A DNA stretch of 64,000 nucleotides from Candidatus Freyarchaeum deiterrae (GTDB lineage: Archaea; Asgardarchaeota; Jordiarchaeia; Jordiarchaeales; Jordiarchaeaceae), in the NCBI GenBank assembly GCA_037305845.1, contig CP147778.1, forward strand, positions 1,120,001-1,184,000. The letters run 5' to 3'. How positions within the stretch are numbered: position 1 is the first letter of the stretch; each line of letters opens with the position of its first letter. The notes below the pieces were generated by a model. It ran no database searches. It worked only from the letters and a program-made list of their open reading frames with translations, and had not been told where the DNA came from. A program made the translations under genes and the position numbers. Positions 1 through 64,000 of this stretch are shown one piece after another.

Positions 1-1112
1 TCACGAACAAAAAATCCATTGTCTATTTCAGCTATCATTTCATCGGAAGTTTTATCTCCATTTTCAACGCATAAGTTTGTAGGGGCTATTATCGGCGTTG
101 TTGCGTAACCCCTTCTTCTCGCGTTTCCGGTTGATTGGGTTTTGGCTTTCCTCCCGAAGTAGTTGTCAAAAATAAAATTTTTCAGGATTCCTTTTTCAAT
201 AATTGATGTTTTTTGGGCTGGTGTACCTTCTCCATCAAAGGCTGAAGTACTGAGACCTTTTTCCATTGTTCCATCGTCGTCTATAGTCAAAGTTTCGGAC
301 GCAACCAGTGTATTTTTTTTGTCTTTATAGGCGGATTTATCTCGGATAACGTTATCACCGCTAATTGTTGGGATTAAAGTGTAACTTAAAAGACTTACCA
401 AGGCATCCTGAGACAATATGACTGTATAGTTTCCTGTCTCCGCTTTTTTAGGTTTAAGTGAATCGACTGCCAGCTTGGCTGCTTCTCGGCCAACATTTTC
501 AGGATTAATGTTAAAAGAACGCTTGTAATCAGCCTCGCTGCATTCAGTTGAAACTGTGCTACCTTCTTGGGCTATAGTTCCCATCATACAGCCCATCGCT
601 GTGCTTTTTTCGCATCCTTCTACTCCATGGCTGTTTATTATGGCGGATATTGCATGTCCTGAACCCGCTCCTCCCCAGTAGGGCATCACTCTTTTATCGT
701 ACTCACTGGCTGCTTGAAGCATTCTACCAGTTATTTCGACCATGTCTTCTGCCATAAGTTCGGGTATTCTTTTGTCATATATTCCTCTAACTACTGGGAA
801 AGAACTAGGATAGGGAAGTTCAGACCAATTATTGTCTGGTTTACTGGATTTAGCGATTTGTATTGTTTTTTCGGTGATTTCTTTCAGCTTCTTTTCGTCC
901 AAACTATTGCAGAAACCGAAACCAACGGTTTTATTGACTATGACACGAATCCCAACTCCACTGTCTATGATGCTACTACTACTTGTTATCTGTCCAAGCC
1001 TAACTTCTATTTCAAAGGATTTACCTGATGCAACAAACAATTCTACTTCATCTGCACCCATTTGCTCCGCAAAAGAAATCATGCCTTCTACTTTACCTAA
1101 TATTTCGCTCAT
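1..1112 (-). CDS. tldE: TldE/PmbA family protein (3' end runs off window)
   Basis: Read manually from ATG 1112: MSEILGKVEG...GVGIRVIVNKTVGFG...FDGEGTPAQKTSIIEKGIL...STGNARR. Lies directly downstream of tldD. Confidence 0.88.
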   Translation of the reverse strand, partial: MSEILGKVEGMISFAEQMGADEVELFVASGKSFEIEVRLGQITSSSSIIDSGVGIRVIVNKTVGFGFCNSLDEKKLKEITEKTIQIAKSSKPDNNWSELPYPSSFPVVRGIYDKRIPELMAEDMVEITGRMLQAASEYDKRVMPYWGGAGSGHAISAIINSHGVEGCEKSTAMGCMMGTIAQEGSTVSTECSEADYKRSFNINPENVGREAAKLAVDSLKPKKAETGNYTVILSQDALVSLLSYTLIPTISGDNVIRDKSAYKDKKNTLVASETLTIDDDGTMEKGLSTSAFDGEGTPAQKTSIIEKGILKNFIFDNYFGRKAKTQSTGNARRRGYATTPIIAPTNLCVENGDKTSDEMIAEIDNGFFVR

Positions 1113-2537
1113 TTAATCCACTCCACCAACAATGAGGTTTTTAACCCTAATAGGAGGCCCTCCATCTCCCACAAAAGCAGTCTGCCCTTTTCCGCAACGG
1201 CCACTATACATTTCAAAATTCTTCCCTATTGCATCTACCTGCTTCAACGTTTCCAAAGTGTTCCCGCTTATCGAAGCATTTCTTACCGGCGCACCTAGTT
1301 CACCGTTTACGATTTCATAAGCCTCTTGAATTCCTACCTGAAAGGTTCCATCGAGATTAGCTTGACCCCCTCTAAAACTTACTAGATAGTATCCGAAATT
1401 GATGCCTTCAAGAAGCTCTTCGAAGGTATAATCTCGAGGCTCTATGAAAGTGTTTCGCATTCTAATTAATGGAAATACTCGAAAATCCTCAGCGCGTGCA
1501 TTTCCAGTTGGTTTAACATTGAATTGTCCAACCATTTCAGTTGGCACCATCAAGTTTCTAAGCTTCTGCATTTTTGATGAATGTTCCCTATCGTACATTA
1601 ATCCTACTACACATCCTTCCTTTAAAAGAACTGTTTTCTGAGACCGCACACCCTCGTCATCGTATTTGAAGCTCCCGAAACCGCCATCAATTGTACCATC
1701 ATCATATATTGTAACGAGGGGTGATGCAATCTTCAATCCTAAATTTTTCGCTAGGACACTTCCAGAAATTGTAAGATCCGCCTCGGCAAGATGACCAAAG
1801 GCTTCGTGTGCGAATGTGCCAGTTACGTCTGGACCCAGAACGACGGTAAAAGGCCCTCCTTTCGGAGGCTTAGCCTTAATCTGATTCATAACGCGTTTTG
1901 CGAGGCGCTCACCTATACTCTCCGGTGGTTCTTTTCTCAAAAATCCAAAACCTTTGGTGGATCCCAGCTCTTCTCTACTGGACGCAAATACATCGCCTTT
2001 CCGCCCGGTGGCTACTATTCTGCTCCAGACGTAGAGAACATCTTGCTCAATAACGGTTCCCTCACTGTTAACATACCATTTTTTTCCAGTCATGTCAGCG
2101 TAATCTATAGTGCAGCTCCGGATAATCTTGTTATAGTTTAGAATATAGTCATTGAGGGTGAAAAAAAGTTTCAATTTTTCTTCGATGTGAATGTCTTTAG
2201 GATCCTCATCGGGCTTTATTACCACCTGGTCTTCAACCGTTTCACTTTCGGAGAGTGTTACTGGTTCTCGGATATGTCTGCTTGTGGTAATCGCCATTTT
2301 AACAGCCTTTTCGGTTGCCTCCCTTAATTCAGCTTCGGTGTTAACGGTGGAGAATCCCCAACTTCCATGAGCCAAAACTCTGATGGCGAAACCTGAATCA
2401 ATCCCCTGTTTAACAGACTCTACTCTTCCATCTTCTATATGGAAAATAGTTTCATCTGAGCTTTGCATTCTAACTTCCATAAAGTCGGATCCTAGTTTTT
2501 GAGCATAATCAACAATGTCTATCAGTAAATCCCTCAA
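1113..2537 (-). CDS. tldD: TldD family metalloprotease
   Basis: HEAFGH motif, YDDEG, TGNARA, CGKGQ. Probable TTG start at 2537 after GGAGGT. Confidence 0.92.
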   Translation of the reverse strand: MRDLLIDIVDYAQKLGSDFMEVRMQSSDETIFHIEDGRVESVKQGIDSGFAIRVLAHGSWGFSTVNTEAELREATEKAVKMAITTSRHIREPVTLSESETVEDQVVIKPDEDPKDIHIEEKLKLFFTLNDYILNYNKIIRSCTIDYADMTGKKWYVNSEGTVIEQDVLYVWSRIVATGRKGDVFASSREELGSTKGFGFLRKEPPESIGERLAKRVMNQIKAKPPKGGPFTVVLGPDVTGTFAHEAFGHLAEADLTISGSVLAKNLGLKIASPLVTIYDDGTIDGGFGSFKYDDEGVRSQKTVLLKEGCVVGLMYDREHSSKMQKLRNLMVPTEMVGQFNVKPTGNARAEDFRVFPLIRMRNTFIEPRDYTFEELLEGINFGYYLVSFRGGQANLDGTFQVGIQEAYEIVNGELGAPVRNASISGNTLETLKQVDAIGKNFEMYSGRCGKGQTAFVGDGGPPIRVKNLIVGGVD

Positions 2538-2693
2538 GATGAGACCTCCCAATTTTTAAAATAATTTTGCGTAAACTTTGATTGAAGCAATAAGAAAAGG
2601 ATAATAATGATATTTTTGTCTCTAAAAGGGGAGAGCAATGGCTATAAGAGTATCGCATAACTATTAAAAATAGGAAAACTCGGGGTTTCAAAA

Positions 2694-3509
2694 ATGGCAA
2701 CAGTAAGAGTAGCCGCGATACAGATTTCTAAAAAAGAAACAAAGGAAAAAAACATCGAGATAGCATACAAATTAGCTAAACAGGCAGCTAATAAAGAAGT
2801 TGACATTATCTGTTTTCCAGAGAAGTGGAATATCAAGGAAGGAGACCCATTAAAAGATTCCGAGGATGAGGATGGACCAAGCATAAAATGTCTTGAAAAA
2901 ATTGCCAGCGAAAACGGGATCTACGTACTTGGCGGCTCAATTTGGGAGAAAGAGGATGAAAAGTATTACAACAAATCCAGACTATTTGATAGAAATGGAA
3001 ACTGTATTGGTTTGCATAGGAAAATCCATCTTTACAAATTTGAAAAAGCGGTTTTTACTCCAGGAGACAAGTTGGAGACTTGTAACACCGAATTTGGCAA
3101 GGTGGGAATGCCCATATGCTTCGATTTGGTTTTTCCCGAAGTTGCTAGAATATTGACGTTAAAAGGTGCTGACATAATTTTGAATCCTTCTTTTATAGTA
3201 TCATCAGGCATAGAGAATTGGCATATTTATCTAAAGGCTAGGGCTCTTGAAAACAGGATGCCCATAGTTTCCGTTAATGCGGTTAGTAATGAACGAGGTG
3301 AAGTATGGCCTGGCCATAGTTTGATAATAGGTTTTAAGGAAGGATTCGAAAGTCCTTCCAAGCTGGAACTAATAGAGGGGTCTAATAAAGAGAAAATTAT
3401 CACCGCGAACCTGAATTTGGATTACGCCCGCAAAATTAGAGAGATTCGACTAGCGGAACGGAGCGAAATAGACAAGAAAATCTTTGATAGTCTTAAATCT
3501 GAAAAATGA
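2694..3509 (+). CDS. Carbon-nitrogen hydrolase (nitrilase family)
   Basis: FPE, RKIHL and ICFDLVFPE catalytic motifs; RALEN. Confidence 0.9.
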   Translation: MATVRVAAIQISKKETKEKNIEIAYKLAKQAANKEVDIICFPEKWNIKEGDPLKDSEDEDGPSIKCLEKIASENGIYVLGGSIWEKEDEKYYNKSRLFDRNGNCIGLHRKIHLYKFEKAVFTPGDKLETCNTEFGKVGMPICFDLVFPEVARILTLKGADIILNPSFIVSSGIENWHIYLKARALENRMPIVSVNAVSNERGEVWPGHSLIIGFKEGFESPSKLELIEGSNKEKIITANLNLDYARKIREIRLAERSEIDKKIFDSLKSEK

Positions 3510-3586
3510 AAAAAATCGGAAACATCTGATGATAATGGTGAGCCATACAATAAATTTTCCAAAGCAACTGTGAGGATTATTGCTAA

Positions 3587-4081
3587 TTAATCCTCAATTT
3601 TTATTGTTAGTCTGCACTGCGGACGCTTCTTAGTTATTAATCTATGACAGGTCACAGTAGCATGGGGGTTGATTATTTTTGCTGCAGCGTTTTCCCCTTC
3701 AGAGAATATTTCACAAATTTCCGTTGAATTCTTGATTCGAATAATAGGGCAATTTTTTATGTCAACTTCACAGTTTTTTGAATTGAGTTCTAGAATATGA
3801 TAGTCTTCCCCAAGAAGCGCACGCCTCGATATAATAAGTGAAGCAATCGAAACCGCGTCGTTGCTTGATATGTTAAAGAATTGTTTATAACCCATGAGTA
3901 GGCTACTCAATCTATTTTTAATCAGTTCTTTACAAAATCCGAGACCCTTGTCTCCAAATTCATCAATAGTCGAGGTTACGAATGCTATACTCCAGTCCTG
4001 TAACTCCATTCTTAATAGCAATACCTTTTCCTGTTCTGAAAGTTCACGCACCAAAGCATTTTTCTGCGCTTTCTCCTCCAA
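3587..4081 (-). CDS. Hypothetical protein, V4R/ATC-hydrolase-like ligand-binding fold
   Basis: NCP...CEIF...C.L pattern; TTG start after GGAGGT. Confidence 0.55.
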   Translation of the reverse strand: MEEKAQKNALVRELSEQEKVLLLRMELQDWSIAFVTSTIDEFGDKGLGFCKELIKNRLSSLLMGYKQFFNISSNDAVSIASLIISRRALLGEDYHILELNSKNCEVDIKNCPIIRIKNSTEICEIFSEGENAAAKIINPHATVTCHRLITKKRPQCRLTIKIED

Positions 4082-4299
4082 GAATTTACCTCCACGAATC
4101 TTAAAGAACCGTTTTTGCATGATAGTCTTAAAATTACTTATGTGAGATTTAATAACTTTAAAATAGTTAACTCTTATTGTTTGTTTATGACCAAAAATAT
4201 AAATATAAACGCGAAAGATTCACTTCTTCCGTATAATTAACCATAGAAATGCTTTTAATGGGGCTAACGCTTGTTTGTTATTAATCGGTGGTGAGAATA

Positions 4300-4578
4300 G
4301 TGAGTAAGAAAAAATGGACTAAGGAAGCTAAACCGGCCGAAAAGGAAGTTAGGAAAGTAGTATTGGACGAGGAACTAAAATCAACTATGGAAGAAGAAAT
4401 TCCAAAAATGAAGCTAGTTACCCCCTCAATCATATCAGGAAAGTACAAAATTCGAGTAAGCACTGCAAAAGAAGTAATCAGTGATTTGGAGCACAAAGGA
4501 AAACTAAAGATGGTAGAAGAAAATCATAGATTGAAAGTATACACAGCACCAGCGAAGGGTAAAGAAGAAGCTAGCTAA
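4300..4578 (+). CDS. rps25e: 30S ribosomal protein S25e
   Basis: KKKWTK, IPKMKLVTPSIIS, IRVSTAK..I.DL..KG, VYT. GTG start after GGTGGTGA. Confidence 0.9.
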   Translation: MSKKKWTKEAKPAEKEVRKVVLDEELKSTMEEEIPKMKLVTPSIISGKYKIRVSTAKEVISDLEHKGKLKMVEENHRLKVYTAPAKGKEEAS

Positions 4579-4728
4579 AAAACTTAGTAAGACATTGATG
4601 ATAACGAAAAAGTGTTAAGCTTTCAAACATAATTATTTTAAAAATAAATTCAAATTACATCCGTTTATTATCCTTCGATTTTTTCATCCTATCGACTTTT
4701 TAGAGAGGGAAGCTCTCTTAAAAGATTT

Positions 4729-5190
4729 TTATCTTATTATGAACGCGCTTTTTATTTCTTCACTTACCAGTAAGTAAATCAGTATCAATATGTTTACAGC
4801 AACTAGGGGAAGTGCCATTAAGTCTGATAGAATAAGCGCCGATACAAAAAAGCCTAAGACGGATAGAACTATTGCTAAATAATAGGCCCAGCGCTTAAGA
4901 TTGGAAAATGTGTAGAAAACTACGATGCTAAAAACACCCCAGGTTATCAGGAAAACAAACCTGAAAAAGTTAATATTTATCCAGATATTTAGCATATAGC
5001 TTGAGCCAGAGACCAAAATACTGGATGCGGGGTCTATTGAGATGGGTAAGAGTAAAACGGTAATTGACAGATAGTTTCCGAGTTGTGCCCAAAATAACAA
5101 TGTGTATATTCCAAAAAAGAGCATCACAATACCTTGAATAAGGATAATAAGAGAAACTAAAGCAACATTTAAAGGTTGTTTTCCGACCAT
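4729..5190 (-). CDS. Membrane protein (about 4 TM)
   Basis: Hydrophobic helices; LKRWAY. Confidence 0.7.
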   Translation of the reverse strand: MVGKQPLNVALVSLIILIQGIVMLFFGIYTLLFWAQLGNYLSITVLLLPISIDPASSILVSGSSYMLNIWININFFRFVFLITWGVFSIVVFYTFSNLKRWAYYLAIVLSVLGFFVSALILSDLMALPLVAVNILILIYLLVSEEIKSAFIIR

Positions 5191-5486
5191 TTTTCCAACC
5201 CTGATGACTCGTTGATATCTTTTTGGCGTTTACACATTTAAGTTTGATTGTCCAAACCCCTATTAAATAATTTGGTAAATTCAAAATGTAAGGGCGTCAT
5301 AAATTTTTTTTACCTATTATATTTTTTATTAATATAAAAATAGTGTTTTAACATAAATCGCCAGATGAAAAAAAAGAGTGAAAAATATTTGAGTTTAAAA
5401 AAGAAAAATTTAAATGGTTAACGAAACAAAAATAAGTAACAACATAACACTCCTTCTGATAAAGAGGGTACAAGGGAGGTCTTTTA

Positions 5487-5834
5487 ATGGCTAAACAGGC
5501 AAAAAAGAAAAACAAGGAAGAAACTGTACCAGAAGAGAATATGGTTTTTATTGGAAAAAAACCGACAAAGTAGATTCACGTTAGTGTTCTACGTCGAATG
5601 AGTTACGTTCTGGCTTGCGTTATTCAGTTTAATCAGGGTGCGAAAGAAGTAAGAGTTGTGGCGCGTGGAAGGGCGATTTCCAAGGCTGTTGATGTTGCGG
5701 AGATCGTACGCCAGCGTTTCTTGCCTGAGGGTGTAAAATTGGGTAAGATTACTATGGGCACCGAGATTATGGGAGCTAGTGCTGACGAAAAACGTAATGT
5801 TTCCACTATTGATATTCAACTCCTAAAAGCTTAA
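5487..5834 (+). CDS. albA: DNA/RNA-binding protein Alba, intron-split: join(5487..5568,5599..5834), 105 aa
   Basis: GGAGGT then ATG 5487. Exon 1 ends ...[10 protein letters not shown]; exon 2 gives MSYVLA...[16 protein letters not shown]...NVSTIDI. Splicing restores GKKPTMSYVLA. Confidence 0.92.
5569..5598 (+). other. 30-nt BHB intron in alba
   Basis: CGAC-AA^A-GTAGA...TCTAC-GTCG-AA^T; contains in-frame TAG. Confidence 0.88.
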
Positions 5835-6025
5835 AAGGTCTGAATCGGAATATTTCCTAGGAGTATGGTACTATACAAGTGGAAGTCCTATTAATTTGAA
5901 CCGAGTTACTCCAGTTTTTTTAGAATTGTAAGGTTTGTAAGAATTTTTTATAACTGTAATTCGTTCAAATAGAAAATATATAGCAATAAAAGTTGAATTA
6001 ATATAAATTATTACGGGGTTAAATA

Positions 6026-6388
6026 TTGCCAAATATTGAGTATGAAAAAACAGGTAAGAAAACTAGTATACATAGTGACTCAATTCCAATAGAAACGAAG
6101 ACTCTCGAGGATGTTAGGTGCGGAAACTGCGGATTGCCTCTCCTTATCCATGTTTTTTGGAGAGGTGAGAAGTACGAGCGCATAGTTGAGTGTAAGAAAT
6201 GTGAGATAAGTTTCTCGCTGGAAGGAAATCATAAACCTATCGATACAAAAGCAAATCCTGTGGGTAGTAATGTAAATCCTATTGATGCTAAAACAAATCC
6301 TGCTAAAGAGGCCAAACCAAAACCAGCTAAGAAGAGTAACGATGACAAAAAGGAAAGTATGGTGGATCGGCTTGTTCGATCATGGTGA
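6026..6388 (+). CDS. Small Zn-ribbon protein with Lys/Pro-rich tail
   Basis: CGNC and CKKC pairs; internal NPIDxKxNP repeat. Confidence 0.6.
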   Translation: MPNIEYEKTGKKTSIHSDSIPIETKTLEDVRCGNCGLPLLIHVFWRGEKYERIVECKKCEISFSLEGNHKPIDTKANPVGSNVNPIDAKTNPAKEAKPKPAKKSNDDKKESMVDRLVRSW

Positions 6389-6436
6389 TGGAAGAAAGAT
6401 GGCTTGAGATTTAATTTTTTATAGGCTAGTGAAGTC

Positions 6437-7018
6437 ATGGTAGAAAAGGTCAGATTCGAGTGTGTTAAGTGTGGTAATTGTTGCAGGGATAAGAATTTCA
6501 TAATAACAATTACGGATAAGGATACTTTTCTACTGGCTAATCATTTAAAATGTGATCTTAAAGAACTTTTATCGAAGTATATTGGTTTTTATCAGGTTAG
6601 GAAAGAACTTGAAAACAGACTAGTTTTTCCAGCTATTTCAACATATAGAGGTAATGCTTTCCTGGGATTAAGAAAGAAGAGCGATGGTTCCTGTTTGTTT
6701 TTGAGGGATGATAATCTTTGCGGAATTTATGCAGCTAGACCTATGGTGTGCCGAAGTTTCCCTTTTACTTTTGAAGTTAAGGAGGGATGGCTTTCTTGGG
6801 GTCTAATGGCGAAAGCGGAGGAGATTTGCCCAGGATTGGGACAGGGTGAAATAGTCTCTGAGGAAAGTTTAGAAAAGATGGGGAGAGAAATAATTAGGAA
6901 CCTTAAGGAGTACAGAAAAGTAGTTTCAATTTGGAACCATCACGCAAAAGTTGAGCAGCTAGACCCGGCCTTACTGGTGAAGACATTTCTCGAAGAAGCA
7001 AATCTTACTCCTCAATAA
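6437..7018 (+). CDS. YkgJ family cysteine-cluster (Fe-S/Zn) protein
   Basis: FECVKCGNCC, CLFL, CGIYAARPMVCRSFPF, CPGLG. Confidence 0.88.
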   Translation: MVEKVRFECVKCGNCCRDKNFIITITDKDTFLLANHLKCDLKELLSKYIGFYQVRKELENRLVFPAISTYRGNAFLGLRKKSDGSCLFLRDDNLCGIYAARPMVCRSFPFTFEVKEGWLSWGLMAKAEEICPGLGQGEIVSEESLEKMGREIIRNLKEYRKVVSIWNHHAKVEQLDPALLVKTFLEEANLTPQ

Positions 7019-7263
7019 ACTTAACAAAATATTTTTGCCAGTTAGAGAAGACTAAAATTTTGGGATAAGCGTTAATTTTGCATCAAGTTAAAAGAACTGT
7101 TAAAAAAATTAGATAATTTTAGCTCATTACCTAGGGCGAGATTGATATTAAAAATTAAATTTTGAGGCTTAAATCTATTTTTTTAGAGTTGAGGATAATA
7201 TTTAATAGCATAATTAACCATAATAAATTGGCTCTTCTTGAATTGTTGGGGAGTGAGTCAATA

Positions 7264-7767
7264 TTGAAATTAGAGGAAGCGGCTCGGAAGGCTATAGACC
7301 TTTTAAGAGAAGCAGGCGAAAGTGGAATATATAATATCGAACTTGCGCAAAAACTAAAAGTTCCAAAACGGCGCGTTTATGACATAGTGAATCCTCTTAA
7401 ACCCTTGGGGCTAGTCGAAATAAAAAAGGAAAGGGGAAAAACAAAAATCTGCTGGGCGGGGAAAACCGAGGCGGTACTTAAACCAGAAAAAGAGAAGATT
7501 CAAGAAAAAGAAAAAAATCTCGTAAAAATTGAAACCGTAAAGCTGGTAGAAGATAATCCGCTCATTGAATCAGTTACAGGAGATCAGGGAGAAGAAGGTT
7601 TTAAATTCAATTGTGCGGCGTTAAGAATAAGTTGCGGCAACGCGTTAAAAGCTTGTAGAGTGTATCACGATGGATTCGAGGTAGTTGTTGAAACTGATGG
7701 AGGGAACTTGTTAGTGAAGCCTAACTCCCTGAAACCGAAGACTCCAAAAGTAAAATCAGTATTTTAA
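7264..7767 (+). CDS. E2F/DP-like winged-helix DNA-binding protein
   Basis: LAQKLKVPKRRVYDIVNPLKPLGLVE...ICWAG matches the E2F RRxYDxxNxL signature. Likely TTG start at 7264. Confidence 0.72.
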   Translation: MKLEEAARKAIDLLREAGESGIYNIELAQKLKVPKRRVYDIVNPLKPLGLVEIKKERGKTKICWAGKTEAVLKPEKEKIQEKEKNLVKIETVKLVEDNPLIESVTGDQGEEGFKFNCAALRISCGNALKACRVYHDGFEVVVETDGGNLLVKPNSLKPKTPKVKSVF

Positions 7768-7843
7768 TCTTTAAAAATAGCCGAAAAAATTCATAAACTG
7801 AAAAGAACTGGAGTAGTCTTGAAGTAGGGGTTATAACAAAATT

Positions 7844-8221
7844 TTAAACAAGTTCCATTTTTATTCTGCTGCCTCTCTTTACTTTTTCAAATATTTCTAG
7901 ATTGCTAGTGATTTTCCCCACAATGTTTACTTGGGAATAAGGCTCAACTTCTTCAAAAAAGATGCACAATGAATCACCTTGACTCCAATAAGCTAAGGCG
8001 CCCTTCTCAACTTTTTTTGTGGGTTTCTCTAATCCCTTCTTTATACTCACAGGAAAATAAATTTCCTTTCCTTTCCAGATGTTTACTACACTAGAAATTG
8101 GAAGAGCATCTCGGAGCGCCTCTACTGTTCGAGAAGCATAAATTCTGTTTAGCTCACCCTCAGCTTCGCCTACTCTCTCGACAATAAATTTTACCCTAAA
8201 CCTTGACAAACTCTCAGACAT
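7844..8221 (-). CDS. Cyclophilin-like fold protein (DUF369-like)
   Basis: LPI.S.V..W..EIYF, GALAYW.QG.SLCIFF, VNIVGKI. Confidence 0.8.
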   Translation of the reverse strand: MSESLSRFRVKFIVERVGEAEGELNRIYASRTVEALRDALPISSVVNIWKGKEIYFPVSIKKGLEKPTKKVEKGALAYWSQGDSLCIFFEEVEPYSQVNIVGKITSNLEIFEKVKRGSRIKMELV

Positions 8222-8407
8222 AGTTGGTTACCCGAATTATTTTTCTGTGCAGAAGTAAATAAAAAAGTTTCCCATATTATTTTGTGAAACATGACACGAA
8301 GATTTCGGAGATTATTAATTTTAAAACTTTCTTAGGGAAAGAATTCAAACTCTCTTTTCTGAGCATAAACGAACTCCGGCATAACCTGTGTAGGAATTTG
8401 CGTTTTT

Positions 8408-9787
8408 TTAGAGGTAGTCTATTCCATTTTCTTTTTTGCACAAGAATTTTTCGTGGCACCATGTGAAAGATTTGTGTTTTTTGTAGATTTTGTCTATAGA
8501 ATCTATGATTTTTTCTGAAACGTTGGAACCATAAATTTTTGGAGCTTTTTTCATTATGCTAGGGACATCATTCTTGTAAATGTAATATATGAAGTCCGCT
8601 AGATTCTCTAAGGGTGGTGTGAGTATGTTTGATTCAGACATGACGGATTCTGGTCTATCCGTGTTGAAGCGACAGGTTAATGATGCGCATTCATCAATCA
8701 AATTAAGTTCTTCTTGCTGGGATCCACTATCTGTGAGACTTGCCCAGCAGTGTCCAGAGCGGAAGAATTCAATTACATTACCGTAACTTTTCCACAGAGG
8801 AGTGAATAAAAAGTTACCATTCTCTTCGGATAGTTTTTTGATCAAGTCGGTTAGACCATAATGTGTAAGTCCTGTCTTCATGGCGGTTAATTCCACAAGG
8901 CAGACGTTCATTTTGTAGTCTAAAACAAGTTTTTTTATAGCGTTAACAATGTTTTTGAATCGGGTTTCCGTGAGGTTATCTCGACGGTGCATATCAATTC
9001 TCAACCAATTATCCTGCTCAAGTTGAGGGTATATATCAAAAATACTATTTTCCGGTTTGTGATTTTTGGTGTACTCTACAGCATCTACCACACTGTTACC
9101 ACAAATTGGAATTAATTCGGGATCATACCCTTCACGAACAAGGTTCTCATAGTTAATTTCGTGTGGTGCAATAAAGCAGAAGGAACTTGAACCACATATA
9201 AAGGTGTCAATTTGTTCGGGGAATGGTTCATTTCTATCAATACACCAATCCGAAGTCCACTGACCGTTTGTAAATTCTTCAAAATCAATTGCCCCCTTCA
9301 CAAAATCAAACATGGAGCGGGGGTACATACCTCTTAATCCAGCTTCATTTTGAACACATTTTCTTCCCAGACCATAACTCCAGGCCAAGGGTACGACTCC
9401 AGCGGTTAATGTATCGCCGTGCACGCAGGGTATGAATTCTGTTTCGGGATAATTCTTTTTCAGATACCTGCCCAATTTTACCGTTTTAGAAAAGAGGTCA
9501 ACAAACTTGTCCGCCATGTCACCACGAATATTTAGATTCGCTACGAAACGTTCGTCTAAATGAAATTCTTTTAAACCGTGCCCTAAAAGCTCATCGAAGT
9601 GTTGGCCTGTGTGAACTACTCCGACAGGTTTCCCCTGTTTCTCACACTCAAGAACTAGGGGGAATTGCTTATAAAAATCAGGCTTAGTTGCCACAGTCAC
9701 TAAGAGTACATAGTCTTCGGTGGCGAGTTCCTTGATTCTATCTTCATAGATTTCTGGTTTTTGCAGGTTGATGTCCCACGAGCTCAA
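8408..9787 (-). CDS. wecB: UDP-N-acetylglucosamine 2-epimerase family
   Basis: TKPDFYK, HTGQH, VHGDT, EAGLR, TDSGSQQEE, TDRPE. Confidence 0.85.
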   Translation of the reverse strand: MSSWDINLQKPEIYEDRIKELATEDYVLLVTVATKPDFYKQFPLVLECEKQGKPVGVVHTGQHFDELLGHGLKEFHLDERFVANLNIRGDMADKFVDLFSKTVKLGRYLKKNYPETEFIPCVHGDTLTAGVVPLAWSYGLGRKCVQNEAGLRGMYPRSMFDFVKGAIDFEEFTNGQWTSDWCIDRNEPFPEQIDTFICGSSSFCFIAPHEINYENLVREGYDPELIPICGNSVVDAVEYTKNHKPENSIFDIYPQLEQDNWLRIDMHRRDNLTETRFKNIVNAIKKLVLDYKMNVCLVELTAMKTGLTHYGLTDLIKKLSEENGNFLFTPLWKSYGNVIEFFRSGHCWASLTDSGSQQEELNLIDECASLTCRFNTDRPESVMSESNILTPPLENLADFIYYIYKNDVPSIMKKAPKIYGSNVSEKIIDSIDKIYKKHKSFTWCHEKFLCKKENGIDYL

Positions 9788-10104
9788 GTTAAATGCCCCT
9801 TTCCCAATTTTTAACGGGATAGAACTAACTACTGACTGTAATCGTATTAATATTGGAGATATAAGATTAACTTAAAAGCTTTGGAAGAGGCAAATTGGAG
9901 TTTCAGATATTTGCTTTGATATTTTTTAAAGTAAAAGAACTATTTTTATTTTATTTCATTTGAGTTAAATTTATGTGTTTTAATACAAAAAAATTATTCG
10001 TGTAAAGAGTTAAATGTTTACTTATTGAAAAAACTTAATTGGTTTCAAACTAATATATAATAATAGACAACTTACCAAAATGATTAAAAAGTGAGGGTTG
10101 TTCT

Positions 10105-10488
10105 TTGCAAGTAACCTCTAGACTTGAAGCCCTTCAAAAACTCCTTGAGAGGATTACGAAGGAAGGTTCCCTAAAAGCTTGCGTCGTCTCTTCAATTGAA
10201 GGCTTTGTTATGGCATCCGCAGAGTCTACGGGATTTGATAAAAAAATCGCGGCGGCAATAGCTTCCTTCGCATTCTCAGCAGCTAAGAAGACAAAAAGTG
10301 AATTGGGGCTTGGAGATTTGAGGGATGTTTTAATAAGATGCACAGAAGGCAAAGCTGTTTTCAGGGCGGTAGAGGTATCTCCGAGTGAATCATTTATACT
10401 CTCAGCCATTATTCCTCCTCAAACCAGATATTATAACAGAAGAATCAATATGGCCGCGCGGGAAATTAAAAAACTCTTTTTAGAGTAG
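10105..10488 (+). CDS. Roadblock/LC7 domain protein
   Basis: VVSSIEGFVMAS...IAAAIAS...ELGLGDLRDVLIRCTEG. Confidence 0.85.
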   Translation: MQVTSRLEALQKLLERITKEGSLKACVVSSIEGFVMASAESTGFDKKIAAAIASFAFSAAKKTKSELGLGDLRDVLIRCTEGKAVFRAVEVSPSESFILSAIIPPQTRYYNRRINMAAREIKKLFLE

Positions 10489-10614
10489 AATTCTTTTTTT
10501 AAAAGTTGACAGTTGTGTAGAAATAAATACGGGTCGGATTCAGCTCTTTTAGAAATCGTTATAACCGAATTTTTTTCTTATGATATTTTTAGGAGTTAAT
10601 GGAGAAGGTTTTAC

Positions 10615-11322
10615 GTGTATAAAAAGGCTGAAACCATTATTTCAGTTCTAAAAAATCTAAGAGAAATAAAAACGCTCGATATTGAAGTTTTCAGAAGTAT
10701 AGTAGAAGATCCAGATCTTTTCAACTTGTTGACTACAAAAGGATATAATGATTCAGTCGAACAAAGGATTACCTTTGATTCTGAGTCTGTACTTCAGATA
10801 TCACTAGTCGCCCTAGAATATGGTGCAGATGTAGAAGAGGTTTGCAAACTATTAAGCTGGAAAGAATTTGAAGCTTTTTCAAAAAGTGTACTGGAAAAAA
10901 ACAATTATTTTTGCATCCAAAACTTTAGATTTAAACACAATCAAAAACGGTATGAAATAGATGTCGTAGGTTTTAAAAAACCATTGATACTGTGCATTGA
11001 TTCCAAGCATTACAAAAAATCAGGTAGGAGTAATGTTTTAAGAACTTACTGTAAAAAACAAATCGAGAGAATTGAAGCCCTTTCAAAAGTTTTGCCTGAA
11101 ATGGTTTCAAAATTAAGATTAATTGAATGGAAAGAAGCAAAAATAATACCTTTAATAGTCACACTACTAGCCGAAGACATAGATTTTTCGGAAGGAGTTC
11201 CCGTAATTCCATTTTTTAAACTTAACAATTTCATTGTGGAGTTGCCAGCGCACATTTCCGAAGTACATCAGATTCACACGAAATTCCCCAAGTACACCAG
11301 GCTAGAAGATTATAGGGCATAA
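10615..11322 (+). CDS. PD-(D/E)XK restriction-endonuclease-like protein
   Basis: LSWKEFE, EIDVVG, IDSKH. Confidence 0.75.
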   Translation: MYKKAETIISVLKNLREIKTLDIEVFRSIVEDPDLFNLLTTKGYNDSVEQRITFDSESVLQISLVALEYGADVEEVCKLLSWKEFEAFSKSVLEKNNYFCIQNFRFKHNQKRYEIDVVGFKKPLILCIDSKHYKKSGRSNVLRTYCKKQIERIEALSKVLPEMVSKLRLIEWKEAKIIPLIVTLLAEDIDFSEGVPVIPFFKLNNFIVELPAHISEVHQIHTKFPKYTRLEDYRA

Positions 11323-11379
11323 ACTTGAACGCGGTATATGTTCATAATAAAATATTATTTGTGAGGTAATAGATGATCA

Positions 11380-11515
11380 CGCAGCAACCCACGTGAATGC
11401 GATTAAATACATCCGTCGGATAAGATACAGCAAAGCCATTCTCGGCGGGCTGCACCACCATTATTTTCGGTTTCGGGAGGTTGCGTAACAGACGAAATTA
11501 TTCACCTCCACGAGG
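11380..11515 (+). mobile_element. Relic of integrase/transposase C-terminus
   Basis: Reads RIRYSKAILGGLHHHYFRFREVA* (stop 11488). LGGLHHxY is typical of rve-type integrase C-termini. No upstream gene body. Confidence 0.55.
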
Positions 11516-11525
11516 TTCATATTTT

Positions 11526-12017
11526 TCATATAAAAAATTGTATTATATTATAATTAGCAATATTTTTAGCAAGGTCTAATGGTGAAACATCATAGTTATT
11601 TTTCAAATCTCTATTTGCCCCATTTGATAATAATATCTTTATTAAATCTCCCCTACCTCTTGACCAAAAAACAGCTGTCGATAACGGAGTATTGCCGTAA
11701 TTATCTTTAAGGTCAACCTCTGCATTATTTTCTATCAAGTATTTTGCTATTTCTGGTAAATATTCTGAAGCTGTAAAATGCAGAGCGCTCCAGCCCGCTG
11801 AATCTTGTAAATTTATATCTGCCCCCATTTTGATGAGCGCTTTTATGATTTCTATTTTATTATCAACGACTGCATGCATTAATAGTGTCCTTTCATCCCT
11901 ATCACGAAAATTTATATTAATTCCTTCATTTATTAGCTCTGTTAAAGATTTCAAATCTCCTTTATCAACAGCTGCAATAACTTTTTTTTGATCAGTTCTC
12001 TTTGTACTCATACTCAT
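11526..12017 (-). CDS. Ankyrin-repeat protein (probable immunity protein)
   Basis: Ankyrin repeats RTLLMHAV, GWSALHFTA, GNTPLSTAV, SPLDLA; very low GC. Confidence 0.85.
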   Translation of the reverse strand: MSMSTKRTDQKKVIAAVDKGDLKSLTELINEGININFRDRDERTLLMHAVVDNKIEIIKALIKMGADINLQDSAGWSALHFTASEYLPEIAKYLIENNAEVDLKDNYGNTPLSTAVFWSRGRGDLIKILLSNGANRDLKNNYDVSPLDLAKNIANYNIIQFFI

Positions 12018-12183
12018 GACTCCAATTTGATTTTGGACTTTCAATCTGATATGAATATGGATTATTCATACGTTTTTTAAATTCTTTTTGTAAGTCCTTC
12101 AAATTGAGCTTTAGTTTTTCGTTTCGAAATTCATGTCCACGTTTGTGCCATAAATCATATTTTCCTTGAATTACTTGTTGCAT
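11992..12183 (-). pseudogene. GH-E (HNH/EndoVII) nuclease toxin tip, orphan or degenerate
   Basis: YDLWHKRGHEF...NNPYSYQIESPKSNWSHEYE resembles the GH-E consensus; overlaps the ankyrin gene start. Confidence 0.6.
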
Positions 12184-12246
12184 AAACTATCCTCCGATTA
12201 TTCATCATTTTTTGAACTATACCCATGGTTTGGAATTATTTGAAAG

Positions 12247-12783
12247 TTAGATAGCAGACATTATTTCCGTGAATACTTTTTGATAGACCTCGTCTCTGTT
12301 ATTTCTCGTCAAGTTGAGTATCTCTACATCCTTCCTTTTCTTAACTTCATCAACAAAAGGGTGTTGAACATTTTTTCCAATTGTTCCCAATATAGGTTTT
12401 GAGGAATCAAATGCTTCACGCACCGCAACGACAAACTCTGATGCAAATAACTCCATCTTTCCAATTTCATCAATCACAATCAAATCTGCTTTATCAACCG
12501 CCTGAATAAGTCCCTTCACCCCTATATTTTGGATATTTTCAATAATCACACCATATTTACCTACTCTGTACCGACTCCTCACATCGACCTTAGCTAAAAA
12601 ATCCTGTTCTCCAGTCAGAAGATTAACTATAAGAAAACCTACGCGGATATTTTTATCACGCACCTCAGGTGTAATCACACCTCCAACTATCCGGTTACGA
12701 GACCGAACTTCTTCAATAATTTTGTTGATTAAGCTGCTTTTTCCAACTCCTGGAAGCCCTGTAATCAACAAATTAACTTTCAT
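12247..12783 (-). CDS. THEP1-family NTPase
   Basis: GLPGVGKS, RVGKYGV, IVIDEIGKMEL. Confidence 0.92.
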   Translation of the reverse strand: MKVNLLITGLPGVGKSSLINKIIEEVRSRNRIVGGVITPEVRDKNIRVGFLIVNLLTGEQDFLAKVDVRSRYRVGKYGVIIENIQNIGVKGLIQAVDKADLIVIDEIGKMELFASEFVVAVREAFDSSKPILGTIGKNVQHPFVDEVKKRKDVEILNLTRNNRDEVYQKVFTEIMSAI

Positions 12784-12992
12784 TCAGTTTTCACCCCATG
12801 AAATATATCTTAAAACAATGCTAAGAGAAACAAATAAAACTTCATAGACTCTCATCTATAAGCGACTCGGTTTAATATTACTCATTTGCCAAAATGTAAT
12901 TGCATGTCCTACCCTTAAACAATAAGCTTGATATTCTTTCGGAGAGATATAAAGTTATTAAATCCAAAATGTCAAATTCGGAGAAATGTTTT

Positions 12993-13631
12993 ATGAGAGA
13001 GGAGGACGAACGTTTACGGAGAAGCGCAATCCGCTTGGTTGCGGATATTCAAGGTGTTCAGGGAAGCTTTGAGTTTGAAGTGACTTCTTTTTTTGAGAGG
13101 CTGCGTAAAGAGCTTTTAGAAAGTGAAAAAACAGTTTTTAGTAACGTCGAGATGAATAGAGTTCTTACACGCTTACAGGATTTAGTAACTGATCTCCTAA
13201 ATCAAATAGTGGATAAGATTTCTGTCGAGGCGGTAAAACAGATTCAAATAGCATTGGGAAACTTGAAGGATGTCCGAGAATCTGAGTCGTTAGCTGAAAA
13301 AACGACTTCAGTAGCAAAGAAGGAAGCCTTGGATTATAGATTTAACAAATATGTTGTAGGCCTGGAGACCCGTGTTAAAGCCCTTGAAGAAAACGAAATT
13401 GCCAGAAAAAACTGGTTAAGAAAAGTGCTAAGCCATGATAAGAAGTATAAAATTCTGAGTTTACTGGAAAAGGAAAAATCGATGGATTACGCAGAAATTT
13501 CCAAACAACTCTCACTCACCAAATCAAAAGTGAGAGAATATATTACGGAGTTAGAAAAAAACAACCTCATCTTTGTAGACAAAACAAAAAAACCATATTC
13601 AGTTACACTCAAACAAACCCTATGGGTTTAG
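12993..13631 (+). CDS. Coiled-coil protein with C-terminal winged HTH (start uncertain, 12969 or 12993)
   Basis: EISKQLSLTKSKVREYITELEKNNLI. Confidence 0.7.
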   Translation: MREEDERLRRSAIRLVADIQGVQGSFEFEVTSFFERLRKELLESEKTVFSNVEMNRVLTRLQDLVTDLLNQIVDKISVEAVKQIQIALGNLKDVRESESLAEKTTSVAKKEALDYRFNKYVVGLETRVKALEENEIARKNWLRKVLSHDKKYKILSLLEKEKSMDYAEISKQLSLTKSKVREYITELEKNNLIFVDKTKKPYSVTLKQTLWV

Positions 13632-13684
13632 CCACTTTTGAACCAATTTAAGTACATAAATTAGCTTAGGAGGATTAGGATTAA

Positions 13685-13987
13685 ATGGTTCGAATAATCG
13701 TGGAGTATTTCTTCAATCCAAATTCAACCGAATGTAAAAACTACATGAAAATTGTAGTAAACCCACTAATCAGAGAACAAATGAAAGAAGTGGAATGGAG
13801 AATAATCAATATTTATGACCCGAAAGAAAAGGAAAAAATGGAAGAGTATAAAATAAATGCCGTACCAGCTCTGGTGGTTAACAAAAAAAGAATTCTTATA
13901 GGATACAAAACTCAAAAGGATGTAAAATCCGTGATACAGGAAGAAATAGAATATGAGAGAAAAAGGAGAGAAGTTAAACTCGGCTAA
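13685..13987 (+). CDS. Thioredoxin-fold protein lacking a full CxxC
   Basis: YKINAVPALVVN; SxxC (STEC) at the active-site position. Confidence 0.7.
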   Translation: MVRIIVEYFFNPNSTECKNYMKIVVNPLIREQMKEVEWRIINIYDPKEKEKMEEYKINAVPALVVNKKRILIGYKTQKDVKSVIQEEIEYERKRREVKLG

Positions 13988-14172
13988 TTTCTAAAGAGAT
14001 ACCATGTTAAATTTTCCCCTTTTTTTCCCCGCCATTTTTTGCGACACCTCAACATAGTACGCAGCGTCTTTAACTATACCTAATACACCACAATTAAGAC
14101 AGAATACAGAACCAATCTAACCAGCAGCCAGTCCCCCAATATTAGTCGTATATATCGGGTGAAACTAAGCTA

Positions 14173-14637
14173 TCAAAGTTCAGCTCCACAGTTCGGACAA
14201 ATTGTTTCTGTTTCTAAAACTTTGGCTCCACAATATTTGCAGCGAGTAAACACAACTTCCCCTTTTTCAACCACTTCCCTAACTACTGGTCGTGGCTCCG
14301 TGCTAACTCCTTGAGTTTCATTCCAAGGCTCGGTCTCTGTTGTATAATTTCTCTGATTTCTCGAAGACACTGCGCCTAACATTGCAAGTATTATCGAAAT
14401 TGTAATAGTAAATATTCCTATGTACAATGTCGAGTTCCAAGGCAATAACTGTGAGTTTGTGTTCGAAATTAGAAAATAAACATATATGGCAGTCTCAGTA
14501 GGAGACAAAAAAGGAGGTATATCTGTCGGCATATTACCATTAACTGAGAAAATGTTGAATATGGATATTAGTATGACTGTTAATCCTATACAGAATAAGG
14601 TTAATCCTATTGTAAGGCTTTTCTCCACATCAGTCAC
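14173..14637 (-). CDS. Membrane protein with C-terminal zinc ribbon
   Basis: TM helices; CKYCG...CPNCGAEL. Confidence 0.7.
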   Translation of the reverse strand: MTDVEKSLTIGLTLFCIGLTVILISIFNIFSVNGNMPTDIPPFLSPTETAIYVYFLISNTNSQLLPWNSTLYIGIFTITISIILAMLGAVSSRNQRNYTTETEPWNETQGVSTEPRPVVREVVEKGEVVFTRCKYCGAKVLETETICPNCGAEL

Positions 14638-14736
14638 TCTCGTGTGCGGCCAAAAGGCTCCGTTTATGACCCTCTTATAATTTACTTAGTATATATTCTT
14701 TTTGATTTGGCGTCTAGCAAATTAGACACATAAAGT

Positions 14737-16668
14737 TTATTCAAGTTTTTTCGCAATTTCCTGCAACACCTCAACACAACGAGTACCGTCCTCCACCGTA
14801 ACCTGGGGACGCATGTTGTTAGCTACGCACTGCACAAAGTAATCAATTTCAGCACTATAAGAAACATGTGTTCTGCTGATCGCACTAGTGGCTAAATTCA
14901 TTAGGTCGGTTAAGCGTGATTCGACACTGTAGCGGCTTTCTTTCTTATCACCTTTTCTTTTCAGTTTTATGGCGAAGGGAGATCTTAAAACGTCTAACCG
15001 TATGGAGGCTTTTTTTCCTGTTATTTCCCAGGGAAATGAGGGAATTATGCTACTTCCGAACCAGCTTAATTCAATATTAGCTGCTGCTCCGCTTTCCATA
15101 GCCAAGTTTAAATCAGCGTGGTCATATACGCCGTATCTCTCTGCAACTGCTGTTGCTTTCTGCACTTTTTCAATTTCTCCGCATACGAATCTTAGCGTAT
15201 CGATTGTGTGAGGACCCAAATCGGATACGACGCCGGTTTTTTCTTTGAATCGGAACGGCATCACGGATTTCCATGTTCTCTGGTCACTCTTGAAGTGTAC
15301 TTTTATTTCTTTCAAATCTCCGAGTTTTCCTCGTGACACTATTTCATTTGCGAGTTTTACGCTGGGTGTGAAGCGATAATTGAAGGCGGGCATAACGAAT
15401 TTCTTTGTTCCGTCCATTGCCTTCTCAACCGCGTAACAATCGTCCACGCCGGTTGCGAGGGGCTTTTCACACAGAACATGTTTTCCATTTTTTAGAGCTT
15501 CTATAGTCATGACTCTGTGAAGTTCGGGGGGTGTGCAGATGGAAACGGCGTCAATTTTCTTATTAGCCAAAAGATCGTGATAATCGGTATAAATCTCTTG
15601 AACGTGAAACTTCTTCTTAATTGCCAAAAGTCTTTCTTCGTTGAGATCTGCGGCGGCAACCAGTTTCACATTTCCAAGCTTAGCATATCCTGGAAGATGC
15701 AGGAGTTCAGCGATTTTTCCTGCGCCAATTACTCCTATTCCGACCTCTTTAGTTCCCGGAACCTTTCTGCTCTTACTAGGGAGAACCAGCATTCTCAGTG
15801 TTGAGGTACCGTCTTTTGCTATTCCTGTGACTGAAAGCTCTGGTCCTCTGAATTTTCTGGCGAGGGATTTGAAGTCGTCTCCTACTATTTCGATTTTTGA
15901 GAGGTCTATTTCGCCTAATCCTCCCTGATGGGTCTTAACAATGGTCTTTATTTTTTCGGGTTTGAAGCCCATTAGATGTGCTGCGACGGAGTCAACGGTA
16001 ACAGGATCCCTGCCGCAAAGAATTACGTTCATTTCTACAGGAGTGCCTACTAGGGGGCCTCTGCCTTCCATTCCTATAATTCCGTCTACCACGATAAGGT
16101 CTTGTCTTACGGCTAGGTTTACCAGGGGGATTATTTCGCCCAGAATGGGGTGATAAAAGGCGGCTTTGCTCTTTTCGGGGAGCAGCCCGTAGAGGTTTTT
16201 GAGCGCAACTGTGATTACTGTGTTTTCGTGCGTCTTCAGTTTTGGAACATTTATAAAATAAGGGGCATCTAGGACAGTTTTTGGTAGGCGAATCTTTTGT
16301 TGATGTACGTCCACCTCTTTTATTTCATCGCGGCTGAGGTTAAGGAAGGAGATGTTGTTTTTCCTTACAATGCCCATTGCTCCGCTCTGCTCCATTCTTA
16401 TTTCAGCGGGGTTTGAGGTGCTATCGCTCTCCACGACCAAGACGTTATTTGAGTGCTCCTTAGCCACTCTGATAACAGCATCTAAAACACGTAGATCTGT
16501 GTTTATGCAGCAGTAAAGGTCCTTGTGGTATGCAATGTTGGGTTTGATTACTATCTGGTCGCCACGGTCTACGTCTATTCCGCCAATTAGTTCAATTCCT
16601 TTTCTAACCGTGGTTTCTATGTCCTTTACTTTCAACAAACTTACCTTAGGCAAATTCTGGTCCTCCAA
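14737..16668 (-). CDS. DUF362 domain fused to Gfo/Idh/MocA oxidoreductase
   Basis: N-half IKPN, PKLKTH, DGIIGMEGRGP; C-half GVIGAGKIA, HVLCEKP, DLGPHTID. Confidence 0.85.
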   Translation of the reverse strand: MEDQNLPKVSLLKVKDIETTVRKGIELIGGIDVDRGDQIVIKPNIAYHKDLYCCINTDLRVLDAVIRVAKEHSNNVLVVESDSTSNPAEIRMEQSGAMGIVRKNNISFLNLSRDEIKEVDVHQQKIRLPKTVLDAPYFINVPKLKTHENTVITVALKNLYGLLPEKSKAAFYHPILGEIIPLVNLAVRQDLIVVDGIIGMEGRGPLVGTPVEMNVILCGRDPVTVDSVAAHLMGFKPEKIKTIVKTHQGGLGEIDLSKIEIVGDDFKSLARKFRGPELSVTGIAKDGTSTLRMLVLPSKSRKVPGTKEVGIGVIGAGKIAELLHLPGYAKLGNVKLVAAADLNEERLLAIKKKFHVQEIYTDYHDLLANKKIDAVSICTPPELHRVMTIEALKNGKHVLCEKPLATGVDDCYAVEKAMDGTKKFVMPAFNYRFTPSVKLANEIVSRGKLGDLKEIKVHFKSDQRTWKSVMPFRFKEKTGVVSDLGPHTIDTLRFVCGEIEKVQKATAVAERYGVYDHADLNLAMESGAAANIELSWFGSSIIPSFPWEITGKKASIRLDVLRSPFAIKLKRKGDKKESRYSVESRLTDLMNLATSAISRTHVSYSAEIDYFVQCVANNMRPQVTVEDGTRCVEVLQEIAKKLE

Positions 16669-16766
16669 ACACTATAATTAAACGTGGTATAGATTTTTAT
16701 CTGTTAGTTTGCGATTAGAGCGCTCCCGCTATAGAGCCGTTATAAGTACTATTCAATGGATACGTC

Positions 16767-17981
16767 TTATTTTTGAGTCTTTTCCCACTCCACTTCCTTT
16801 CTTCTTACTCTGAAAAATAAAATATTCTGGTAAAGAACCAAAAAGGATAAGGGCACGAAGTAGAGCCAAGCTCTAATCTTTCCAAGTCTTATACAAAAGA
16901 TGAGAGCGCCTAGACCATTCCAAAAGCTCGTTCCTAAACAAAGGAGGAATAGGGGTAGAACTTCGTGGTAAAATAGGCCAAGAGCTAGTGTGATTGGTAG
17001 GAGGGCTAGGCATACTGCGTTTAGTGATGGAGCGATGTATCTAGCGGAGAATGATAGGAAGTTCGGAATTCGAGGTTTTGGGAACATTTTCAAGCGTAGG
17101 TGACTATACTTTGCTGTGGCTTGGTCTGATCCTCTGCTCCATCTCCTTCTCTGTCGGACAAAATCCTTTAAGGAAGGAGGTTCAAGCACCTTTACTCCGG
17201 GCTCATCCGTGTATACTATTCTATAGCCGTCGGCGTAGATTCTGTACCATAATTCATGGTCCTCTGCCAACATTTCAGGATCCCAGCCTCCAGTTTGCTC
17301 GAGGTAGGAACGCCTCACAGCGTAGTTGTATCCGATTAGAGCCGGTGTGGCTACTAGTTGTCCTCCCTGCCAGAGTGTGTACTCAAGGTCGATTGTTCGA
17401 CTGAGAGTGTTACGCCTTTCAGCTTCGTATCTTCCCTGGACCGCCATTACCTCTGGTTTGTCAAAGTGCTTAACAAGGTTCACTACTGAGTTTGGATTAA
17501 TACTGCAATCCGCATCATATATTGCGACTATTTCTCCTTTCGATACTGATAGTGCTTCGTTTAAACCGTAGGCCTTTGTGAGCCGCTTTTTGTGTTTTAT
17601 TCGCTTCGCGTTTTTCCAATTTTTTGTTTTTTTCTCAATAATTTTGAAGGTGGAATCGGTTGAGTCGTCAACAAAAACGAACTCAATTTTGTCTTGAGGG
17701 TAGTTCAAGTTACCCAGGCTATCCAAAACACGTTCAACATTTTTCTCCTCATTGTAAGAGGGTACAATTACTGTAACTGTCGGTAAATTCTTTTTTTCAT
17801 CCACTGTTCTTCTTCTCCTTTTGAAAATAGAAGCTAGGGCGGTAAGAACATAAATGAGGGGAACTACTGCCAGAAATATTCCTAAAAAGATGTAAACCAC
17901 AATAAGTATCCAAGGTAAGTCGAATATCCGAAGTATATTGAATATCCAGGGAAAGTTGAATATCCAAGGGAGACATGGCAA
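16767..17981 (-). CDS. GT2 processive-type glycosyltransferase
   Basis: PSYNEE, YDAD, AED, QRRRW, flanking TM helices. Confidence 0.88.
   Translation of the reverse strand: MPCLPWIFNFPWIFNILRIFDLPWILIVVYIFLGIFLAVVPLIYVLTALASIFKRRRRTVDEKKNLPTVTVIVPSYNEEKNVERVLDSLGNLNYPQDKIEFVFVDDSTDSTFKIIEKKTKNWKNAKRIKHKKRLTKAYGLNEALSVSKGEIVAIYDADCSINPNSVVNLVKHFDKPEVMAVQGRYEAERRNTLSRTIDLEYTLWQGGQLVATPALIGYNYAVRRSYLEQTGGWDPEMLAEDHELWYRIYADGYRIVYTDEPGVKVLEPPSLKDFVRQRRRWSRGSDQATAKYSHLRLKMFPKPRIPNFLSFSARYIAPSLNAVCLALLPITLALGLFYHEVLPLFLLCLGTSFWNGLGALIFCIRLGKIRAWLYFVPLSFLVLYQNILFFRVRRKEVEWEKTQK
17902..17973 (-). repeat. Four degenerate 18-bp tandem repeats (PWIFNx) at GT2 N-terminus
   Basis: ATCC recurs at 17908, 17926, 17944 and 17962. 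Confidence 0.7.
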
Positions 17982-17983
17982 TT

Positions 17984-18901
17984 TTACTTTCTCCTAATGA
18001 TTTTTTCAATTTTTATCATGCTATCCAAAGTTTTCAATGGTTCTTTTGCGAGAAGGGCTGGAGCAAGATATCCTGCGGCGTAGAATAAATGGCATAAGAG
18101 GTTTGGTCTCCAAAATGCCAAGTATCCGTATAGAGATGCAAGTAGGAGTCCCACATTAATTATGGTTTTGCTAAGATTTCTACCGTAGAGATAATAATCG
18201 CCCACACTTATCATGTAGGCTCTTTTAAGCATATTTTCAATTTCTATGCGGTCCCTCCAAACTTTATGGAGAACCTCAGCTTTGGGGGCATAAACAACTC
18301 TATGCCCAGAGTCCCGCACTCTATTACTTATACTGATTTCTTCACCAAAAACCTTTACACCATGTGGACCCAGTTGCTCTTTAAACCCTCCAATTTTTAG
18401 TGCTAAATCCTTTCTAATTGCTAGGTTTCCTCCAATTGGAAAGTATATGTCCTTACTCTTTTCTCCCAAATTTGTGATACCCAGGATTCCATAGACATCC
18501 TTTCCAAGCCATCTCGGCTTCTCGACTCCCACCATTAGTAGACTTATTTTCCCTCCAACACATCCAACAACCTCATCTTCAAAAGCACTAATAATTTCTT
18601 TCAACCAGGATTTAGTTGTGATGCAATCATCATCAACAAATGCCACTATGTCACCAGCAGCGATTTTGAGTCCATAATTTCTCGCGGCAGCTATTCCTAT
18701 TCTCTTGGAAGGTCTTACAATTTTAACATTTGAAAAACCCGAAAATTTTGATTTAAGCGCTTCAAAGCTTCCATCTTCGGACCAATTATCAATAACAATA
18801 ATTTCATAATCGCCTTTAAAGTTCTGATGAATTACACTCTCCACACAATCCAATACGTGGTCTTTTCTATTGAAGGTTAGAATAACTACTGATGAAATCA
18901 T
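17984..18901 (-). CDS. GT2 glycosyltransferase
   Basis: ILTFNR, IDNWSED, ARNYG, FVDDD. Confidence 0.9.
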   Translation of the reverse strand: MISSVVILTFNRKDHVLDCVESVIHQNFKGDYEIIVIDNWSEDGSFEALKSKFSGFSNVKIVRPSKRIGIAAARNYGLKIAAGDIVAFVDDDCITTKSWLKEIISAFEDEVVGCVGGKISLLMVGVEKPRWLGKDVYGILGITNLGEKSKDIYFPIGGNLAIRKDLALKIGGFKEQLGPHGVKVFGEEISISNRVRDSGHRVVYAPKAEVLHKVWRDRIEIENMLKRAYMISVGDYYLYGRNLSKTIINVGLLLASLYGYLAFWRPNLLCHLFYAAGYLAPALLAKEPLKTLDSMIKIEKIIRRK

Positions 18902-19174
18902 GATAAATTACCCTTCGTACTTAGTATTGCACTCTTTTTTTTATTTTTCGGAAAATATTTATCCATTTTTAGAGTGTACTACCTAAAAGAAGTATTAATA
19001 AGACCTTCCTTAAGAAAGGGAGTAAAAAGTAGCAATCAAGAACATCAAAAAAAATAATTATTAATTGCGGTCAGAATGTTCAGAGGGTAAATTTTGCTAA
19101 TAAAAAGGTTTTAAAATAATTTATAATTAAGTACGAGAGTGAAAATTTCGAAAAGTAGCATGAGGAGATAGTAA

Positions 19175-20095
19175 ATGGTGTTGTCCGTTTCCGTTGTTTT
19201 ATGTGCGTATAATCGTAAGAATGATGTAACGGAGTGTTTGGAGAGTATTCTGAAGCAGAATTATCCCAATTTTGATGTGTGGGTTGTGGATGATGCTTCA
19301 ACTGATGGAACTTATGAATTTTTGAAAAAGAAGTTCGGAGACAATAAAAAGCTTCACATTATTAGAAATGATACGGAAATGGGAAACACCAGTTCTAGGA
19401 ACATGGTTATGCATGAATCTAAGGGAGAAATCCTAGTCTCCACGGACGATGACTGTATAGTACATCAAAACTGGATAGCGAACCTAGTTAAAGAGTTTGA
19501 GAAATCACCGCAAATAGGTCTTGTAACCGGAAAAGTGCTTCCCATATTTTATAAAGAGGTTCCTCAATGGTTGGAGCCTCCGATCTACCCTATACTGGCA
19601 ATAAGAACAGAAAATCAGCGTACTGAAGCGCTGAATCCTTATGGTTGTAACATGGCGGTACTTAGAAGTGTTATGGAGAAAATAAACTATCTGAATGAAG
19701 ATATTACCAGAAAATATGGCGGCTTATATTCTGGAGAGGATACAGATCTAGGATTAAGAGTGAGAGCGGCGGGATATAAGATAATTTACACTCCTGAAGC
19801 TGCGGTTGAACACAAAATGTTTCCAGAACGTTTAACAAAAGAACATTTTATTAGACGAGCTCTATACTTTGGCATGTCCGAACAAGTCTACGCTGGTTCA
19901 AACATGTGGAAATTGCTGGATGGCGCCGCCAATATAATAATATTCCTGTTCAAGTATATTGTGAAAACAAGATTCTCAACTTTAACACTCATAGCCTACA
20001 AAACGGGTTTTATGATCAAAGCACTAGGAGGAGACGAAGTGGCTCTTGAGAGATGGAGAAAATGGTTCATGCGCCTAGCCCAAAAAACTAAGTAA
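19175..20095 (+). CDS. GT2 glycosyltransferase (divergent paralog of 17984..18901)
   Basis: CAYNR, VDDASTD, TDDD, GEDTDLGLR. Confidence 0.9.
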   Translation: MVLSVSVVLCAYNRKNDVTECLESILKQNYPNFDVWVVDDASTDGTYEFLKKKFGDNKKLHIIRNDTEMGNTSSRNMVMHESKGEILVSTDDDCIVHQNWIANLVKEFEKSPQIGLVTGKVLPIFYKEVPQWLEPPIYPILAIRTENQRTEALNPYGCNMAVLRSVMEKINYLNEDITRKYGGLYSGEDTDLGLRVRAAGYKIIYTPEAAVEHKMFPERLTKEHFIRRALYFGMSEQVYAGSNMWKLLDGAANIIIFLFKYIVKTRFSTLTLIAYKTGFMIKALGGDEVALERWRKWFMRLAQKTK

Positions 20096-20196
20096 ATCCA
20101 AGTTTTAAAACAAAAATCCAAATCAAATAGCAAGACAATAAATGTTTAGAAATTCAGGTATTTTTAAAAAATATACTTTGGCTTAAAAAATTTGGA

Positions 20197-20553
20197 ATGG
20201 TGTTTTTGATGGAAGATTTTGAAATTTACTGTTTTGCCGAAAAAATGAAGACACTTTCAATTATTTTTTCATCTATCCTCACGAGGTACTCGAACTATCT
20301 GAACGATAATAAGGAACCAGAACCAAAGGAAATTATTTGGTGGGTGCTAGATGAGATTTGCCGCGAAGCCAGTATAGCTGTCAATGTTACAAAATCCCAG
20401 CTTCTTTCTAATGCATTAGACCTATTTAATGAAGCTGGAGAAAGTGTGACCGCAGGCAATGTTGAAGAAGCAATCAGAAAAATAGCCCAAGCAACAACGA
20501 GAATTACCACCGAGGCTGATAAAACTTTACGAAAAATAGAAAGGAAAAAGTAG
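20197..20553 (+). CDS. Hypothetical helical protein
   Basis: ORF with coding-like composition. Confidence 0.55.
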   Translation: MVFLMEDFEIYCFAEKMKTLSIIFSSILTRYSNYLNDNKEPEPKEIIWWVLDEICREASIAVNVTKSQLLSNALDLFNEAGESVTAGNVEEAIRKIAQATTRITTEADKTLRKIERKK

Positions 20554-20662
20554 GAAAAACTACCTACTCACCAATTGGATATGCCAAGTTCTCTTAGGTT
20601 CAATTAATACGTTAGTAGCAGATACCGCTATTCATTGTTTTTTGAAGTGGCTAGTTGTTACC

Positions 20663-21223
20663 CTACGAAGCTGTGACATCCATGAACAAAAGCATGTGAT
20701 AGTTTCCGTTCGCGGTAAAGAGATTTGGACGATTAGAGCTATTGTCCAGATGGTTATATAGTCCTACCAATCCGAAACACTCGTCAACAATGCGATAACC
20801 GCTCGGCCACACGTTCTTTAATAGACCGCCGTATATGAATAAGCTCACGTTTCCTTCTATGTTACTTAAAGTAATACTCGGCGTGTAATAATCCATAGGT
20901 ACAAAGTGCCACCCAGTGGTTCCGTTACCCAGTACTACTCCAGGTGTTATAGTGCCCGATGTTGTGTTTGATGCTAAAACTGCGAACAGCATTACGTCGC
21001 CGCTCTCTTGAATGTAATATGTTTTAAAGCTGATAGTGAGACTGAAAGGCCCCTGTTTGGCTCCAATATCTTTAGCATTCACTTGGGAAGCGCTTGGGAT
21101 ATAGGCGTAAGGATTCGTAGCGGAATAAGTACCCGAAGAACCTAGGGGTGTAAGAATAAACACTGAGAAGGTCAACGCAATCATAACAGTTAGTAGTACA
21201 CCAATTAGCCTTTTTTTATTCAT
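20663..21223 (-). CDS. Secreted or membrane-anchored hypothetical protein
   Basis: MNKKR plus hydrophobic signal; beta-rich body. Confidence 0.65.
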   Translation of the reverse strand: MNKKRLIGVLLTVMIALTFSVFILTPLGSSGTYSATNPYAYIPSASQVNAKDIGAKQGPFSLTISFKTYYIQESGDVMLFAVLASNTTSGTITPGVVLGNGTTGWHFVPMDYYTPSITLSNIEGNVSLFIYGGLLKNVWPSGYRIVDECFGLVGLYNHLDNSSNRPNLFTANGNYHMLLFMDVTAS

Positions 21224-21315
21224 TTCTGCTCACATCCGTTAATATAATCACTGTTATTTTAAGACTATAGGGCTTAATTATAGGTTTGCTATTAGGCAAA
21301 GGAGAATAAAAAGTT

Positions 21316-21831
21316 TTAGGTGTCCCCATTATTTATATGTTTGTCTCGAACTGTTTTCACTGTTTCTAAAAGAAGGACTTCTATTCCCTCACCGCTTTTA
21401 GCATTAATAGTGACCACTTGTGTATCGAGATCCTTTAAGATATCCTTTATTTCATCGGTTGCTGGAGTCTCTTCAGGATTTTTCTTATTCACCACCACTA
21501 TGGTAGGCACCTTTTTATCTTCTACTAGTTCTTCATAGATCTCACGTGCTTTTGAAAAAGATTCCCGATCACTACTGTCCACTACTAAAAGTAAAGCATT
21601 CATACCCTTGGACAAAGATTTTCGAACTACTGAAAACCGGTCAGATCCCGGAGTTCCAAAAAAGTGAAGCCGTGAATCATTCACATCACAATAGGTGTAA
21701 TCCATACCAACAGTAGAACCCTCACACTCCATCCGAATAGATTCCTTTCCGCTGAATTCGGCTAATTTTGAAACCATTTCCGTTTTGCCACTTGCCTTCG
21801 GCCCAGCCACCACAACCTTAAAATGGGTCAT
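21316..21831 (-). CDS. Small Ras-superfamily (MglA/Arf-like) GTPase
   Basis: GPKASGKT, TVGMDY, GTPG, NKKN, NAKSGEG. Confidence 0.85.
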   Translation of the reverse strand: MTHFKVVVAGPKASGKTEMVSKLAEFSGKESIRMECEGSTVGMDYTYCDVNDSRLHFFGTPGSDRFSVVRKSLSKGMNALLLVVDSSDRESFSKAREIYEELVEDKKVPTIVVVNKKNPEETPATDEIKDILKDLDTQVVTINAKSGEGIEVLLLETVKTVRDKHINNGDT

Positions 21832-22148
21832 TAAATTCCCTCTATAACCCTAAATTTTATTAATTAATCAACGTCATTTACCGATAAATAACTTTCGCTA
21901 ATATTAAAAAGCAGTGCTTCGCAGGAAAAGTAGCCTCACTGAATGAAGCGAAAATGATTAACAAAATATAGAATATGAAAACTTAAAGGAAATATCCCAC
22001 AAAACGCTGTAATATAGAAAGAGTTATGATATTTATTTTTGTAAAAGACAAAATTTTTGATAACTTTTAGAGAATTTAACCCTCTAAGTTGTTATTTTTG
22101 GGTATAATTAGAGATTGGAGGAGCAACCCCTTGCGGGGGTGTCCCCGA

Positions 22149-22173
22149 TGTCTTCCCTTTCGGGTTTCGGACA
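22149..22173 (-). promoter_or_regulatory. Archaeal-type SECIS-like hairpin in vhuU 3' UTR
   Basis: UGUC-CGAAA-CCC-GAAA-GGG-AA-GACA begins 5 nt after the stop: GAA/A internal loop plus three C-G pairs. Confidence 0.65.
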
Positions 22174-22178
22174 GCGGA

Positions 22179-22328
22179 TCAATCAGAGCCTATCACAATC
22201 TCTTTGTTCACGATCTCCTTACCCTCTTCATCGAGGATAATGAGATGGGCGGAACATGAGAGTCAGCAGTCATAGGATCGCATAACCATTTCCAGTAGGT
22301 TAAGGACCTTTGGGTCTATTTCGGGCAT
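22179..22328 (-). CDS. vhuU: Selenocysteine-containing hydrogenase C-terminal peptide VhuU (49 aa; TGA at 22263-22265 = Sec)
   Basis: GGAGGA then MPEIDPKVLNLLEMVMRSYDC-U-LSCSAHLIILDEEGKEIVNKEIVIGSD*. Supplies the Ni-binding motif missing from the upstream large subunit. Confidence 0.88.
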
Positions 22329-22357
22329 ATTTTCCTTATCCTCCAGATTTTTTGTTC

Positions 22358-23671
22358 TTAAGTTTTTATCATGGGTTCGGGTAACTTCAATTTTTCAAGA
22401 ATCTTATCCTCAAATATTTGCTTAGCCGTCACTAGGATTGATTTTTCCACTGTGGCTATGTTATGATTGGTGGCAACAATGAGGTTTGCTTTGGTGCATA
22501 TTCCGTTGTCATCTGACCAGTAGTGATGTATAAGTGTTCCACGAGGAGCTTCTAATATGCCTGCACCATTACCCTGTTTAGGCTCCACATCTGCAAGCTT
22601 AACATCGGTACTGACTATATCGGGGTCTTCAAGTAGAATCTTTGCTTTCTCTACAGCTTCAACCAGTTCAACTATCCTAGCCCAGTTATAAGCTAGGGTA
22701 GCATTGCATGGTCTGCCAACAGTATCCCTATATTCCTTGAATGCCTCCTGAGCCAGAGGAGTCTCCATTTTTTCGACAACATTTAGGCGTGGCAAAGGCC
22801 CTGCACGCCAAATTCCGTCTGGATAACCCGCCGGCTTATAGAATATGTGTGTCGCATAGGAGTAAGGTGCTACGTGTTCAGCTATGTATTCCAAATAATC
22901 TTTCTTCGGGAAATCTGCAACAATTTTACCTTCGGGACTCATAACCCTGACCGTTGCCTTCCCAAAGATGGTGTGCACGCCTTCATTGGCAATACCTACG
23001 TGGTATGAATCAAAAACTCCTAGCTTTGTTATAACATCTAGGTAGTCTGTAACAACCTTCTTAGCAAGGTCTACAGTAAAGTTGGTGAGTTCCAGTGCCT
23101 TGTCAATCCTTTTTAACTGTTCATCGCGTTCCTCCTCTGTCAGAGATTTAGACTGACCTCCAGGAACAGAAGTGACTGGATGTATAGCTCTTCCACCTAT
23201 AAGGAAGCAAAGTTCCTGTCCAATTCTCATCAATTCCAGTGCTTTTTTACCCACATCAGGTAGATTTTTAATTACTGTAATCACGTTACGGTATTTCGGC
23301 TCAGCGAGAGGACCTAACAGAAAGTCTGGCGCAGCTAAGGCATAAAAGTGTAAAGCGTGACTGGAAATATATTTTGCCTGTAAGAGGAGTTCTCTAAGCT
23401 TTAACGCGGGCAGGGGTGGAGTAACATCCCAAGCAGTCTCAACAGCGCTTACCGCTGCTAGGTGGTGAGCCTCGGGGCAGATACCGCAAATCCTTGGCGC
23501 TATTCGAATCACCCGGTCGAGATTACGGCCTTCTAGGAATTTTTCAAAGAAACGTGTGACTACTACACCGAAATGGGCGTCTTCTACTGTGTTATTTTTG
23601 CCTAGCTTTATTACGATTTTTCCGTGTCCCTCAAGTCTGGTTGCTGGTTCAATAACAATTTCTTTACTCAT
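22358..23671 (-). CDS. mvhA: F420-non-reducing [NiFe(Se)] hydrogenase large subunit (group 3c, split form, VhuA/MvhA)
   Basis: TRLEGHG, RICGIC, EAPRGTLIH; lacks the C-terminal DPCxxC. Confidence 0.92.
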   Translation of the reverse strand: MSKEIVIEPATRLEGHGKIVIKLGKNNTVEDAHFGVVVTRFFEKFLEGRNLDRVIRIAPRICGICPEAHHLAAVSAVETAWDVTPPLPALKLRELLLQAKYISSHALHFYALAAPDFLLGPLAEPKYRNVITVIKNLPDVGKKALELMRIGQELCFLIGGRAIHPVTSVPGGQSKSLTEEERDEQLKRIDKALELTNFTVDLAKKVVTDYLDVITKLGVFDSYHVGIANEGVHTIFGKATVRVMSPEGKIVADFPKKDYLEYIAEHVAPYSYATHIFYKPAGYPDGIWRAGPLPRLNVVEKMETPLAQEAFKEYRDTVGRPCNATLAYNWARIVELVEAVEKAKILLEDPDIVSTDVKLADVEPKQGNGAGILEAPRGTLIHHYWSDDNGICTKANLIVATNHNIATVEKSILVTAKQIFEDKILEKLKLPEPMIKT

Positions 23672-23674
23672 ATT

Positions 23675-24586
23675 TTATTTCGCCTTCCTTACGGTTTTTG
23701 ATACTATGCCCGATGGCAGGAAGTAGGTATAAAAGGTTCCGGCAACATCACCGACTCTTTTTACAAGTTCCTCTGGGCTTATTGCCTCATAATCTACTAT
23801 GGAGCCCAGTGCGCTAATCATCTTGGCTCCTTGGTCTATTACATTCGGTCCTGGACCGTAGCATCCCGTACAGGGCGATCCCGCCCTTGTACACAAGGCA
23901 CCGCAGCCTTCACGTGTCGCGGGCCCCATGCAAACGTATCCCTGTTCCAATAAGCACTTCTTTGGATCCGGTATCCCTTCATAGTCTCTCTTTAACTGTT
24001 TAATAGTTATTACTTGGGATTTTTCTCTTGGACACTCGTCACATAGAGTACGAGTTGGTGGTGGCGGTAGCTCGCCTTTCAACAGACCCACTAATGCGTC
24101 TGCAATGTTCTGTGAAGTTACCGGACAACCGGGTAGGAAAACTTCAAAATTCACTATTTTTTTGTTAGGCACAATAAAGTCTAACATCTTTGGAATATCT
24201 TCATCAGGAATAGAAGGTTCTTCAAGACTTTCTGCTTCCATAAATTTACGTTTGAAAGCTTCATCCATAGTAGAAAGATTAAGCAATCCGTAGATTCCAC
24301 CATAGGTGGAACAGCTGCCCAATGAAATCAGAGTTTTAACCTTCGCCCTCAAAGTCTTTAAGATGTGTACATCTTCCTCTGTCCTGCAGACACCTTCAAC
24401 AATTCCGACATCGATTGAGCCGTCCTTGTAACTCTCTAAATCCTTGTACTTGAAGTCGGTCACTACATGCCAGAAGACAATGTCCAACTCCGGCAGAATG
24501 GGTAGCAGGCCTTCGTAATTATCTAAAAACGATTGGTAACAACCCCAACAACTGGCCAACGAAACCATAGCTACTTTAACAGGCAT
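23675..24586 (-). CDS. mvhG: Hydrogenase small subunit MvhG
   Basis: SCWGC, GSCSTYGG, PGCP, CLLEQG..CMGP, CTGCYGP. Confidence 0.92.
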   Translation of the reverse strand: MPVKVAMVSLASCWGCYQSFLDNYEGLLPILPELDIVFWHVVTDFKYKDLESYKDGSIDVGIVEGVCRTEEDVHILKTLRAKVKTLISLGSCSTYGGIYGLLNLSTMDEAFKRKFMEAESLEEPSIPDEDIPKMLDFIVPNKKIVNFEVFLPGCPVTSQNIADALVGLLKGELPPPPTRTLCDECPREKSQVITIKQLKRDYEGIPDPKKCLLEQGYVCMGPATREGCGALCTRAGSPCTGCYGPGPNVIDQGAKMISALGSIVDYEAISPEELVKRVGDVAGTFYTYFLPSGIVSKTVRKAK

Positions 24587-24605
24587 TGTTCAAAACCTCC
24601 AAATT

Positions 24606-25065
24606 TTACTCCTTATCTTTTCTGAGCGGACTAGGTCCCAACTCCTTCAGTTTTTTCACAAAATCGTTCATAACTTCAACTAAAACATTACCTTCACTGG
24701 CTGAAATCCACTCCAACCTTAATCTCTCGGGTTCAATACCGAGCTGTTCAATTAACTTTTCGAGAAGTCTAATTCTCTCCTCAGCCCTGTAGTTTCCAGT
24801 AACATAGTGACAGTCACCGTGATGACACCCCGCTATAAGCACACCATCAGCACCCAATTCAAAAGCTTTCAAAACAAACTGAGGATCGACACGACTACTA
24901 CACATAACCCGAATAAACCTAGCATTTGAGGGATACTGCATCCTACTAGTACCCGCCATATCAGCGCCGGCATATGAACACCAATTCTGCGCCATGTAGA
25001 CAAATCTACGAAGCTTTGCAGAAGATGCCGACAATTCTTGGTTTAAATTCTCCGTCATTACCCAT
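24606..25065 (-). CDS. mvhD: MvhD [2Fe-2S] subunit, intron-split: join(complement 25016..25065, 24606..24984), 142 aa
   Basis: AGGTGA then ATG 25065: [16 protein letters not shown]|[12 protein letters not shown]...RVMCSSR...GCHHGDCHY. Intron removal restores the CNWC motif. Confidence 0.92.
24985..25015 (-). other. 31-nt BHB intron in mvhD
   Basis: CTGC-AA^A-GCT..GTAGA-TTTG-TCTAC..GGC-GCAG-AA^T; shifts frame and contains in-frame TAG. Confidence 0.9.
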
Positions 25066-25155
25066 TGCCTTTCACCTTACTTTAGTAATGTTTTTTTGAA
25101 GTTGTAGCAGATATTTTGTTGTGTTCACATTTTTTATTATCATTAGGGGGGAAGG

Positions 25156-25225
25156 TTTCCCCACGCGTGTTTTTAATAGGGTTTTTTTCGTGGTTAACAG
25201 TTATTTTTGATATTTAATGCTTTCG
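25156..25225 (-). promoter_or_regulatory. Promoter/leader of mvhD operon, duplicated upstream of hdrA
   Basis: 34-nt identity (25186-25219 = 28892-28925); BRE/TATA-like CGAAA..ATTAAATA on the minus strand. Confidence 0.7.
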
Positions 25226-25440
25226 ACAGCTTTATCCGCCAATTTTTAAAAAATAACAAACCGGAATTATTTCTACATAGAACGGAACCAGCTATATTTC
25301 TCGGATTAGTACGCCCTTTTTTTAAAAAATTAGGACTTATTACATGGAGTTGGCGCCTGTTTTGTTCTAGTCAATTATAATCACATTTTTGATTTAAAAT
25401 AATTCATGAAAACAGATGCAGAGATCCATTTGAAGTTATA

Positions 25441-25560
25441 TCCGAGTTCAAGAGCATTAAAAGGACAGACATCTCAACAACTTCCACAGAAACTAACTAA
25501 TTCCCAACATCAATCAGAGTTCTAATACGGGAAAGCTATGGAATGTGGGGACATATACGA
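25441..25560 (-). pseudogene. Degenerate 4Fe-4S ferredoxin/NuoI-like fragment
   Basis: Minus strand reads FCGSC*DVCPFNALELG, with stops and frameshifts upstream. Confidence 0.45.
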
Positions 25561-25695
25561 AGCGAATAAGAGTATGGTTCTATTTTTAAAACCTCTGATA
25601 ATCCTTAAGATTATTAGATGTGGCGAGGTCTTGTTTATAGGCAAGTCTAAAAATAGCGTAACTTGTTTCGTTTGAGAATTTGCCGGTGACCCTTT

Positions 25696-26724
25696 GTGAC
25701 AACTTTGAAAGTGCTGTTTAAAACTGTACAGGGGCTTGAAGAACCCACTTCGCAGGAGATTCTTGAGAAACTGAGCGCTATTAATTTGATCTTCTCCCCC
25801 TATGGCCCACAAGGATGGATTAAGTGTGAAATAGAGGATCGCATATTTAGGGATGTAGGAAGACTAAGGTCAATTATTGAGGCTTATGTGATTTTACGGG
25901 AGGAAGATTACGACGAGGGGTTCTCAATTGATAATTTTGCGGATGCGGTGGTAACTGAGATTCCTGTTTATGCTCCTAACGCCCGAAAAATTTCAGTTTC
26001 AGCCTACTCAAGTCACAGAAAACCAAGCCAAAAGGAGATACAAGGAACTTTTGCGAGGAGAATCGCCAAGGAACTTAACGCTGAATGCAATCTTAGGAAT
26101 TATGATACCGCTTTAAGAATAACCTTACTCAGGAGAATAGCGCTTGCAACCATAAACCTGGAAATACAGCCAGGAAACATGCCAAAGAAACTTGAAACCC
26201 ACCCAACACCAGTACTTCCCCCCATAGCGTATTGTATGGTCAGGTTAGCGTCCCCACAGAAGGGTGAACACTTGCTCGACCCGATGTGTGGTTGTGGAAC
26301 AATACCATGCATGGCGGCATTAGAGTGGGAAAACCTTAGAGTTACAGGGTCGGACATTTCCAGTGAATATATATCCTGCGCCAAGAGAAACGCTGAAACC
26401 TTAGGGGTAGCGGATAGAGTAAAATTTATGGTTAGTGACGTAGCAGAACTCGCAGAAAAAGGAGTTGAAGCGGATATAATCTCAGTTAACCCACCGTATG
26501 GAATAGCCATACCAACACAAAACGAGACGGAAAAACTGTACGACTCGATATTCAACACAGCTGATAAAATTCTACCAAAACAGGGTAGAATCATCATAAT
26601 AACACCCTACCCTCAACAAGTAGGAGAAGCGGCAAACAAAAAGAAGTTCCAGAGTATCAACACCTACAAAATCCACGAAGGAGAATTACCCAGAACAATC
26701 CAAATCATGAAAAAGTTACAATAA
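25696..26724 (+). CDS. THUMP-like SAM-dependent RNA methyltransferase (Trm14/UPF0020 family)
   Basis: LDPMCGCGTI, GSDIS, NPPYG. Confidence 0.85.
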   Translation: MTTLKVLFKTVQGLEEPTSQEILEKLSAINLIFSPYGPQGWIKCEIEDRIFRDVGRLRSIIEAYVILREEDYDEGFSIDNFADAVVTEIPVYAPNARKISVSAYSSHRKPSQKEIQGTFARRIAKELNAECNLRNYDTALRITLLRRIALATINLEIQPGNMPKKLETHPTPVLPPIAYCMVRLASPQKGEHLLDPMCGCGTIPCMAALEWENLRVTGSDISSEYISCAKRNAETLGVADRVKFMVSDVAELAEKGVEADIISVNPPYGIAIPTQNETEKLYDSIFNTADKILPKQGRIIIITPYPQQVGEAANKKKFQSINTYKIHEGELPRTIQIMKKLQ

Positions 26725-26842
26725 AAAATAGAGGTACATACCTCAAACTCTTTTCGAATTCTTCCAGCTAAGGTCACCGTATTTACTGGAATATTCCTTA
26801 GAAAATTATTAAAAAAGAGAAAAGAAAAAATTTGATTCGATT

Positions 26843-28801
26843 CTACTTTTGCAGGGCGGCTTCTATTTCAGCCATCACTTGTTTGAACTTGAAGTGTTGC
26901 TCGTCTATAGCTCCACTTGGGCAAGCAGCGGCACAAGCTCCACAGCCTTTGCACAGTATGCTGTTTATATTTGATTTATTATCTACAGTCATGCCGATTG
27001 CTCCGTATGGACATACATCTTGGCATACCTTGCATCCAGAGCAGAGTTCCTCGTCGACGACGCTAAAGTAGGGCTCGATCTCCACTTCACCCATACCCAT
27101 GAGTGCCATGGCGGCTGCAGCTGCACCCTTGCCTTGAGCTACTGCGTCAGGGATATCTTTTGGTCCTTGAGCCATGCCGCATACGAAGACACCGTCTGTA
27201 AGGGTGTCAACTGGGCGTAGCTTGGGGTGTGCTTCCATCAAGAATCCGTCTGCACTCTTGGAGAGTCGGAATAAGTGCTGTATTTCGGTAGTTTCCTTTC
27301 TGGGAATCACCGCTGATGCTAGGACAACCAGGTCCACTTCTAGTTCCATGAGTTGGCCGAGTAGCGTATCTTCCGCGCGGACTAATAGTTTTTCTGTTCC
27401 GGGGACTTGTCGGACTTCTGCCACTCTGCCTCGAACAAAGTTTACGCCGTATTCTCTTCCCGCAATCTCGTAGAATTCATCGTAACCTTTTCCAAAGGTC
27501 CGCATATCCATGTAAAATATGAAAACCTCAGCGTCAGGATATTTTTCCTTAATCTGCCTCGCGTGCTTTACGCTATAAGTGCAGCAGACTCTGGAACAGT
27601 ACTGGAATATCCTCTGGTCACGCGAACCTACACACTGAATGAACGCTATTCGCTTCGGCTTCTCATGGGTTGATGGAACAATAACCTTGCCACCCGTTGG
27701 GCCGAACGAACTAAGCAGCCTCTCCAGCTCCATGGAGGTGATTACGTTTGGTAAACGGCCATAACCATACTGGGGCAAGTCAAACGGAGTATATACATCA
27801 TAGCCAGTAGCTATTATAACAGTGCCCACGTTCAACTCTATCTCTTTCTCTTGCTGGTTGAAGTCAAGAGCCTCAGGCTCACAGGCCTTCACACACAGCA
27901 TACACTCTATACACTTATTTCTATCAATGGTGTAAAGGTTAGGAACAGCCTGCGGGAAAGGAATGTACGCCGCTCTTCGCGCACCCATACCTAATTCAAA
28001 TTCGTTGGGAACATACACTGGGCAGACCTCAACACATTTTCCACAACCAGTGCATTTTCCAGCTATCACGTATCTCGGATGTTCAACTATCTTCACTTTG
28101 AAGTTGCCTACATATCCTTCAACGCTTTTGAGTTCGCTATAGGTATGGATTTCAATATTCGGGTTACGAGACGCTTCCACCATTTTCGGAGTCAAAATAC
28201 ATGCGCTGCAGTCCATAGTTGGAAACGTCTTGTCAAGCTGCGCCATTCTCCCTCCAATAGTGGGAGACATCTCAATAAGGTAAACCTTGAATCCCGCCTT
28301 AGCAATGTCCAGCGCAGCTGAAATTCCAGCGATACCGCCTCCAACTATTAGGCACTCTGGTGTAACCTTTACTTTCTGAACCTCCAGTGGTTCCAATGCC
28401 GTAGCTTTAGCAACAGCAATCCTAATCAGATCCTTTGCCTTTTCCAACGCTTCCTCCGGTTGCCTCATGTGAACCCAGGTATCATGCTCCCTAATATTCG
28501 CCTGCTCAAAAAGAAACTGGTTCAACCCGGCCTCCACACACACTCTCCGGAAGGTCGGCTCATGAAGCCTCGGACTACAAGCTGCAACCACTACCCTGTT
28601 AAGATTCAGCTTCTGAATGTCCTCCTTAATCATCCCCTGTCCAGGATCAGAACACATAAAACGGTAATCTTTGGCCACCACCACATTGGGCAGGGTTTGT
28701 GCATACTCAGTCAAAGCCGTAGGACTCACTACACCAGCTATGTTCGTACCACAATGACACACATAAACTCCTATCCGTACTTCTTCTTCTTTTTCACCCA
28801 T
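26843..28801 (-). CDS. hdrA: Heterodisulfide reductase subunit A
   Basis: CHCGTNI, GGGIAG, DKTFPTMDCSAC, QCVGSR, CSRVCC, ferredoxin motifs. Confidence 0.96.
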   Translation of the reverse strand: MGEKEEEVRIGVYVCHCGTNIAGVVSPTALTEYAQTLPNVVVAKDYRFMCSDPGQGMIKEDIQKLNLNRVVVAACSPRLHEPTFRRVCVEAGLNQFLFEQANIREHDTWVHMRQPEEALEKAKDLIRIAVAKATALEPLEVQKVKVTPECLIVGGGIAGISAALDIAKAGFKVYLIEMSPTIGGRMAQLDKTFPTMDCSACILTPKMVEASRNPNIEIHTYSELKSVEGYVGNFKVKIVEHPRYVIAGKCTGCGKCVEVCPVYVPNEFELGMGARRAAYIPFPQAVPNLYTIDRNKCIECMLCVKACEPEALDFNQQEKEIELNVGTVIIATGYDVYTPFDLPQYGYGRLPNVITSMELERLLSSFGPTGGKVIVPSTHEKPKRIAFIQCVGSRDQRIFQYCSRVCCTYSVKHARQIKEKYPDAEVFIFYMDMRTFGKGYDEFYEIAGREYGVNFVRGRVAEVRQVPGTEKLLVRAEDTLLGQLMELEVDLVVLASAVIPRKETTEIQHLFRLSKSADGFLMEAHPKLRPVDTLTDGVFVCGMAQGPKDIPDAVAQGKGAAAAAMALMGMGEVEIEPYFSVVDEELCSGCKVCQDVCPYGAIGMTVDNKSNINSILCKGCGACAAACPSGAIDEQHFKFKQVMAEIEAALQK

Positions 28802-28863
28802 TCGGATTTCCTCCGAGATTTAATTTTTAAAGAGCTATATTAAATTAAATTATCGTTAAGAAT

Positions 28864-28931
28864 TTTCCCACGCGTATTTTTAGGAGGGTTGTTTCGTGGT
28901 TAACAGTTATTTTTGATATTTAATGTTTTCG
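28864..28931 (-). promoter_or_regulatory. Promoter/leader of hdrA, copy of the mvhD upstream element
   Basis: Near-identical to 25156-25225. Confidence 0.7.
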
Positions 28932-29082
28932 TTATCCCACATTTAATAAAACACAAAACTCAGTAGAGCTTATACGCAAATTAGAATCAAGCCTTTATTT
29001 AAAGCGACAAAATTATATCTCACTAAATTAATTTAATAAATACTTGAATTATAATAGAACTTTTAAAGGGGTTTATTTCTAA

Positions 29083-29694
29083 ATGGCGACTCTAAGGATA
29101 ATCTGCGATAACTGCGGGGCCAAGTTGCAATATTCCGAAGGTGAAACAGTTGTAACCTGCCCTTATTGTAATTGTGCCGTGGCACTAATAAAACCAGAAG
29201 ACGCCGAAGAACACTTCAAACGGGGGAACGACCATTATGAAAAGGGATTGCTTGGTAAGGCGATACGGGAATACAGAGAGGCGCTAAGAATAAACCCAGA
29301 CCATGCCAAAGCCCACAACAACCTGGGGACCGCTCTTGATGATAAGGGATTGGTTGATGAGGCGGTACGGGAATATGGAGAGGCGCTAAGAATAAACCCA
29401 GAATATGCCATAGCCCACTATAACTTGGGAAACGCCCTTTATGATAAGGGGTTGCTTGACGAGGCGATCCGAGAATATAGAGAAGCAATAAGAATAAAAC
29501 CGGACATCGTCTATGCACATAACAACTTGGGAAATGCTCTTGATGATAAGGGATTAGTTGATGAGGCGATACAAGAATATAGAGAAGCAATAAGAATAAA
29601 ACCGGACTTCACCGAAGCTCAACTCAACCTGAGTACGACCCTTAAAGCTAAGGGGCGGCCTGAGAGGCGATCAAAAAGTACAAAGAGGCGTTAA
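29083..29694 (+). CDS. Zn-ribbon plus TPR-repeat protein (last repeat frameshifted)
   Basis: CDNCG/CPYC; 34-aa repeats AHNNLG.AL.DKG..DEAI.EY.EA.RI.P. Confidence 0.85.
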   Translation: MATLRIICDNCGAKLQYSEGETVVTCPYCNCAVALIKPEDAEEHFKRGNDHYEKGLLGKAIREYREALRINPDHAKAHNNLGTALDDKGLVDEAVREYGEALRINPEYAIAHYNLGNALYDKGLLDEAIREYREAIRIKPDIVYAHNNLGNALDDKGLVDEAIQEYREAIRIKPDFTEAQLNLSTTLKAKGRPERRSKSTKRR

Positions 29695-29843
29695 GAATAA
29701 AACCAGACCCTGCCGAAGATTCCTGAGTATGCATGTATTCAGACTGCGATGAAATCTTTTTGTACGTTAAGCGGCAGAATTATATCTCCTCAAATTAATT
29801 TAGTTAATACTTGATTTATGATGGAACTTAGGGGTATTTTTAA

Positions 29844-30692
29844 ATGGCGACTCTAAGGATAACCTGCGACAACTGCGGAGCCCCACTGCAATACTCCAAA
29901 GGAGAAACAGTCCAAACCTGCCCTTATTGTAAGTGCACAGTAACACTAATAATAAAAACAGCAGCAGCAGCAGAAGAAGAGGAAGAAGCCGAAGAAATAT
30001 CAGAAGAGGAAATGGAAGAAGCCGAAGACCATTACAAACAGGGGGTTGCCCTTTATTACAAAAGGTTGAATGATGAAGCGATTGAAGAATTCGAAGAAGC
30101 GCTAAAAATAAAACCAAACTACGCCGAAGCCCACAACGACCTAGGAGTTGCCCTCTTAGATAAGGGGCTGATTGGTGAAGCAATCAAGAAGTACAGAAAG
30201 GCGCTAAAAATAAAACCAAACCTCGCCACAGCCCACTATAATTTGGGGAATGCCCTTAGAGATAAGGGATTGCTGGATGAAGCGATCCAGGAATACAGAG
30301 AAGCAATAAGAATAAAACCAGACGACACCGACACCCACCATAATTTGGGGAATGTCCTTAAAGCAAAGAGATTATTTGATGAGGCGATACGAGAATACAG
30401 AAAAGCAATAAGAATAAAACCAGACGACCCCGACACCCACAACAACATGGGGAACGCCCTCTACGATAAAGGGCTGCTTGACGAAGCAATCAAGGAATAC
30501 AGAAAAGCGCTAAAAATAAAACCGAGCTACGTTGAAGCCCATTATAACCTGGGGAACGCCTACTATGATAAGGGGCTGCTTGACGAATCGACACGAGAAT
30601 ACAGAAAAGCGCTAAAAATAAACCCAGACCTTATTGAAGGCATTCCTAAGGATCGCCGTAAGAAGATCCTTAAGGGTAAATGGTCATTTTAG
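29844..30692 (+). CDS. Zn-ribbon plus TPR-repeat protein (tandem paralog)
   Basis: Same N-terminus MATLRI.CDNCGA; acidic linker; six TPRs. Confidence 0.88.
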   Translation: MATLRITCDNCGAPLQYSKGETVQTCPYCKCTVTLIIKTAAAAEEEEEAEEISEEEMEEAEDHYKQGVALYYKRLNDEAIEEFEEALKIKPNYAEAHNDLGVALLDKGLIGEAIKKYRKALKIKPNLATAHYNLGNALRDKGLLDEAIQEYREAIRIKPDDTDTHHNLGNVLKAKRLFDEAIREYRKAIRIKPDDPDTHNNMGNALYDKGLLDEAIKEYRKALKIKPSYVEAHYNLGNAYYDKGLLDESTREYRKALKINPDLIEGIPKDRRKKILKGKWSF

Positions 30693-31029
30693 TTTAGAGG
30701 GTCTTTTTGGGAACAAAAGAGGAGGGTATAAAAGAAATATAACTCAGATGAACAGCGATCCAGACTTTGCTGATGCATACTCAGCTTATAAATGTCCAGG
30801 TAGTTTTTTACTATGTGAAGAAACTATTTTTCCCAAAATCAAGACCCTTTTTAACAGAACTAAATTGTGTGGAGTTTTTAAGAGATTTTACAGCACTTAC
30901 GGTTGCCACCAGAAAATGTTGTCTTTAGAAGAACTAAAGGCAGCGCACTAGACTGGTGTACACGCCCATAACAAATCTTTTCCACCTATCCTCCGAATAG
31001 GAATACGCCTACACAACAGGGATGAAGCA

Positions 31030-31488
31030 ATGTCCAAAAAAGCTGAGCTGGTAAACGTTCAGAAAAGGATTGACTCACCGAATACGGGCTCCGCCCTATT
31101 CGAGATATGTAAGTGGTGCACCTGGTATCAGAAATTGGAAGTTAAAACTCTTTTCGGAACTCACGTCAAGAAGCCCTACAAAAATTGTCCTAATTGCGGT
31201 TGCCCAACCACAATAATTCCTGATGAAATAGTTTGCGCGTGCGGGGTTTGTAGAAGGCTGCTCGTAGAAAAATTCGTAATATCCCTCAACAGCGTCAAAA
31301 AAGTCTCATCAGTAGAGTATGATTACGAGTGCTACAACTGCGGAAACACAACAAACATTACCTTTCTTCATGTATGCGGCGATGGAGAACTCGGAGAATG
31401 CGACGCCTTATCAAAAAACGAAGGAGAAAAACCCATGGGATTCGAGTGCATAAGATGCCGCAAGTATGTCCAAAATACCACAATCTAG
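31030..31488 (+). CDS. Cys-rich multi-zinc-ribbon hypothetical protein
   Basis: CKWC, CPNC, CGVC, CYNC, CIRC. Confidence 0.6.
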   Translation: MSKKAELVNVQKRIDSPNTGSALFEICKWCTWYQKLEVKTLFGTHVKKPYKNCPNCGCPTTIIPDEIVCACGVCRRLLVEKFVISLNSVKKVSSVEYDYECYNCGNTTNITFLHVCGDGELGECDALSKNEGEKPMGFECIRCRKYVQNTTI

Positions 31489-32074
31489 TCTTAAAGAAAC
31501 TCATACTTTTAAAAAAATCTATTTCCAAAGTTAATAATCTTTTTACGAGTAACCATCACACCACTAAAAAAAGAGCCTAATGAACTAATAATATCCGCAA
31601 AAATTCACCTCAAGCTTCACTCCAAGCTCTTAACCAAGTCATCAAAAGCCACAGAATATTCGGAACCAGAAAAACATGCTTCTTTTTAAACATGACCTGA
31701 GATTACTCTCCCTAAAAGATAATAAACAACAAACCGGAAAATGAATAAACAAAGCCCAACACAAAAAACACAAGAAACAATAGTTAGAACACGCCCACCC
31801 TACACAAAAAAAGAACGTGAATAAAGTCACACACCCCATTTTAAAACCCGAAAAAGTAGAAACAAAACAAACTCTAAACCCTCAAAAAACACGAAAACAA
31901 AACGACCAAACACACACAAAAACAACAAACCACCAGAAACTATAGCGGACAAAACAAGCAAATAATTTATAAATTAAAAACCCTACCGTAAGACGGCGCA
32001 AAACTCATACTAACGCGCCAACAAAAAACAACCACCAATTTAAATTTATTATGACCAAAAGAAGGTAACCAACC

Positions 32075-32707
32075 ATGGTCGAAGAACAAAAAATAGTAAG
32101 AAAAACAGACCCAAAATTCATAGAAGAAATAATCGAATACGGATCAAAATACTTCACAAAAGAAGAAATGGAAAGACTAAGAGCATGTATCCAGTGCGGC
32201 ACATGCGTTTCCGGTTGCCCTTCAGGCCGTAGAACTGCTTGGCGTATTAAGAAAATCTTTAGACGGGCTCAGCTGGGGTTGAAGGAAGATGCTCTGAAAG
32301 ACGAAGGGCTCTGGGACTGTACCACGTGTTTCACGTGCCAAGAAATCAGAGCTTAGGTTTATTATTACTTACTCTGACTTGAAAGATGTCCCAGAAAGGT
32401 GCCTACTACTGATGTTGTTCGTGTGATTCGTAATATTGCTTTTAGGAATGGTATTGCTAATCCGAAGCATTTGGCTACTTGTGGTTATCTTTTCAGGTTT
32501 GGTCATGGTGTTCCGATTAATGATGATACTAAGGCGGTTAGGAAGAAGATTGGTTTGGATGAACTTCCTGCTACGGTTCATAAGTATCCTGAGGGTTTGA
32601 AAGAGGTTAATACGATAGTTGAGGAAACTGGGTTTAAGAAAGTGGTTGACGACGCTCAGAAAGAGGCTCAACAGAAGGAGGCTCAGAAGAAAGATGAAAA
32701 GAAGTAG
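32075..32707 (+). CDS. hdrC: Heterodisulfide reductase subunit C, intron-split: join(32075..32344,32384..32707), 197 aa
   Basis: CIQCGTCVSGCP, then WDCTTCFTCQE|RCPRKVPTTD after intron removal; GHGVP; followed by hdrB. Confidence 0.93.
32345..32383 (+). other. 39-nt BHB intron in hdrC
   Basis: CAAG-AA^A-TCAGAG...CTCTGA-CTTG-AA^A; contains in-frame TAG and TGA. Confidence 0.9.
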
Positions 32708-33593
32708 GTATGCTTACTTTTTGGGGTGTTTGACTCCGAATAGGTATCCTGGTATTGAGGCTGCGACTAAGGATGTGCTTAATACTTTTGATATTGATGT
32801 GTTGGAGATGAATGGTGCTTCTTGTTGTCCGGCGCCGGGGGTCTTTGGATCGTTTGATCTTTTTACTTGGTTGACTATTGCGGCTAGGAATCTTACTATT
32901 GCTGAGAGTGTGGGTGCAAATATTATGGTTACCTGTAATGGGTGTTTCGGGACTCTCCAGGAGGCTAATGAGATGCTTAAGGAGAATAAGGAGTTGAAGT
33001 CGCAGGTTAACGAGGTTTTGGCTAAGATTGGTAGGGAGTTTAAGGGTACTATTGAGGTTAAACATGTGGTTGATATTCTTAGGAACGAGGTTGGTCTTGA
33101 GAGGATTAGTGATATGACTATTCAGCCTTTGACCGGTGTTAAGGTTGGGGTGCATTATGGTTGCCACTTTTTGAAGCCGAGTTCTGTTAGGAATCAGGGG
33201 AATCCTGAGACTTCGACGATTATGGAGGAAGTGATTGGTGCTGTGGACGCGGTGCCTGTGGATTATAAGGATAAGTTGACGTGTTGTGGTGCTGGCGGTG
33301 GTGTGAGGGCTGCGAAGCTGGATGTGGCTTTGGATTTCACGAAGGAGAAGCTTGACAATATGTTGGCGGCGGGTGCTGATTGTGTCTGTACGCCCTGTGC
33401 TTTTTGTCATTTCCAGTTTGATGCGGGTCAGCAGGAAATCAATTCGAAGAGTAAGAATGGGCATTATAATCTTCCAGTGGTTTATATTACTCAGCTGGTT
33501 GGGTTGGGTTTAGGTATTTCTCCTGTTAGAATGGGGCTGTACGATAATAAGACGCAGGTTCAAACGCTGCTTGACAAGATTCGTGCAGCTTAA
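32694..33593 (+). CDS. hdrB: Heterodisulfide reductase subunit B
   Basis: YFLGC, CCPAPG, CNGC, HYGCH, CCGAGGG, CAFCHFQFD. ATG 32694 overlaps the hdrC end. Confidence 0.95.
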   Translation: MKRSRYAYFLGCLTPNRYPGIEAATKDVLNTFDIDVLEMNGASCCPAPGVFGSFDLFTWLTIAARNLTIAESVGANIMVTCNGCFGTLQEANEMLKENKELKSQVNEVLAKIGREFKGTIEVKHVVDILRNEVGLERISDMTIQPLTGVKVGVHYGCHFLKPSSVRNQGNPETSTIMEEVIGAVDAVPVDYKDKLTCCGAGGGVRAAKLDVALDFTKEKLDNMLAAGADCVCTPCAFCHFQFDAGQQEINSKSKNGHYNLPVVYITQLVGLGLGISPVRMGLYDNKTQVQTLLDKIRAA

Positions 33594-33693
33594 TTCCATC
33601 CTTTTTTTACTTAATTTTAACAAAAGAAAAAAATCGGTTTAAGGGAAGGTTTTCCTGTTTTTTTCTTTATTTTTTCTGCTTAAGTTAATGTTT

Positions 33694-34623
33694 TTATGGT
33701 AGCGGTAGCAATATTGTCATTTGGTATAGTGATATTGCGACCAGTATTATGGGTATTATTAGTCCTGTGATTAGTGCTTTGTTTTTGGATATTTTGTGTA
33801 TGTGGATTAAGCCGTACCCGATTAGGATTCCTGTCCAGAGTATTGTTGCGTTGGGTACGATAATTTGTAAAATAAGTGTAAGGGGTGTGCTGATGGCGGT
33901 TTCTATTAATATTTCCCCGAGTATTAATTGTATCATGTATCCTTCTATGCTTGTGGATAGGGGGAACAAGAGGATAGTTGATAATGTTTGTATCTGGGGC
34001 TGGATCATGAAGATGTATATCACGCTGATTGCTGAGCCTATTATTTGGGGTGTTCCAGCGTATGCTAGGATGGTTAGTGTGTTTCTGAAGCTTCCTTCTC
34101 CTTTAAGGGCTTTAGAGAGGGCCCAGTAGATTACGGCGAAAATTGGCCATAGTATTACTATTTCTACTATTGGGAGTATAATTAATAGTGGCAGGGTTAC
34201 GGAGAGAGCTGAGTTTGTGATTGATATTATTAGTATTTGCTGAGTAATGACAGAGATGTTGGGGAGCCATGACTGAATTAAGGATGTGCTTGTGAGGAGA
34301 ATGATTGTGTTATCGATTGGTGCTGTTAATTCGCTTGTGGCGATGGCTTGAATTGATGCGATTATTATTAACATTAATATTATTAAAAGTGGACCCTTAA
34401 GATCTGGGGATTGAGATATTTCCGTGAATGTTGCATCTGGTTTGTAAAGTGCTCTAGGGATTCTTCTTAGTGCTTCCCTGAATCCAGTTTTGGGAGTTAT
34501 TGCTTCTCCAAATTGGGATTTTAAACTTGAAAGATCTGAACCGCAATGCGGGCACGTAGTGTCCTTTGGCGAAATTACGCCTCCGCAGTAAGGGCAAAAT
34601 ATGCGTTGACGACCTTTCCTCAT
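33694..34623 (-). CDS. Yip1-family membrane protein with N-terminal zinc ribbon
   Basis: CPYCG/CPHCG; P..TF.EI...PDLKGPL; GEGSF..TL...AYA..P. Confidence 0.8.
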   Translation of the reverse strand: MRKGRQRIFCPYCGGVISPKDTTCPHCGSDLSSLKSQFGEAITPKTGFREALRRIPRALYKPDATFTEISQSPDLKGPLLIILMLIIIASIQAIATSELTAPIDNTIILLTSTSLIQSWLPNISVITQQILIISITNSALSVTLPLLIILPIVEIVILWPIFAVIYWALSKALKGEGSFRNTLTILAYAGTPQIIGSAISVIYIFMIQPQIQTLSTILLFPLSTSIEGYMIQLILGEILIETAISTPLTLILQIIVPNATILWTGILIGYGLIHIHKISKNKALITGLIIPIILVAISLYQMTILLPLP

Positions 34624-34915
34624 TGTTTTTAATCCCCTTTATTAATAGTTAACGTTGTTTAAACGGTGGTTGTCGTTTAATTGGTTTGTTTATAGGTTGT
34701 TTTTATGTTTTTTCTATTTACTACTTCTGGTGGGGTCATATTTATATTTATACTGGGAATATTCGGATATAACAAAAAATTTCTATTATTAAGCATTGCA
34801 GTTTAGTGTTTAGTAATGCTTTTAAGCTTAGGATTTAGATGGGAATTTCATATGATAATATCGTGTTGAGCCAAGGTTTGCAGAGATATGCAATTATTCT
34901 TGGAGGTGCAAAGCT

Positions 34916-35404
34916 CTGGGAAAAATAAGACCTTCTTATATTAAAAGGATTGCAAAAACCCTAGCTGAAAAATTTCCGAACGTCTTCACCAGTAACTTTG
35001 ATGATGATAAGAAGCTCGTAAGTAAGTACACAAATGTAGAATCCAAAAAAGTTCGAAACAGAATAGCAGGCTATGTTGCAAGCATCGTGAAGTTCAGCCA
35101 ATATGAATACGTAGCTCCAGAGGAAGAGGAACTTCCAGAAGATTACACAGAATATGACTTTACCAGAAGAAAAGAAGCAAAAGAAGAAGCAGAAGAAGAG
35201 GCTGAAGAAGAAGTCTTAGAAGAAGCAGAAGAAGAAGAGATTATTGAAGAGGTAGCTGAAGAAGAAACTGGAAAGAAGAAGAAAGAGAAAACAAAGAAGG
35301 AAAAACCTGAGAAGAAAGAGAAAACAAAGAAGGAAAAACCTGAGAAGAAAGAGAAAACAAAGAAGGAAAAACCTGAGAAGAAAGAGAAAACAAAGAAGAA
35401 GTGA
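34916..35404 (+). CDS. rps17e: 30S ribosomal protein S17e with long acidic/basic tail; CTG start
   Basis: GGAGGTG then CTG GGA AAA ATA AGA: (M)GKIRPSYIKR...F.SNFDDDKK...SKKVRNRIAGY. No in-frame ATG/GTG/TTG back to the stop at 34856. Confidence 0.88.
   Translation: MGKIRPSYIKRIAKTLAEKFPNVFTSNFDDDKKLVSKYTNVESKKVRNRIAGYVASIVKFSQYEYVAPEEEELPEDYTEYDFTRRKEAKEEAEEEAEEEVLEEAEEEEIIEEVAEEETGKKKKEKTKKEKPEKKEKTKKEKPEKKEKTKKEKPEKKEKTKKK
35278..35398 (+). repeat. 33-bp perfect tandem repeat x3.7 (KKEKTKKEKPE) in S17e tail
   Basis: GAAGAAAGAGAAAACAAAGAAGGAAAAACCTGA at 35278, 35311 and 35344; partial copy at 35377. Confidence 0.9.
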
Positions 35405-35600
35405 AATTTAGGTTAATCTAACCAATTTTACATTTTACCTCATTATGGGTGAAAAATGTGGCTATTTTCATCCTAGTTTTTGATTTTTCTGTAACACAGA
35501 AGAGTGGCTATTTAAAATAAGGAATGCCTTTGAATTAATTATGGCACTTGTTTCTGTGTGGAATTTCCGCGAAATATTTTTATTGATTTAGTGCTTTTTT

Positions 35601-36731
35601 GTGTGTAATCATAAACTTGTGACCGAACGCAGCTTATGTTTCCTAGTCAGAAGTTTTGGAGGCAGGAATATTCTACCGAAAGATGTTTCAAGGCTTCTTA
35701 ATTCTTTAAATTTCTATCCTTCCGTATGGCGTAGCCGTGGATACTGTGCACCTGAAGAAGTGGATCTTAAGCCCACTTTGAAGTGTAATCTAAAGTGTAA
35801 GATGTGTTTTCAGCGTAAGTTGTCTGAGGAGTATCGTAGAAAGATGTACGAGTCCGAGCTCCCAACAGAGACATATCTTAATTTAATAGAGGAACTAGCT
35901 AAAATGGGTACTAGGCGAGTGCATGTGGTTGGTGGCGGAGAGCCTCTTCTTAGGAAGGATATTTTGGAGATTATGACTTCTATAAAGAAATACGGAATGG
36001 AAGGAGTTCTAACTACTAACGGCACTCTGTTTAGTGAGAATTTGATTAGGGAAATGGTTAAATTAAATTGGGACATTGCTATGTTCTCCGTCGACGGACC
36101 TATGGCTGATGTTTATGAGGACATTCGTGGGGTTAACGGTTCTTTCGATAAGGTTTATTCCTCCATGAAAACTTTAAGCGGAGTTAAAGCAGAATACGGT
36201 GTTGTTAAACCGCTTTTGCACATTCACTGTGTGATACTGAACCTGAACTTTATGATTATCGATGAAATGATTGATTTGGCACATGATGTGGGTGCAAATA
36301 TTGTTACTTTTGACAAGTATTATCCAGAGTATGAAGAGTTAATTCTCAAAAAAGAGGATATTCCAGTAACACTTAAAAATCTCCAAAAAGCATATGAGAA
36401 GGCCCAAAAATACGGGATATACATAAATGTTGAAGACTTTCTTTCGATGTGGATGAAACCATCACCCCAAACGAGATGCTACTGGCCCTGGCTTTATGCA
36501 GATATTGATCCCAACGGCGACATATTACCCTGCTGCTTTAGCCGCGATGTTATGGGAAATATTAAGAATCATAGTTTCAGACAAATTTGGGATGGTGAAA
36601 AATACAACGAGCTCCGAAAACTCTTCAAGAAAAAAGAATTACCAGACTTCTGCGAAGGATGCACGCTTTACCCGGGACTAATAAACCGCATTCCTCTAGG
36701 CAAAGCACTTCACAGTTTAAGACTAACCTAA
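35601..36731 (+). CDS. Radical SAM/SPASM protein (start uncertain)
   Basis: CNLKCKMC, GGGEP, C..PW...GDILPCC, CEGC. Confidence 0.88.
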   Translation: MCNHKLVTERSLCFLVRSFGGRNILPKDVSRLLNSLNFYPSVWRSRGYCAPEEVDLKPTLKCNLKCKMCFQRKLSEEYRRKMYESELPTETYLNLIEELAKMGTRRVHVVGGGEPLLRKDILEIMTSIKKYGMEGVLTTNGTLFSENLIREMVKLNWDIAMFSVDGPMADVYEDIRGVNGSFDKVYSSMKTLSGVKAEYGVVKPLLHIHCVILNLNFMIIDEMIDLAHDVGANIVTFDKYYPEYEELILKKEDIPVTLKNLQKAYEKAQKYGIYINVEDFLSMWMKPSPQTRCYWPWLYADIDPNGDILPCCFSRDVMGNIKNHSFRQIWDGEKYNELRKLFKKKELPDFCEGCTLYPGLINRIPLGKALHSLRLT

Positions 36732-36749
36732 AAAGCCGTAGGCTTTAGT

Positions 36750-37490
36750 CTATTTTTTAGTGTAGAAATCAAGAGATGTGGGTTTTTTCGGTAGGGGCAG
36801 CTCTATAATAGTTATTTTCTCTGTTAGGGGAAGGGCAACATTATAAACCGGTGTGTTTGCAACCTCTGCGTAACTCTTACCCATATGAGCATGCCCATGA
36901 ATCACGAAGTCTAACCTGTTACCAAGAATCAGTTTTTCGTATTTTTGGCTCCCCAGCTCAGGATACTTGGAAGGGTTTTCATCCACCAAAGTTTTGTAGG
37001 TTGGAGGATAGTGAAGTAATAAGCATTTATAGTCGGATTTTAGTTCCGAGATTAGTTTTCCAACCCTTTCCCTCGTTTCATTGTAGGTTCGCCATATATT
37101 TTGCATATTCCTTGTTTGCCAAAAAGTGGGCCTATCCAGTGAACCCTTTGAGGCAACAATGCCTAGGGTTTCGCCTCCGGATTCGAGAACGTAGGTTTCC
37201 TCCTCCAGAAATTGGATTTTACCTGATGCCTTTTTTCGGATGTCCTCATGTAATTGTTCATATTCTTCGTTCCCAAAAACTGCAACAATGGGGCAGTCAA
37301 CTCTAATCGCTTCCACAACTCTCTCTACCTCTTCTGTTTCACCCTTGTAAATGATGTCTCCCGCCAGAACAAATAAATCAATACTCTTAAGGTCTATACT
37401 AGATAATGCTTTGTTTAAAAGCTGAAGATTTTTTGGAGAGTGAATATCGGAAACCGCGGCAATCTTCAATTGTATCTCATCCCTTTTCAA
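36750..37490 (-). CDS. Calcineurin-like metallophosphoesterase
   Basis: SDIH, AGD, GNEE, HYPP, HGHAH. Confidence 0.88.
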   Translation of the reverse strand: MKRDEIQLKIAAVSDIHSPKNLQLLNKALSSIDLKSIDLFVLAGDIIYKGETEEVERVVEAIRVDCPIVAVFGNEEYEQLHEDIRKKASGKIQFLEEETYVLESGGETLGIVASKGSLDRPTFWQTRNMQNIWRTYNETRERVGKLISELKSDYKCLLLHYPPTYKTLVDENPSKYPELGSQKYEKLILGNRLDFVIHGHAHMGKSYAEVANTPVYNVALPLTEKITIIELPLPKKPTSLDFYTKK

Positions 37491-37555
37491 TGAAAAAATG
37501 TTTCAAACCCTTTTTTAGGGTTGCTACGCTATTCTATAGTTGAATATGTCGATGG

Positions 37556-38632
37556 GTGAATTTTTTGAAGCCGAAGGAACGCGTGCTAATCGCTTTGAAT
37601 CACGGAATTCCCGATAGAGTGCCGATATACGATATGGGAATTGATAGCCCTATAGTGTTGAAGCTTATGAATGCTGAGGTGTACTCTTGGGAATTGGCTG
37701 TTGAATGCCATAAAAAAATTGGTTTAGATATGATTACAGCCTGGCCGGAAACATTCCCCCTAGAATGGTTCACAGATGATAAGGGGCGGAGAGGATTTAT
37801 CGATGAATGGGGGCGGAAGCGAATATTTACCGAGGATGGAACGAAGTGGTACGCGGGAGGGATAATAAATTCAGAGGAAATCTTCAATTCTTGGAACTGG
37901 CCAGACCCCACCCTACAAAAGCGGTACTTAGATGTGGAGAAAACATTGAAACTTGCCTCTGAGCTTGCCGTTATAGGATTCGTAGGTGGCCCATTTGAGA
38001 GAGCTGCACTTGGCAGAGGACACCAGTCTATATTAATGGACTTCTTCAAAAACCCAAGCTTCGTCAGAAGGCATATGAGTAAAATTATGGAATACTGGAT
38101 TGAAGTCGGAAAAATAGAAATAGACATGGGTGTCGATGCCATTATAATTGCCGATGACTATGCCCACAAATCTGGTCCTTTCTTCTCTCCGAAAATATTT
38201 GAAAACCACATTCTACCCCTTCTCAAAAAAGAGATCTATGTCTTCAAGAAGAAAGGTGTAAAGGTCATACATCATTCGGATGGATATATTATACCTCTCA
38301 TCCCAGACTTGATCAAGGCGGGCATTGACGGCTTGCACTCCCTGGAACCCGCTGCGGGAGTAGATATTGGGCAGGTGAAAAAAAGTTATGGAGACAGCCT
38401 TGTTTTGGTGGGGAACATTGACTGCGGCTCTCTACTATCTTTCGGAAAAACAGAGGAAGTCAAAAAAGTAGTTAGAGAAACTATCACTAAGGCAGCTCCT
38501 GGAGGAGGGTATATCTTTAGTTCAAGCAATAGTCTTCACCGAGGAGTTAAGACAGATAACATTCTTGCAATGATTGAGGAAGCGAAAAAATTCAAATACA
38601 AAGACTCAACAATAAAAGAAGACTTGCAGTAA
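37556..38632 (+). CDS. Uroporphyrinogen decarboxylase / methylcobamide methyltransferase family
   Basis: PDRVP, DEWG, ADD, HSDG, GNID, GGYIFSSSN. Confidence 0.85.
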   Translation: MNFLKPKERVLIALNHGIPDRVPIYDMGIDSPIVLKLMNAEVYSWELAVECHKKIGLDMITAWPETFPLEWFTDDKGRRGFIDEWGRKRIFTEDGTKWYAGGIINSEEIFNSWNWPDPTLQKRYLDVEKTLKLASELAVIGFVGGPFERAALGRGHQSILMDFFKNPSFVRRHMSKIMEYWIEVGKIEIDMGVDAIIIADDYAHKSGPFFSPKIFENHILPLLKKEIYVFKKKGVKVIHHSDGYIIPLIPDLIKAGIDGLHSLEPAAGVDIGQVKKSYGDSLVLVGNIDCGSLLSFGKTEEVKKVVRETITKAAPGGGYIFSSSNSLHRGVKTDNILAMIEEAKKFKYKDSTIKEDLQ

Positions 38633-38992
38633 AAAAGTTTCTAAGATTTTTAAGTATGTTGAAAGCGATTACTAAGCATTACCCCCTAATTAAATAGTCA
38701 GAGCCCTTCCTAAGAATTCTAAAGAAGAAGAACGGCACTAAAGAAGTAAATATTGGGAAACGTTCTCCGATAACCCTCAGATCCATAGTTTATGGCAGCT
38801 TGGTGGGTGTACTATACATTTTTCTTGCAGTGTATGTGAGTCTTACAACAGGTGTGATTTTTATTTGGGGGATTACTATACTGGGATGCATACTCCTCTC
38901 AGTACGGGGGAGGTATAATCCCGAGGAAAAACGTGGTATTAAGTTCAATAGTAGACGGAACAGTTTGTGTATCCGCAGGCGTAGTTGCAGGT

Positions 38993-39754
38993 TTACCAGC
39001 CGTTGTTATTTTTGCGGGTAGAACCCTGTTTTACAGTGCCGAGTTTATTTTTTGTTAATAGTTCAGGTATAATTAAGGAGATGTCTTTTAAAATCAGGTC
39101 CGCTCCCGCTGATTTCAATTCGTCGGCTGAGTGTCCCGATGATAGAACTCCTATGGATTTTGCGCCTACGTTTTGGGCGGAAATCATATCGGTTGGATGA
39201 TCACCAACTATAATTGCTTGTTCGGCTGTAACTCCGAGTAAAGATAGTGTCTTATACAAGTGATGTGAGTCGGGTTTGGGTTTTTCCACATCATCCCTTG
39301 CAACGATAACATCAAAGAAAGAGCGGATTCCCACGCGATCGAGAAGAGAATTGACAGTGGAGTTCTTATTGAGGGTAAAAATCCCTAATTTGAATCCTTT
39401 GCTCTTGAGCTTTTGAAGGACTTCAATCGTTCCAGGGATTAGTGAGGTTTTATGAGCAGCTTCAATCTCGTACTTTTCGATAGCTTGGTCAATTTCTTTT
39501 GACATACTGGCAATCTTTATGTCTGAGTCTTTCTGAGAACTAATAATGGGAGTTGATTTTTCAACCATCTTGGCTATTGTTTGATCTAGTGAGAGTATCG
39601 ACGCGGGGGCTCCGTATTTTACGAGAATTTTTATTACGTCTTTTCGGGCGGAAAAGACATCAATTTTAAAGTAGACGAGGGTTCCATCGCAGTCAAAAAC
39701 AAAAGCCTTCTTTCCCTCTAACAAGTTATTATTACCGCTTACACCGTTAACCAA
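38993..39754 (-). CDS. HAD-family phosphatase
   Basis: FDCDGTL, KPKP, VGDHPTD. Confidence 0.9.
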   Translation of the reverse strand: MVNGVSGNNNLLEGKKAFVFDCDGTLVYFKIDVFSARKDVIKILVKYGAPASILSLDQTIAKMVEKSTPIISSQKDSDIKIASMSKEIDQAIEKYEIEAAHKTSLIPGTIEVLQKLKSKGFKLGIFTLNKNSTVNSLLDRVGIRSFFDVIVARDDVEKPKPDSHHLYKTLSLLGVTAEQAIIVGDHPTDMISAQNVGAKSIGVLSSGHSADELKSAGADLILKDISLIIPELLTKNKLGTVKQGSTRKNNNGW

Positions 39755-39930
39755 TCAAATGACACCCATAAAGCCCTGTTAATACATGTTCAGAATAAGA
39801 TAAGAAATCTTTAAATTTTTGTATTTATTTCCCGCAATGTTTTGTAATTTCAATAGGACTGGATAGGAGGACACTAAAAGGGTAATGACATTTTTGAGAC
39901 ATAATTCACTCTATTTTTCAATTCAGGTTC

Positions 39931-40605
39931 TTAGGTACTTTTGATTTTTATCTTTTTCATTTTTAGTAGAGTGTGTGATAACTTTGTAACATTTTCTATG
40001 CTTTGCCCTATTTCTTGAGCCACTTGTTCTAGTGTTTTTTCTCCGTTAAGAAGCATGTAAAAAATTAAAACCCAATCATTTAAATTTTTTAAATCATTAA
40101 AATCTGGACTATCTATTAAATTTTCCAAAGTTGTATTTTTACTAAAAACTGTTTCGCGTGTAATTAACGGTGGATTTTTTTCAGTCGGTTTTTTAATATT
40201 TATTAATGCATTCCAGGCTTCTTGTTCCTCCCTTTTTTCTGTTCTAACTCTTGGAATAGTAACTGTTTCATTGTTCACTGGGAGTATGGTTTTGTTTTCT
40301 ATGTAATCTCTTAACTTATTCAAAGCCTTGTTAAATTCCAAGTAGAAAGTCCCTAAATTGGGTGCCTTGTATGAAGATAGGACAAACACATAGTTTCCAA
40401 AACGGGCTATAATGACTCTGCTAGTCGCCCTTTCGAGTATTGCGCGTTCGACGGTAATATTTAGAGCAAAGAAAGATTTCACAAGCTTGGTTGTTTCCTC
40501 ATCAACATGGGACACGAGGGTCTCCCCATTTGAGGTGAAAAGAGCGCATTTATCTACATAGTTTGAGTTCTCTATCTTGCCCAAAACTTCCTCGAACTGT
40601 TCCAA
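39931..40605 (-). CDS. Roadblock/profilin-like domain plus C-terminal winged HTH
   Basis: CALFTSNGETLVS...PNLG; C-terminal NGEKTLEQVAQEIG. Confidence 0.55.
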   Translation of the reverse strand: MEQFEEVLGKIENSNYVDKCALFTSNGETLVSHVDEETTKLVKSFFALNITVERAILERATSRVIIARFGNYVFVLSSYKAPNLGTFYLEFNKALNKLRDYIENKTILPVNNETVTIPRVRTEKREEQEAWNALINIKKPTEKNPPLITRETVFSKNTTLENLIDSPDFNDLKNLNDWVLIFYMLLNGEKTLEQVAQEIGQSIENVTKLSHTLLKMKKIKIKST

Positions 40606-40735
40606 CCCGCCTACACCTGCAAATTACAATATATATAGTATTATGTAATTCATATATTAAAATTAGTAGTATATAATCTTTACTATCTTAATAAAGCTTC
40701 GTATTTATTAAAAAAATAGTTGATTTCACTAGAAA

Positions 40736-41152
40736 CTAAATTTGTGTTCCCTTGATTTTCTCAAGAAGTTTATGAAGGTGATCATAACCGACAGCGCCCA
40801 AAACACTATCAACTGGCTTGCCATCTTTAAAGATAATGAATGTGGGAACAGCCGTGACACCGAAAGCTTGAGCAATTCCTTGTTCCTCGTCTATATCCAC
40901 CTTGCCGAAGATAATTTTGCCCGAGAAATCTTTTGCTAAGCGTTCAAAAATAGGAGCCGTCATGCGGCAGGGACCGCACCACTGGGCTGAGTAATCTATT
41001 ATAACTGGGACTTTGGAATTTTTTATTGTCTCCGCGAATTTTGTTGAATCCATGTGTATTACTCCCGAAGAGCTTTGCGATAGGGGTTGTCGTCCCATCA
41101 ATTCTTTGAGCTTTTTTTCACGAATTCCTTTAAGTTCAGGGTCTTCCGCCAT
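40736..41152 (-). CDS. trxA: Thioredoxin
   Basis: WCGPC, VPTF. Confidence 0.93.
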   Translation of the reverse strand: MAEDPELKGIREKKLKELMGRQPLSQSSSGVIHMDSTKFAETIKNSKVPVIIDYSAQWCGPCRMTAPIFERLAKDFSGKIIFGKVDIDEEQGIAQAFGVTAVPTFIIFKDGKPVDSVLGAVGYDHLHKLLEKIKGTQI

Positions 41153-41381
41153 TTTTTTCCCTCTCGTTATTTATGATCCTATTTCATGATTGTTCAATTA
41201 TCGAGAACAACCAATTTAAGATTTAAATATTTTACGCCTTTAAACACATTTATTAAATTATATGAGAAGCAAATATCATTAGCAGAATAGAGCGAGCAAC
41301 AAATAGAGGCATAAGAGCCAACGTAATAGTAGGAAGTATTCACATCTTTACAAATAATATTTAATTTTTATTTAGCTCTAA

Positions 41382-41747
41382 TTACTTGGTCTTTTTCCAT
41401 CCCTCTTCCAGGAAATGCACCATCTTCTCATACCATTGGTCTAAAGCCGCTCTAACCATTTTTTTAACTTCTGAAGACGGAGCCGCTTCGTATTCGTAGT
41501 AGTAACCTCCCCTAGCTATGCTCATTGTCCTTCTTGTTGCCAAACCTTTACTTATTAGGTTTGTCAGGGATCTTTGAATTGTACTCCTATTCCGATGCAG
41601 TTTATCAGCGATTTCCTGAACCTGCACAGGACCATCTAAAAGAGTGAAATAAGTTTTTACCTCCAATTCTCTGATTCCTAGGGCACACTTGATTATATCT
41701 GTAGCTTCCAGTTTGCCTGCGGCTATCTGCGCCCTCATCTCTTCCAT
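41382..41747 (-). CDS. TrmB-like HTH transcriptional regulator
   Basis: IKCALG, EIADKLHRNRSTIQRSL, GGYYYEY. Confidence 0.85.
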   Translation of the reverse strand: MEEMRAQIAAGKLEATDIIKCALGIRELEVKTYFTLLDGPVQVQEIADKLHRNRSTIQRSLTNLISKGLATRRTMSIARGGYYYEYEAAPSSEVKKMVRAALDQWYEKMVHFLEEGWKKTK

Positions 41748-41965
41748 CAATATTATCACCATTAAAATGATGATTTGGATATCTAATAAATGTTGTGCAA
41801 AATATGGAACATCTATGAACATACGCACACTACTTGTACAACCCTAACTCATAATTAGTAGAAAAACGAAGTAACTCTTCAACTTGAAATAGTGTATACA
41901 AAAATTTTTTCTTCTCTAAAGAAAGAGGAATAATATTTTTGACGAGAATGTTTGTGTATTTTTGT

Positions 41966-43168
41966 TTAATCGGTTTTAACATATTTTTTAAGTTCTTTTT
42001 CAGGCAGTCCAAGAGCAAAAAGTATGCTTAGAAGATTCTTCTGATCGATTACTCCATCGGCTACCTGTTTAAGAACTTTTTTAGCGTTAAATGCGATACT
42101 GAGCCCCGCGTTACCCAACATAAACCTGTCGTTCGCGCCGTCTCCAACTGCAACAATCTCATCTTTGGATATTCCTTCGATTTCGGAAATCCAGTGTATT
42201 ATGTCTGCCTTCTTTTCACCGTCGATTATTGGTTCTTCTACTTCTCCGGTGAGGAATCCGTTCTTGATGATTAGTTTGTTGCCAAAGGCGTAATCGAGAC
42301 CTAGCTTTTCTTTTAATCGGTCAGTGAAATAGGTGAAACCGCCGCTTATGAGAGCTATCTTGTAGCCCATTGATTTCAGGGATCTTACGAGTTCCTCCGC
42401 CCCCGGAGTCAAATGCATGTTTTCCGCTATTTCCTCTAGGTGCTTCACCCTTAAGCCTGTTAAGAGTTTAACGCGTTCGCGGACAGCTTCAATGAAGTCG
42501 ATTTTTCCGGCCATAGCCTCTCTGGTTATTTCTCTGACCTGTTCTCCCACTCCGGCAGCCTTAGCGATTTCGTCGATTGTTTCTTCGTCTACTAGAGTGG
42601 AATCCATATCAAATACTACAAGTTTTTTTGATTTTTGGTAAACATTTTCTCTCTGCAGAATAACACTAGTTCCCAGGGTTTCACATAGGCTTTGGAGTTC
42701 TACTCTGACTTTCTCTAAAGGGGATTTTAAATCGCTGAGATCCACCAGCATTTCCATAGCGATCATTTCGCCTCTAGCAATCATCCGGATTTTCTCGATG
42801 TTAATATTGTAGTTCCCTAACAATGTTGAGGTTTTTGCAACAATGCCGGGTCGGTCTATTCCCAGAAGCGTTATAAGAGCCAATTCTTTTTCTGATTTTC
42901 TTCTTCCCTCTAAGTATGGTTCTAAAGTAACCTGTAAGTCTACTTCTGCTCCCTTTTTTGCCAACCTATTCTTAAGTTCATCAGCAGAAGCGGTCGCCAA
43001 GCTAATATCCACAATCATGAACATGGCGAATAAGCCTCTAAGCACAGTTTCCTCAACATCAACAATATTAGCATTAACGTCCGCTATTACATTAGTTAAC
43101 TTGGAAACTAGACCCGGTTTATCTTGGCCTATTGCGGTTACGATAACAAGTTTTGAGGCTTTTTCCAA
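41966..43168 (-). CDS. serB: Phosphoserine phosphatase with two ACT domains
   Basis: GQDKPG and GIDRPG ACT domains; FDMDSTL, SGGF, GDGAND. Confidence 0.93.
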   Translation of the reverse strand: MEKASKLVIVTAIGQDKPGLVSKLTNVIADVNANIVDVEETVLRGLFAMFMIVDISLATASADELKNRLAKKGAEVDLQVTLEPYLEGRRKSEKELALITLLGIDRPGIVAKTSTLLGNYNINIEKIRMIARGEMIAMEMLVDLSDLKSPLEKVRVELQSLCETLGTSVILQRENVYQKSKKLVVFDMDSTLVDEETIDEIAKAAGVGEQVREITREAMAGKIDFIEAVRERVKLLTGLRVKHLEEIAENMHLTPGAEELVRSLKSMGYKIALISGGFTYFTDRLKEKLGLDYAFGNKLIIKNGFLTGEVEEPIIDGEKKADIIHWISEIEGISKDEIVAVGDGANDRFMLGNAGLSIAFNAKKVLKQVADGVIDQKNLLSILFALGLPEKELKKYVKTD

Positions 43169-43671
43169 TTTTTATCCTCCAAAAGCGGTATCAATAAATG
43201 CAGGGAACCAGCAAGAAGATGTTAAGACAAAATCTAGTTTTTAGATTAGTTATTATCAAATGCAACAGAAAAAATGTATAAAAAGATTTCTAAGAAATCC
43301 TTTGACAAGTCAAACCGCTGGTATTTTATATATATCTTTGAAGGCGCTTCATTACCTTCAAATAATCTGATTTTTGGGATTTTTCAACTATCAGCACTCT
43401 AACTCTTTGCGTCAATGAAGATGGTCATAATATTCTCGATTTTAGGATAAGTTCTTTTGAGGATTGTTGCTGCGATTTAGGGCAATTCGTAGTTGAAATT
43501 ATTTTTTGACAATTGATTGTTTTTGTTCGTAGAAGTTATCTTTTTGTTTATTTTTTTTAATTTTTTGTATTAAAAATTTATTTTTGATGTTGTTCTTATG
43601 GTAACATATATATAGGTATGGCTGTATTGGAAAACAAATTCTTAGAGTGTTATTCTAGAGGTGGTAACACA

Positions 43672-44454
43672 GTGGTGAGCAATACTACAATAGAGGCGTT
43701 AAAGAATTTTGGCCTTTGTGAGTATGAGTCTAAAGCGTACATTGCTTTGGTTTCTTTAGGTGTTGCCACTGTGAAACAGGTTTGTGAAATAGCCAATATA
43801 CCTCAACCTCGAGCTTATGATATTCTTGCCGCCCTTGAGGAGAAAGGATTGGTTGAAGTGCAGCAAGGTAGACCCAAACTCTACAAAGCTGTAGAACCCC
43901 GCATAGCTTTTCGGCGACTTGAAAAAGCACTTAGTAGAGACAAGGAGTATGCTATAGAAGAACTCAGCGATTTTTACGGATTACAGAAGTCAAAACAGGA
44001 ATTATGGACGATGCATGGAAAACCGAACATCATTAACAAAATAGAAGAGATGCTTATAGGAGCGAAGCAATACGTTATGCTGTCATTCCCGAAAGAATTA
44101 CTCCTAGAAATAGAAAAAACGCTTACGGCTGTGTCCGAAAAGGGCATAGAACTCAAGATATGGACCGGCGCCGAAGAAAATAATTCAAATTTTGCTCTCC
44201 GCTTTAAAAGTAATATTGAGATGGTTTCTGAGAACCAAGTATACGCAAATCTCCTAGTTGTTGATGAAAATGAAGCCCTAATTTCGTCTGGACATGTTGA
44301 AAATTATAAAGGCCCTTGGATAGGAATATGGACGAACGAACCTAGCTTTGTCAAGCTTATTAGCACATTCTTCAATAAACTCTGGAAAGAAAAAAAACTT
44401 GAGGAAGAGAAAGAATTTCTAGTTAGAGATTTAATGGGGCTCCAATCTCCCTAA
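43672..44454 (+). CDS. TrmB family transcriptional regulator
   Basis: FGLCEYESKAY, IPQPRAYDIL..LEEKGLV, RPKLYKAV; effector domain. Confidence 0.88.
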   Translation: MVSNTTIEALKNFGLCEYESKAYIALVSLGVATVKQVCEIANIPQPRAYDILAALEEKGLVEVQQGRPKLYKAVEPRIAFRRLEKALSRDKEYAIEELSDFYGLQKSKQELWTMHGKPNIINKIEEMLIGAKQYVMLSFPKELLLEIEKTLTAVSEKGIELKIWTGAEENNSNFALRFKSNIEMVSENQVYANLLVVDENEALISSGHVENYKGPWIGIWTNEPSFVKLISTFFNKLWKEKKLEEEKEFLVRDLMGLQSP

Positions 44455-44606
44455 ACAAACACAAACTAAAATAAAATCTTCAATAAATAATTTATCCATC
44501 TGAAACCTAAAACGCTCTATCCATAAAATCGGAAAAATATCATCTGCATAAACAGAGCCATTTTTTTGCAGCTACAGGATTCCTATTGGTTTATGGTAGA
44601 AGTGGT

Positions 44607-45884
44607 TTACTCGATTTTATCAACTTTTTTTCTGGCAGTTTCTCCTCTACCAAGTGCTTCATGCGCACGTGCAAGGTGGCCTGCAGACAATGCGGCGATA
44701 AGGGATATCTCTCCGGCGAGAGTGGCTGAGCAAGCTATCTCAGCGAACTTTTTGGAGAGAGTGCCTGGAGGTTTCCCCTTTATGAAGCCGCCGCCACAGT
44801 CCATTATGTAAAGAGCCTCCTGCATCTGGCTGAGCCACATTCCTCCGCCTATGGTTCCACAAATCATTGATGGAAGCGTCAGAGACATGTACAAATCGCC
44901 GTCGTTAATTACCTCAGCTGTAACTATTCCCATACTTGACTCGCCAATATGGGCGGCGTCTTGCCCCGTGGCAATCCAAAGGGCGGCGATGATATTTGCT
45001 GCATGGGAGTTAAAGCCGTATGATGCCGCCTGAGCGGAGCCTACATATATTTTGCGATAAACTACATCAACCATCCTTTCAGCGGTAGTTTTTAGGGTTT
45101 CATTTATATAATCTTTTTTTAGAACTGCCTCGGACTGAACAGTCTTACCTCTTCCAAGAATAAAGTTGAGAGCTGTCGGCTTTTTGTCAACGCACATATT
45201 GCCGCTTAGTGCGATGGTTTCCGCCCAGGGAAGATTCTCCTGAATAAAGTTGCACACAGCCTCAGACGCGCTGGTAACCATGTTCATTCCCATAGCGTCA
45301 GCTGTGTCTGCGAGAAGTCTAAGGAATACGTTTCTTCCGACTATCCAATATTGGAAATCTAAGAGGTTCAAAAATGGGTCTTTACCCTTAAATACTTCAC
45401 GCACTTTTTCGAAGTTATCTTTTACCCAGTTTACGAGTTTAACTGCATGCTCGGTATCTGGGACTTCTATGCATGGTGCTCTAGTAATAGCGCTCTTGAA
45501 CACCTGGGCTCTCGCTCCACCACTCGCTGTTATTATGCTGCATCCTCTGTTAACGCTCGCTACCAGAGCTCCCTCCGTAGTGGCTAGCGGTATAAGGTAG
45601 TCTCCGTCTGCTACCTCTCCTTTTACCTTTATTGGACCTGCGATTCCTAGGGGTATCTGTTGGACTCCTATGGGGGCCTCGATGTTTCTTGACGCTGTTT
45701 GCTTCATGTCTATTGAGTAGGATCCGATGTGTTTGAGTTCTTTTCCGATTATTTTTTCCAAGGCTTTTCTTCTTATGGTTGCTGCGGTTTCTGTATCCGC
45801 GTATTTTTCAACTTGGTAGAATTTGATTTCACCTTTGATTAGCTTTTCAATCAAATCTTTTTCGGTTTGTTTTTGTTGGACCAT
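44607..45884 (-). CDS. hmgA: HMG-CoA reductase (class I)
   Basis: ATTEGALVAS, DAMGMNM, DKK, GQDAAH. Confidence 0.95.
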   Translation of the reverse strand: MVQQKQTEKDLIEKLIKGEIKFYQVEKYADTETAATIRRKALEKIIGKELKHIGSYSIDMKQTASRNIEAPIGVQQIPLGIAGPIKVKGEVADGDYLIPLATTEGALVASVNRGCSIITASGGARAQVFKSAITRAPCIEVPDTEHAVKLVNWVKDNFEKVREVFKGKDPFLNLLDFQYWIVGRNVFLRLLADTADAMGMNMVTSASEAVCNFIQENLPWAETIALSGNMCVDKKPTALNFILGRGKTVQSEAVLKKDYINETLKTTAERMVDVVYRKIYVGSAQAASYGFNSHAANIIAALWIATGQDAAHIGESSMGIVTAEVINDGDLYMSLTLPSMICGTIGGGMWLSQMQEALYIMDCGGGFIKGKPPGTLSKKFAEIACSATLAGEISLIAALSAGHLARAHEALGRGETARKKVDKIE

Positions 45885-45902
45885 TTCTTTCGCACTTCAC
45901 TC

Positions 45903-46322
45903 TTAACTTTTTTCAATTTCAACTATTCCCTTTTCGCTATCTACAACTACTTTATCACCGTTTTTTATTACACTAAGAGGATCCTGCTCTAGTCTGTGGA
46001 CCAATGGGATTTCTCCAATAACCGCTCCTACCAGTGTTACGGTGTCTGACTCCCTTTGAATGATGGCTTTGGGCGCTAATCCCTTATTGGCTAAGTTGAT
46101 TAGCACGTAGGAGCCTACTGTTGATCCGATTCCTGTGCTAAATACTAGGATTTTTCCTTTGATGTTTTTTCCTTCTAGTTCATGTCCTTTTTGTATAACA
46201 TTTCCTGTGTTTGGGTCTATGAATCCAAGGAAGGATATGGGCATCTGAGTTACTAGCGCTTCTCCTTCTACTCTCGGCTGTTTTAATCCTCTTAGACCTT
46301 CTCCCTTCAATGTAAGTTTCAT
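45903..46322 (-). CDS. Phosphomevalonate dehydratase small subunit (AcnX swivel, DUF126)
   Basis: ISFLGFIDP, GSTVGSYV; mevalonate operon context. Confidence 0.88.
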   Translation of the reverse strand: MKLTLKGEGLRGLKQPRVEGEALVTQMPISFLGFIDPNTGNVIQKGHELEGKNIKGKILVFSTGIGSTVGSYVLINLANKGLAPKAIIQRESDTVTLVGAVIGEIPLVHRLEQDPLSVIKNGDKVVVDSEKGIVEIEKS

Positions 46323-47509
46323 TAGACTTTTTCCCCCATAGCTATTTTCAAACAGTTTTCTAGGGGTTCCACTGCGGATTCGGTTTTGCTCATTGTTGGA
46401 AGATAGTGAGCTGCCTTAAGGGAATCCGTTAGAGCTAAATCGAATTTAGGCATGGGGCTGACAACGGGACAGGTGTCACAAAAAATTTTGGCTCCCATCC
46501 GCTCTATTCTTTGGGCATATCCCATTGATTCTGCTATTAGTCTGATGGGTCGTGAAGTAAAAATCCAAAGCTTTGTTCGACTTGAGATGGGAGATACGAG
46601 TAGTTCAGAAATCCTCTTAAGGACGCTTATTGATGTGTGGGGGCATCCTATCATAACAATGTCCGGTTGGGATGTTGGAGCAAAATCTTCTCTAAGTTTG
46701 TTTAGATTTTTCTGATCTATTATTATTTTTTCCAAGGTTTTTTCTTCGAATTTACCCTGTGTGTATTCATTAATATAGAACAGAGCTATAGAACCAGAGG
46801 CTGCCATGGCAGCCGACATTTGCTTGGCTTGCTGGATATCTATATTTGGAACTTTTTGTAAGAGTGGAATTTTTGAGCTAAAATTCTTTCCGATGTTGTA
46901 TCCTATCAAGCCATAATCAGTAGGGTTGGTGAGTTTTGTTTCTATTTTTACCGCTACTTCGGGAATTCGGTTTTCGGGTAGATGTAATCCATATTCAGGG
47001 GTTTTTCCGAGTATTGCTGAGGCGAGAGCCGACAGCCCGCTTTCTCTGTTTGTATGCGCTTCGAAAAATGAGTTCATGAAGGTTACCGCTGAAGACTCTG
47101 AGAAGGATATATGGTCACCTTTTTTCGCAACATTACCTAGCTCATAAGGGATACAACTGCATAAATCAACTATTCCCATGGATTGATACATTTTTATTAT
47201 TTTATTCTGTTTTGCAGCAAAGTCTTCCTTTATACCCATTTCTTTCCATTTTAATAGATCCATTCCGCTTGGGTTAAGGGTGGACACTACTTCTGTTTGG
47301 GGTTTGTTTTTTACAAAATTTTCCAAAACCTCTATTAGTGCGTCCCCTCCCGTTTTGTATGAGACCCCGGAAACATGTGTGGATTCTACTTTGATTAATT
47401 TCTCTGCGTGGAAGAAGTCTCCGAGTGCGCAAAGTATTTTCATAGAGAGTCTTTTGGTCTCTCCAAATTCGCCTTGAAGTATTTTTTCTTCTTCTCTACT
47501 GAGATACAT
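46322..47509 (-). CDS. Phosphomevalonate dehydratase large subunit (AcnX, DUF521)
   Basis: MYLSREEE, HVSGVSY, SESSAV, GCPH, DTCPVVSP, TDSLKA. Confidence 0.88.
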   Translation of the reverse strand: MYLSREEEKILQGEFGETKRLSMKILCALGDFFHAEKLIKVESTHVSGVSYKTGGDALIEVLENFVKNKPQTEVVSTLNPSGMDLLKWKEMGIKEDFAAKQNKIIKMYQSMGIVDLCSCIPYELGNVAKKGDHISFSESSAVTFMNSFFEAHTNRESGLSALASAILGKTPEYGLHLPENRIPEVAVKIETKLTNPTDYGLIGYNIGKNFSSKIPLLQKVPNIDIQQAKQMSAAMAASGSIALFYINEYTQGKFEEKTLEKIIIDQKNLNKLREDFAPTSQPDIVMIGCPHTSISVLKRISELLVSPISSRTKLWIFTSRPIRLIAESMGYAQRIERMGAKIFCDTCPVVSPMPKFDLALTDSLKAAHYLPTMSKTESAVEPLENCLKIAMGEKV

Positions 47510-48794
47510 AATCCTCAACTCTGATTGTGTCTTTACCAAGAATTTTCGCTGGGATAAAATGGGATCTGTCTTTATCGGAAGGTATTGTGGCGTCAATCCC
47601 CATTTTGGTTGTTTCTCGTGTTACTTGGTTTGCGGAAGGATCAAGCGAGGAACCTTTATCCTTTTTTAATATAAGATTTTTTGATGCTTGGAATCTGGTG
47701 GCGATGGCATATTCTACAGAGTTCAAATCATAAATGTCTATGTCATCATCCACTATGACCACGTGTTTCATGGATTTGTGCGCTCTAAAAGCGGCTTCGA
47801 TTGCGTTTTTTCCATCTTCTGGATTCTTCTTGTGGATTTGAACTATCCCATGTAGCCATGAGCAACCGCCAGGGGTTATTAAGACATTTTTACACTCGCA
47901 AACCTTATTTACCTCGTTAAAAATTGCGGGTTCCCTTGGCATACCCATAAGAAGTTTATGGTCGAGCCCTCCCGGCAGTAGAGCTTGGTATATGGGATTC
48001 TTAGCGTGTGTAAAATGCTTGATTTCAACTACCGGTTGCTTCCTAACGATATCGTAAGTACTGGTTAAGTCCAGAAAAGGCCCTTCGTCCACGCGTTCAC
48101 TAGTTATTTTCCCTTCAAGCACTATTTCACAGTCCGCTGGTACCTCTAGGTCTACTTTTTTACACTTAACCAGTTTTAGTTCTCGCAGGCTATTCGCAAC
48201 CTCTAATTCGTCTACAGTTATGTCTAAGGACGTAGCGGCTGCTAACAATAAAGAGGGATGGTTCCCAATGCAAATTGCAACTTCCATTTCGCCGCCGGTC
48301 TTTTTCAAATAAACATCGGTGTGTCTTTCTTCGACAAGCCTTGTAGCGAACCGTTTATCATCCAATTTCATGAGTCTGTGAAAAGAAACATTCCTCCCAA
48401 ACTCAGGATCACGAATTATGAACACCCCGGCTGTGATATAGGGCCCTCCGTCACCTGCAGTATGAGTAAGTATGGGTAAATTGTTCAAATCTACCTTTTC
48501 CGTTACTTCTTGGCACCTACCATTCTTAATTATTGCCGGCTCACTTCTTTTTTCAAACGCTTCAGCCAATCTGAATAATAGATCCTCCTTTCTCACATTT
48601 AACGCCAGGGCTAAAAGATCTCTACTTGAGCAGATATTGCCAACTACCCTGTACGGCGTCCCCTCTACCTGGTTGAAAAGAACGGGTTTCCCGTCTAATT
48701 TCTCCAGAAGAGCGGGAATTTCATGAGCAGATACCCTTTTATTAATTTCAATGATCATATTGCGAGACTTGAGATTAGTTAAGAATTCCCTCAA
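47496..48794 (-). CDS. UbiD-family anhydromevalonate phosphate decarboxylase
   Basis: DGGPYIT, EGPF, VDDDID, GSSLDPS; mevalonate operon context. Confidence 0.85.
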   Translation of the reverse strand: MREFLTNLKSRNMIIEINKRVSAHEIPALLEKLDGKPVLFNQVEGTPYRVVGNICSSRDLLALALNVRKEDLLFRLAEAFEKRSEPAIIKNGRCQEVTEKVDLNNLPILTHTAGDGGPYITAGVFIIRDPEFGRNVSFHRLMKLDDKRFATRLVEERHTDVYLKKTGGEMEVAICIGNHPSLLLAAATSLDITVDELEVANSLRELKLVKCKKVDLEVPADCEIVLEGKITSERVDEGPFLDLTSTYDIVRKQPVVEIKHFTHAKNPIYQALLPGGLDHKLLMGMPREPAIFNEVNKVCECKNVLITPGGCSWLHGIVQIHKKNPEDGKNAIEAAFRAHKSMKHVVIVDDDIDIYDLNSVEYAIATRFQASKNLILKKDKGSSLDPSANQVTRETTKMGIDATIPSDKDRSHFIPAKILGKDTIRVEDYVSQ

Positions 48795-48932
48795 AAATAA
48801 CAGTCTCCTTACATGTTATTATCGATAACAAAAAGAATATACAGTTTTAATCTTTTTGATACGCTTAGTTCAGATATAAGAAATCAAAAAGAAAGGCGTT
48901 TCAAATTATAACCTTTTAGTTATATTGAAGGT

Positions 48933-49352
48933 TCAACTCGGCTTCTTGAGAGTATTTTTCTTAAACAATGGACGGAACTTGTACGCGTAATAAATTATTC
49001 CGTCTTTACCATCTTCACTTACCTTTCTAATTACGGCTTCCACATCCATTCCGAGAGTTATATCTTCCGGTTTGCAATCCGTGAGCTGAGTAGTTAGGTG
49101 TGTTCCATCATCTAGTTCTAGTAGAGCAATCATGTAGGGTTTGAATATTTCGAAATTTGATGGAACTGTATGCATAATAGTGTAGGTAATAATTTTTCCC
49201 GTCTTGGGCAAAGCCATTTTTATCATATGATTCGAATTACAGTCAGGACAGACATCTCTAGGGGGAAAACAAACCTTTCCACACTGAGCGCACTTTTTAC
49301 CCTCCAATCGGTAACGTTGAGGGAGTTCTCTCCAAAACTTGGAAACATGCAT
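48933..49352 (-). CDS. DUF35 Zn-ribbon/OB-fold scaffold of the thiolase-HMGS complex
   Basis: CAQCG..FPPR.VCPDC, YKFRP. Confidence 0.9.
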   Translation of the reverse strand: MHVSKFWRELPQRYRLEGKKCAQCGKVCFPPRDVCPDCNSNHMIKMALPKTGKIITYTIMHTVPSNFEIFKPYMIALLELDDGTHLTTQLTDCKPEDITLGMDVEAVIRKVSEDGKDGIIYYAYKFRPLFKKNTLKKPS

Positions 49353-49366
49353 TAAACGTCCCCCGC

Positions 49367-50518
49367 TTAACCCCTAAGAATATTTACATAGGACGAGGTG
49401 CCGAATCCGCTTATGTTATTTGTGAGTCCTATTTCTGCATTCGGAACCTGTCTGGCTCCAGCTTGCCCGCGAAGTTGGAGTACAATCTCGGCCATCTGAT
49501 AAGCTCCTGTTGCTCCAATGGGGTGTCCTCTAGCTTTTAATCCTCCAGAAGGATTCACGGGCAAAGGACCATCTAAACTTATTAGCCCTTCGTCGATTGC
49601 TTGGCCTGCAGTGCCTTTCTCCACGAAGCCCAAGTCTTCAATAGTTAAAAATGCAGTTATTGAGAATGGATCATGTATCTCCATTAGATTCACCTTTCCG
49701 GGTGTTATTCCCGCCATCTTGTAAGCTTCTCTCGCCGCGTCTCTAGTAGCTTTAAGAGAAAGAAAGTCTTCTCTCGTATGGAAGATAAAAGTATCCGTGC
49801 CACGTCCTGCGCCTATGATCTCTACGGGAGAGGAGTTGAATTTTTTCGCGTAGTCTTCTGGGCATAGAATCAAGGCTGCAGCACCATCACCAAGCGGCGC
49901 GCAATCCATAAGGTGTATTGGTTCCGCCACCGGGTTTGAATTCATTGCTTTATCCATCGATATTTTGAATGGAAACTGCGCGTTGGGATTTTTTGAGGCG
50001 TTGTCATGCATTTGAACAGAGAATTTTGCGAAGGGCGCTCTACCAACGTCAAATGTGTTCATGTAAAGCCTCATCACCATCGCATTAATTCCCACTAGGG
50101 AGAGACCTAGAAAGGCTTCGTACTCCTGATCTGTTACCGTTGAAGTAATCGAGGTGGCATCACAAGTGGATGTATCCATCATTTTTTCTACACCTCCCAC
50201 CAGCACAATGTCGTGGGTTCCTGAAGCAACAGCTTTATATCCATGGTAAATAGCCGCAGCCCCAGATGCGCATCCCTCCTCGATTCTGGTCGCCGGAATT
50301 CCATTTAGACCCACAAAATCGGATAATTGAGCTGCTATATTCTCCTGATTGTTAAACTGGCCGGCAGACATGTTACCCACGTAAAGTGCTTCAATTTTGG
50401 GGTTTCCAGCGTCTTCAACTGCACTTCTTACTGCTTTTGAAAAAAGTGAACGTAGTGATTCGCTGAAAAGATGACCAACTTTAGTCATTCCAATTCCAAT
50501 AATTGCTACTTTTCTCAT
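49367..50518 (-). CDS. Acetoacetyl-CoA thiolase (archaeal type)
   Basis: CASG, DGAAA, EIHD, GHPIGATG. Confidence 0.92.
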   Translation of the reverse strand: MRKVAIIGIGMTKVGHLFSESLRSLFSKAVRSAVEDAGNPKIEALYVGNMSAGQFNNQENIAAQLSDFVGLNGIPATRIEEGCASGAAAIYHGYKAVASGTHDIVLVGGVEKMMDTSTCDATSITSTVTDQEYEAFLGLSLVGINAMVMRLYMNTFDVGRAPFAKFSVQMHDNASKNPNAQFPFKISMDKAMNSNPVAEPIHLMDCAPLGDGAAALILCPEDYAKKFNSSPVEIIGAGRGTDTFIFHTREDFLSLKATRDAAREAYKMAGITPGKVNLMEIHDPFSITAFLTIEDLGFVEKGTAGQAIDEGLISLDGPLPVNPSGGLKARGHPIGATGAYQMAEIVLQLRGQAGARQVPNAEIGLTNNISGFGTSSYVNILRG

Positions 50519-50534
50519 GACTTCACCCTCTATC

Positions 50535-51605
50535 TTAACGTTTTGATTCCAATCCAATTATCATCCTACGCCATTTAGCGTAACATGAATAATCAACATA
50601 CTCTTTTCTATTAATATAATCTTGAACTGTGGGAGCCAATTGACGCTTATCTTCAATCGCATCCTGAACGACTATATAAAAGGCATCGCTCCCAGCCCCC
50701 GAACCGTAAGAGACAACCAGTATGTTGTCCCCTGGTTTAGCATTATCCAAAATCGCTGACAAACCTAAGGGAATGCAACCGGAGTAAGTGTTACCTACCG
50801 TATTTACTATCTGTCCCGATCGAATCTGCTCCGGGGTGAACCCCAAGTCCCTCGCTGCTTTTTCGGGGAATTTCCCATTAGGTTGGTGGAATACAGCATG
50901 CTGGAAATCTTGAGGTTTCATACTTAAACCGTTCATTAGTTCTTTAGCGGCACTAATCACGTGATGGAAGTATGCTTGTCCAGTAAATACGCCACCGTGC
51001 TTGGGGTATGGTTGTTCGGCACGTCGCCAGAAATCGGCTGTGTCTGTGACGTAAGAACCTGAGGCTTTTATAGAGGCGGCAGCCTTTCCATCAGATTTAC
51101 CTAAAATTAATGCAGCGCCTCCAGCAGCAGCTGCGTACTCTAAATCATCGCCTGGAGCGCTCTGAGCTACATCTGCACCAATTGCCATACCATATTTTAT
51201 CATATCTGAGGCAACTAACCCCATACAGAACTGGATTGCCTCAGTGCCTGCTTTACAGGCAAACTCTATATCCGCTGCCAGTATATTGGGGGTTGTTCCT
51301 ATAACCTCGGCAACGGTACAGCCTGTAGGCTTGACCGCGTATGGTGGAGATTCTGACCCTGAAAGCACAGCCCTGATCTCGCTGGGCTCTATCTGTGCTC
51401 TTTTTATTGCGTTTTGAGCAGCCTCAATTGCAATAGTGGTTGTGTCTTCGTCTGGGCCTGCTACTGCTTTTTCTTCTACTCCTAACCCTTCAGTGACTCT
51501 CTCGAGGTATGTTCCCCAAACTGTTGCAATGGTTTCCACCTTGATTCTGTACTGGGGTATGTACGCGCCCCAACCGATTATACCCACTGGCTGTTTTGGT
51601 GTCAT
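50535..51605 (-). CDS. HMG-CoA synthase
   Basis: [29 protein letters not shown]. Confidence 0.94.
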
Positions 51606-52096
51606 CAATTTGTTTAACCTCGAGATGAAATTGGTTAAAGAATAAATCTGGAGTTATATCTCAAATGTTAGCTTAACCCACTAAATTGGCTATTTAAACG
51701 TTATGTATAAAGGCAATATCACATCGACAATTTTAGATGTAAGCTTTAAATAATCAATAATTGATAAGATAATGGCTATTATACTCAAATTTGGCTAACT
51801 ATTTTTAAAATAAACAGTTTTTTGCCGTTATAAGCACTTTTTATAGTTAAAACCCTAAAATTGAGACTTTTAACGCCATTACCACGGAAAATCTATCAAA
51901 CTTTATAAGGATAAAGAATGAAGAGCATTTCTATTTTGGAATCAAAACAGGAATAATATAAGAAAAGGATAGGTTATATTTCAATTTTGACGAACTTCTT
52001 AGCCTTCCTTGAAGAAAGGGTTAAATATATTAAATGCAAATCGAAACAAAATTTTAAGGCAACCACTTCAACTGTGAAGTTTAGGAAGAGATTAAT

Positions 52097-53161
52097 TTGG
52101 AATTCGCACAAATAGTAGATGATTTATCAAAAAAAGTCAATCAAGTTTTAACTTCGTTTTTAGATAGAAAAATTTCAGCGGCGCCTTCTACCTATCACAA
52201 GACGTATTACTCAAATATTAAAGAGTATATTTTGAGAGGAGGAAAAAAGCTCAGACCCATTTCTCTAATTCAGGCTTATCGAAGTGTAGCGGACTCTAAT
52301 GGGAAGATATTTCTTCCTTCTATTTCCGTTGAGTTACTTCACAACGCTACATTAATTCATGATGATCTCATAGACCATGATGAGCTTCGTAGGAATGGCC
52401 CTACTTTCCACGTGAATTATAGAGAATGGTATAAAAGAGAGGTATCATCGGACGGAAAAGCCGAAGACTTTGGAAGCACCATGGCTATTCTGGGTGGAAA
52501 CACAACCTATAATTTAGGTATTGAAGCCCTTCTTTCTTCCAAGTTTCCTCCTAATATTATTTGTGAGACTGTTAACCTGTACCAAAATGTTTTCCAAGAA
52601 CTAATTGAAGGGGTCATGTTCGAGAGCGTGATTCAGAGAAGAGATGATGTAACCATAGAAGATTATTTAACAATGATAAAAATGAAAACTTCCGCTCTAT
52701 TAGAGAAGTCTATACAAATCGGGGCAGTGCTCGGAGGAGCCAAATCGAGCCAAATTAAGGCATTAAAGGATTACGCAGTGTTAATGGGCCAAGCTTTTCA
52801 AATTCAGGATGACGTATTAGGAACATTTGGGGAGGAATCTGATACCGGAAAACCTGTTGATGGAGATATTAAGGAAGGTAAAAGAACAATTTTGGTAGTT
52901 CAAGCTTTTAGCAGTGCGTCTCCTAAAGAACTAAACGTTCTCAATAAGATATTAGGTAATTCGAATGCAAATCCAAGTGAGGTGGAAAGAGTTAGAAAAA
53001 TATTTCAAGATACCGGAGCTCTTGAAAACTCTAAAAAAATGGCATTGCAACTGAAGGAAGAAGCAAAAAAAAGACTACTTAAAGCCAAACCACCATTGAA
53101 TGATGAGCCCAAGCAATTTTTCTCAACACTGGCAGATTTCGTAGTAAGCAGGATTAAATAA
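52097..53161 (+). CDS. Polyprenyl diphosphate synthase (IdsA/GGPPS family)
   Basis: GGKKLRP, HDDLID..RR, KT, FQIQDD, DIKEGK. Confidence 0.92.
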   Translation: MEFAQIVDDLSKKVNQVLTSFLDRKISAAPSTYHKTYYSNIKEYILRGGKKLRPISLIQAYRSVADSNGKIFLPSISVELLHNATLIHDDLIDHDELRRNGPTFHVNYREWYKREVSSDGKAEDFGSTMAILGGNTTYNLGIEALLSSKFPPNIICETVNLYQNVFQELIEGVMFESVIQRRDDVTIEDYLTMIKMKTSALLEKSIQIGAVLGGAKSSQIKALKDYAVLMGQAFQIQDDVLGTFGEESDTGKPVDGDIKEGKRTILVVQAFSSASPKELNVLNKILGNSNANPSEVERVRKIFQDTGALENSKKMALQLKEEAKKRLLKAKPPLNDEPKQFFSTLADFVVSRIK

Positions 53162-53379
53162 ATACCAAAAATTTGGTCCGAAAATTAGAAAACAAAAAAT
53201 ATAACATTTAGAATTAAACATTACCCTTCCCCTTTAAGTATCCAGAGGTCACAAGTCATCAAGCCCACCGCATAAGTACTTTCGGAGGTAAAGTCAGACA
53301 CCCAAAATAGACCTCCAAAGTATTCTCCTTTTCAACTTTTTTGGCGAGTGTAACTTTTAGTTCGAAGTTCACGGAGTAT

Positions 53380-56300
53380 TTACTCGGTTGATCTTTTGAA
53401 TCTGATTTCTTCAGCCTTGGCTATTAGATTAGGTAGTATTATGTTTTGGTAAACTCTGGCGTACCCTTCTTCTTCGCTTATCACGGCAACTGGGATTTCG
53501 TTTGTTATTGCAGGTGCTAATAGTATCTCTGTTTGATCTCTTATACAGCCGTATAGATCTTGCTCACTCCTCTTCCATACTTTGATTCTCTTTTTTGAGA
53601 GCTCTGTTATCTCACTTTTTTGGTCCTCGGAAAAATAGGTTATTAGATGTATACTTACTGATTCTTCTTTCATGGTCAGCTCTTTGATAGGAATGTCTTG
53701 GATGTTTGGGACTATTATTGTTATGGTTTTGGTGGCTCTTTTTATCATATCTATTATGTGTGTTATTATTGATTCCTTGGTTACTAGGTTCCAAGTTTTT
53801 TGGGCTTCATTTGGCTTTGATTTTCCTAGTTCCTCCCAAGCCGCGGTTAGAAGTTCGGCTGTCACGCTCGAATGTTTTTCTGATTCTTCAAATAGTTTTG
53901 TAAAAGTAGAAGAGATTTCGTTTATGTATGTCGCAATTTTGTTTTGTGTATTTTCGAGATTTGAGTCAAGATTCTCTTGTATTTTTCCCGTTGCTTCCTT
54001 AACGTCGTTTTCATGTGTGATAATATTTTCATTAAGTTTGTTTTGAATCTCGCTCATTATTTCTTTAAATGTTTGAGAATAGTTAGTTATTGTCTCTACT
54101 ATTTTTTCTTTGGTTTCACTAATTGTTTTGTTGTAATCTTCTAATTCGTTTTTGATTATTTTGGAAGATTTTTCCCTAGAATTTGAAGTTTTATCGCGTA
54201 GTTCATTCATGTAATTGTTTAGGGATTCAACCAAAGAAGATTTAAGAGATTCTGATTGTTGTTCGTTTTCTCGGATATAATTTTTTATGGTATCGTTTAT
54301 TGAAGTTCTAGCAATCTTTAACGTTTCTTCTATGCTCTGAGAATTATTTTTAATTGTGTTTTCTGTTTCTTCTTTCGTTGAATTTATTATAGAGTTGTTT
54401 TCTGCTATTAGTTTTTGAATTGTTTCTTCCGCTTCTAGTTTAGCGGTTTCCGTGTCGCTCATTAGTTTTTCCTGTTGTCTTTTCATTAGAATTGCAATTT
54501 CTTCGTTTAGAATTCCCATTTTGCCTTGATAATCCTCAAGTTCCGATCGTGTATTGTCTAATGCATTTTGGACAGAACGCTCTTTTGCGTCTCTAGTTAT
54601 TTTTATTAATTCCGAAACATTTTCGAGCAACGATTTACGACTCTTATCTATTGTTTCTTTAGTACTGCGGATATGACCGCTAAATGTGTTATTCGCTTCG
54701 TCGAAGAGAACAGAATCTACTTTTTTTAGTGCATGTTTTTCTCCTTCAATTTTTTCATGTATGCCTTCCGTTAGCTTTTCATTTTCTACTTTCCTTTCTT
54801 CTAATTTTTTATTTATCGTAGAAGAAAAGTTATTTTTCACTTGGTTAATTTCCTTTTCTAAATATTCCAACTTACTCTTAATATTTTGTTCAACAACATT
54901 TTTTAAATTGTTTATAGACTTTTGATTCTCAAGCATGGAATTTATTTGGATTGTTAATTCACTCTCAGTTTTGTACTCGGCCTTTTTGATTAATTCAAAC
55001 TTCTCATTTAAAGAACTAACAATAGTATTTTCTAGAGCGGTAATACTTTCTTGAAATTCGTTTATACCACCATTGACTATGGTTTCCATTACATTTTTTG
55101 CGTCCCGAATTTTTGCATCGAATTCATCTATGTACTGTTTTAAGTTTTCAGTTATCCTATCATTTAGCTCATTTGCTAGTTGATTGGTCTCTTTTGATTG
55201 TGTGTTTAGCATTTTTTCTACGTCTTCCCCTAGTCTTTCCAAGCTCTGGCCTATCGAAATTATTTTTTCGTCGATTGTGCTATGAAAGCTTTCCTTCATA
55301 TTTTGCACTTGGGTTTCAAACTCAGAGAACCGTTGATCCAACATGCTTTTAATACTTGAATTCAGGTCACCAGTATCTTTTTTGAAGGATTCTACATTTT
55401 TAGAGATAAATTCTGAGAAGCTTTTTATTTTCTGCACTTTGTTTTCACCAATTAAGTTGCTGAAGTTTGCGATTATGTAATCTATGATACTCGTAATTTT
55501 TTTCTGTGAGAGTTCAAAACCGGTGGACTCACCTTCAAGTCTCCTGCTTATGGCTTCAGAGGTCTGACGCTTTATCTCTTCAGCATAGTCTCCTAGACTT
55601 GCGGTTTTCTTATTTAGGTCATCTACGTCTTTTTTGAACCGTTCTGCCTCTCTTTTAATTTCTTCAAGGTCTAAATTTAGAGTTTCAGAAAATTTTTCTC
55701 GTATATTCTTAGTAGTATTTTCAAAAGTCTTTATTTTGGAATCAATATTCTGAGGTATGTCTCTTGAAACTGTTTGCGCGGAGTTTAGTAGGCTTGATTT
55801 GGACTCTTCTAATGAAACTAGAAGGATATTTTGCATATTTTTTAGGTTGCCAGAATATATTCTGAAATCTGAATGCAGATTCTCTTTAGTATTATTTTCG
55901 ATATTTGCTAAACTTGAATTTATTTTCTGAACGTTTTCTCGGAACGATTCTCTTATTTTTTCTAGCTTTTCAGCAGTTTTAGTATTTATACCGAGTTGTT
56001 GATTAAGAGTATCTGAATAATAATTTTGGAGTTTGTTGCCAGTGTCAAACAAATTTTCAGTTCCAGCGTCTATTGTCTTCACAAATTCATTTTGAAAAGC
56101 TAAATATTCCCCGCTAAGCAATTCCATATGCGAATCTAAGTAGCCATCAATGGTTGCCTTAACTTCTTCAATTATCGAAGAAGCACTAGAATATTCCATG
56201 CTAATTACTTCTGTTAATTTTTCAGTAATCGATTCGATGTTTTTTTCGTGGTTTTTAAATAATCTGTTTAGAGCTTTGCTTGTCAAGTAATAAAAATGCG

Positions 56301-57300
56301 AAAGTATTTTTGCATTCTCTATTGAGTTTTTCAAAATAGTTTTTTCAATATTATCAGTAAGCAGGTTCAATTTTTCTTTTCTGCTTTTGATTTGATTCTG
56401 AAAATTTTTATCTATAGAGGATAAAAATTCCACCACGCTGCTAGCGAAATCATTTTGCCGAGCATATAAAATAGAAAGAGTTTTGTTTTTTGCTTTATCT
56501 GATAGCTCATCAAATTTTAACGAACTCTTTTCGAGTAGATCAATACTTTTAGTCTCTAATTGCTTTAGGCTTTCCAAAAGTGTTTGGTAGTTTTGGGATA
56601 GTGTTTTTTGTATATTTTCGTTTATATCCTGAATATTGTTAAAATAATTCTTGAAATTGCTATCAATACTTTCCATTAGTTTTTTTTCTCTTGCCTCTTT
56701 CTCCTTTTCGCTCTTCTCAGCTTGCATGCCTAAGATATTCTGTAAATCATTCTCGTATTCCTGAATTCTAGTATTGTAGAGCTCAGATTGGCTTTCAATA
56801 GCGTCAGTGATTTTTTTTACTCTTTTTTCTGCTTCTTTTTCTAGTGTTCCAGAAGTTTGCAGGGTGAGGTTTTCTAGATTTTTGGCTGTCGTTGCGTTTT
56901 CTCTGCTAATTTTAGCAAATTCTGTATCTATAATATTTTTCGAATCGCTCCTCCAAGCAGTTACTAAGCTTTCTAATTCCGCCAAAGTTTCCTTAAACTT
57001 TTGATCTATATTTTTTCCAATGCTTTCAGTTTCTTTCCTAAAGGTTTCTAATGTTTCCCCGAGGTTCTTAAATGGTGGTGATATAGAATATCTTTCTACA
57101 ATTCCAGGCATTTTTCTTACAATTTGCTGTTTTTCCAGCTTTTCAAGCAAAGGCTCCACTACAGCAATAGGAAAATCAGTGTATACACCTATTTCTCCAG
57201 GCGTGAGAGTACCGTTAAGTAAAATGACTTCATATAATTTTGCTTCCTCGCTACTTAAACCTATATTTTCCATAATTGTCTGGGTAACCGATGACGCCAA
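53380..57300 (-). CDS. 1306-aa protein: TrmB-like wHTH, about 1100-aa coiled coil, TrmB/PLD-like C-domain
   Basis: GLSSEEAKLY...ERYSISPP; heptad-rich middle; I..MIKRATKTITIIVP...RDQTEILLAP. Confidence 0.8.
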   Translation of the reverse strand: MASSVTQTIMENIGLSSEEAKLYEVILLNGTLTPGEIGVYTDFPIAVVEPLLEKLEKQQIVRKMPGIVERYSISPPFKNLGETLETFRKETESIGKNIDQKFKETLAELESLVTAWRSDSKNIIDTEFAKISRENATTAKNLENLTLQTSGTLEKEAEKRVKKITDAIESQSELYNTRIQEYENDLQNILGMQAEKSEKEKEAREKKLMESIDSNFKNYFNNIQDINENIQKTLSQNYQTLLESLKQLETKSIDLLEKSSLKFDELSDKAKNKTLSILYARQNDFASSVVEFLSSIDKNFQNQIKSRKEKLNLLTDNIEKTILKNSIENAKILSHFYYLTSKALNRLFKNHEKNIESITEKLTEVISMEYSSASSIIEEVKATIDGYLDSHMELLSGEYLAFQNEFVKTIDAGTENLFDTGNKLQNYYSDTLNQQLGINTKTAEKLEKIRESFRENVQKINSSLANIENNTKENLHSDFRIYSGNLKNMQNILLVSLEESKSSLLNSAQTVSRDIPQNIDSKIKTFENTTKNIREKFSETLNLDLEEIKREAERFKKDVDDLNKKTASLGDYAEEIKRQTSEAISRRLEGESTGFELSQKKITSIIDYIIANFSNLIGENKVQKIKSFSEFISKNVESFKKDTGDLNSSIKSMLDQRFSEFETQVQNMKESFHSTIDEKIISIGQSLERLGEDVEKMLNTQSKETNQLANELNDRITENLKQYIDEFDAKIRDAKNVMETIVNGGINEFQESITALENTIVSSLNEKFELIKKAEYKTESELTIQINSMLENQKSINNLKNVVEQNIKSKLEYLEKEINQVKNNFSSTINKKLEERKVENEKLTEGIHEKIEGEKHALKKVDSVLFDEANNTFSGHIRSTKETIDKSRKSLLENVSELIKITRDAKERSVQNALDNTRSELEDYQGKMGILNEEIAILMKRQQEKLMSDTETAKLEAEETIQKLIAENNSIINSTKEETENTIKNNSQSIEETLKIARTSINDTIKNYIRENEQQSESLKSSLVESLNNYMNELRDKTSNSREKSSKIIKNELEDYNKTISETKEKIVETITNYSQTFKEIMSEIQNKLNENIITHENDVKEATGKIQENLDSNLENTQNKIATYINEISSTFTKLFEESEKHSSVTAELLTAAWEELGKSKPNEAQKTWNLVTKESIITHIIDMIKRATKTITIIVPNIQDIPIKELTMKEESVSIHLITYFSEDQKSEITELSKKRIKVWKRSEQDLYGCIRDQTEILLAPAITNEIPVAVISEEEGYARVYQNIILPNLIAKAEEIRFKRSTE

Positions 57301-57498
57301 CTCCGAAACACCTCTAAACTAAAAAATGATTCATTAAATTGAATAAATGTTTTAGTATATGGTATATGGTAAAAAGGAGGTAGTACATAAAAGGATTCTT
57401 TAATCTTAAAAATAGTCTTAAAAATTTATCATTGGGAAATTGAAAGTTTTAGAGAGATATAAGAAGGTTATCAAAATTGATAAAATCGTTGGGAAGGC

Positions 57499-58887
57499 TT
57501 ACTTGTAAGCGTATATTAAACTGATTTCCTTCTTTTCTTTGGGACCGAGAGGTATTATCCATATGAAGCTATTCTCAACATCTTTTTGAGGGCTGTGTGT
57601 TGCGTTTATTATTTCTGGACGTACGTTTTCTGGAGCTTTGTCGTTTATCAATACAATTATTGGTTCGTTTCTTCGGTTTTCTACTTTGAATTTCGTAAGG
57701 TATTTTCTAGAGAAATCTTCGTTTGGCTCTCCGTCTTTGTTGTTAAGTTTTTCTTGTTCTTTTCCTGTGTTCACATCAGAGGCATATCCAATCTTGATTC
57801 TTGCTTCTTCATTTGTTGGGGTAAATTCAATTTTTCCTTCGCTCGCGAACTGAGCTTTTTCCCAGTAAACCACGGAACCGGGAGCCCAGCCTAATTCTTG
57901 GTTATTCGTGATTTTCAGAAAAAGAATTGGCTTGGATTCTGATGTATTCCAAAGATATTCACGACTTCCCTCTATTGTTCCTTGTATTATGGGAATTAAA
58001 ACAGAGGACATTTTGGGAATGGTTAAGGCTTCAGAAATATGATATTTATATGAAACAAATTGTTGTTTCATCGGTATAACTTCCGGGTTATCCGCCTCAT
58101 TGTTTTTCGTCTTATGTGTATAAATCTGAATCTTTGATTCGGGAGCCGTTCCTACCTCCAAATCGACTGAAACATCCTTCCAATCTTCTGCAGTAGGATT
58201 TCTAACGATGCCCCAACCGTAAAGTATGAATTCCCCATCTAGTTCATGGATATGGTATATCATGTCCCATTTTTCCAGTTTCTGTAAATATCGGATAATT
58301 ATATCATGAGCTTCTTTTCCATCTTTACCAGGGTCTAACTCCCATCCAATCGTTGCCTTCGCTTCTCCTCGTGTTTGACTTTGATGAATTTTTTTAATAA
58401 TGTTTTTGTGTGGAACAAGTTTATCAATGTCGTTCATAGGTAGTCGGATAATTTTATTTTCCTCACTTAATAGAATCAGTTCATCAGTTCTCTCAACGGA
58501 ATTATTAGTAATTATTATATGACCATTGGTTTCGGAGCCTAAAATAAGTCCGGTAATTTCCTCTCCGCCCTTGGTTATTATGGTGGTTTCCTCGTTTATT
58601 GAGCCTTCTATGATGCTTGAGAAAGCTCTACCTGATTCTATACGTAGTTCATTTTCCGAGGTTTCGAAACCGTTTCCTGAAATTTCATACTGTATTTTTT
58701 TAACCGCTCCACCATCGATGTCAATAACCATTATTGTTCTTAACACGTTATTTAAATCATTCAAATCAAAATCAAGTGAATAAAGAATTCCTTCTTTTAC
58801 TGGAACAGATCCCTGCCTCTCTACTATCGAAACTCCATCTGAAAAGAGGCTAACATTCTTGACCGGAATTTTTTTGGACACATCCAT
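57499..58887 (-). CDS. DUF4139 family protein
   Basis: V.LFSDGVS, V.NPTAEDW.DV.V.L, final W...L.P.E..I.L.Y. Confidence 0.75.
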   Translation of the reverse strand: MDVSKKIPVKNVSLFSDGVSIVERQGSVPVKEGILYSLDFDLNDLNNVLRTIMVIDIDGGAVKKIQYEISGNGFETSENELRIESGRAFSSIIEGSINEETTIITKGGEEITGLILGSETNGHIIITNNSVERTDELILLSEENKIIRLPMNDIDKLVPHKNIIKKIHQSQTRGEAKATIGWELDPGKDGKEAHDIIIRYLQKLEKWDMIYHIHELDGEFILYGWGIVRNPTAEDWKDVSVDLEVGTAPESKIQIYTHKTKNNEADNPEVIPMKQQFVSYKYHISEALTIPKMSSVLIPIIQGTIEGSREYLWNTSESKPILFLKITNNQELGWAPGSVVYWEKAQFASEGKIEFTPTNEEARIKIGYASDVNTGKEQEKLNNKDGEPNEDFSRKYLTKFKVENRRNEPIIVLINDKAPENVRPEIINATHSPQKDVENSFIWIIPLGPKEKKEISLIYAYK

Positions 58888-59224
58888 AATATCTTCCCCA
58901 GAATTTTTACTCCTTTTATGAGGAGAATTTAATTAACGGTGCTTAAAATTTAAGGTCAATGAATACGTTTTCTATCTGGCAATGTTCGGATTCTACTTAT
59001 TTTTCACATTTAATTCTCTTTGTAATCTCTTTGTAATATCAGCTGAGTAAGAGAAAAAGATCCGAAATCCTAAAAGTCAAGTGAATTAATTTTTAATTGA
59101 ATAAAATTTATATGTTTTAATACAATGCGAAACAATCCGTATATTGTTTGAAGTATAACTAATGTAGAAACAGATTCATTTTTAAGTTTTCATTCGTAAC
59201 TATTAATCTGGAGGAAGTTAACCA

Positions 59225-60193
59225 ATGAGTGACAAACAACAGCAAGCAATCAGAGAGCTACTTGCCAAGATTATTAAGGACACCATACAAGAGAGTGTAG
59301 AGCCTCCCATCCGCACTTTAATAAAGAGTATACAAATGATCCGTGACCGAGTTAACGAGCTTGAGGCATCGGTTGAAAGCGTGATTACAGATCAGGGTGG
59401 AAAAATCGACAAACTCAGAGATGAAATGAATATGCTATCTGAAACAGCGCAAAAACTAGAAGATATGTTACAAGAAATGCCAAATTCACCCAAAACAATT
59501 AGCGACTCAGAAGAGAAGTCAGTTTCAGAATTGAAACCTGTCGAAACTCCGCCCGCGAAAATTGTTAACAGCACCAAGTCAAACGCGGAAACTATTTCCA
59601 CAACAGAGTCAAAAGAAAATGCCACAAAAAGAAAAATAACAGAGGAGAAGATCAAAGCATTATTTAATAAATTAGAACAGGTTCTACCTTCACCCGAACC
59701 CGAAGTGAAAAAAGAAGTCATACCCACTAAAAAAGATGTAACTAAAATACTTGATAAACAAATCCCTGTTCAAAGGATGGAAAAAATTCGGGAACCAGTT
59801 CAAAAAGAAAACATTGAACCCATGGATAGTTTGTTAACTTCCAAACAGAGCGAAGAACAAACTCAATCAGATTTATTCGCAGAGTTTGATGAAACAGATG
59901 TAATAGCTAAGAAAAAGACTGCTGAAATTCCATTAGTTGAAAACGAAGAACTGTCCCCAGTTGAAAATCCTAGTTCTGATTCTAGAACCGTCCTTGATAA
60001 TTTAACCGTGGAACTGAGCGAGCTTGAGATTCAGAGATCCGATTTTGAAAGGAAACTCGGAGATATCGCATTCGATCGTATGCGTGGTCTAATAACTGAG
60101 GAAGAATACAAAACCAGAACACAAGAACTTAGGCAAAACTTAGAGCGTATATCTAAACGAATTGATCAAATTATGGATAGAATGAGATACTGA
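59225..60193 (+). CDS. Coiled-coil protein with disordered linker and SHOCT-like C-terminus
   Basis: N- and C-terminal heptads; GLITEEEY. Confidence 0.65.
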   Translation: MSDKQQQAIRELLAKIIKDTIQESVEPPIRTLIKSIQMIRDRVNELEASVESVITDQGGKIDKLRDEMNMLSETAQKLEDMLQEMPNSPKTISDSEEKSVSELKPVETPPAKIVNSTKSNAETISTTESKENATKRKITEEKIKALFNKLEQVLPSPEPEVKKEVIPTKKDVTKILDKQIPVQRMEKIREPVQKENIEPMDSLLTSKQSEEQTQSDLFAEFDETDVIAKKKTAEIPLVENEELSPVENPSSDSRTVLDNLTVELSELEIQRSDFERKLGDIAFDRMRGLITEEEYKTRTQELRQNLERISKRIDQIMDRMRY

Positions 60194-60301
60194 ACTTTTT
60201 CAGTTAAATTGACTAAATACATTATGATGATGGTTTCCAGTTGGCAGTATGATTAAATTATTTCCTAGACTTAATTTATAATTGAAAATAGAGTTAAAGG
60301 A

Positions 60302-60607
60302 TTGATAAAGCTCATAATATGGTTCGGTGGAAACTTGAAGTCTAAGGAATTTAAAGATGTTTGGGATTACCACTATACCACAAGCATGGGTAAAGGGGGA
60401 GAACAAATTACAGTAATTCACGCTATGGCACCAACAAAAAAGTTAGTTAGATTGGGGCTGAACGATTCAGTTAAGGTTAAGGAACTATGGTTAGAAGTTG
60501 TAAAGCAAGTTACTTATTTTAATGATAATGCGGCTAATACAGATTTTGAAATAAATTTTGAGGAAGACAATGTCGAAGTAACTATTACCATAACTCAAAA
60601 GCCGTAA
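60302..60607 (+). CDS. Small hypothetical protein (true start probably a downstream TTG)
   Basis: ORF with coding-like composition. Confidence 0.5.
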   Translation: MIKLIIWFGGNLKSKEFKDVWDYHYTTSMGKGGEQITVIHAMAPTKKLVRLGLNDSVKVKELWLEVVKQVTYFNDNAANTDFEINFEEDNVEVTITITQKP

Positions 60608-60810
60608 AAATATATACTAAGAGTCGGTTCTCAGGAACAATACAAGAGATTTATAATTATTTTAAAATTAGGCAATAAACTCACATCGAATAATGAGTAT
60701 AGTATTTTTACCTTATTATAAAAACTTATAAAACTCAAAATAACTAATTAAAACTTGAAGAGCTATAATTTTTGATGTGAAAGTTACCCGCACCGGTGGT
60801 GTAATTTAAT

Positions 60811-61425
60811 TTGATACATGGCATATACATTATCGAAGCCTCTAGTGGCATGTGTCTCATTTCCCGAAGTTATGGGGATGTGGCATTAGATGAGGGACTT
60901 GTTGGTGGGTTTCTAACGGCGTTACAGCAATTCTCATCGGAATTCTCTTCTCAGAAAGGCCAACCATCAATCCTCCGTGAAGTAGAGATGAAAGGGTACA
61001 CAATAGTGTACGAAAGACAGGAAAACACAATGGTTGCCGCAAGTGCTGATATAAGCGATGACGAGAAGGTTCTCCGCGATTCACTCGGCAGAATGATTAA
61101 TATTTTTAATCAGAGATTTGGTTCTTATCTCAAAGATTGGCGCGGTGATACCAAACTCTTCAAGGAATTTCTGCCTGAAATTGACAAATTAACCCTGGAT
61201 GGCAAGATTGCTGAGCTTGCAGTTCCTAAACCACTTCTTAAAAAGAAAATCCCAAAGGCCGCCGCTAAGATGGGGATGTTTTTGGATGAGGATAGTTTAA
61301 AGGTAGCTAACCTATGTGATGGAGCGAAATCCAAAGAAGAAATAGCCGAGGAAACTGGGTTTACTGTAGAAAAAGTGGGGGAAGTATTGGAAAAACTCGA
61401 AAAAATGGGTTTAATTGAAATGTAA
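60811..61425 (+). CDS. Longin-like domain plus C-terminal winged HTH
   Basis: IYII..SSG.CL..R.Y....DE.LVGGFLTALQQFS.E; F...ID; CDG.KS.EEIA. Confidence 0.75.
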   Translation: MIHGIYIIEASSGMCLISRSYGDVALDEGLVGGFLTALQQFSSEFSSQKGQPSILREVEMKGYTIVYERQENTMVAASADISDDEKVLRDSLGRMINIFNQRFGSYLKDWRGDTKLFKEFLPEIDKLTLDGKIAELAVPKPLLKKKIPKAAAKMGMFLDEDSLKVANLCDGAKSKEEIAEETGFTVEKVGEVLEKLEKMGLIEM

Positions 61426-61456
61426 CAACGAAACGCCTTTACTTTTCGAGTCTACT

Positions 61457-62344
61457 CTACTTCTTCTCTACTTCTTCATAGCGTATTCCATAGTATATCA
61501 GTACTAATGCGATCATTGCAAGTGCAGGTGCTAATATTGTTGATATGACTTCGGGTAAATATGTTTTGATTAGTGTTGCCTGAATCACTCTGCCAACATA
61601 GTAAATTGTGAAACCGAATCCTAAGAGAAGACCTCTTTTTCTTATGGTTCCTATTCCCTGCCAAGCCACGTAGAAGAATATTAACGGGACCGTAATCGCG
61701 TATATTGCAGCTAAACCATAATTCATTACAATGTATGCCCATCCACTCGGTTGATAGATAAAACCCAGAAGTGTAGGAAACTCGTAATTTAAGAAGGTTA
61801 TAAGTGGTTGTTGTGTAAAAATGAACTCCGGCGCAAAATAGTTTATTTGTCCTATTCCAAAGGAGAATAATAGATCTTCGGGTAATAAAATTATGACAAA
61901 CGCGGCTAATAGGGGTATTACTGGTACAATCCTTCGTAGAGTCTTATTATCTATAAGAGTTATACTTATACCCACTGTAAGCCAGCCTAGTGCTATCCAC
62001 TCCCAAAATGAGCCTAGACGCCAGTACAAGGGATTAATCCAAACTATCCATGGTAGTGGTACGCCCCAGTACATTGGATTAATCAGAGCATATAGAAGTG
62101 GGGAATCCGTGCTAATTGGGAATATTTCTGGAACTAAGAAGAAATCGTTAAACATGAAGAAGCCTCTGCCAACAGTTAGACAGAGGAAGAATACACCTAG
62201 ACAAAGCAAGAATATGTTTTTCGTCTGTCGCCACTTGAAGAAGTATAAGTAAACAAAGATCAAAAGATAAAAGCCAATAGTAGCAAACCATAATCCTAAA
62301 CCTATAGCATCCGTTGCATACGAACTTGGAATCATGATTAACAC
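61457..62344 (-). CDS. Multi-pass (about 7 TM) membrane protein
   Basis: Seven hydrophobic segments. Confidence 0.7.
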   Translation of the reverse strand: MLIMIPSSYATDAIGLGLWFATIGFYLLIFVYLYFFKWRQTKNIFLLCLGVFFLCLTVGRGFFMFNDFFLVPEIFPISTDSPLLYALINPMYWGVPLPWIVWINPLYWRLGSFWEWIALGWLTVGISITLIDNKTLRRIVPVIPLLAAFVIILLPEDLLFSFGIGQINYFAPEFIFTQQPLITFLNYEFPTLLGFIYQPSGWAYIVMNYGLAAIYAITVPLIFFYVAWQGIGTIRKRGLLLGFGFTIYYVGRVIQATLIKTYLPEVISTILAPALAMIALVLIYYGIRYEEVEKK

Positions 62345-62480
62345 CTAAAATTGATTTTTAACGTATATATCTCTATTTTCTACAATTTAAATTTAAGCTA
62401 TGCGAAATACCCATAAAGGCGTATAATTTCGAAGAATATGGTAGGAAGCTTTTACAATATTTAAATATAAAGCATGTAAA

Positions 62481-62513
62481 ATCAACTACCCACAACTGAA
62501 GCTTGTGGGATTG
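62481..62513 (+). mobile_element. IS200/IS605-type end hairpin relic
   Basis: ATCAACTACCCACAACTGAAGCTTGTGGGATTG resembles the GTCAACTACCC..CTAAAG..GGG.TTG ends of IS605/IscB elements. Confidence 0.5.
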
Positions 62514-62615
62514 AAGGTGAATCGTCATGCTTGAAACGTTGCATTTTTGCTGCTTCCAAAGTCACCCCAATACATTCTAGAAATTTCATTTTACAGGTAT
62601 ATCTGAGGTGGTTTT

Positions 62616-63440
62616 ATGAAGTTGGGTTTCGCGTCTGGTTGTTTTTTGGAAAGACGGAAAGAATTTGTTATTCCCCACCAAATTCCCCCAAGTTTGGAGT
62701 CTTTTCCAGTTGAACTTCAGGTGGGCAGAGGCTACAATTATTCTGACTTCGACAATATAGTTTCAATCCATCTGCCGTTTACACTTTATGAAACATCAAA
62801 AGTTGAGGGAGTAACCGTATACAAGAAATCGAAAGAGATAAACATAGCATCGCTAAACGAAGATTTTTGGAAATATGAACTTGAACTTTTTAAGAGATAC
62901 CTCACTGAGGCTTCAAATAAAAGGATAAAAAATGCTATATTCCACTATGGCAGTTGTAATTGCGCGAGTCGCCTTTGGCGTGATGAAAATCATAGAAGGC
63001 TTCATTGGAATAGAGAAAAAGAGTTTCTGGTTGAAATGTCCGAACTCGCTTCGAATGAAGGAATCGAGTTATTAGCAGAGAATCATCCCTACGGCGACGG
63101 AATTTTTCTAAACCATGTTAAACATATAGCAGAAATAGTTGATGGAGGCTTCGCAGGATTTTGTTTGGATTTTCCTCATGCATATTATCGGTTTAAAAGG
63201 TTTAACAATGCTAGTTTGGATGAAATCATAACTAGATTCAGGGAAAGCATCCGGGAAGTACACTTGGCTGATGGTAATGGATCAAGTCATAATCCTCTAG
63301 CGCTTGATAAAGGAAGCATTGATTGGAGAAAACTACTCTCTCTACTCCCAAAGTCTTTGCTGGTGATTATTGAGTTGAGAGAAAACCCTTCAGAAGCACT
63401 AAAACGGGTTCAAGAGTTTTACAATAGTGTTTTGGGATAA
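62616..63440 (+). CDS. Xylose isomerase-like / AP-endonuclease-2 TIM barrel protein
   Basis: SIHLP, AEN, LDFPH, VHLAD, H..L..GSIDW, IIE. Confidence 0.85.
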   Translation: MKLGFASGCFLERRKEFVIPHQIPPSLESFPVELQVGRGYNYSDFDNIVSIHLPFTLYETSKVEGVTVYKKSKEINIASLNEDFWKYELELFKRYLTEASNKRIKNAIFHYGSCNCASRLWRDENHRRLHWNREKEFLVEMSELASNEGIELLAENHPYGDGIFLNHVKHIAEIVDGGFAGFCLDFPHAYYRFKRFNNASLDEIITRFRESIREVHLADGNGSSHNPLALDKGSIDWRKLLSLLPKSLLVIIELRENPSEALKRVQEFYNSVLG

Positions 63441-63529
63441 TTAGTATGTGATTGATTCTGGCAATACAAAAGGTATTAAAAATATGAAAGGCATTATTCA
63501 TGTTATAATTTAGAAATGGAGGGTTAATA

Positions 63530-64000
63530 ATGGAATTGGAGATAACACTATTTGAAAAGGCAGGAACGCAAAACACGGAAGAAACCTTGAAGATTGCACA
63601 AAAATTTGCAGAGAATAACGATATAACGGATATAGTTATAGCTAGCAGCGCAGGAGAAACTGGAATTAAAGCGTCAAAAATTTTCGATTTAAGCAAAACT
63701 AATATAGTAATAGTTACACATGCTTGTGGTTTCTTGAAACCGGGATACCAAGAAATGCCTGAAGAGAATAGAAAAAGGTTAACTGATATGGGAATAAAGG
63801 TGCTCACAGTAGGTCATGCACTGTCTGGGGCAGAAAGAACATTCAGAAAGAGTTTGAACATATGGCTACCAGTCGAACTCCTTGCCCAATTCCTAAGGTC
63901 AACCATGGGTAACGGATTTAAAGTGTGCATTGAAATATCCGCTATGGCTGCTGATGCCGGACTTATCCCAGAAGACAAGGACATTATCGCAATTGGGGGA
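63530..64000 (+). CDS. Pyruvate-kinase C-terminal-like protein (MTH1675 family), truncated by window end
   Basis: FEKAG.QNTEETL, IASSAGETG, VTH..GF..PG, HALSG.ER, KVCIEI..MAADAG. Confidence 0.85.
   Translation, partial: MELEITLFEKAGTQNTEETLKIAQKFAENNDITDIVIASSAGETGIKASKIFDLSKTNIVIVTHACGFLKPGYQEMPEENRKRLTDMGIKVLTVGHALSGAERTFRKSLNIWLPVELLAQFLRSTMGNGFKVCIEISAMAADAGLIPEDKDIIAIGG

Follow-up and report, generated by a model that had tools for sequence, protein, structure and literature searches.

Probable relaxed bulge-helix-bulge introns in alba, mvhD and hdrC of a Freyarchaeia genome

In a window of 64,000 nucleotides from the genome of Candidatus Freyarchaeum deiterrae, the conserved genes alba, mvhD and hdrC are each broken by a short insert. 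Are these genes decaying, or are the inserts introns to be excised from the mRNA? The earlier note had favoured the latter view, and assigned to the three inserts one common geometry, the one cleaved by EndA, the archaeal splicing endonuclease. The geometry was confirmed at all three sites, and applying the cutting rule restores each protein.

Geometry and cutting register of the inserts

All three inserts were found at the coordinates previously reported, in the following context.

5487..5568, forward strand: alba exon 1, 27 codons and one further nt, with the ribosome-binding site GGAGG upstream and the GKKPT motif at its end
5569..5598, forward strand: alba intron, 30 nt, with in-frame UAG; helix 5563-5566 with 5593-5596; bulges 5567-5569 and 5597-5599
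5599..5834, forward strand: alba exon 2; predicted spliced product of 105 aa
22358..24586, reverse strand: mvhG and mvhA, both intact; they follow mvhD in its operon
24606..24984, reverse strand: mvhD exon 2; predicted spliced product of 142 aa; leads the mvhD-G-A operon
24985..25015, reverse strand: mvhD intron, 31 nt, frame-shifting; helix 25021-25018 with 24990-24987; bulges 25017-25015 and 24986-24984
25016..25065, reverse strand: mvhD exon 1, 16 codons and two further nt; it contains the first Cys of FCNWC, and AGGTGA lies upstream
26843..28801, reverse strand: hdrA, intact
32075..32344, forward strand: hdrC exon 1, 90 codons, with final residues CTTCFTCQE
32345..32383, forward strand: hdrC intron, 39 nt, with in-frame UAG and UGA; helix 32339-32342 with 32378-32381; bulges 32343-32345 and 32382-32384
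32384..32707, forward strand: hdrC exon 2; predicted spliced product of 197 aa; hdrB follows directly
32709..33593, forward strand: hdrB, intact, downstream of hdrC

At each site a 4-bp helix is followed by an AAA bulge, an inner hairpin, the complementary 4 nt, and an AAT or AAA bulge. The central helices (CGAC/GTCG in alba, CTGC/GCAG in mvhD, CAAG/CTTG in hdrC) feature four Watson-Crick pairs out of four, the 3-nt bulges are on opposite strands, and the inner helix spans 3-6 bp. Cutting after the second base of each bulge opens frames of 105, 142 and 197 aa, and regains the motifs KKPTMSYV, IFCNWCSY and TCQERCPR in alba, mvhD and hdrC, respectively; the predicted spliced junctions, in the same order, are CCGACAATGAGT, TTCTGCAATTGG and CAAGAAAGATGT. 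The motifs are restored only at offsets equivalent or adjacent to the EndA cut (-2..0, -2..0 and -3..+1), while the frame alone is less restrictive, being open at many other offsets. Compared with shuffled sequences, folding of the motif alone yielded z values of -3.2, -2.2 and -3.7, and of about -2 to -2.6 when flanks were included. The outer helix pairing the two exons is weak, with 0-1 bp adjoining the bulge, and more pairs past a mismatch in hdrC and mvhD; in the minimum free energy fold it is missing in alba and interrupted in hdrC, and mvhD favours a 2-nt second bulge. Because of this weakness all three are relaxed motifs, similar in kind to those described for cbf5 (PMC2738675). The analysis thus confirms that the inserts fold as relaxed bulge-helix-bulge (BHB) motifs, and that their removal by the EndA rule restores conserved proteins.

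Motif-free spliced alignment of proteins of relatives to the interval 1-45 kb of the window singled out these three as the only well-supported inserts in otherwise intact genes; the interval 45-64 kb was covered by genome-wide searches alone. Other types of elements were discarded. Group I and group II self-splicing introns need a ribozyme core of some hundred nucleotides, against the 30-39 nt found here, and no Rfam match was found in the window. Spliceosomal introns have GU...AG ends, and those observed are A...AA. For mobile miniature repeats, either MITE-like or transposing intron families, a second copy of any window intron was not found in the genome, and the best intron-intron score was 18, against a shuffled mean maximum of 18.3.

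Conservation, splicing enzymes and genome-wide extent

The alba intron is old. It is found at the same site in all five congeners, in three of five genomes of another family, and in one more distant genome, whereas mvhD and hdrC introns are patchily distributed among relatives; hdrC introns measure 30 nt in each of three of them (G003, G004, G009). Inserts at the alba site are 27, 28, 30 or 37 nt long in relatives. Their inner hairpins are unrelated, and the central helix exhibits a compensatory A-U to G-C change. Pairing, with the structure taken from one member, is kept in 95% of cells versus 12-54% in slid controls; changes are few overall, and are two-sided in two of eight pairs. The alba BHB structure thus appears conserved while its sequence changes. 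Exact intron-free DNA alleles of alba occur in two relatives (G007 and G008), hence intron loss does take place at the DNA level. A scan of JGI metagenomes for the alba junction retrieved four long contigs, two with the intron and two without, which say nothing on RNA.

Synonymous changes outnumber non-synonymous ones in mvhD (42 to 6), alba (34 to 13) and hdrC (56 to 31), supporting the notion that the exons of the split genes are under purifying selection. The earlier note had taken intact paralogs combined with relaxed dN/dS as the mark of decay, and this count speaks against it. No hdrC copy other than the split one scores above the TIGR03290 cut-off.

The same note had guessed an Asgard lineage, rightly, since the source is the complete Freyarchaeia genome of a soil Asgard archaeon, as described in PMC11291895. 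The enzymes that it had invoked, EndA for cleavage and RtcB for ligation, are both encoded, as revealed by genome searches. EndA is made of two subunits. The predicted catalytic alpha subunit has the Y/H/K residues together with an Aeropyrum-like loop, and its nearest structures are 3p1z and 3ajv, from Aeropyrum; the second subunit is encoded separately. The two subunit genes map near 1,920,700-1,921,300 (forward strand) and 1,733,100-1,733,700 (reverse strand) of the genome. The host EndA is therefore predicted to be able to cut relaxed motifs, and the ligase is also present. The only rtcB found in the genome is itself split by introns of this type, and so is tyrS. The host additionally appears to recode UGA as selenocysteine.

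In a motif-free census of frame-breaking inserts of 20-80 nt, BHB geometry was found in 12 of 16 cases in this genome (null 5.3%), and in 8 of 11 in a relative belonging to another family (null 4.3%). At least 21 introns reside in 18 genes of the 3.58 Mb genome, at least 15 of these genes being other than alba, mvhD and hdrC. The split genes have chromatin, energy, translation, cofactor and RNA-ligase functions, and host up to three introns each; intron lengths cover all three frames. One of these genes resembles pcm (GQTISAPHM motif). The cbf5 intron is also present; it interrupts the codon for the catalytic Asp, the same position as in crenarchaea. The total is of dozens of introns, not hundreds. 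The expectation of many spliced mRNAs genome-wide consequently holds in the sense of a few dozen, as the window is richer in introns than the genome average. A scan of the genome by BHB, open frame and coding score failed to separate true from shifted registers; only its strictest class was in excess (18 versus 4-8), and no intron count has been taken from it. A shared-intron test gave 14 matches, versus 1 and 0 in controls; eight were set aside, four resembling rRNA helices and four resembling conserved coding sequence, and six were counted. The intron sets of relatives differ in part from that of this genome. Introns would accordingly come and go at individual sites, and persist where the codons around them permit the motif.

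Intron-free contigs and rival explanations

We regard it as very probable that the alba, mvhD and hdrC inserts are genuine introns, excised from mRNA via the tRNA-splicing pathway. Folding and conservation show that the intron, with the final 6 nt of exon 1, forms a relaxed BHB in the transcript. Given this motif, the enzymes encoded and the example of cbf5, two-subunit EndA would cut each 3-nt bulge behind its second base, and the exons would then be joined by RtcB. Joining would yield an mRNA for the complete Alba, MvhD or HdrC protein; unspliced mRNA would lead to an early stop, or to a product lacking the first strand of the fold.

Contigs from sibling public runs (SRR285303xx) of two congeners, organisms A and B, both distinct from the organism of the window, form pairs with and without introns. 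The alba pair of organism A aligns over 13,185 nt with 0 mismatches and a single 30-nt gap, its mvhD pair over 6,774 nt with 0 mismatches and a single 31-nt gap; the alba pair of organism B aligns over 1,068 nt, with 3 mismatches and a single 30-nt gap. In organism A both introns are kept in SRR28530382 and 383, both are absent from 379, and the alba intron is absent from 378; the intron-free mvhD contig was found in a second sample too. The gap registers allowed by the three pairs (-2..0, 0..+2 and -2..+1) overlap solely at the EndA site. An intron-free partner contig for hdrC was not found, nor did cluster look-ups reveal, among the matches listed, spliced forms of seven other intron genes.

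The introns might be real, and the intron-free contigs might yet be DNA alleles, derived from precise loss or from a co-occurring intron-free strain, or library artefacts produced by skipping of the hairpin. The contigs would then provide no evidence of splicing, and the intron reading itself would be unaffected. The contigs are indeed long (7-13 kb) and DNA-like, covering intergenic DNA and both strands, and organism B retains its intron in run 379, from which both introns of organism A are missing. Since 2-3 nt direct repeats flank the junctions, a library artefact is formally conceivable. We nonetheless consider this explanation rather unlikely, as two genes and two species lack introns in the same runs, no linked SNP was found across 20 kb in organism A, and the register common to the pairs is the EndA site. 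Moreover, precise loss via reverse transcription would itself require spliced RNA.

It seems very unlikely that small hairpin insertions have turned the genes into pseudogenes, or that internal starts are used to express truncated proteins. Such starts are available (the ATG at 5598 in alba, frames of 129-150 aa in mvhD), truncated products are listed in databases, and the genome contains three further Alba-family genes and other MvhD-like domains. Against this stand the purifying selection on exons, the constancy of the alba site across families despite different inner sequences, the BHB geometry of three in four inserts from the motif-free census, and the splitting of tyrS and of the only rtcB found. 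Truncated products would in addition lack GKKP in Alba, the first Cys of FCNWC in MvhD, or half of HdrC. Translational recoding, by stop read-through, frameshifting or ribosome hopping over the hairpin, would bypass the inserts with no need for splicing. It could draw on the two window inserts out of three that are multiples of three, on the apparent use of UGA for selenocysteine and on the alba UAG taken as Gln by some gene callers. Recoding is highly improbable, because insert lengths fall in all three frames and vary at the alba site of relatives, read-through would place 10-13 extra residues inside Fe-S and nucleic-acid-binding motifs, and neither BHB geometry nor intron-free contigs are predicted by it. 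An assembly or sequencing artefact, of which no sign was found, is hardly credible, as the genome has been curated and checked by long reads (PMC11291895), and the same inserts, with substitutions, occur in independent assemblies.

Relation to known systems

Excision by the tRNA-splicing pathway has one close precedent. In the literature searched, cbf5 is the only archaeal coding sequence for which splicing of this kind is confirmed, and no paper was found on such introns in coding genes of these genomes. The cbf5 pre-mRNA intron occurs in Desulfurococcales and Sulfolobales (Watanabe 2002; Yoshinari 2006; Yokobori 2009, PMC2738675); the introns are 16-44 nt long, ORF-less, feature a relaxed BHB, and have been lost in some lineages (PMC2738675). 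In these respects they match the introns of this genome; likewise, the cut falls between the second and third bulge base, EndA is hetero-oligomeric, and the intron lies within a conserved motif. In contrast, cbf5 splicing was demonstrated by cDNA, while in this genome splicing is deduced, and the cbf5 system concerns one gene, versus at least 18 unrelated genes with up to three introns each and lineage-specific sets. What is new is the scale, the mechanism being shared with cbf5.

Non-canonical tRNA introns are known in Freyarchaeia and Atabeyarchaeia (PMC11291895; bioRxiv 10.64898/2026.10.13.758758). Those of Freyarchaeia share genome, motif and enzyme with the introns described here, and likewise denote many separate gains with little sequence sharing. 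They differ in residing in tRNA genes; introns in coding sequences are not mentioned in the accessible text of PMC11291895, nor do the terms mRNA and cbf5 appear in the preprint. In Haloferax volcanii, HVO_1309 has a BHB intron in the 5' UTR (PMC7714728). This mRNA is similarly processed by EndA at a BHB; unlike here, it is a single case, located in an untranslated leader, and no reading frame is broken.

Archaeal coding sequences have been taken as intron-free, cbf5 excepted, and here an Asgard order has dozens of introns in conserved genes. The coexistence of mRNA splicing with coupled translation becomes testable in relatives of the eukaryotic host, and intron origin and persistence can be studied on naturally occurring gains and losses. 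The public runs, from a culture or community with two congeners, bear directly on the splicing question. More tentatively, and with doubt prevailing, Jordarchaeia/Freyarchaeia might possess a genome-wide, continually renewed mRNA-splicing layer relying on tRNA endonuclease and ligase and gating expression. Unspliced messages would be selected to terminate early, as with short eukaryotic introns. Protein output would depend on splicing capacity through the introns of rtcB, alba and core energy genes. If so, this layer would represent a living prokaryotic model for the start of intron-rich mRNA and of RtcB-dependent regulated splicing in relatives of the eukaryotic host.

The nuclease acting on XBP1/HAC1 introns is IRE1, which cuts stem-loops in a stress-regulated manner and has one main target. 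These introns too are short and frame-shifting, removed by protein catalysis, and the exons are joined by a tRNA ligase (RtcB in animals). The connection drawn by the earlier note survives as an analogy only, because the nuclease is IRE1, and not the tRNA endonuclease acting at a BHB.

Annotation pipelines yield truncated proteins for split genes, and gene inventories and metabolic reconstructions of these genomes change as a result. Public database entries are fragments of 78 aa for alba, 129-150 aa for mvhD and 93 aa for hdrC, and the UAG of alba is read as Gln by some gene callers.

Inserts in alba, mvhD and hdrC

The earlier note had claimed tRNA-type micro-introns in three protein genes, and all three inserts are confirmed in the sequence at the positions claimed (window coordinates):

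5569-5598, + strand: alba intron, 30 nt; excision gives an uninterrupted Alba frame of 105 aa
25015-24985, - strand: mvhD intron, 31 nt; excision gives an uninterrupted MvhD frame of 142 aa
32345-32383, + strand: hdrC intron, 39 nt; excision gives an uninterrupted HdrC frame of 197 aa

Unspliced alba and hdrC carry in-frame stops, and unspliced mvhD a frame shift. At each site exon 1 and the intron 3' end form a 4-bp Watson-Crick central helix, accompanied by an AAA bulge, an inner hairpin and a second bulge, AAT or AAA. The outer exon-exon helix is weak, and these bulge-helix-bulge (BHB) motifs are therefore classed as relaxed. Cutting after the second bulge base, as predicted for the tRNA-splicing endonuclease EndA, restores frame and motif as had been proposed: many same-length deletions keep the frames open, but conserved residues are regained only at, or adjoining, the EndA register. 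The inserts are real, and very probably spliced. EndA would cleave the motif in the mRNA, RtcB would ligate the exons, and full-length protein would be made from the joined message. Motif, frame restoration, conservation, presence of the enzymes and intron-free twins are the observed facts behind this mechanism. Regulation through splicing is speculative, as is how splicing would outrun coupled translation.

Intron-free twins and alternative readings

A cluster look-up returned one full-length MvhD among truncated MvhD entries. In organism A, a congener ~82% identical to the window, the mvhD contig of SRR28530379 equals those of SRR28530382/383 over 6,774 nt, except for the 31-nt intron. The 30-nt alba intron of the same organism is absent in the contigs of SRR28530378 and 379 and present in 382 and 383, with 0 mismatches in 13,185 nt; in organism B, a second congener, the alba intron is absent in 378 and present in 379, with three mismatches in 1,068 nt. 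Short repeats at the junctions allow several registers per twin pair (-2 to 0, 0 to +2, -2 to +1), but the pairs share a single register, 0, the EndA site. In the simplest reading the runs are presumed to be paired RNA and DNA libraries, the assembler keeping the commoner form. Literature searches found no paper naming these runs, and the twin contigs are long enough to resemble DNA. Should the runs be DNA, the exact and concurrent disappearance of introns from two genes, and in two species, would still point to an intermediate of spliced RNA.

Decay of the three genes is ruled out by conservation. Against relatives, synonymous outnumber non-synonymous codon changes by 42 to 6 in mvhD, 34 to 13 in alba and 56 to 31 in hdrC; in alba and mvhD the first exon is short and uninformative alone. 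Other Alba genes and MvhD-like domains are present in the genome, so that paralogs alone cannot exclude decay, but no hdrC besides the split one scores above the TIGR03290 cut-off, and hdrA, hdrB, mvhG and mvhA are intact. By contrast, an OPT oligopeptide transporter remnant (window 38731-39021, +; 687-695 aa in relatives) can be aligned over only ~135 codons, contains a frameshift and resembles an ordinary pseudogene.

Genome-wide census and splicing machinery

Since intrinsic genome scans failed, proteins from ~2.0 Mb of the relative G006 were aligned to the window genome with a splice-signal-free aligner, counting inserts of 20-80 nt that break the frame between well-aligned flanks. BHB geometry at exact length was found in 12 of 16 inserts, versus 5.3% at random positions; the insert in rtcB narrowly misses the pattern, and one of 191 nt in ahcY matches it as well. 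With the comparison reversed, 8 of 11 inserts in G006 had the geometry (null 4.3%); the genes concerned, EF-2 among them, are intact in the window genome. Six further sites, including alba, cbf5 and gatE, are common to both genomes with different inner sequence. The many spliced mRNAs anticipated from the window thus become at least 21 predicted introns in 18 genes, a lower bound covering genes with a G006 homologue (G000 C1 is the contig of the window's own genome):

alba, mvhD, hdrC, fbp, rtcB, porA, nadE, moaE, tyrS, Obg-type GTPase, NADH:flavin oxidoreductase, cbf5, gatE, pcm-like, two unnamed genes: one intron each
G000 C1 1876393-1877066, - strand: ahcY, three introns (56, 29, 191 nt)
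G000 C1 2174638-2174686, - strand: RuBisCO-like gene, two introns only 18 nt apart

The names cbf5, gatE and pcm were assigned from known motifs. The introns are mutually unrelated in sequence; A is the opening base of the bulge in 20/21 and 19/21 cases. Strongly conserved motifs hold most of the introns, perhaps in part owing to the detection method. G006-specific introns (loci L184, L202, L203, L211, L189, L190, L149, L210) reside in what we take, from motifs, to be EF-2, IF2, a ribosomal protein, a small GTPase (two), a hydrogenase and others, several within GTP-binding or Cys motifs. The census also met 23 short frameshifts of 1-13 nt; a ferredoxin-like gene (G000 C1 956675, +) has an apparent frameshift of 2 nt with no BHB.

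Only one of 107 in-frame, stop-free insertions (18-81 nt) passed the BHB test, and its bulges are non-A. All in-frame BHB introns found, a small number (about seven by the same method), contain a stop, versus about half of their shuffles, which points to selection for early termination of unspliced messages. At L039 347-703, a relative's contig, the alba intron had been translated by a public gene caller under TAG=Gln; introns of this kind can thus be mistaken for signs of an alternative genetic code.

The host genome, one contig of 3,576,204 bp, encodes two EndA-family proteins. In one, the catalytic residues Y, H and K are present and a loop aligns with that of Aeropyrum pernix EndA (3p1z is the best PDB match, E 8e-43); the other, lacking the catalytic histidine, would fit a structural subunit. 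Two-subunit EndA has been linked to relaxed motifs and cbf5 splicing (PMC2738675). The one rtcB found is split by a 29-nt relaxed BHB insert (G000 C1 1452824, -), so that expression of the ligase may depend on RtcB itself. ARAGORN found only 17 tRNA genes genome-wide, as expected with several non-canonical introns in most tRNAs; a curated, long-read validated Freyarchaeota genome is described as having introns in >90% of tRNA genes (PMC11291895).

Distribution and precedents

Orthologues of relatives, proposed as a check, were compared. The alba intron occurs at the same junction in 5/5 congeners, in another family (G006, 27 nt; G009, 37 nt; G010, 28 nt; inner hairpins unrelated) and in the more distant G023 (central helix CGGT/GCCG), and is missing in G007 and G008. 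Its BHB pairs persist in 95% of cells; with partners slid the figure is 12-54%. At the hdrC site G003, G004 and G009 have other introns, of 30 nt, and G001, G002, G005-G008 and G010 have none; in a close intron-free relative the codons cannot form the motif. The mvhD intron was found only in the close clade of the window genome. Judged from this distribution, the alba intron appears old, with losses, the hdrC intron patchy, and the mvhD intron looks recent.

The notion that cbf5 is the only well-established mRNA case holds for coding sequences in the papers searched, introns in other genes being described as predictions (PMC2738675), but a 5' UTR case also exists, in a report calling cbf5 the only other example (PMC7714728). 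As far as their available parts go, the genome paper (PMC11291895) and a 2026 preprint on Asgard archaea (bioRxiv 10.64898/2026.10.13.758758) deal with tRNA introns only, and according to the latter no tRNA intron has been shown spliced in an Asgard cell. No publication on coding-sequence BHB introns in Asgard archaea was found in the literature searched, which covers few subscription papers; the chemistry is known, at a scale not described there. The cbf5 intron (G000 C1 1483446, -; G006 L203) lies within the catalytic Asp codon, as in Crenarchaeota, shared ancestry and repeated gain being both candidates.

Other features of the window include a small frame after mvhA (22179-22328, -) carrying, as YDC-UGA-LSCSAH, the second Ni-binding motif, which the large subunit lacks, and probably encoding a VhuU-type selenoprotein subunit. 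Between hdrA and hdrC lie two TPR-repeat genes in tandem (29083-30692, +), for which the compared congener regions gave no match. A 167-aa protein with an E2F/DP winged-helix domain (7264-7767, +; PF02319, E 1e-9) is conserved in congeners.

Follow-up and report, generated by a model that had tools for sequence, protein, structure and literature searches.

Positions 5569-5598 of the forward strand of the window (the whole 64,000-nucleotide stretch of the Candidatus Freyarchaeum deiterrae genome analysed here) very probably form an archaeal intron of the bulge-helix-bulge (BHB) type, which interrupts the coding sequence of one Alba paralog. A single contig of 3,576,204 bases makes up the genome of this soil Asgard archaeon; among named relatives, Ca. 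Jordarchaeum and Freyarchaeota MAGs are the nearest. The motif, the exact position of the junction, its conservation among relatives and the presence of the enzymes needed to process it are established, and from sequence comparison we infer that the Alba pre-mRNA is cleaved and ligated in vivo.

The interrupted Alba gene

The first exon of the gene (5487-5568, forward strand) comprises 27 codons and the first base of a Met codon, and encodes a lysine-rich tail followed by strand beta-1. A Shine-Dalgarno-like GGGAGG, read directly from the sequence at 5474-5479 on the same strand, lies 7 nt upstream of the exon-1 ATG and is kept ahead of this ATG in all eight of the genus-level relatives examined. 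Translation of the unspliced message from ATG 5487 ends after 28 codons at the TAG at 5571-5573, as a preliminary description of this DNA had claimed, and the sole Alba open reading frame on a mechanical list is the one given there, at 5598-5834, with a product of just 78 amino acids. Exon 2 (5599-5834, forward strand) runs from the TG of the Met codon to a TAA stop, has close homologs that are 85-92% identical and matches the Pfam Alba profile (PF01918; E = 2e-19) over profile positions 12-64. The 78-aa product is without profile positions 1-11 and hence has neither the first strand nor the GKKP lysines. As intronless orthologs match the same profile over positions 2-65, exon 1 encodes the part of the domain that is missing from exon 2, supplying positions 2-11.

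The predicted splice joins 5487-5568 to 5599-5834, reads CCG ACA A/TG AGT across the junction (CCGACAA joined to TGAGTTAC) and yields a protein of 105 aa containing GKKPTMSYVLA. This is the junction proposed in the preliminary description, and it holds: the sequence is that of the intronless L005/P0006, L107/P0008 and L108/P0009, and the predicted product aligns gap-free with the three uninterrupted paralogs of the same genome. With beta-1 and the GKKP lysines in place, the domain is full-length, the paralogs aligning end to end with the spliced product. The latter is also collinear with the Alba structures 2Z7C and 1H0X in the PDB and with P0006, P0008 and P0009, and the intronless ortholog P0006 is itself gap-free across the junction when compared with these two solved structures.

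The three additional Alba paralogs lie at 2257444-2257701, 2445858-2446115 and 1591795-1592052 of the contig (G000:C1); the third seemingly starts at a GTG/TTG after a GAGGTG. Among the four Alba genes of the genome, the lysine-rich tail and the intron are found in the window copy only. Public annotation presents this copy either as the truncated 78-aa form or as an artefact of reading through the TAG. One gene call (P0007; positions 75-431 of L006), of 118 aa, is such an artefact of gene calling, in which the intron is read through with TAG as Q. Short Alba calls of 75-78 aa in Odinarchaeota and others (P0012, P0034 and P0043, on L007, L008 and L009) were considered as further candidates for introns and rejected as mis-set starts, the genes being uninterrupted and beginning with TTG or other upstream start codons.

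Structure of the motif and its expectation by chance

Folding and comparison of intron-bearing sequences place the whole BHB motif at 5562-5600 of the forward strand, and the bases quoted for 5563-5600 in the preliminary description are present as given. A single outer pair (C5562:G5600) precedes a central helix of four base pairs, in which CGAC at 5563-5566 pairs with GTCG at 5593-5596. This helix is followed by a 3-nt 5' bulge, AAA (5567-5569), an inner helix of five base pairs (GTAGA at 5570-5574 with TCTAC at 5588-5592) and an apical stem (CAC at 5577-5579 with GTG at 5584-5586) around a 4-nt apical loop (5580-5583), with a 3-nt 3' bulge, AAT, at 5597-5599; the central, inner and apical stems were obtained with ViennaRNA. 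Each bulge lies 3' of its own strand of the 4-bp helix, which is the archaeal BHB orientation, and the CGAC bases contributed by the exon fall inside the Pro-Thr codons (CCG ACA). Boundaries of the intron were set on the premise that each bulge is cut between its second and third nucleotides, a rule that has been confirmed for the cbf5 intron (PMC2738675). The resulting 30-nt intron, at 5569-5598, carries the in-frame TAG, is equivalent to 5568-5597 through an A/A ambiguity and agrees with the exact 30-nt gap between the intronless contig L005 and the intron-bearing L015/L104. The insert thus has the two 3-nt bulges flanking a 4-bp central helix that define the archaeal motif, and the predicted cut after the second base of each bulge restores the Alba frame. 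The strict hBHBh' form has stable helices outside both bulges; here, the outer helix is 1 bp throughout, with the single C:G pair, remarked upon in the preliminary description, recurring in every copy. Judged from its sequence, the motif belongs to the relaxed class, as was claimed there, although the 3-4-3 core itself is canonical and just the outer helix is weak. A self-splicing intron of group I or group II was rejected, given inserts of 27-40 nt against a ribozyme core of several hundred nt. An Rfam search of the 64-kb window gave no match at gathering score.

One must consider how readily such a motif arises by chance. The stability of the hairpin is ordinary (z = -1.03), with 31 of 200 shuffles folding equally well in ViennaRNA, and thermodynamic stability was dropped as evidence, the hairpin being no stabler than shuffled sequence. 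Motifs of like quality occur in this genome at about 0.4-0.9 per kb per strand. A loose genome-wide BHB scan returned approximately 295,000 hits per strand; filtering by ORF left 80,220, and filtering by codon usage 3,300. So unspecific a scan cannot serve as an intron count, and only the chance frequency was used. With ordinary stability and so common a motif, the motif alone proves nothing, and its significance comes from its exact position and from the relatives. A BLAST search of the intron against the genome found no second copy, the matches of 13-15 nt being those of chance, and the Alba intron is therefore not in a repeat or MITE family.

Conservation and loss across Jord-/Freyarchaeia

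The intron is found at the identical Alba site in nine of the 11 species genomes of the class (Jord-/Freyarchaeia). All six genomes of the window's own genus carry a 30-nt version with the stem GTAGA...TCTAC, varying in the loop and in one base per bulge. Two of the four genomes of a second genus carry versions of 27 and 28 nt, with the inner stem GTGAGGCGG...CCGCC(C)CAC, and the one genome of a third genus has a 40-nt version with a 9-bp stem starting GTAGGGTAG. The central helix and the outer C:G pair are invariant in all 12 intron-bearing sequences and both bulges are always 3 nt long (12 of 12), the variable base being the third of the 5' bulge or the second of the 3' bulge. The inner hairpins, by contrast, are unrelated in sequence between genera, at 27, 28, 30 or 40 nt, and the 28-nt and 40-nt inserts break the reading frame unless removed. 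In an alignment of the nine distinct sequences, 97.8% of cells are paired and two pairs of the inner helix show compensatory changes. The covariation score of 0.194, against 0.111 in shuffles, was reached by none of 500 shuffles; with just three independent lineages, this may be taken as supportive, and not as a strong statistic. Inside the window's genus, the helices are without covariation and simply invariant.

Exon 1 itself appears, from the pattern of substitution, to be under coding selection, with its own Shine-Dalgarno sequence retained. Across the 12 intron-bearing sequences, the amino acids of its last 11 codons are kept or conservatively changed and the synonymous sites vary; Gly uses all four of its codons among relatives, and differences in exon-1 length (78-93 nt) are multiples of three. 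Set against this synonymous variation, the codons CCG ACA, from which the exon strand of the central helix and the first base of the bulge are drawn, are the same in every intron-bearing sequence. Such a combination of coding and structural constraint would be expected of a BHB that functions within a translated exon, and speaks against a truncated product from 5598. One intronless sequence, L108 (at about 1490-1500), has CCA in place of CCG, as would be expected if the structural constraint was lifted after intron loss.

The two species of the second genus that are without the intron carry the exact junction predicted for splicing. They are mutual closest relatives in this region (77.6% identity versus about 70-72%), and a single loss in the ancestor of both would be the simplest history. 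A further intronless sequence, the 1,057-nt Logan contig L005 from run SRR28530378, is 99.6% identical to an intron-bearing genome; set against the intron-bearing L015/L104, it has four mismatches and is short of exactly the 30 nt of the intron. The contig represents either a transcript that has been spliced or a very recent loss at the DNA level, an ambiguity that arises because intronless alleles of another gene, mvhD, on long DNA contigs show presence/absence polymorphism at the DNA level. A scan of JGI metagenomes for the spliced junction returned just orthologs of the sister genus, which are naturally intronless, and no spliced copy from the window's genus.

Splicing machinery and proposed pathway

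The genome encodes two EndA genes (PF01974/PF02778; L001 1147-1779 and L002 1477-2070). The Tyr/His/Lys triad is intact in the alpha subunit (L001), whose alignment with A. pernix 3P1Z_B is gap-free across the specificity loop, the RKP of the subunit matching the EKP (Lys44) of that protein; the second EndA (L002) has Thr at the position of the catalytic His. By sequence comparison, then, a catalytic subunit with the specificity-loop lysine is accompanied by a non-catalytic one, and the pair is assigned on this basis to the heterotetramer, or (alpha-beta)2, type. Heterotetramer-type EndA with a specificity loop is known from Asgard and TACK archaea, and the lysine of the loop has been linked to a broad substrate range and to cleavage of relaxed motifs (PMC5829648). 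The preliminary description had reasoned that a relaxed motif implies a broad-specificity endonuclease, and the subunit types, examined as it had proposed, bear this expectation out at the level of sequence. An RNA ligase for 2',3'-cyclic phosphate and 5'-OH ends is present in the form of RtcB (E = 1e-171), and archease is also encoded (E = 1e-47). Introns are carried by 92-95% of the genome's tRNA genes (PMC11291895); the paper describing the genome mentions introns in tRNAs only (PMC11291895). ARAGORN found no tRNA in the 64-kb window, which could nevertheless hide interrupted RNA genes.

In the pathway that we propose, the exon bases CGAC of the folded pre-mRNA would pair with GTCG at the 3' end of the intron, presenting two 3-nt bulges four base pairs apart. 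Heterotetrameric EndA (alpha and beta), the endonuclease of tRNA splicing, would cut after the second base of each bulge and RtcB, with the help of archease, would ligate the exons, rebuilding the Met codon from A and TG. The outcome would be a full-length Alba of 105 aa and a 30-nt intron that is probably freed as a circle, where unspliced mRNA would give a peptide of 28 aa at most. Further points count against splicing: the outer helix is one pair; the three other Alba genes are uninterrupted, so that the window copy is not demonstrably essential; and coupled translation could disrupt a hairpin situated 82 nt past the start codon.

Alternative explanations

That the insert is never removed, leaving either a decaying copy or a 78-aa protein made only from the internal ATG 5598, is a reading that we regard as very unlikely. 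Three intact paralogs could cover the function of Alba, public gene callers predict the 78-aa form and the start of exon 2 does bear an ATG in the window (TTG or GTG in relatives), yet ATG 5598 is without a Shine-Dalgarno sequence and the protein begun there would be without the first 11 positions of the Pfam domain. Such a reading is also hard to reconcile with an exon 1 whose Shine-Dalgarno sequence, frame and amino acids have been kept in three genera despite many synonymous changes, or with a hairpin whose structure is kept while its sequence turns over. A role for the ribosome, through decoding of the TAG or translational bypassing of the hairpin, gains some appeal from the length of the window's insert, a multiple of three, and from the single public gene call that reads through it with TAG as Q. 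In the sister genera, however, this site also holds inserts whose lengths, 28 and 40 nt, break the frame, which excludes readthrough as a general explanation; readthrough would also add ten residues between beta-1 and helix alpha-1 that are found in no homolog, matched take-off and landing codons are absent, and the feature that is conserved is the 3-4-3 geometry of a BHB. We consider this explanation exceedingly improbable.

A different question is whether a spliced intron is kept class-wide as a regulator, with EndA/RtcB capacity, or the binding of Alba to its own hairpin, gating synthesis of the lysine-tailed Alba. Retention at one site across a whole class with a single inferred loss, and the presence of the intron in just one of four Alba paralogs, are in keeping with such a gate, and a down-regulating role has been proposed for the cbf5 intron (PMC2738675). 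The same data are, however, explained by an intron that persists neutrally in a lineage very rich in introns (PMC11291895), and the lack of conservation of the inner hairpin sequence between genera speaks against a sequence-specific binding site; regulation is thus a rather unlikely addition to splicing itself. If true, it would provide one conserved case in which the tRNA machinery of Asgard archaea splices mRNA as a matter of routine.

Relation to known introns and to other split genes

A BHB intron within an archaeal coding sequence has been published for cbf5 alone (PMC7714728, PMC2738675), in Desulfurococcales and Sulfolobales (Watanabe 2002; Yoshinari 2006; Yokobori 2009, PMC2738675), and our search of the literature found no report of an intron in Alba. 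The two cases have much in common: a short BHB intron in a coding sequence, usually with a relaxed motif and a predicted cut between the second and third bulge bases, in hosts with heterotetrameric EndA, and ancestral to a clade with precise, lineage-specific loss. They differ in that Alba is another gene, encoding a chromatin/RNA-binding protein, in another phylum (Asgard), and that the Alba intron interrupts one of four paralogs, unlike the cbf5 case. Moreover, the cbf5 intron has been proven by cDNA and in vitro cleavage, whereas the Alba intron is supported by comparison. Non-canonical tRNA introns (the hBHBh' and HBh' classes of Marck and Grosjean) in hosts with (alpha-beta)2 EndA, among them those of the intron-rich tRNA genes of this genome, offer a second point of reference, sharing the 3-4-3 core, a similar size and, presumably, the enzymes EndA alpha/beta and RtcB (PMC11291895; PMC5829648). 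The host RNA of the Alba intron, in contrast, is an mRNA without a tRNA body to aid recognition, and the exon half of its central helix consists of the codons CCG ACA, under coding as well as structural constraint. In Haloferax volcanii, the HVO_1309 mRNA likewise contains an EndA substrate, a BHB intron (PMC7714728), but this is situated in the 5' UTR, an untranslated leader, leaving the reading frame intact, and has been shown by circRNA-seq and in vitro cleavage.

Other protein genes of the same genome hold comparable inserts. In mvhD, on the minus strand of the window, a BHB-type insert of 31 nt (24985-25015) separates ...IFC from NWCSY..., with the exon-1 ATG at 25065; the bulges AAA/AAT and the 5-bp stem GTAGA/TCTAC are common to this insert and the Alba intron. 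Its orthologs P0122 and P0123 are intronless and lie on DNA contigs of 12 kb and 85 kb. Outside the window, rtcB carries a hairpin insert of 29 nt (G000:C1:1452796-1452824, minus strand) within the conserved PDAHQGYGFPIGG motif, PDAHQGYGFP. As this is the only RtcB ligase gene of the genome, the message for the ligase itself appears to need splicing.

Alba would thus be, on the comparisons made here, a second and unrelated gene with a tRNA-type intron in its coding sequence, this time in Asgard archaea. Its site shared class-wide, the turnover of its hairpin and a single clean loss place it among the better comparative cases that this lineage offers for mRNA splicing. Taken together with rtcB and mvhD, it suggests that split protein genes are routine among these relatives of eukaryotes.

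Follow-up and report, generated by a model that had tools for sequence, protein, structure and literature searches.

Is the mvhD gene of the Asgard archaeon Candidatus Freyarchaeum deiterrae as intact as it appears, or does its open reading frame conceal an intron? The gene (also vhuD; PF02662) lies on the minus strand of the 64,000-nucleotide stretch of DNA analysed here (the window), which spans positions 1,120,001–1,184,000 of one 3,576,204-bp contig, a complete Freyarchaeia chromosome, and it is the first gene of a vhuD-G-A-U operon with hdrA nearby. An ORF track presents it as an uninterrupted 150 amino acid protein (MTENLNQ...AQNWC) running from an ATG at 25058 (24606..25058, minus strand), and the NCBI annotation gives a 129 amino acid form from an ATG at 24995. 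An earlier reading made from the DNA letters alone (the sequence-only reading) had singled out the AQNWCSY of the longer product, which we confirm, and had proposed that the true start lies upstream in another frame, with a bulge–helix–bulge (BHB) intron splitting the CNWC motif in between.

Translation from the ATG at 25065 stops after 18 codons at a TAG (25008..25006, minus strand) located inside a 31-nt insert (24985..25015, minus strand). Deletion of 25015..24985 produces a 142 amino acid frame containing IVGIFCNWCSY, with three equivalent registers only (shifts -2..0), and the proposed boundaries CTGC AA^A ... GCAG AA^T were reproduced exactly. Exon 1 (25016..25065, minus strand; 50 nt) comprises codons 1–16 and two nucleotides of Asn17 and encodes strand beta1 and the invariant Cys16; joined to exon 2 (24606..24984, minus strand), it yields the MvhD/FlpD [2Fe-2S] subunit with cysteines at positions 16, 19, 45, 70 and 75. 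A Shine–Dalgarno-like sequence serves this start: AAGGTGA (25072..25078, minus strand), complementary to the 16S 3' end of the same genome (GGATCACCTCCT), lies 6 nt ahead of the ATG and is kept in all seven alleles considered below. The extent of exon 1 is fixed exactly by orthologues without the intron. Because 31 is not a multiple of three, stop-codon readthrough is ruled out, as had been argued, and so is readthrough by selenocysteine.

That the gene passes for whole is readily accounted for by its false N-terminus. Against the FlpD profile (PF02662) the joined protein scores 191.5 bits over positions 1–123, with the CxxC, MCS and GCHxGDC cysteines all present, and it matches PDB entry 5ODC_D with an E value of 2e-54; the false form still reaches 180.7 bits. 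AlphaFold2 places FVYMAQ of the false form in the beta1 slot where IVGIFC belongs and returns a mean pLDDT of 87.8, compared with 88.6 for the joined form, and thus fails to separate the true from the false N-terminus. With both Pfam and AlphaFold2 accepting the false protein, checks of intactness of this sort miss such introns. What does distinguish the forms is their cysteines, five in the joined protein and four in the false forms, from which the invariant Cys16 is missing. By elimination, and from the 5ODC structure, we take Cys16 of exon 1 to be a probable ligand of the [2Fe-2S] cluster. For Methanothermobacter MvhD, the second cysteine of CNWC has been described as a further conserved residue, located between FAD and the cluster (PMC13580544). 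The 150 amino acid ORF is an annotation artefact, and at least nine public MvhD records from this clade carry a wrong N-terminus.

Around the insert, the RNA is predicted to fold much as a splicing substrate should, although not in canonical form. A central 4-bp helix is formed by CTGC in exon 1 (25018..25021, minus strand) and GCAG in the intron (24987..24990, minus strand), with pair probabilities of 0.98–1.0. The 5' strand is followed by a 3-nt bulge, AA^A (25017..25015), closed by an intron stem of ten positions (25014..24991), and the 3' strand by AA^T (24986..24984), which lies in a 2x4 internal loop closed in turn by a 6-bp exon helix (GGCATC, 25024..25029, pairing with GGTGTT, 24982..24977, all minus strand). 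The outer helix is invariant in the seven alleles, as are the central helix and the cut sites, the 5' bulge being AAA or AAU. The claim of a BHB intron therefore stands as regards the central helix, the 5' bulge and cuts that restore the frame, but not as regards the canonical shape: the second 3-nt bulge of the strict hBHBh' form is absent and the 3' cut site in the internal loop makes this a relaxed (HBh', or bulge–helix–loop) motif. The insert region is more stable than shuffled sequences (z -2.33). The predicted minimum-energy fold pairs UU with the 3' AA, burying it, and the cleavable conformer lies some 2.6–2.8 kcal/mol higher. Within the intron stem, 94% of cells are paired across the seven alleles, with no compensatory double changes and two pairs showing one-sided changes, and covariation is no greater than in shuffles; the alleles are closely related. 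Rfam returned no match at the insert, which at only 31 nt holds no self-splicing group I or II ribozyme core. An origin as a mobile element (MITE) was rejected, the mvhD insert being single-copy in the genome even when up to nine mismatches are allowed.

Could the insert simply be an error? A frameshifting insert in a metagenome-derived genome invites that suspicion, but the region recurs with 100% identity in contigs of two other runs, and JGI, ENA and Logan assemblies supply six more alleles (78–90% DNA identity) with a 31-nt insert at the same site, all seven sharing the TAG in the exon-1 frame. Since independent Logan contigs agree exactly, the insert is not an assembly error, and we treat the probability of a sequencing or assembly fault in this genome as negligible. 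The insert-bearing alleles group together in a single clade with 96/96 support, next to congeners and a sister family that lack the intron, a pattern for which a single gain is the simplest reading. Nine related genomes carry intron-less orthologues, reading MGGNGEFEPRIVGILCNWC in four congeners (MGGNGEFEP(R/K)IVGILCNWC) and KILGIFCNWC in five genomes of the sister family.

Alignment of both N-termini against homologues, one of the checks that had been suggested, gives a clear answer: the true N-terminus matches the intron-less orthologues and the false one is confined to the intron-bearing cluster. Where the motif could be scored in the closest database proteins, its first position is Cys in 117 and Gln in nine, all nine of the latter belonging to the intron-bearing mvhD cluster, and Cys16 is invariant in a 63-row alignment. 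The sequence-only reading had looked to homologues sharing the false N-terminus as evidence against an intron. Databases do contain proteins with MTENLSQ...AQNWC or MLRRFVYTAQNWC, P0131 and P0127 among them, but every one for which DNA was retrieved is a mis-called intron-bearing allele; such sharers do not refute the intron, and that test was badly chosen.

Selection acts on the joined frame. Pooled over allele pairs, which are not independent of one another, dN/dS is 0.026 for the joined coding sequence; taken separately, exon 2 gives 0.018, exon 1 in its true frame 0.15 and the false N-terminal frame 0.66. Five of the seven alleles have lost the ATG of the false start, and two of the seven have stops in the false N-terminal frame. 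The value for exon 2, at 22–56% synonymous divergence, together with the absence of further lesions and an intact operon, speaks against the idea that the insert inactivated mvhD and that paralogues (HdrA–MvhD fusions, Sec-type copies) took over its role, an idea encouraged by six other FlpD-domain matches in the genome but one that we find exceedingly improbable. The intron itself diverges less than synonymous sites do (0.03–0.23 compared with 0.22–0.56). A run of seven degenerate codons is frozen at the junction, and nowhere else in the gene is there a run as long (P ~0.001 given the rates elsewhere); intron-less relatives vary freely at the same codons; that they are frozen only where the intron is present points to RNA structure on the exon side.

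Joined mvhD is seen in an assembled contig of a relative with ~82% DNA identity to this genome. Logan contig L118 (SRR28530379) is identical to contig L119 (SRR28530383) at all 6,774 positions bar the 31 intron nucleotides, and it encodes P0134, a full-length member of the mvhD protein cluster. An independent test is provided by alba, which contains a 30-nt BHB-type intron with an in-frame TAG (5569..5598, plus strand). Only two joined Alba proteins were found, from SRR28530378 and SRR28530379, and these represent two distinct alleles. The joined form is present on contigs L237, L239 and L240 (SRR28530378/9) and an unspliced form on L238; SRR28530379 contains both joined sequence and an unspliced copy of one of the two alleles. 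The remaining listed members of the alba clusters, among them all the named NCBI and JGI proteins, are either split or read through the intron. The alba joint has BHB geometry (AA^T/AT^T). An exact search for the mvhD junction in JGI metagenome contigs gave no match, and a scan of related loci returned distant homologues only. As a separate point, gene callers take the TAG of the alba intron as Gln, giving read-through records of 117–118 amino acids (P0187, P0197, P0198 and P0206; compare L238:347-703) that could be mistaken for an alternative genetic code.

The contigs from SRR28530378/9 cross intergenic DNA and cover both strands, so that they cannot be pure mRNA, and this leaves room for a reading at the DNA level, in which the intron-less contig represents a genomic allele, either ancestral or produced by precise loss. 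Intron-bearing cells would then do without splicing and start a shortened MvhD at an internal ATG: 24995, 25058 or, in relatives, the AATG of the 5' bulge. In its favour, the false frame is open through the intron itself in all seven alleles, with a product that scores ~181 bits against FlpD and folds in AlphaFold2. The same reading, however, demands that the insert be lost exactly from two unlinked genes, and from two distinct alleles in the case of alba, with the DNA otherwise unchanged, in a class in which no reverse transcriptase (RVT_1) was found in 11 genomes. It must also contend with purifying selection on exon 1 and its ribosome-binding site in the intron-bearing alleles, with alternative starts that are not conserved and have no well-placed Shine–Dalgarno sequence, and with a product that lacks the invariant Cys16. 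We consider it very unlikely. Given the exact loss at two genes, the mixed forms and the lack of RVT_1, SRR28530378 and SRR28530379 are best read, on what their contigs contain, as RNA libraries with DNA carry-over, and the joined mvhD contig as probably deriving from RNA; none of the papers searched lists these runs.

Joined contigs might also arise as reverse-transcription slips, with the mRNA itself remaining uncut and the ribosome hopping 31 nt over a hairpin between matched codons. Programmed bypassing of this kind is known from T4 gene 60 and from the byps of yeast mitochondria. In six of the seven mvhD alleles a stable hairpin is indeed flanked by matching codons (AAT...AAT) at a spacing of 31 nt, and a stop follows soon after. 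In the present genome, however, the codons are AAA and AAT and so unmatched, the stop lies two codons past the take-off site, conservation is centred on the 4-bp helix and the staggered bulges, and alba shows BHB geometry at its own joint; a slip artefact, moreover, would have a flanking repeat of just 3 nt to work with and would need to win assembly. Bypass is in our judgement highly improbable.

With the insert, the restored frame, the conservation, the selection on the joined frame, the exactly joined sequence in a close relative and the genes for the enzymes all established, we put at about 0.9 the probability that the mvhD insert is an mRNA intron spliced by the tRNA-splicing endonuclease EndA and the ligase RtcB. 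The genome encodes RtcB and two EndA subunits, as expected for a broad-specificity (alpha-beta)2 endonuclease. The catalytic EndA subunit has the Tyr/His/Lys residues and a Crenarchaea-type specificity loop (GQPLGIRKPKSPQF), and its best match is 3P1Z (E 7e-43), the loop aligning with that of 3P1Z/3AJV; the second subunit lacks the catalytic His. We take 3P1Z and 3AJV to be Aeropyrum EndA. Introns of cbf5 typically have relaxed motifs, which only a heterotetrameric endonuclease can process (PMC2738675). In this genome and its two companions 92–95% of tRNA genes contain introns, many at non-canonical sites (Valentin-Alvarado et al. 2024, PMC11291895). EndA and RtcB would be expected to act on the mvhD pre-mRNA.

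In the mechanism that we propose, exon 1, the 31-nt intron and exon 2 would fold into the relaxed BHB around the 4-bp CUGC/GCAG helix. On the 5' side the intron stem would close a 3-nt bulge, and the 3' site would sit in an internal loop that the 6-bp GGCAUC/GGUGUU exon helix closes. In each bulge the two-subunit endonuclease would cut between the second and third bases; RtcB would join the exons, restoring the frame and Cys16, to give a 142 amino acid [2Fe-2S] adaptor between the Vhu/Mvh hydrogenase and heterodisulfide reductase. Unspliced RNA, translated from its strong start, would be expected to terminate after 18 codons. One clade of the genus would have acquired the intron, in a single event, and retained it.

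The mvhD insert does not appear to be alone. A tight scan of the genome found 53 frame-joining candidates compared with 29 in a reversed-genome control, with the excess at 27–35 nt (18 compared with 5); a loose intrinsic scan was indistinct from its decoys (233 matches, 212 decoys, before strict filtering). There may be roughly a dozen similar frame-breaking inserts genome-wide, a figure that is rough because looser scans do no better than decoys. A motif-free comparison with 1.57 Mb of a congener (G003) yielded no more than two clear introns and did not pick up the one in mvhD, since short exons and shared introns escape the method. Convincing further cases include alba, hdrC, ahcY, gatE, nadE and pcm. 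The hdrC gene, encoding a partner subunit of the same complex, has a 39-nt BHB intron (32345..32383, plus strand) inside its second Fe-S motif (CTTCFTCQE|RCP); the joined product of 198 amino acids matches the intron-less P0145 and P0147, showing that presence of the intron varies within the clade. In ahcY, at least two BHB inserts of 29 and 56 nt flank a short exon (L227:1100-1128 and 1212-1267, equivalent to G000:C1:1876927-1876899 and 1877066-1877011 of this genome, minus strand). BHB-type frame-breaking inserts of 30–33 nt are seen in gatE, nadE, pcm and other conserved genes, at G000:C1 positions 1472189-1472160 (-), 1619887-1619919 (+), 2244134-2244165 (+), 2285374-2285405 (+), 1863944-1863974 (+), 2636190-2636158 (-), 987065-987095 (+) and 2434719-2434689 (-). 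A common origin of the mvhD and alba introns through a GTAGA/TCTAC stem finds no support beyond chance, the stem occurring 59 times where 51 are expected.

The prediction that introns of this sort can hide in apparently whole genes is borne out a second time by a porA-like gene. This gene contains a 28-nt BHB insert (L226:1555-1582; G000:C1:1589381-1589354, minus strand), and its relatives are stored as 392 amino acid proteins with a nonsense N-terminus (MLRLRRRLWL...), one record even carrying an enzyme name.

How does mvhD compare with splicing systems already described? In a literature search that covered few subscription papers, splicing within archaeal coding sequence was found for cbf5 only, in addition to a 5' UTR intron in Haloferax. 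The cbf5 pre-mRNA intron of the Crenarchaeota (Desulfurococcales, Sulfolobales) is 16–44 nt in length (Watanabe 2002; Yoshinari 2006; Yokobori 2009, PMC2738675). The mvhD intron resembles it in being short, ORF-less, located within coding sequence at a functionally critical codon and patchily distributed across lineages; it has a relaxed BHB, as do most cbf5 introns, with the predicted cuts between the second and third bulge bases and a tie to heterotetrameric EndA. The mvhD intron has the central helix, the frame-restoring cut sites and the host enzymes expected of the cbf5-type class in relaxed form, and would work in the same way. It differs in being found in the Asgard phylum, in an unrelated energy-metabolism gene, and in having arisen inside a single genus, whereas the cbf5 intron dates from the base of two orders. 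It also belongs to a set of about a dozen inserts in its genome, and an open frame that overlaps it, acceptable to both Pfam and AlphaFold2, conceals it. They differ also in the nature of the evidence: cbf5 splicing has been shown by cDNA and in vitro, whereas that of mvhD rests on comparative data and an assembled contig.

The BHB intron of HVO_1309 in Haloferax volcanii is another case of the tRNA splicing endonuclease acting on an mRNA (Schwarz et al. 2020, PMC7714728). It lies in the 5' UTR, whereas the mvhD intron breaks the reading frame, so that splicing is needed for a complete protein. Closer at hand, the non-canonical tRNA introns of Freyarchaeia and Atabeyarchaeia (PMC11291895; bioRxiv 10.64898/2026.10.13.758758) share with it the same organism, short BHB-bounded inserts, repeated recent gains and a two-subunit EndA; those two papers deal with tRNA genes only, however, and the preprint makes no mention of mRNA or cbf5. 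Outside the archaea there is a looser parallel in XBP1/HAC1 mRNA, which shares with mvhD a short frame-shifting intron and the use of a protein nuclease and a tRNA ligase. In eukaryotes, this IRE1/RtcB splicing is stress-regulated. The XBP1/HAC1 system (named in PMC13149111) employs a different nuclease and recognition motif, and no homology with mvhD is claimed.

If spliced as proposed, mvhD would extend coding-sequence splicing from cbf5 to a core energy-metabolism gene in Asgard archaea and, as one of about a dozen such inserts, would make mRNA splicing by protein enzymes look routine in a lineage close to eukaryotes. Since congeners exist both with and without the intron, and the substrate is short and defined, intron gain and EndA specificity can both be tested directly. 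A broader picture, which is tentative and on balance doubtful, is that Freyarchaeia/Jordarchaeia routinely splice many mRNAs by endonuclease and ligase, with gains ongoing and some introns invisible in ORFs that pass family and structure checks, so that the catalogue is undercounted. In this clade, two subunits of the electron-bifurcating Hdr–Vhu complex, mvhD and hdrC, would each need splicing at an Fe-S cysteine motif, and vhuU would need selenocysteine recoding. If splicing is partial, as the presence of spliced and unspliced alba in sister runs would suggest, tRNA-splicing capacity could exert genuine control over the energy metabolism of a lineage closely related to eukaryotes.

The remainder of the operon and its surroundings offer several observations in their own right. 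Downstream of mvhD lie mvhG/vhuG, encoding the hydrogenase small subunit (23675..24586, minus strand), mvhA/vhuA, encoding a large subunit that lacks the C-terminal Ni motif (22358..23671, minus strand), and an uncalled vhuU-like peptide of 49 codons (22179..22328, minus strand) with an in-frame TGA (YDC-U-LSCSAH) predicted to specify selenocysteine. G+C-rich hairpins follow the vhuU-like peptide at ~22110-22175 and may hold a SECIS element. Two MvhD paralogues with an in-frame TGA at CWK-U-GYGAAD (G000:C1:6036-6404, minus strand, and 1249558-1249926, plus strand; loci L003 and L004) are probable selenoproteins. A sigma-70 promoter scan gave nothing relevant. A 55-nt direct repeat (87% identity) is found upstream of mvhD (25171-25225) and of hdrA (28877-28931), and the mvhD promoter may be a copy of that of hdrA. 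In the intron-bearing clade a methyltransferase gene (25696-26724, plus strand) separates hdrA from mvhD, whereas hdrA abuts mvhD in intron-less congeners. Further along the plus strand, at 29083-29694 and 29844-30692, is a tandem pair of paralogous genes whose products have a zinc-ribbon-like N-terminus and TPR-like repeats.

Follow-up and report, generated by a model that had tools for sequence, protein, structure and literature searches.

The inserts in the alba, mvhD and hdrC genes of Candidatus Freyarchaeum deiterrae, all three located in the window (the whole 64,000-nucleotide stretch analysed), are real bulge-helix-bulge (BHB) introns. Our preferred reading, at a probability of about 0.78, is that they were gained separately and are routinely removed by EndA and RtcB, and that they do not constitute a dedicated switch on the Hdr-Mvh complex. 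The features concerned are listed here by window position.

5487-5834, plus strand: alba gene (exon 1, 5487-5568; exon 2, 5599-5834), 105 aa once spliced
5569-5598, plus strand: alba intron, 30 nt, phase 1, helix CGAC/GTCG, UAG at codon 2 past the junction
24606-24984, minus strand: mvhD exon 2, PF02662 FlpD
24985-25015, minus strand: mvhD intron, 31 nt, phase 2, in the CxWC motif, helix CTGC/GCAG, UAG at codon 4
25016-25065, minus strand: mvhD exon 1, 16 codons, matching the N-terminus of intron-less relatives
32075-32344, plus strand: hdrC exon 1, TIGR03290 positions 2-56
32310-32317, plus strand: 5' arm of an 8-bp helix between the exons, closing the hdrC BHB
32345-32383, plus strand: hdrC intron, 39 nt, phase 0, within the second CxxCxxCxxxCP motif, helix CAAG/CTTG, UAG at codon 4
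32384-32707, plus strand: hdrC exon 2, TIGR03290 positions 57-144, its end overlapping the hdrB start
32388-32395, plus strand: 3' arm of the same 8-bp helix

Excision of the three introns restores IFC/NWCSY, CQE/RCP and KKPT/MSYV, as found in intron-less relatives. For each of them the BHB fold is the minimum-energy structure; it has a central helix of four Watson-Crick pairs, an inner helix and one 3-nt bulge per strand, and excision at the second bulge base on both sides gives back the conserved product. The outer helix is relaxed in all three (HBh' type), and for this reason a strict BHB scan requiring an adjacent outer helix missed every one of them. At an equal energy cut-off, a decoy geometry yielded 4 candidates versus 31 for BHB. 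The TIGR03290 HdrC profile match breaks precisely at the intron junction, and the true start of mvhD was missed by gene callers, which used the exon-2 frame instead. Taken alone, such frame breaks would suggest assembly errors or broken genes; we regard this as hardly credible, given that independent assemblies contain the same inserts, that relatives have them too, along with compensatory changes, and that the hosts include single-copy essential genes.

Comparison with relatives also gives an indication of age. Introns at the same site in relatives retain the BHB but have a different inner sequence, and in hdrC the central helix shows covariation (CAAG/CTTG vs AGCG/CGCT). The 8-bp exon-exon helix is kept in 4/4 intron-bearing hdrC genes of the same genus and broken in all intron-less ones. 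The mvhD intron is also carried by 4 other strains, in which the changes preserve the stem, and is confined to one subclade; the hdrC intron is patchy among relatives, and the alba intron is order-wide with losses. Elsewhere in the genome, hypD and selD introns are order-wide, and those of porA and ferredoxin genus-wide. Both the mvhD and hdrC introns are found in G000, mvhD alone in JGI 3300031877 (one contig), hdrC without mvhD in G003, G004 and G009, and neither in G001, G005-G008 and G010. Co-occurrence in one of these 11 genomes or contigs, where 0.7 would be expected, means that the two introns are independent across this set. The G002 row of alignment A2 had wrong coordinates and was disregarded.

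Public sequencing runs appear to hold the processed products. Over 7-13 kb, contigs from SRR28530378 and SRR28530379 align to those of SRR28530383 without a mismatch, save for the precise absence of the alba or mvhD intron. For mvhD this is a single 31-nt gap over 6.8 kb (L198 vs L199, 0 mismatches), and for alba a single 30-nt gap in each of two contigs over 13.2 and 8.0 kb (L204 and L205 vs L206, 0 mismatches in both); an identical 30-nt gap is seen in the alba gene of a second species (L203 vs G001). The excised form prevails in the assembly of two runs. These intron-less contigs are probably spliced RNA. The contigs of SRR28530378/79 also span intergenic DNA, and they may instead reflect precise intron loss in DNA, or a reverse transcriptase jumping a hairpin. 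Among the public contigs searched no excised hdrC form was found, and no exact match to the mvhD junction turned up in JGI metagenomes.

The three introns belong to a much larger population. A motif-free census with a spliced dynamic-programming aligner, which took over from a dicodon-only de novo scan that had no power and a diagonal-pair junction finder that returned noise, covered 1585 aligned regions and found 19 BHB inserts, spread over 17 genes. A further de novo scan, together with leads, brings the total to at least 28 mRNA introns in 25 genes, some of which carry several; this amounts to about 1% of conserved genes. As the reference proteins were sampled from about 2 Mb of relatives' DNA in five genomes, introns common to the reference escape and the census is a lower bound. 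Host genes include rtcB, cbf5, kae1, gatE, tyrS, selD and rps26e, the cbf5 intron lying at the classical site in the catalytic Asp codon, and six of the 25 are on the H2/ferredoxin route (mvhD, hdrC, hypD, selD, ferredoxin and porA). The genome encodes two EndA paralogues (PF01974; genes at genome positions 1921033 and 1733162) and one rtcB (PF01139). A-rich bulges are a feature of introns across the genome. An in-frame stop of any kind lies inside 18/19 introns (P=6e-5), the other frames giving 15/38; the stops comprise TAA (10), TGA (9) and TAG (8). In tRNA introns stops occur in 41% per frame, and the in-frame bias is specific to mRNA introns. In-frame inserts free of a stop, which are hard to detect as introns, showed no BHB excess in the census. 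Several candidates were rejected: at genome position 1903607 and window position 6387 the reference had been read in the wrong frame or through non-coding DNA, 3221995 is a real gene end, 2345672 and 1547244 are unconvincing as protein genes, and matches to CRISPR arrays and repeat proteins failed inspection.

The preliminary description of this DNA had proposed a grammar shared by the trio, and as a description of these three introns it is accurate: each matches C-N-N-S-AA^A...S-N-N-G-AA^W, has GAA as its last three bases and places an in-frame UAG within four codons. As a shared rule it is overfitted, with a full fit in 3/28 mRNA introns (these same three) and 0/36 tRNA introns. The case for the trio being special beyond chance is weak; 5.2% of all mRNA-intron triples in the genome match its count of shared junction bases.

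The same description raised a common mobile origin, through reverse splicing or homing into conserved sites. In the form considered here, all three introns would derive from one element, and the mvhD intron, which is young, would be a copy of the older one in alba made by either route. GTAGATT and TCTAC do occur in both the alba and mvhD introns, the two genes lie 20 kb apart, and this is the sole pair of 325 with a common 5-bp stem; under a structure-preserving null, the chance of such a stem in some pair of the trio is 0.8%. However, at least one pair with a common 5-bp stem is expected among 26 introns (P 0.79), so the sharing of GTAGA/TCTAC is within chance. The stem also occupies non-equivalent positions, adjoining the bulge in alba and being apical in mvhD, and it includes the in-frame TAG that both introns need. 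A tRNA-Ser intron has the stem reversed, and the hdrC intron is without it. By pairwise similarity there is no intron family: alba-mvhD scores 7, ranking 35th of 325 pairs, and among 26 mRNA and 35 tRNA introns the only high-similarity pairs are tRNA-tRNA. The PF00078 reverse transcriptase profile was not found in the genome, and the 30-39-nt introns, with no ORF inside, are too short for a homing endonuclease. Asgard tRNA introns likewise show no general copying route (bioRxiv 10.64898/2026.10.13.758758). A common mobile origin is thus highly improbable.

It had also been suggested that the mvhD and hdrC introns form a coordinated post-transcriptional switch on the electron-bifurcating complex, the other subunits of which are encoded here.

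22358-23671, minus strand: mvhA/vhuA, large subunit split C-terminally, no intron found
23675-24586, minus strand: mvhG/vhuG, no intron found
26843-28801, minus strand: hdrA, bifurcating subunit, own transcription unit, no intron found
32694-33593, plus strand: hdrB, no intron found

The placement on which this idea was built holds: the introns sit in conserved motifs, those of mvhD and hdrC break Cys motifs and would halt translation early, and each of these genes is the first of its own operon. Since hdrB overlaps the end of hdrC, unspliced hdrC could lower hdrB as well. Two of six core subunits being hit has a nominal P of 0.001-0.002 for a pre-chosen set. However, the bias to conserved sites (18/20 introns) is, like the early stops, a genome-wide rule and not particular to Hdr-Mvh, and junctions adjoining a Cys number 5/28 where 3 are expected. 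Host genes lead their operons in 23/25 cases vs a 71% background, which is a hint at most as the ORF set is incomplete. Of the 18 hdr/mvh-family genes examined, no more than 2 have an intron, the 16 without including paralogues, and hdrA is a separate transcription unit. The presence/absence map, with all four combinations of the mvhD and hdrC introns and with their differing ages, leaves coordinated control unsupported. No element is common to these two introns, and the excised form dominates in the two runs. We therefore consider such a switch very unlikely; the best reading is that two hit subunits of one complex are a post-hoc coincidence in a set that favours conserved core genes.

Under the reading we favour, separate gain with routine removal, the pre-mRNA would fold into a 4-bp helix with an A-rich 3-nt bulge on either side. 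The two-subunit tRNA splicing endonuclease, EndA, would then cut each bulge past its second base, and RtcB would ligate the exons and restore the frame. Introns would have come singly, at different ages, and been retained where the fold permits efficient removal. Their likeness may then reflect the demands of the enzyme together with selection for a stop inside the intron, which could turn any message left unspliced into a clean null. Removal is probably routine and not subject to regulation. A broader alternative is a global checkpoint, in which EndA/RtcB capacity limits core mRNAs (energy, translation, rtcB) and growth state tunes all jointly. Introns in rtcB, cbf5, kae1, gatE, tyrS, selD and rps26e, the stops selected in the reading frame, and the retention of the hypD and selD introns across the order all fit this idea. 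However, purifying selection explains retention and stops equally well, and many introns have been lost without pattern, making it quite unlikely. The more specific proposal, that EndA and RtcB, the latter needing splicing of its own mRNA, act as a growth- or redox-dependent checkpoint over core mRNAs including the six H2-to-ferredoxin genes, is also unlikely. If true, an Asgard archaeon would control its energy metabolism by non-spliceosomal mRNA splicing, with in-frame stops rendering unspliced messages null.

Known systems provide partial parallels. In HAC1/XBP1, Ire1/RtcB splicing takes out a non-spliceosomal mRNA intron and restores the frame, with a protein nuclease to cut and a tRNA ligase to join; the Ire1 system is signal-regulated and has a dedicated nuclease. 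The likeness to our introns lies in the frame-restoring non-spliceosomal mRNA intron, and the dedicated nuclease and signal regulation set Ire1 apart. In the literature searched, archaeal mRNA splicing is described only for cbf5, in the coding region, and for HVO_1309, in the 5' UTR. The cbf5 pre-mRNA BHB intron of Desulfurococcales and Sulfolobales (Watanabe 2002; Yokobori 2009, PMC2738675) is likewise a short coding-region BHB intron in a conserved motif, cut past the second bulge base, and it falls in the same codon as the Freyarchaeum cbf5 intron. That system is one gene, whereas in Freyarchaeum at least 25 genes of energy metabolism, translation and chromatin are involved, with EndA as the predicted nuclease. 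The HVO_1309 BHB intron of Haloferax volcanii is also in an mRNA, which is processed by EndA with the spliced form as the major product (PMC7714728; PMC10485636), but its position is in the 5' UTR, where, unlike the Freyarchaeum introns, it breaks no reading frame. Multi-intron tRNA genes have been described in Freyarchaeia/Atabeyarchaeia, for tRNA genes only, and a term search of these papers gave no mention of mRNA introns (PMC11291895; bioRxiv 10.64898/2026.10.13.758758). The tRNA introns of this genome share with the mRNA introns an equal size class, A-rich bulges, repeated independent gains and no visible donor; they differ in the in-frame stop bias.

A close prokaryotic relative of eukaryotes thus depends on tRNA-type splicing for at least 25 protein genes, essential and energy-conserving ones among them, and public data appear to contain spliced forms; together these allow tests, in a prokaryote, of intron gain and loss and of quality control by stop codons. 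The idea of a gate on Hdr-Mvh would add little to this unless regulated splice ratios were proven. There is also a practical consequence, in that gene callers truncate or split intron-bearing proteins: MvhD is left without a conserved Cys and HdrC in two pieces, and metabolic reconstructions of Jordarchaeia/Freyarchaeia are distorted as a result.

All three inserts of the preliminary description, BHB (bulge-helix-bulge, tRNA-type) introns in alba and in the Hdr-Mvh subunit genes mvhD and hdrC, are present in the window as first described:

5569-5598, + strand, alba intron (outside the 24985-32383 span of the finding)
24985-25015, - strand, mvhD intron
32345-32383, + strand, hdrC intron

In each, a Watson-Crick helix of 4 bp is combined with two bulges of 3 nt and an inner hairpin; for all three, folding of the local pre-mRNA gave this BHB structure as the one of minimum energy. 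When each bulge is cut after its second base, the joined exons read KKPT/MSYV in alba (protein of 105 residues), IFC/NWCSY in mvhD (142 residues) and CQE/RCP in hdrC (197 residues), and these restored motifs are the same as in intron-less relatives. The genome carries two paralogues of the splicing endonuclease EndA and one gene for the ligase RtcB. We hold with high confidence that the inserts are real, probably spliced BHB mRNA introns.

Exact excision was seen in public contigs for mvhD and alba. Contigs L198 (run SRR28530379) and L199 (SRR28530383) align over 6,774 bases with no mismatches, and the sole gap between them is the mvhD intron (31 nt); L204 and L205 (SRR28530378 and SRR28530379) align to L206 (SRR28530383) over 13.2 and 8.0 kb, again with no mismatches and a single gap, here the 30-nt alba intron. 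The same alba intron is missing from L203, a contig of a second species (SRR28530378; four mismatches to the relative's genome G001). No contig with the intron precisely missing was found for hdrC. Because two introns are affected in two species and in the same runs, we infer that the intron-less contigs are best explained as assembled from RNA-derived reads, mostly of the spliced form. Precise loss from the DNA would have to be simultaneous and in otherwise identical sequence, and is unlikely; reverse-transcriptase skipping of the intron hairpin is disfavored by the repeats at the excision junctions, which at only 2-3 nt are short for such an event.

Motif-free spliced alignment, using proteins read from sampled relatives as references, covered 1,585 aligned regions, about 1% of which showed BHB-type frame breaks (19 in 17 genes), and a de novo scan with further leads, each added candidate being rechecked on sequence, raised the total to 28 introns in 25 genes. 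Hosts include gatE, tyrS, kae1, hypD, a ferredoxin, rtcB, ahcY (three introns) and the gene of a RuBisCO-like protein (two), as well as the following (whole-chromosome coordinates; in both groups some names come from motif recognition and not from profile search):

1055908, FBPase intron
1483415-1483446 (stretch L217), - strand, 32-nt cbf5 intron at the catalytic Asp codon
1589354, porA intron
1619887, NAD synthase intron
2434689, intron in an uncharacterised gene
2458220, selD intron
2494680, flavin oxidoreductase intron

The crenarchaeal cbf5 intron lies at the same codon, through either common descent or more than one gain at this position. In the literature searched, the published archaeal mRNA cases are cbf5 (PMC2738675) and the HVO_1309 5' UTR (PMC7714728; PMC10485636), and BHB introns in Asgard protein genes are not reported; a term search of the Ca. 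Freyarchaeum deiterrae paper, whose tRNA coordinates agree with this genome and which gives introns in 92-95% of tRNA genes, returned no mention of introns in protein genes (PMC11291895). New in this analysis are the tests of a shared grammar and of a splicing gate, the rule on stop codons, and contigs with exact excision of the alba and mvhD introns. All 25 host genes, and likewise the tRNA genes, lie at 0.99-2.58 Mb, 45% of the chromosome surrounding the GC-skew maximum at 1.68 Mb, where only 54% of aligned conserved regions are found.

The junction grammar proposed for the trio (C-N-N-S-AA^A...S-N-N-G-AA^W, a GAA end and an in-frame UAG within four codons) is there in the sequence, as is the GTAGATT...TCTAC common to alba and mvhD. 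As a property of the genome's BHB introns it did not hold, the full pattern occurring in 3 of 28 mRNA introns, the trio itself, and in 0 of 36 tRNA introns. GAA ends 11/28, and the only general trait is A-rich bulges (first base A in 25/28, for each bulge). The trio has seven junction bases in common, a number reached by 5.2% of all triples. Cys adjoins the junction in 5/28, against 3 expected. The proposed site bias was borne out: 18/20 junction sites are more conserved than the gene median (P = 4e-4; detection bias contributes somewhat). Stop codons within the introns do follow a genuine rule: 18/19 frameshifting introns carry one in frame, vs 15/38 in the other frames (P = 6e-5), but the rule is not specific to UAG (TAA 10, TGA 9, TAG 8). 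One natural alba variant has CAG at the stop position. In alba variants P0157, P0177 and P0178 the 30-nt intron is in frame and stop-free, so that unspliced mRNA would give a 118-residue read-through product.

A common mobile origin fared poorly. The 5-bp stem is common to alba and mvhD only, one pair in 325, and at least one such pair arose in 79% of runs of a structure-preserving null, vs only 0.8% for a trio picked in advance. The stem adjoins the bulge in alba but is apical in mvhD; the in-frame TAG that both introns need is part of it, and hdrC lacks it. No intron families emerged among the genome's introns, a search of the genome found no reverse transcriptase, and no general copying route was found for Asgard tRNA introns (bioRxiv 10.64898/2026.10.13.758758). 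A donor link between alba and mvhD is possible but unsupported.

The alba intron occurs in 6/6 same-genus and 3/5 sister-family genomes, the shared inner stem being replaced by different sequence in the latter. Three independent assemblies of the same strain all contain the mvhD intron, as do four related strains, where changes preserve the stem. The hdrC intron, patchy even inside the genus tree, is carried by this genome, G003, G004, a JGI contig and G009, the last with a covaried central helix; the exons flanking the site pair in a helix of 8 bp, which persists (at synonymous positions) in 4/4 intron-bearing same-genus genes and is broken in every intron-less gene compared. Elsewhere, hypD and selD introns are order-wide, and those of porA and ferredoxin genus-wide. 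Sister-family hypD introns (L251-L255) measure 16-17 nt, close to the shortest length that allows a BHB with an inner stem of 3 bp. The trio most likely belong to a genome-wide population of introns that were gained separately and are removed routinely (probability about 0.78).

Coordinated splicing control of the Hdr-Mvh complex had been suggested from the mvhD and hdrC introns. Two hits would be rare for six genes fixed in advance (P of about 0.001-0.002), but this set was picked post hoc from 300 possible host-gene pairs. Presence and absence among relatives is more telling: of the 11 genomes or contigs compared, six lack both introns, three have that of hdrC alone, one has that of mvhD alone and one carries the two together (0.7 expected under independence), a distribution that fits independence and speaks against the gate. 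Nor was an intron found in hdrA, hdrB, mvhA, mvhG or 12 paralogous hdrA, mvhD and hdrC-like loci. A weaker remnant of the idea, a global splicing checkpoint on core mRNAs, is suggested because 6/25 hosts serve the H2/ferredoxin route (selD being counted for the selenocysteine that the VhuU peptide of the hydrogenase requires) and rtcB is itself interrupted, and it is improbable.

Around these genes, the truncated mvhA is followed by an unannotated VhuU-type peptide of 49 residues (window 22179-22328, - strand), whose nickel-ligand position is encoded by an in-frame UGA (selenocysteine); downstream is a GC-rich hairpin that may be a SECIS element. A 70-bp upstream element, 90% identical between its only two copies in the genome (window 25156-25225 and 28863-28931), precedes mvhD and hdrA; between the copies lies a THUMP-type methyltransferase gene (25696-26724, + strand), also inserted in those mvhD-intron strains that could be checked, while hdrA and mvhD are adjacent in G001 and G003-G005. 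At window 29083-30692 (+ strand) are two zinc-ribbon/TPR genes in tandem, and an apparent frameshift near 29660 cuts the first one short. The genome also has, at about 28-32.5 kb, a CRISPR-like array whose repeat is 37 nt long.

What the first reader, a model, noticed from the sequence alone, without database searches (positions are those of the whole stretch)
32339..32385. BHB intron splitting the second 4Fe-4S motif of HdrC
The sequence is CAAG AA^A TCAGAG-(20 nt)-CTCTGA CTTG AA^A G. Splicing joins CTTCFTCQE to RCPRKV and rebuilds CxxCxxCxxxCP. The intron carries both TAG and TGA in frame. The neighbouring hdrA, hdrB, mvhG and mvhA are intact, which argues against pseudogenisation.
Basis: partly seen in the sequence, partly recalled or inferred. 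Interest (0 to 1): 0.88.

Follow-up and report, generated by a model that had tools for sequence, protein, structure and literature searches.

The report
tRNA-type intron inside Asgard hdrC
A core energy-metabolism gene (hdrC) of an Asgard archaeon is broken by a 39-base hairpin of the kind archaea cut out of tRNAs, so its messenger RNA very probably has to be cut and rejoined, which the papers I could search confirm inside only one archaeal protein gene (cbf5); the spliced RNA itself has not been seen.

Summary
Observation confirmed base for base. A 39-nt insert (32345-32383, in-frame TAG and TGA) splits hdrC of Ca. Freyarchaeum deiterrae. Cutting at the bulge-helix-bulge (BHB) rule sites gives a 197-aa HdrC; the exons fill TIGR03290 positions 2-56 and 57-144. 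Four other assemblies carry the same insert. Eight alleles in the order have an insert at this codon boundary (three sequence types); nine lack it. One relative changes three of four central-helix pairs on both sides. Exons stay under purifying selection. An alpha2-beta2-type EndA and RtcB are encoded. This is the only hdrC over the family cut-off. About eleven more genes here, including mvhD of the same complex, carry like inserts. Best reading: EndA/RtcB-spliced mRNA intron (0.9). No spliced RNA was seen. Corrections: the outer exon helix is weak, mvhD is not intact, and two divergent hdrC-like clusters exist. The scan noted this same hdrC site in another genome (e1-5484530) and many similar Asgard cases. 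I found no publication on Asgard mRNA introns.

The parts
32075..32344 (+). hdrC exon 1 (90 codons; first 4Fe-4S motif and the first three Cys of the second)
   Evidence: TIGR03290 positions 2-56; 84% identical over the joined protein to the uninterrupted ortholog L005
32339..32342 (+). BHB central helix, exon strand (CAAG)
   Evidence: pairs with 32378-32381, p 0.93-0.96; AGCG/CGCT in G009
32343..32345 (+). 5' bulge AA^A; predicted cut 32344/32345
   Evidence: Glu codon is GAA in 8 of 8 insert-bearing alleles, GAG in 9 of 9 insert-free alleles
32345..32383 (+). 39-nt intron: 6-bp stem 32346-51/32372-77, 5-bp inner stem 32354-58/32367-71, in-frame TAG 32354-56 and TGA 32375-77
   Evidence: homologous 39-nt intron with pair-keeping changes in L083; 30-nt types in L006, L008, L084, L085, L014
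32378..32381 (+). BHB central helix, intron strand (CTTG)
32382..32384 (+). 3' bulge AA^A; predicted cut 32383/32384
32384..32707 (+). hdrC exon 2 (107 codons, begins RCPRKV with the eighth Cys ligand)
   Evidence: TIGR03290 positions 57-144
32694..33593 (+). hdrB, intact; start overlaps the hdrC stop
   Evidence: TIGR03288 408 bits, cut-off 345; 299 aa
24985..25015 (-). second BHB intron (31 nt, frameshifting) in mvhD of the same Hdr-Mvh complex
   Evidence: central helix CTGC/GCAG, bulges AA^A and AA^T; removal gives GIFCNWCSY; four same-genus orthologs have no insert
24606..25065 (-). mvhD (two exons)
   Evidence: VhuD/MvhD match
26843..28801 (-). hdrA, intact
23675..24586 (-). mvhG/vhuG, intact
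22358..23671 (-). mvhA/vhuA-type large subunit, intact
5569..5598 (+). third BHB intron in the window (30 nt, alba); same class, different gene
   Evidence: present in all five other same-genus genomes

Best explanation
The insert is a tRNA-type intron in the hdrCB messenger. Shown: the DNA, the fold, the stops, the restored protein, the allele pattern and the enzyme genes. Inferred: the pre-mRNA folds the BHB, the two-subunit EndA cuts after the second base of each bulge (32344/5 and 32383/4), RtcB joins the exons, and the mRNA then encodes full HdrC for the HdrABC-MvhADG complex. Unspliced mRNA gives a 93-aa stub without the eighth Cys ligand. The intron is most likely a tolerated passenger in a lineage with very high splicing capacity, kept removable by selection; it has been lost or replaced repeatedly. 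A regulatory role is possible but not shown.
For: Exons contiguous on TIGR03290. The four-Cys spacing has exactly three residues in all 89 homologs where the pattern could be scored. Eight insert-bearing alleles of three types at one codon boundary, each with an in-frame stop, and the six complete alleles folded give the BHB; nine alleles without. G009 (other family) changes three of four central pairs on both sides, 100% of cells paired, slid controls 4-46%. GAA vs GAG split 8/8 vs 0/9. Synonymous change next to the junction is low among insert-bearing alleles (0.23, 0.33) and high between the two classes (1.24, 0.77). pN/pS among insert-bearing alleles 0.050/0.605 (exon 1) and 0.058/0.21 (exon 2), no weaker than among insert-free alleles, 0.113/0.78 and 0.083/0.28. 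Two EndA paralogs, one with Tyr-His-Lys, one without the His, and RtcB. Only copy over the HdrC cut-off. tRNA-Val(TAC) of this genome has a 19-nt intron with the same AA^A / AA^T bulges. Like inserts at cbf5 (catalytic Asp codon), gatE, nadE, pcm, porA, hacA, TIGR00375, an HD gene, alba, mvhD, rtcB. PMC11291895: 92-95% of tRNA genes have introns and hdrABC genes are among the most transcribed.
Against: No spliced RNA or RNA-derived contig was found; the best full-length protein on record is 88.8% identical. The outer exon helix is weak, and G009 has a 3x1 loop instead of a clean bulge. The both-sided changes come from one sequence, and kin are not independent. Motif-plus-ORF scans of the genome show no bulk excess over shifted-cut controls, so the other genes rest on homology and were chosen by rank and by eye. 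Two divergent hdrCBA-like clusters could in principle cover the function.
Confidence: 0.9

Rival explanations
1. Pseudogene: the insert killed this hdrC, and a paralog supplies the complex.
For: Two in-frame stops; two other intact hdrC-like genes in hdrCBA-like clusters; the published annotation assigns hdrC to a gene far from this hdrB (gene 748 vs 1073).
Against: No other lesion in any insert-bearing allele; purifying selection in both exons across alleles about 80-93% identical; three insert types at one site, with the BHB kept in all six complete alleles folded; paralogs fall below the cut-off and have their own partners.
Confidence: 0.04
2. Ribosomal bypassing: the ribosome takes off at the GAA codon, slides over the hairpin and lands on the matching GAA at the end of the insert (as in T4 gene 60; from my own knowledge).
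For: In the same-genus alleles the codon before the insert and its last codon are both GAA, in frame; in the 30-nt type a TAG follows the take-off codon directly.
Against: G009 has GAA versus TAA, no match; none of the 13 other inserts has a matched codon, and many are phase 1 or 2 or frameshifting; the repeat is what two AA bulges behind a G give anyway; bypassing does not explain pairing of exon with insert.
Confidence: 0.03
3. Split gene (two polypeptides) or stop read-through with a 10-13 residue insertion.
For: Both halves are called as ORFs (93 and 102 aa); some 30-nt alleles have an in-frame TTG ahead of the Cys; the organism recodes UGA as Sec (PMC11291895).
Against: Here the first start after TGA is GTG 32399, which omits the Cys ligand; G004 and G009 have no start in the insert; the stops differ (TAG+TGA, TAG, TAA); no scored homolog has an insertion between these ligands.
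Confidence: 0.02
4. Assembly error or DNA-level excision of a small mobile insert.
For: Presence/absence among close relatives; short direct repeat at the ends.
Against: Identical in four further assemblies; insert-free alleles differ at flanking synonymous sites, so they are not excision products; no second copy of any insert type in the genome.
Confidence: 0.01

Closest known systems
BHB intron in cbf5 pre-mRNA of Desulfurococcales and Sulfolobales (Yokobori et al. 2009, PMC2738675, citing Watanabe 2002 and Yoshinari 2006)
   Same: Short (cbf5 16-44 nt; here 39 and 30), relaxed BHB, cut after the second bulge base, hits a functionally critical motif, hetero-oligomeric EndA, patchy loss. This genome also has an insert in cbf5 at the catalytic Asp codon.
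   Different: Host is an Fe-S subunit of energy metabolism, not an RNA-modifying enzyme; lineage is Asgard; one of about a dozen or more such genes in one genome; different insert types alternate at one site within a genus; splicing not yet shown.
Non-canonical tRNA introns of Freyarchaeia/Atabeyarchaeia (PMC11291895; bioRxiv 10.64898/2026.10.13.758758)
   Same: Same organism, same motif and size range, same enzymes; one tRNA-Val intron has the same bulge letters.
   Different: The passages I retrieved from those papers treat tRNA genes only; this one is in a coding sequence and carries stops.
EndA-processed BHB intron in the 5' UTR of Haloferax volcanii HVO_1309 (PMC7714728)
   Same: mRNA substrate of EndA.
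   Different: Lies in the UTR and does not break the reading frame.
IRE1/RtcB splicing of XBP1/HAC1 mRNA in eukaryotes (PMC13149111; RtcB role from own knowledge)
   Same: Protein-only cut and ligation of a short mRNA intron decides which protein is made.
   Different: Different nuclease and RNA motif; regulated by stress, which is not shown here. An analogy only.
HdrC of HdrABC-MvhAGD (TIGR03290; PDB 8rvu, 5odc)
   Same: Uninterrupted ortholog scores 209.7 bits (cut-off 160) and aligns without gaps to 8rvu chain c through the CQERCPRK stretch.
   Different: Gene is interrupted; the host is a non-methanogen and the heterodisulfide substrate is unidentified (PMC11291895).

Membership tests
Archaeal BHB (EndA/RtcB) intron | 4-bp central helix with two 3-nt bulges on opposite strands | tested here: met
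   G009 allele has a 3x1 loop on the intron side
Archaeal BHB (EndA/RtcB) intron | Intron-side helix h' | tested here: met
   6 Watson-Crick pairs plus 5-bp inner stem
Archaeal BHB (EndA/RtcB) intron | Exon-exon outer helix h (strict hBHBh' form only) | tested here: not met
   one adjacent pair, p<=0.04; relaxed forms are the rule for cbf5 introns; a more distant 7-bp exon helix closes the region in the wider fold
Archaeal BHB (EndA/RtcB) intron | Cut after the second bulge base restores the host product | tested here: met
   197-aa HdrC, profile 2-56 joined to 57-144; same in G003, G004, G009
Archaeal BHB (EndA/RtcB) intron | EndA able to take relaxed motifs, and RtcB, encoded | tested here: met
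   two EndA paralogs (catalytic-type and beta-type) and RtcB; substrate range itself not measured
Archaeal BHB (EndA/RtcB) intron | Structure kept through sequence change | tested here: met
   3 of 4 central pairs changed on both sides in G009; one-sided pair-keeping changes in L083; rests on few independent lineages
Archaeal BHB (EndA/RtcB) intron | Spliced RNA exists in the cell | not testable with these tools
   no read-level RNA access; no intron-free contig of this allele found
Self-splicing group I/II intron or known structured RNA | Catalytic core of hundreds of nt; Rfam match | tested here: not met
   39 nt; no Rfam match in the window
Programmed ribosomal bypass | Matched take-off and landing codons | tested here: inconclusive
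   GAA/GAA in the genus alleles, unmatched in G009 and in 13 other inserts
HdrC (TIGR03290) | Score over the curated cut-off and two CxxCxxCxxxCP motifs, next to hdrB | tested here: met
   178.3 bits even when read through the insert; hdrB adjacent

The most novel reading that the evidence does not exclude
Beyond routine splicing: the introns in hdrC and mvhD (two subunits of one electron-bifurcating complex) and in rtcB itself form a regulated gate, so that splicing capacity controls assembly of the main energy-conserving complex, an archaeal counterpart of IRE1/RtcB-type control in the lineage nearest eukaryotes. The patchy presence of both introns among close relatives speaks against it. 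(The weaker claim, routine multi-gene mRNA splicing in this organism, I put near 0.85.)
Probability: 0.1. Interest if true: 0.92.

Novelty: new variant of a known kind. Interest (0 to 1): 0.76.

Why it matters
The papers I could search confirm coding-region splicing in archaea for one gene, cbf5. An obligate intron in a core, highly expressed energy gene, with about a dozen more in the same genome, would mean that some Asgard archaea splice mRNA routinely with the tRNA enzymes. That bears on what the archaeal ancestor of eukaryotes could tolerate in its genes. It also matters for annotation: such genes are called as fragments, and the published table for this genome assigns hdrC to another locus. 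The claim can be tested now with existing soil metatranscriptome reads.

Tried and rejected
Fold z-score: uninformative. Three genome-wide BHB-plus-ORF scans with shifted-cut controls: no bulk excess (for example 43 vs 38-43 hits); only the strictest class of the first scan differed (3 vs 0), and that scan missed hdrC itself; one script failed. So no genome-wide count is claimed. Search for an RNA-derived, intron-free copy: none. Source of the intron: no significant second copy in the genome; a 15-nt match for the 30-nt type lies in what looks like ordinary coding DNA. Rfam: nothing. In-silico tRNA splicing recovered only one clear tRNA intron. rpl15, ahcY exon 1 and a CxxC gene were not confirmed by profile contiguity. 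Phylum-wide TIGR03290 search: only G009 shows a stop among the 150 best matches, but interrupted copies score lower and 1217 matches were not listed, so absence elsewhere is not shown. The hdrC tree is weakly resolved (7 of 14 forks open), so no order of gains and losses is claimed. The spliced protein has no reference and was not sent for folding. Paper searches found no report of Asgard mRNA introns; subscription journals are mostly missing from that library.

Full report
OBSERVATION. A 4-bp helix (CAAG/CTTG), two AAA bulges and a 6-bp intron stem have pair probabilities of 0.93-1.0 in three folding contexts; the 20-nt loop holds another 5-bp stem. Removing 32345-32383 gives a 197-aa protein with CxxCxxCxxxCP restored; left in, the frame meets TAG and TGA. 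The exons match TIGR03290 (HdrC) at positions 2-56 and 57-144, with no gap or overlap. Shuffled inserts give such a motif in 38 of 300,000 trials; folding energy alone is ordinary. The exon-exon helix beside the 3' bulge is a single weak pair, so the motif is the relaxed form, as reported for most cbf5 introns.

ORGANISM. The genome is one contig of 3,576,204 bp, the size given for SRVP_Freyarchaeota_curatedFINAL in the supplement of PMC11291895: Ca. Freyarchaeum deiterrae, an Asgard archaeon. That paper reports introns in 92-95% of tRNA genes and hdrABC among the most transcribed metabolic genes; the passages retrieved say nothing of mRNA introns. Its table assigns hdrB to gene 1073 but hdrC to gene 748, which suggests the split gene was missed (inference).

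NOT AN ARTEFACT. Four assemblies of other public runs carry the identical insert.

RELATIVES. Within the order, eight alleles have an insert at the same Glu-Arg boundary and nine do not. Three types occur: the 39-nt type (this genome and L083, 82% identical overall, with pair-keeping changes), a 30-nt type (G003 = Jordarchaeia RPF2, G004, L084, L085; L087 is cut by a contig end and may differ), and a 30-nt type in G009, from the other family. All have an in-frame stop, and the six complete alleles folded give the BHB. In G009 the exon codon changed (Gln to Ser) and the intron strand changed with it: AGCG/CGCT, three of four pairs altered on both sides, against 4-46% pairing in slid controls. 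This rests on one sequence and could be an independent gain, though a shared GCTT/AAGC stem hints at common origin with the other 30-nt type (inference). The Glu codon is GAA in all eight insert-bearing alleles and GAG in all nine others, as the AA bulge requires. Synonymous change beside the junction is low among insert-bearing alleles and high between classes. On a tree built without the junction, this allele groups with an insert-free one (94/94), and alleles 90-94% identical to it carry the 30-nt type: loss or replacement has happened more than once, but the tree is too open to order events. More distant Asgard loci fetched have no insert.

THE GENE IS ALIVE. Among insert-bearing alleles pN/pS is 0.050/0.605 in exon 1 and 0.058/0.21 in exon 2, as constrained as among insert-free alleles. 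No homolog that could be scored has an insertion between these Cys residues (89 of 89), and the uninterrupted ortholog aligns gap-free to solved HdrC. This is the only gene in the genome over the HdrC cut-off (178 vs 160 bits); two hdrC-like genes at 105-110 bits sit in their own hdrCBA-like clusters. A separately translated second half would start at GTG 32399 and miss the eighth Cys.

MACHINERY. Two EndA paralogs are present, one with the Tyr-His-Lys catalytic residues and one resembling the beta subunit, plus RtcB. A 2026 preprint finds this two-subunit form in most genomes of its Asgard panel and notes that no splicing has yet been shown there. tRNA-Val(TAC) has a 19-nt intron with AA^A and AA^T bulges.

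NOT ALONE. Motif-plus-ORF scans gave no bulk excess over shifted-cut controls, so they cannot count introns. But top-ranked compact hairpins repair conserved proteins at contiguous profile positions: pcm (2-59 | 61-208), nadE (4-148 | 150-264), gatE (3-88 | 90-628), and, less exactly, hacA, TIGR00375, porA, an HD gene, and cbf5 at its catalytic Asp codon, the crenarchaeal position. In this window alba has a 30-nt insert shared by all five other genus genomes, and mvhD has a 31-nt frameshifting insert in its Cys motif that four relatives lack. rtcB itself is split by a 29-nt relaxed BHB. alba and gatE came from my scan before the look-up; mvhD and rtcB were leads from earlier notes that I then checked.

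MECHANISM. Shown: structure, stops, restored product, allele pattern, enzyme genes. Inferred: EndA cuts at 32344/5 and 32383/4, RtcB ligates, full HdrC is made. Unspliced mRNA yields a 93-aa stub; since the hdrB start overlaps the hdrC stop, hdrB translation may also fall (idea from e1-5513778, untested). The simplest view of function is a tolerated intron, kept cleanly removable by selection; patchy presence argues against a needed regulatory role. Rivals: pseudogene (0.04), ribosomal bypass between the matched GAA codons (0.03; unmatched in G009 and in 13 other inserts), split gene or read-through (0.02), artefact (0.01).

KNOWN AND NEW. It works like, and by every feature testable here except the strict outer helix belongs with, the BHB pre-mRNA intron of cbf5 (PMC2738675). 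PMC7714728 names cbf5 as the only earlier mRNA case and adds a 5' UTR intron. The 2009 paper says introns in other protein genes were predicted but unconfirmed. Eight searches found no report for Asgard mRNAs or hdrC. New are the host gene, the lineage, the number of genes and the exchange of intron types at one site. The scan has noted this same hdrC site in another genome (e1-5484530) and many similar Asgard cases; these are not independent support.

VERDICT. Very probably a real EndA/RtcB intron (0.9); new variant of a known kind; interest 0.76. The missing piece is a junction read, which existing metatranscriptomes could supply.

Noticed in passing
window 24985-25015 (-): 31-nt BHB insert in the Cys motif of mvhD; absent in four same-genus orthologs. 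The upstream ATG at 25058 gives a false N-terminus.
   Followed up: yes
window 5569-5598 (+): 30-nt BHB insert in alba, conserved in all five other genus genomes; shares a GTAGATT/TCTAC stem with the mvhD insert.
   Followed up: yes
window about 31500-34700, switch near 32200: Sharp change from A/C-rich to G/T-rich plus strand inside hdrC exon 1, fifth strongest such switch in the genome. Exon 2 third positions are 61% T, also in insert-free orthologs of the genus but not in the other family; it lowers synonymous divergence in exon 2. Unexplained; not tied to the other introns.
   Followed up: partly
G000:C1 1452824-1452796 (-): rtcB is split by a 29-nt relaxed BHB insert at its PD-AH motif, so the ligase would need splicing for its own synthesis.
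   Followed up: partly
G000:C1 1483446-1483415 (-): 32-nt insert in cbf5 between the first and second base of the catalytic Asp codon, the position known from Crenarchaeota.
   Followed up: partly
G000:C1 1472189-60(-), 1619887-919(+), 2244134-65(+), 1589381-54(-), 2636190-58(-), 987065-95(+), 2285374-405(+), 1876927-899(-), 1500558-39(-): BHB-shaped inserts of 20-33 nt in gatE, nadE, pcm, porA, hacA/leuC, an HD-domain gene, a TIGR00375 gene, ahcY and a CxxC gene; the first seven supported by family profiles.
   Followed up: partly
G000:C1 1488521-1488494 (-): Possible 28-nt insert near the start of an L15/L18e-family ribosomal protein gene; register not settled.
   Followed up: partly
G000:C1 about 863,300-867,100 and 2,397,700-2,401,400: Two further hdrC-hdrB-hdrA-like clusters with divergent HdrC-like genes; a lone HdrC-like gene near 819,100-819,750.
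   Followed up: partly
window 29083-30692: Two tandem zinc-ribbon plus TPR-repeat genes and a Cys-rich ORF (31030-31488) sit between the divergent hdrA-mvh and hdrCB operons.
   Followed up: no
L087:1001-1014 (+): Contig ends inside an hdrC insert that begins differently from both genus types; possibly a fourth type.
   Followed up: no
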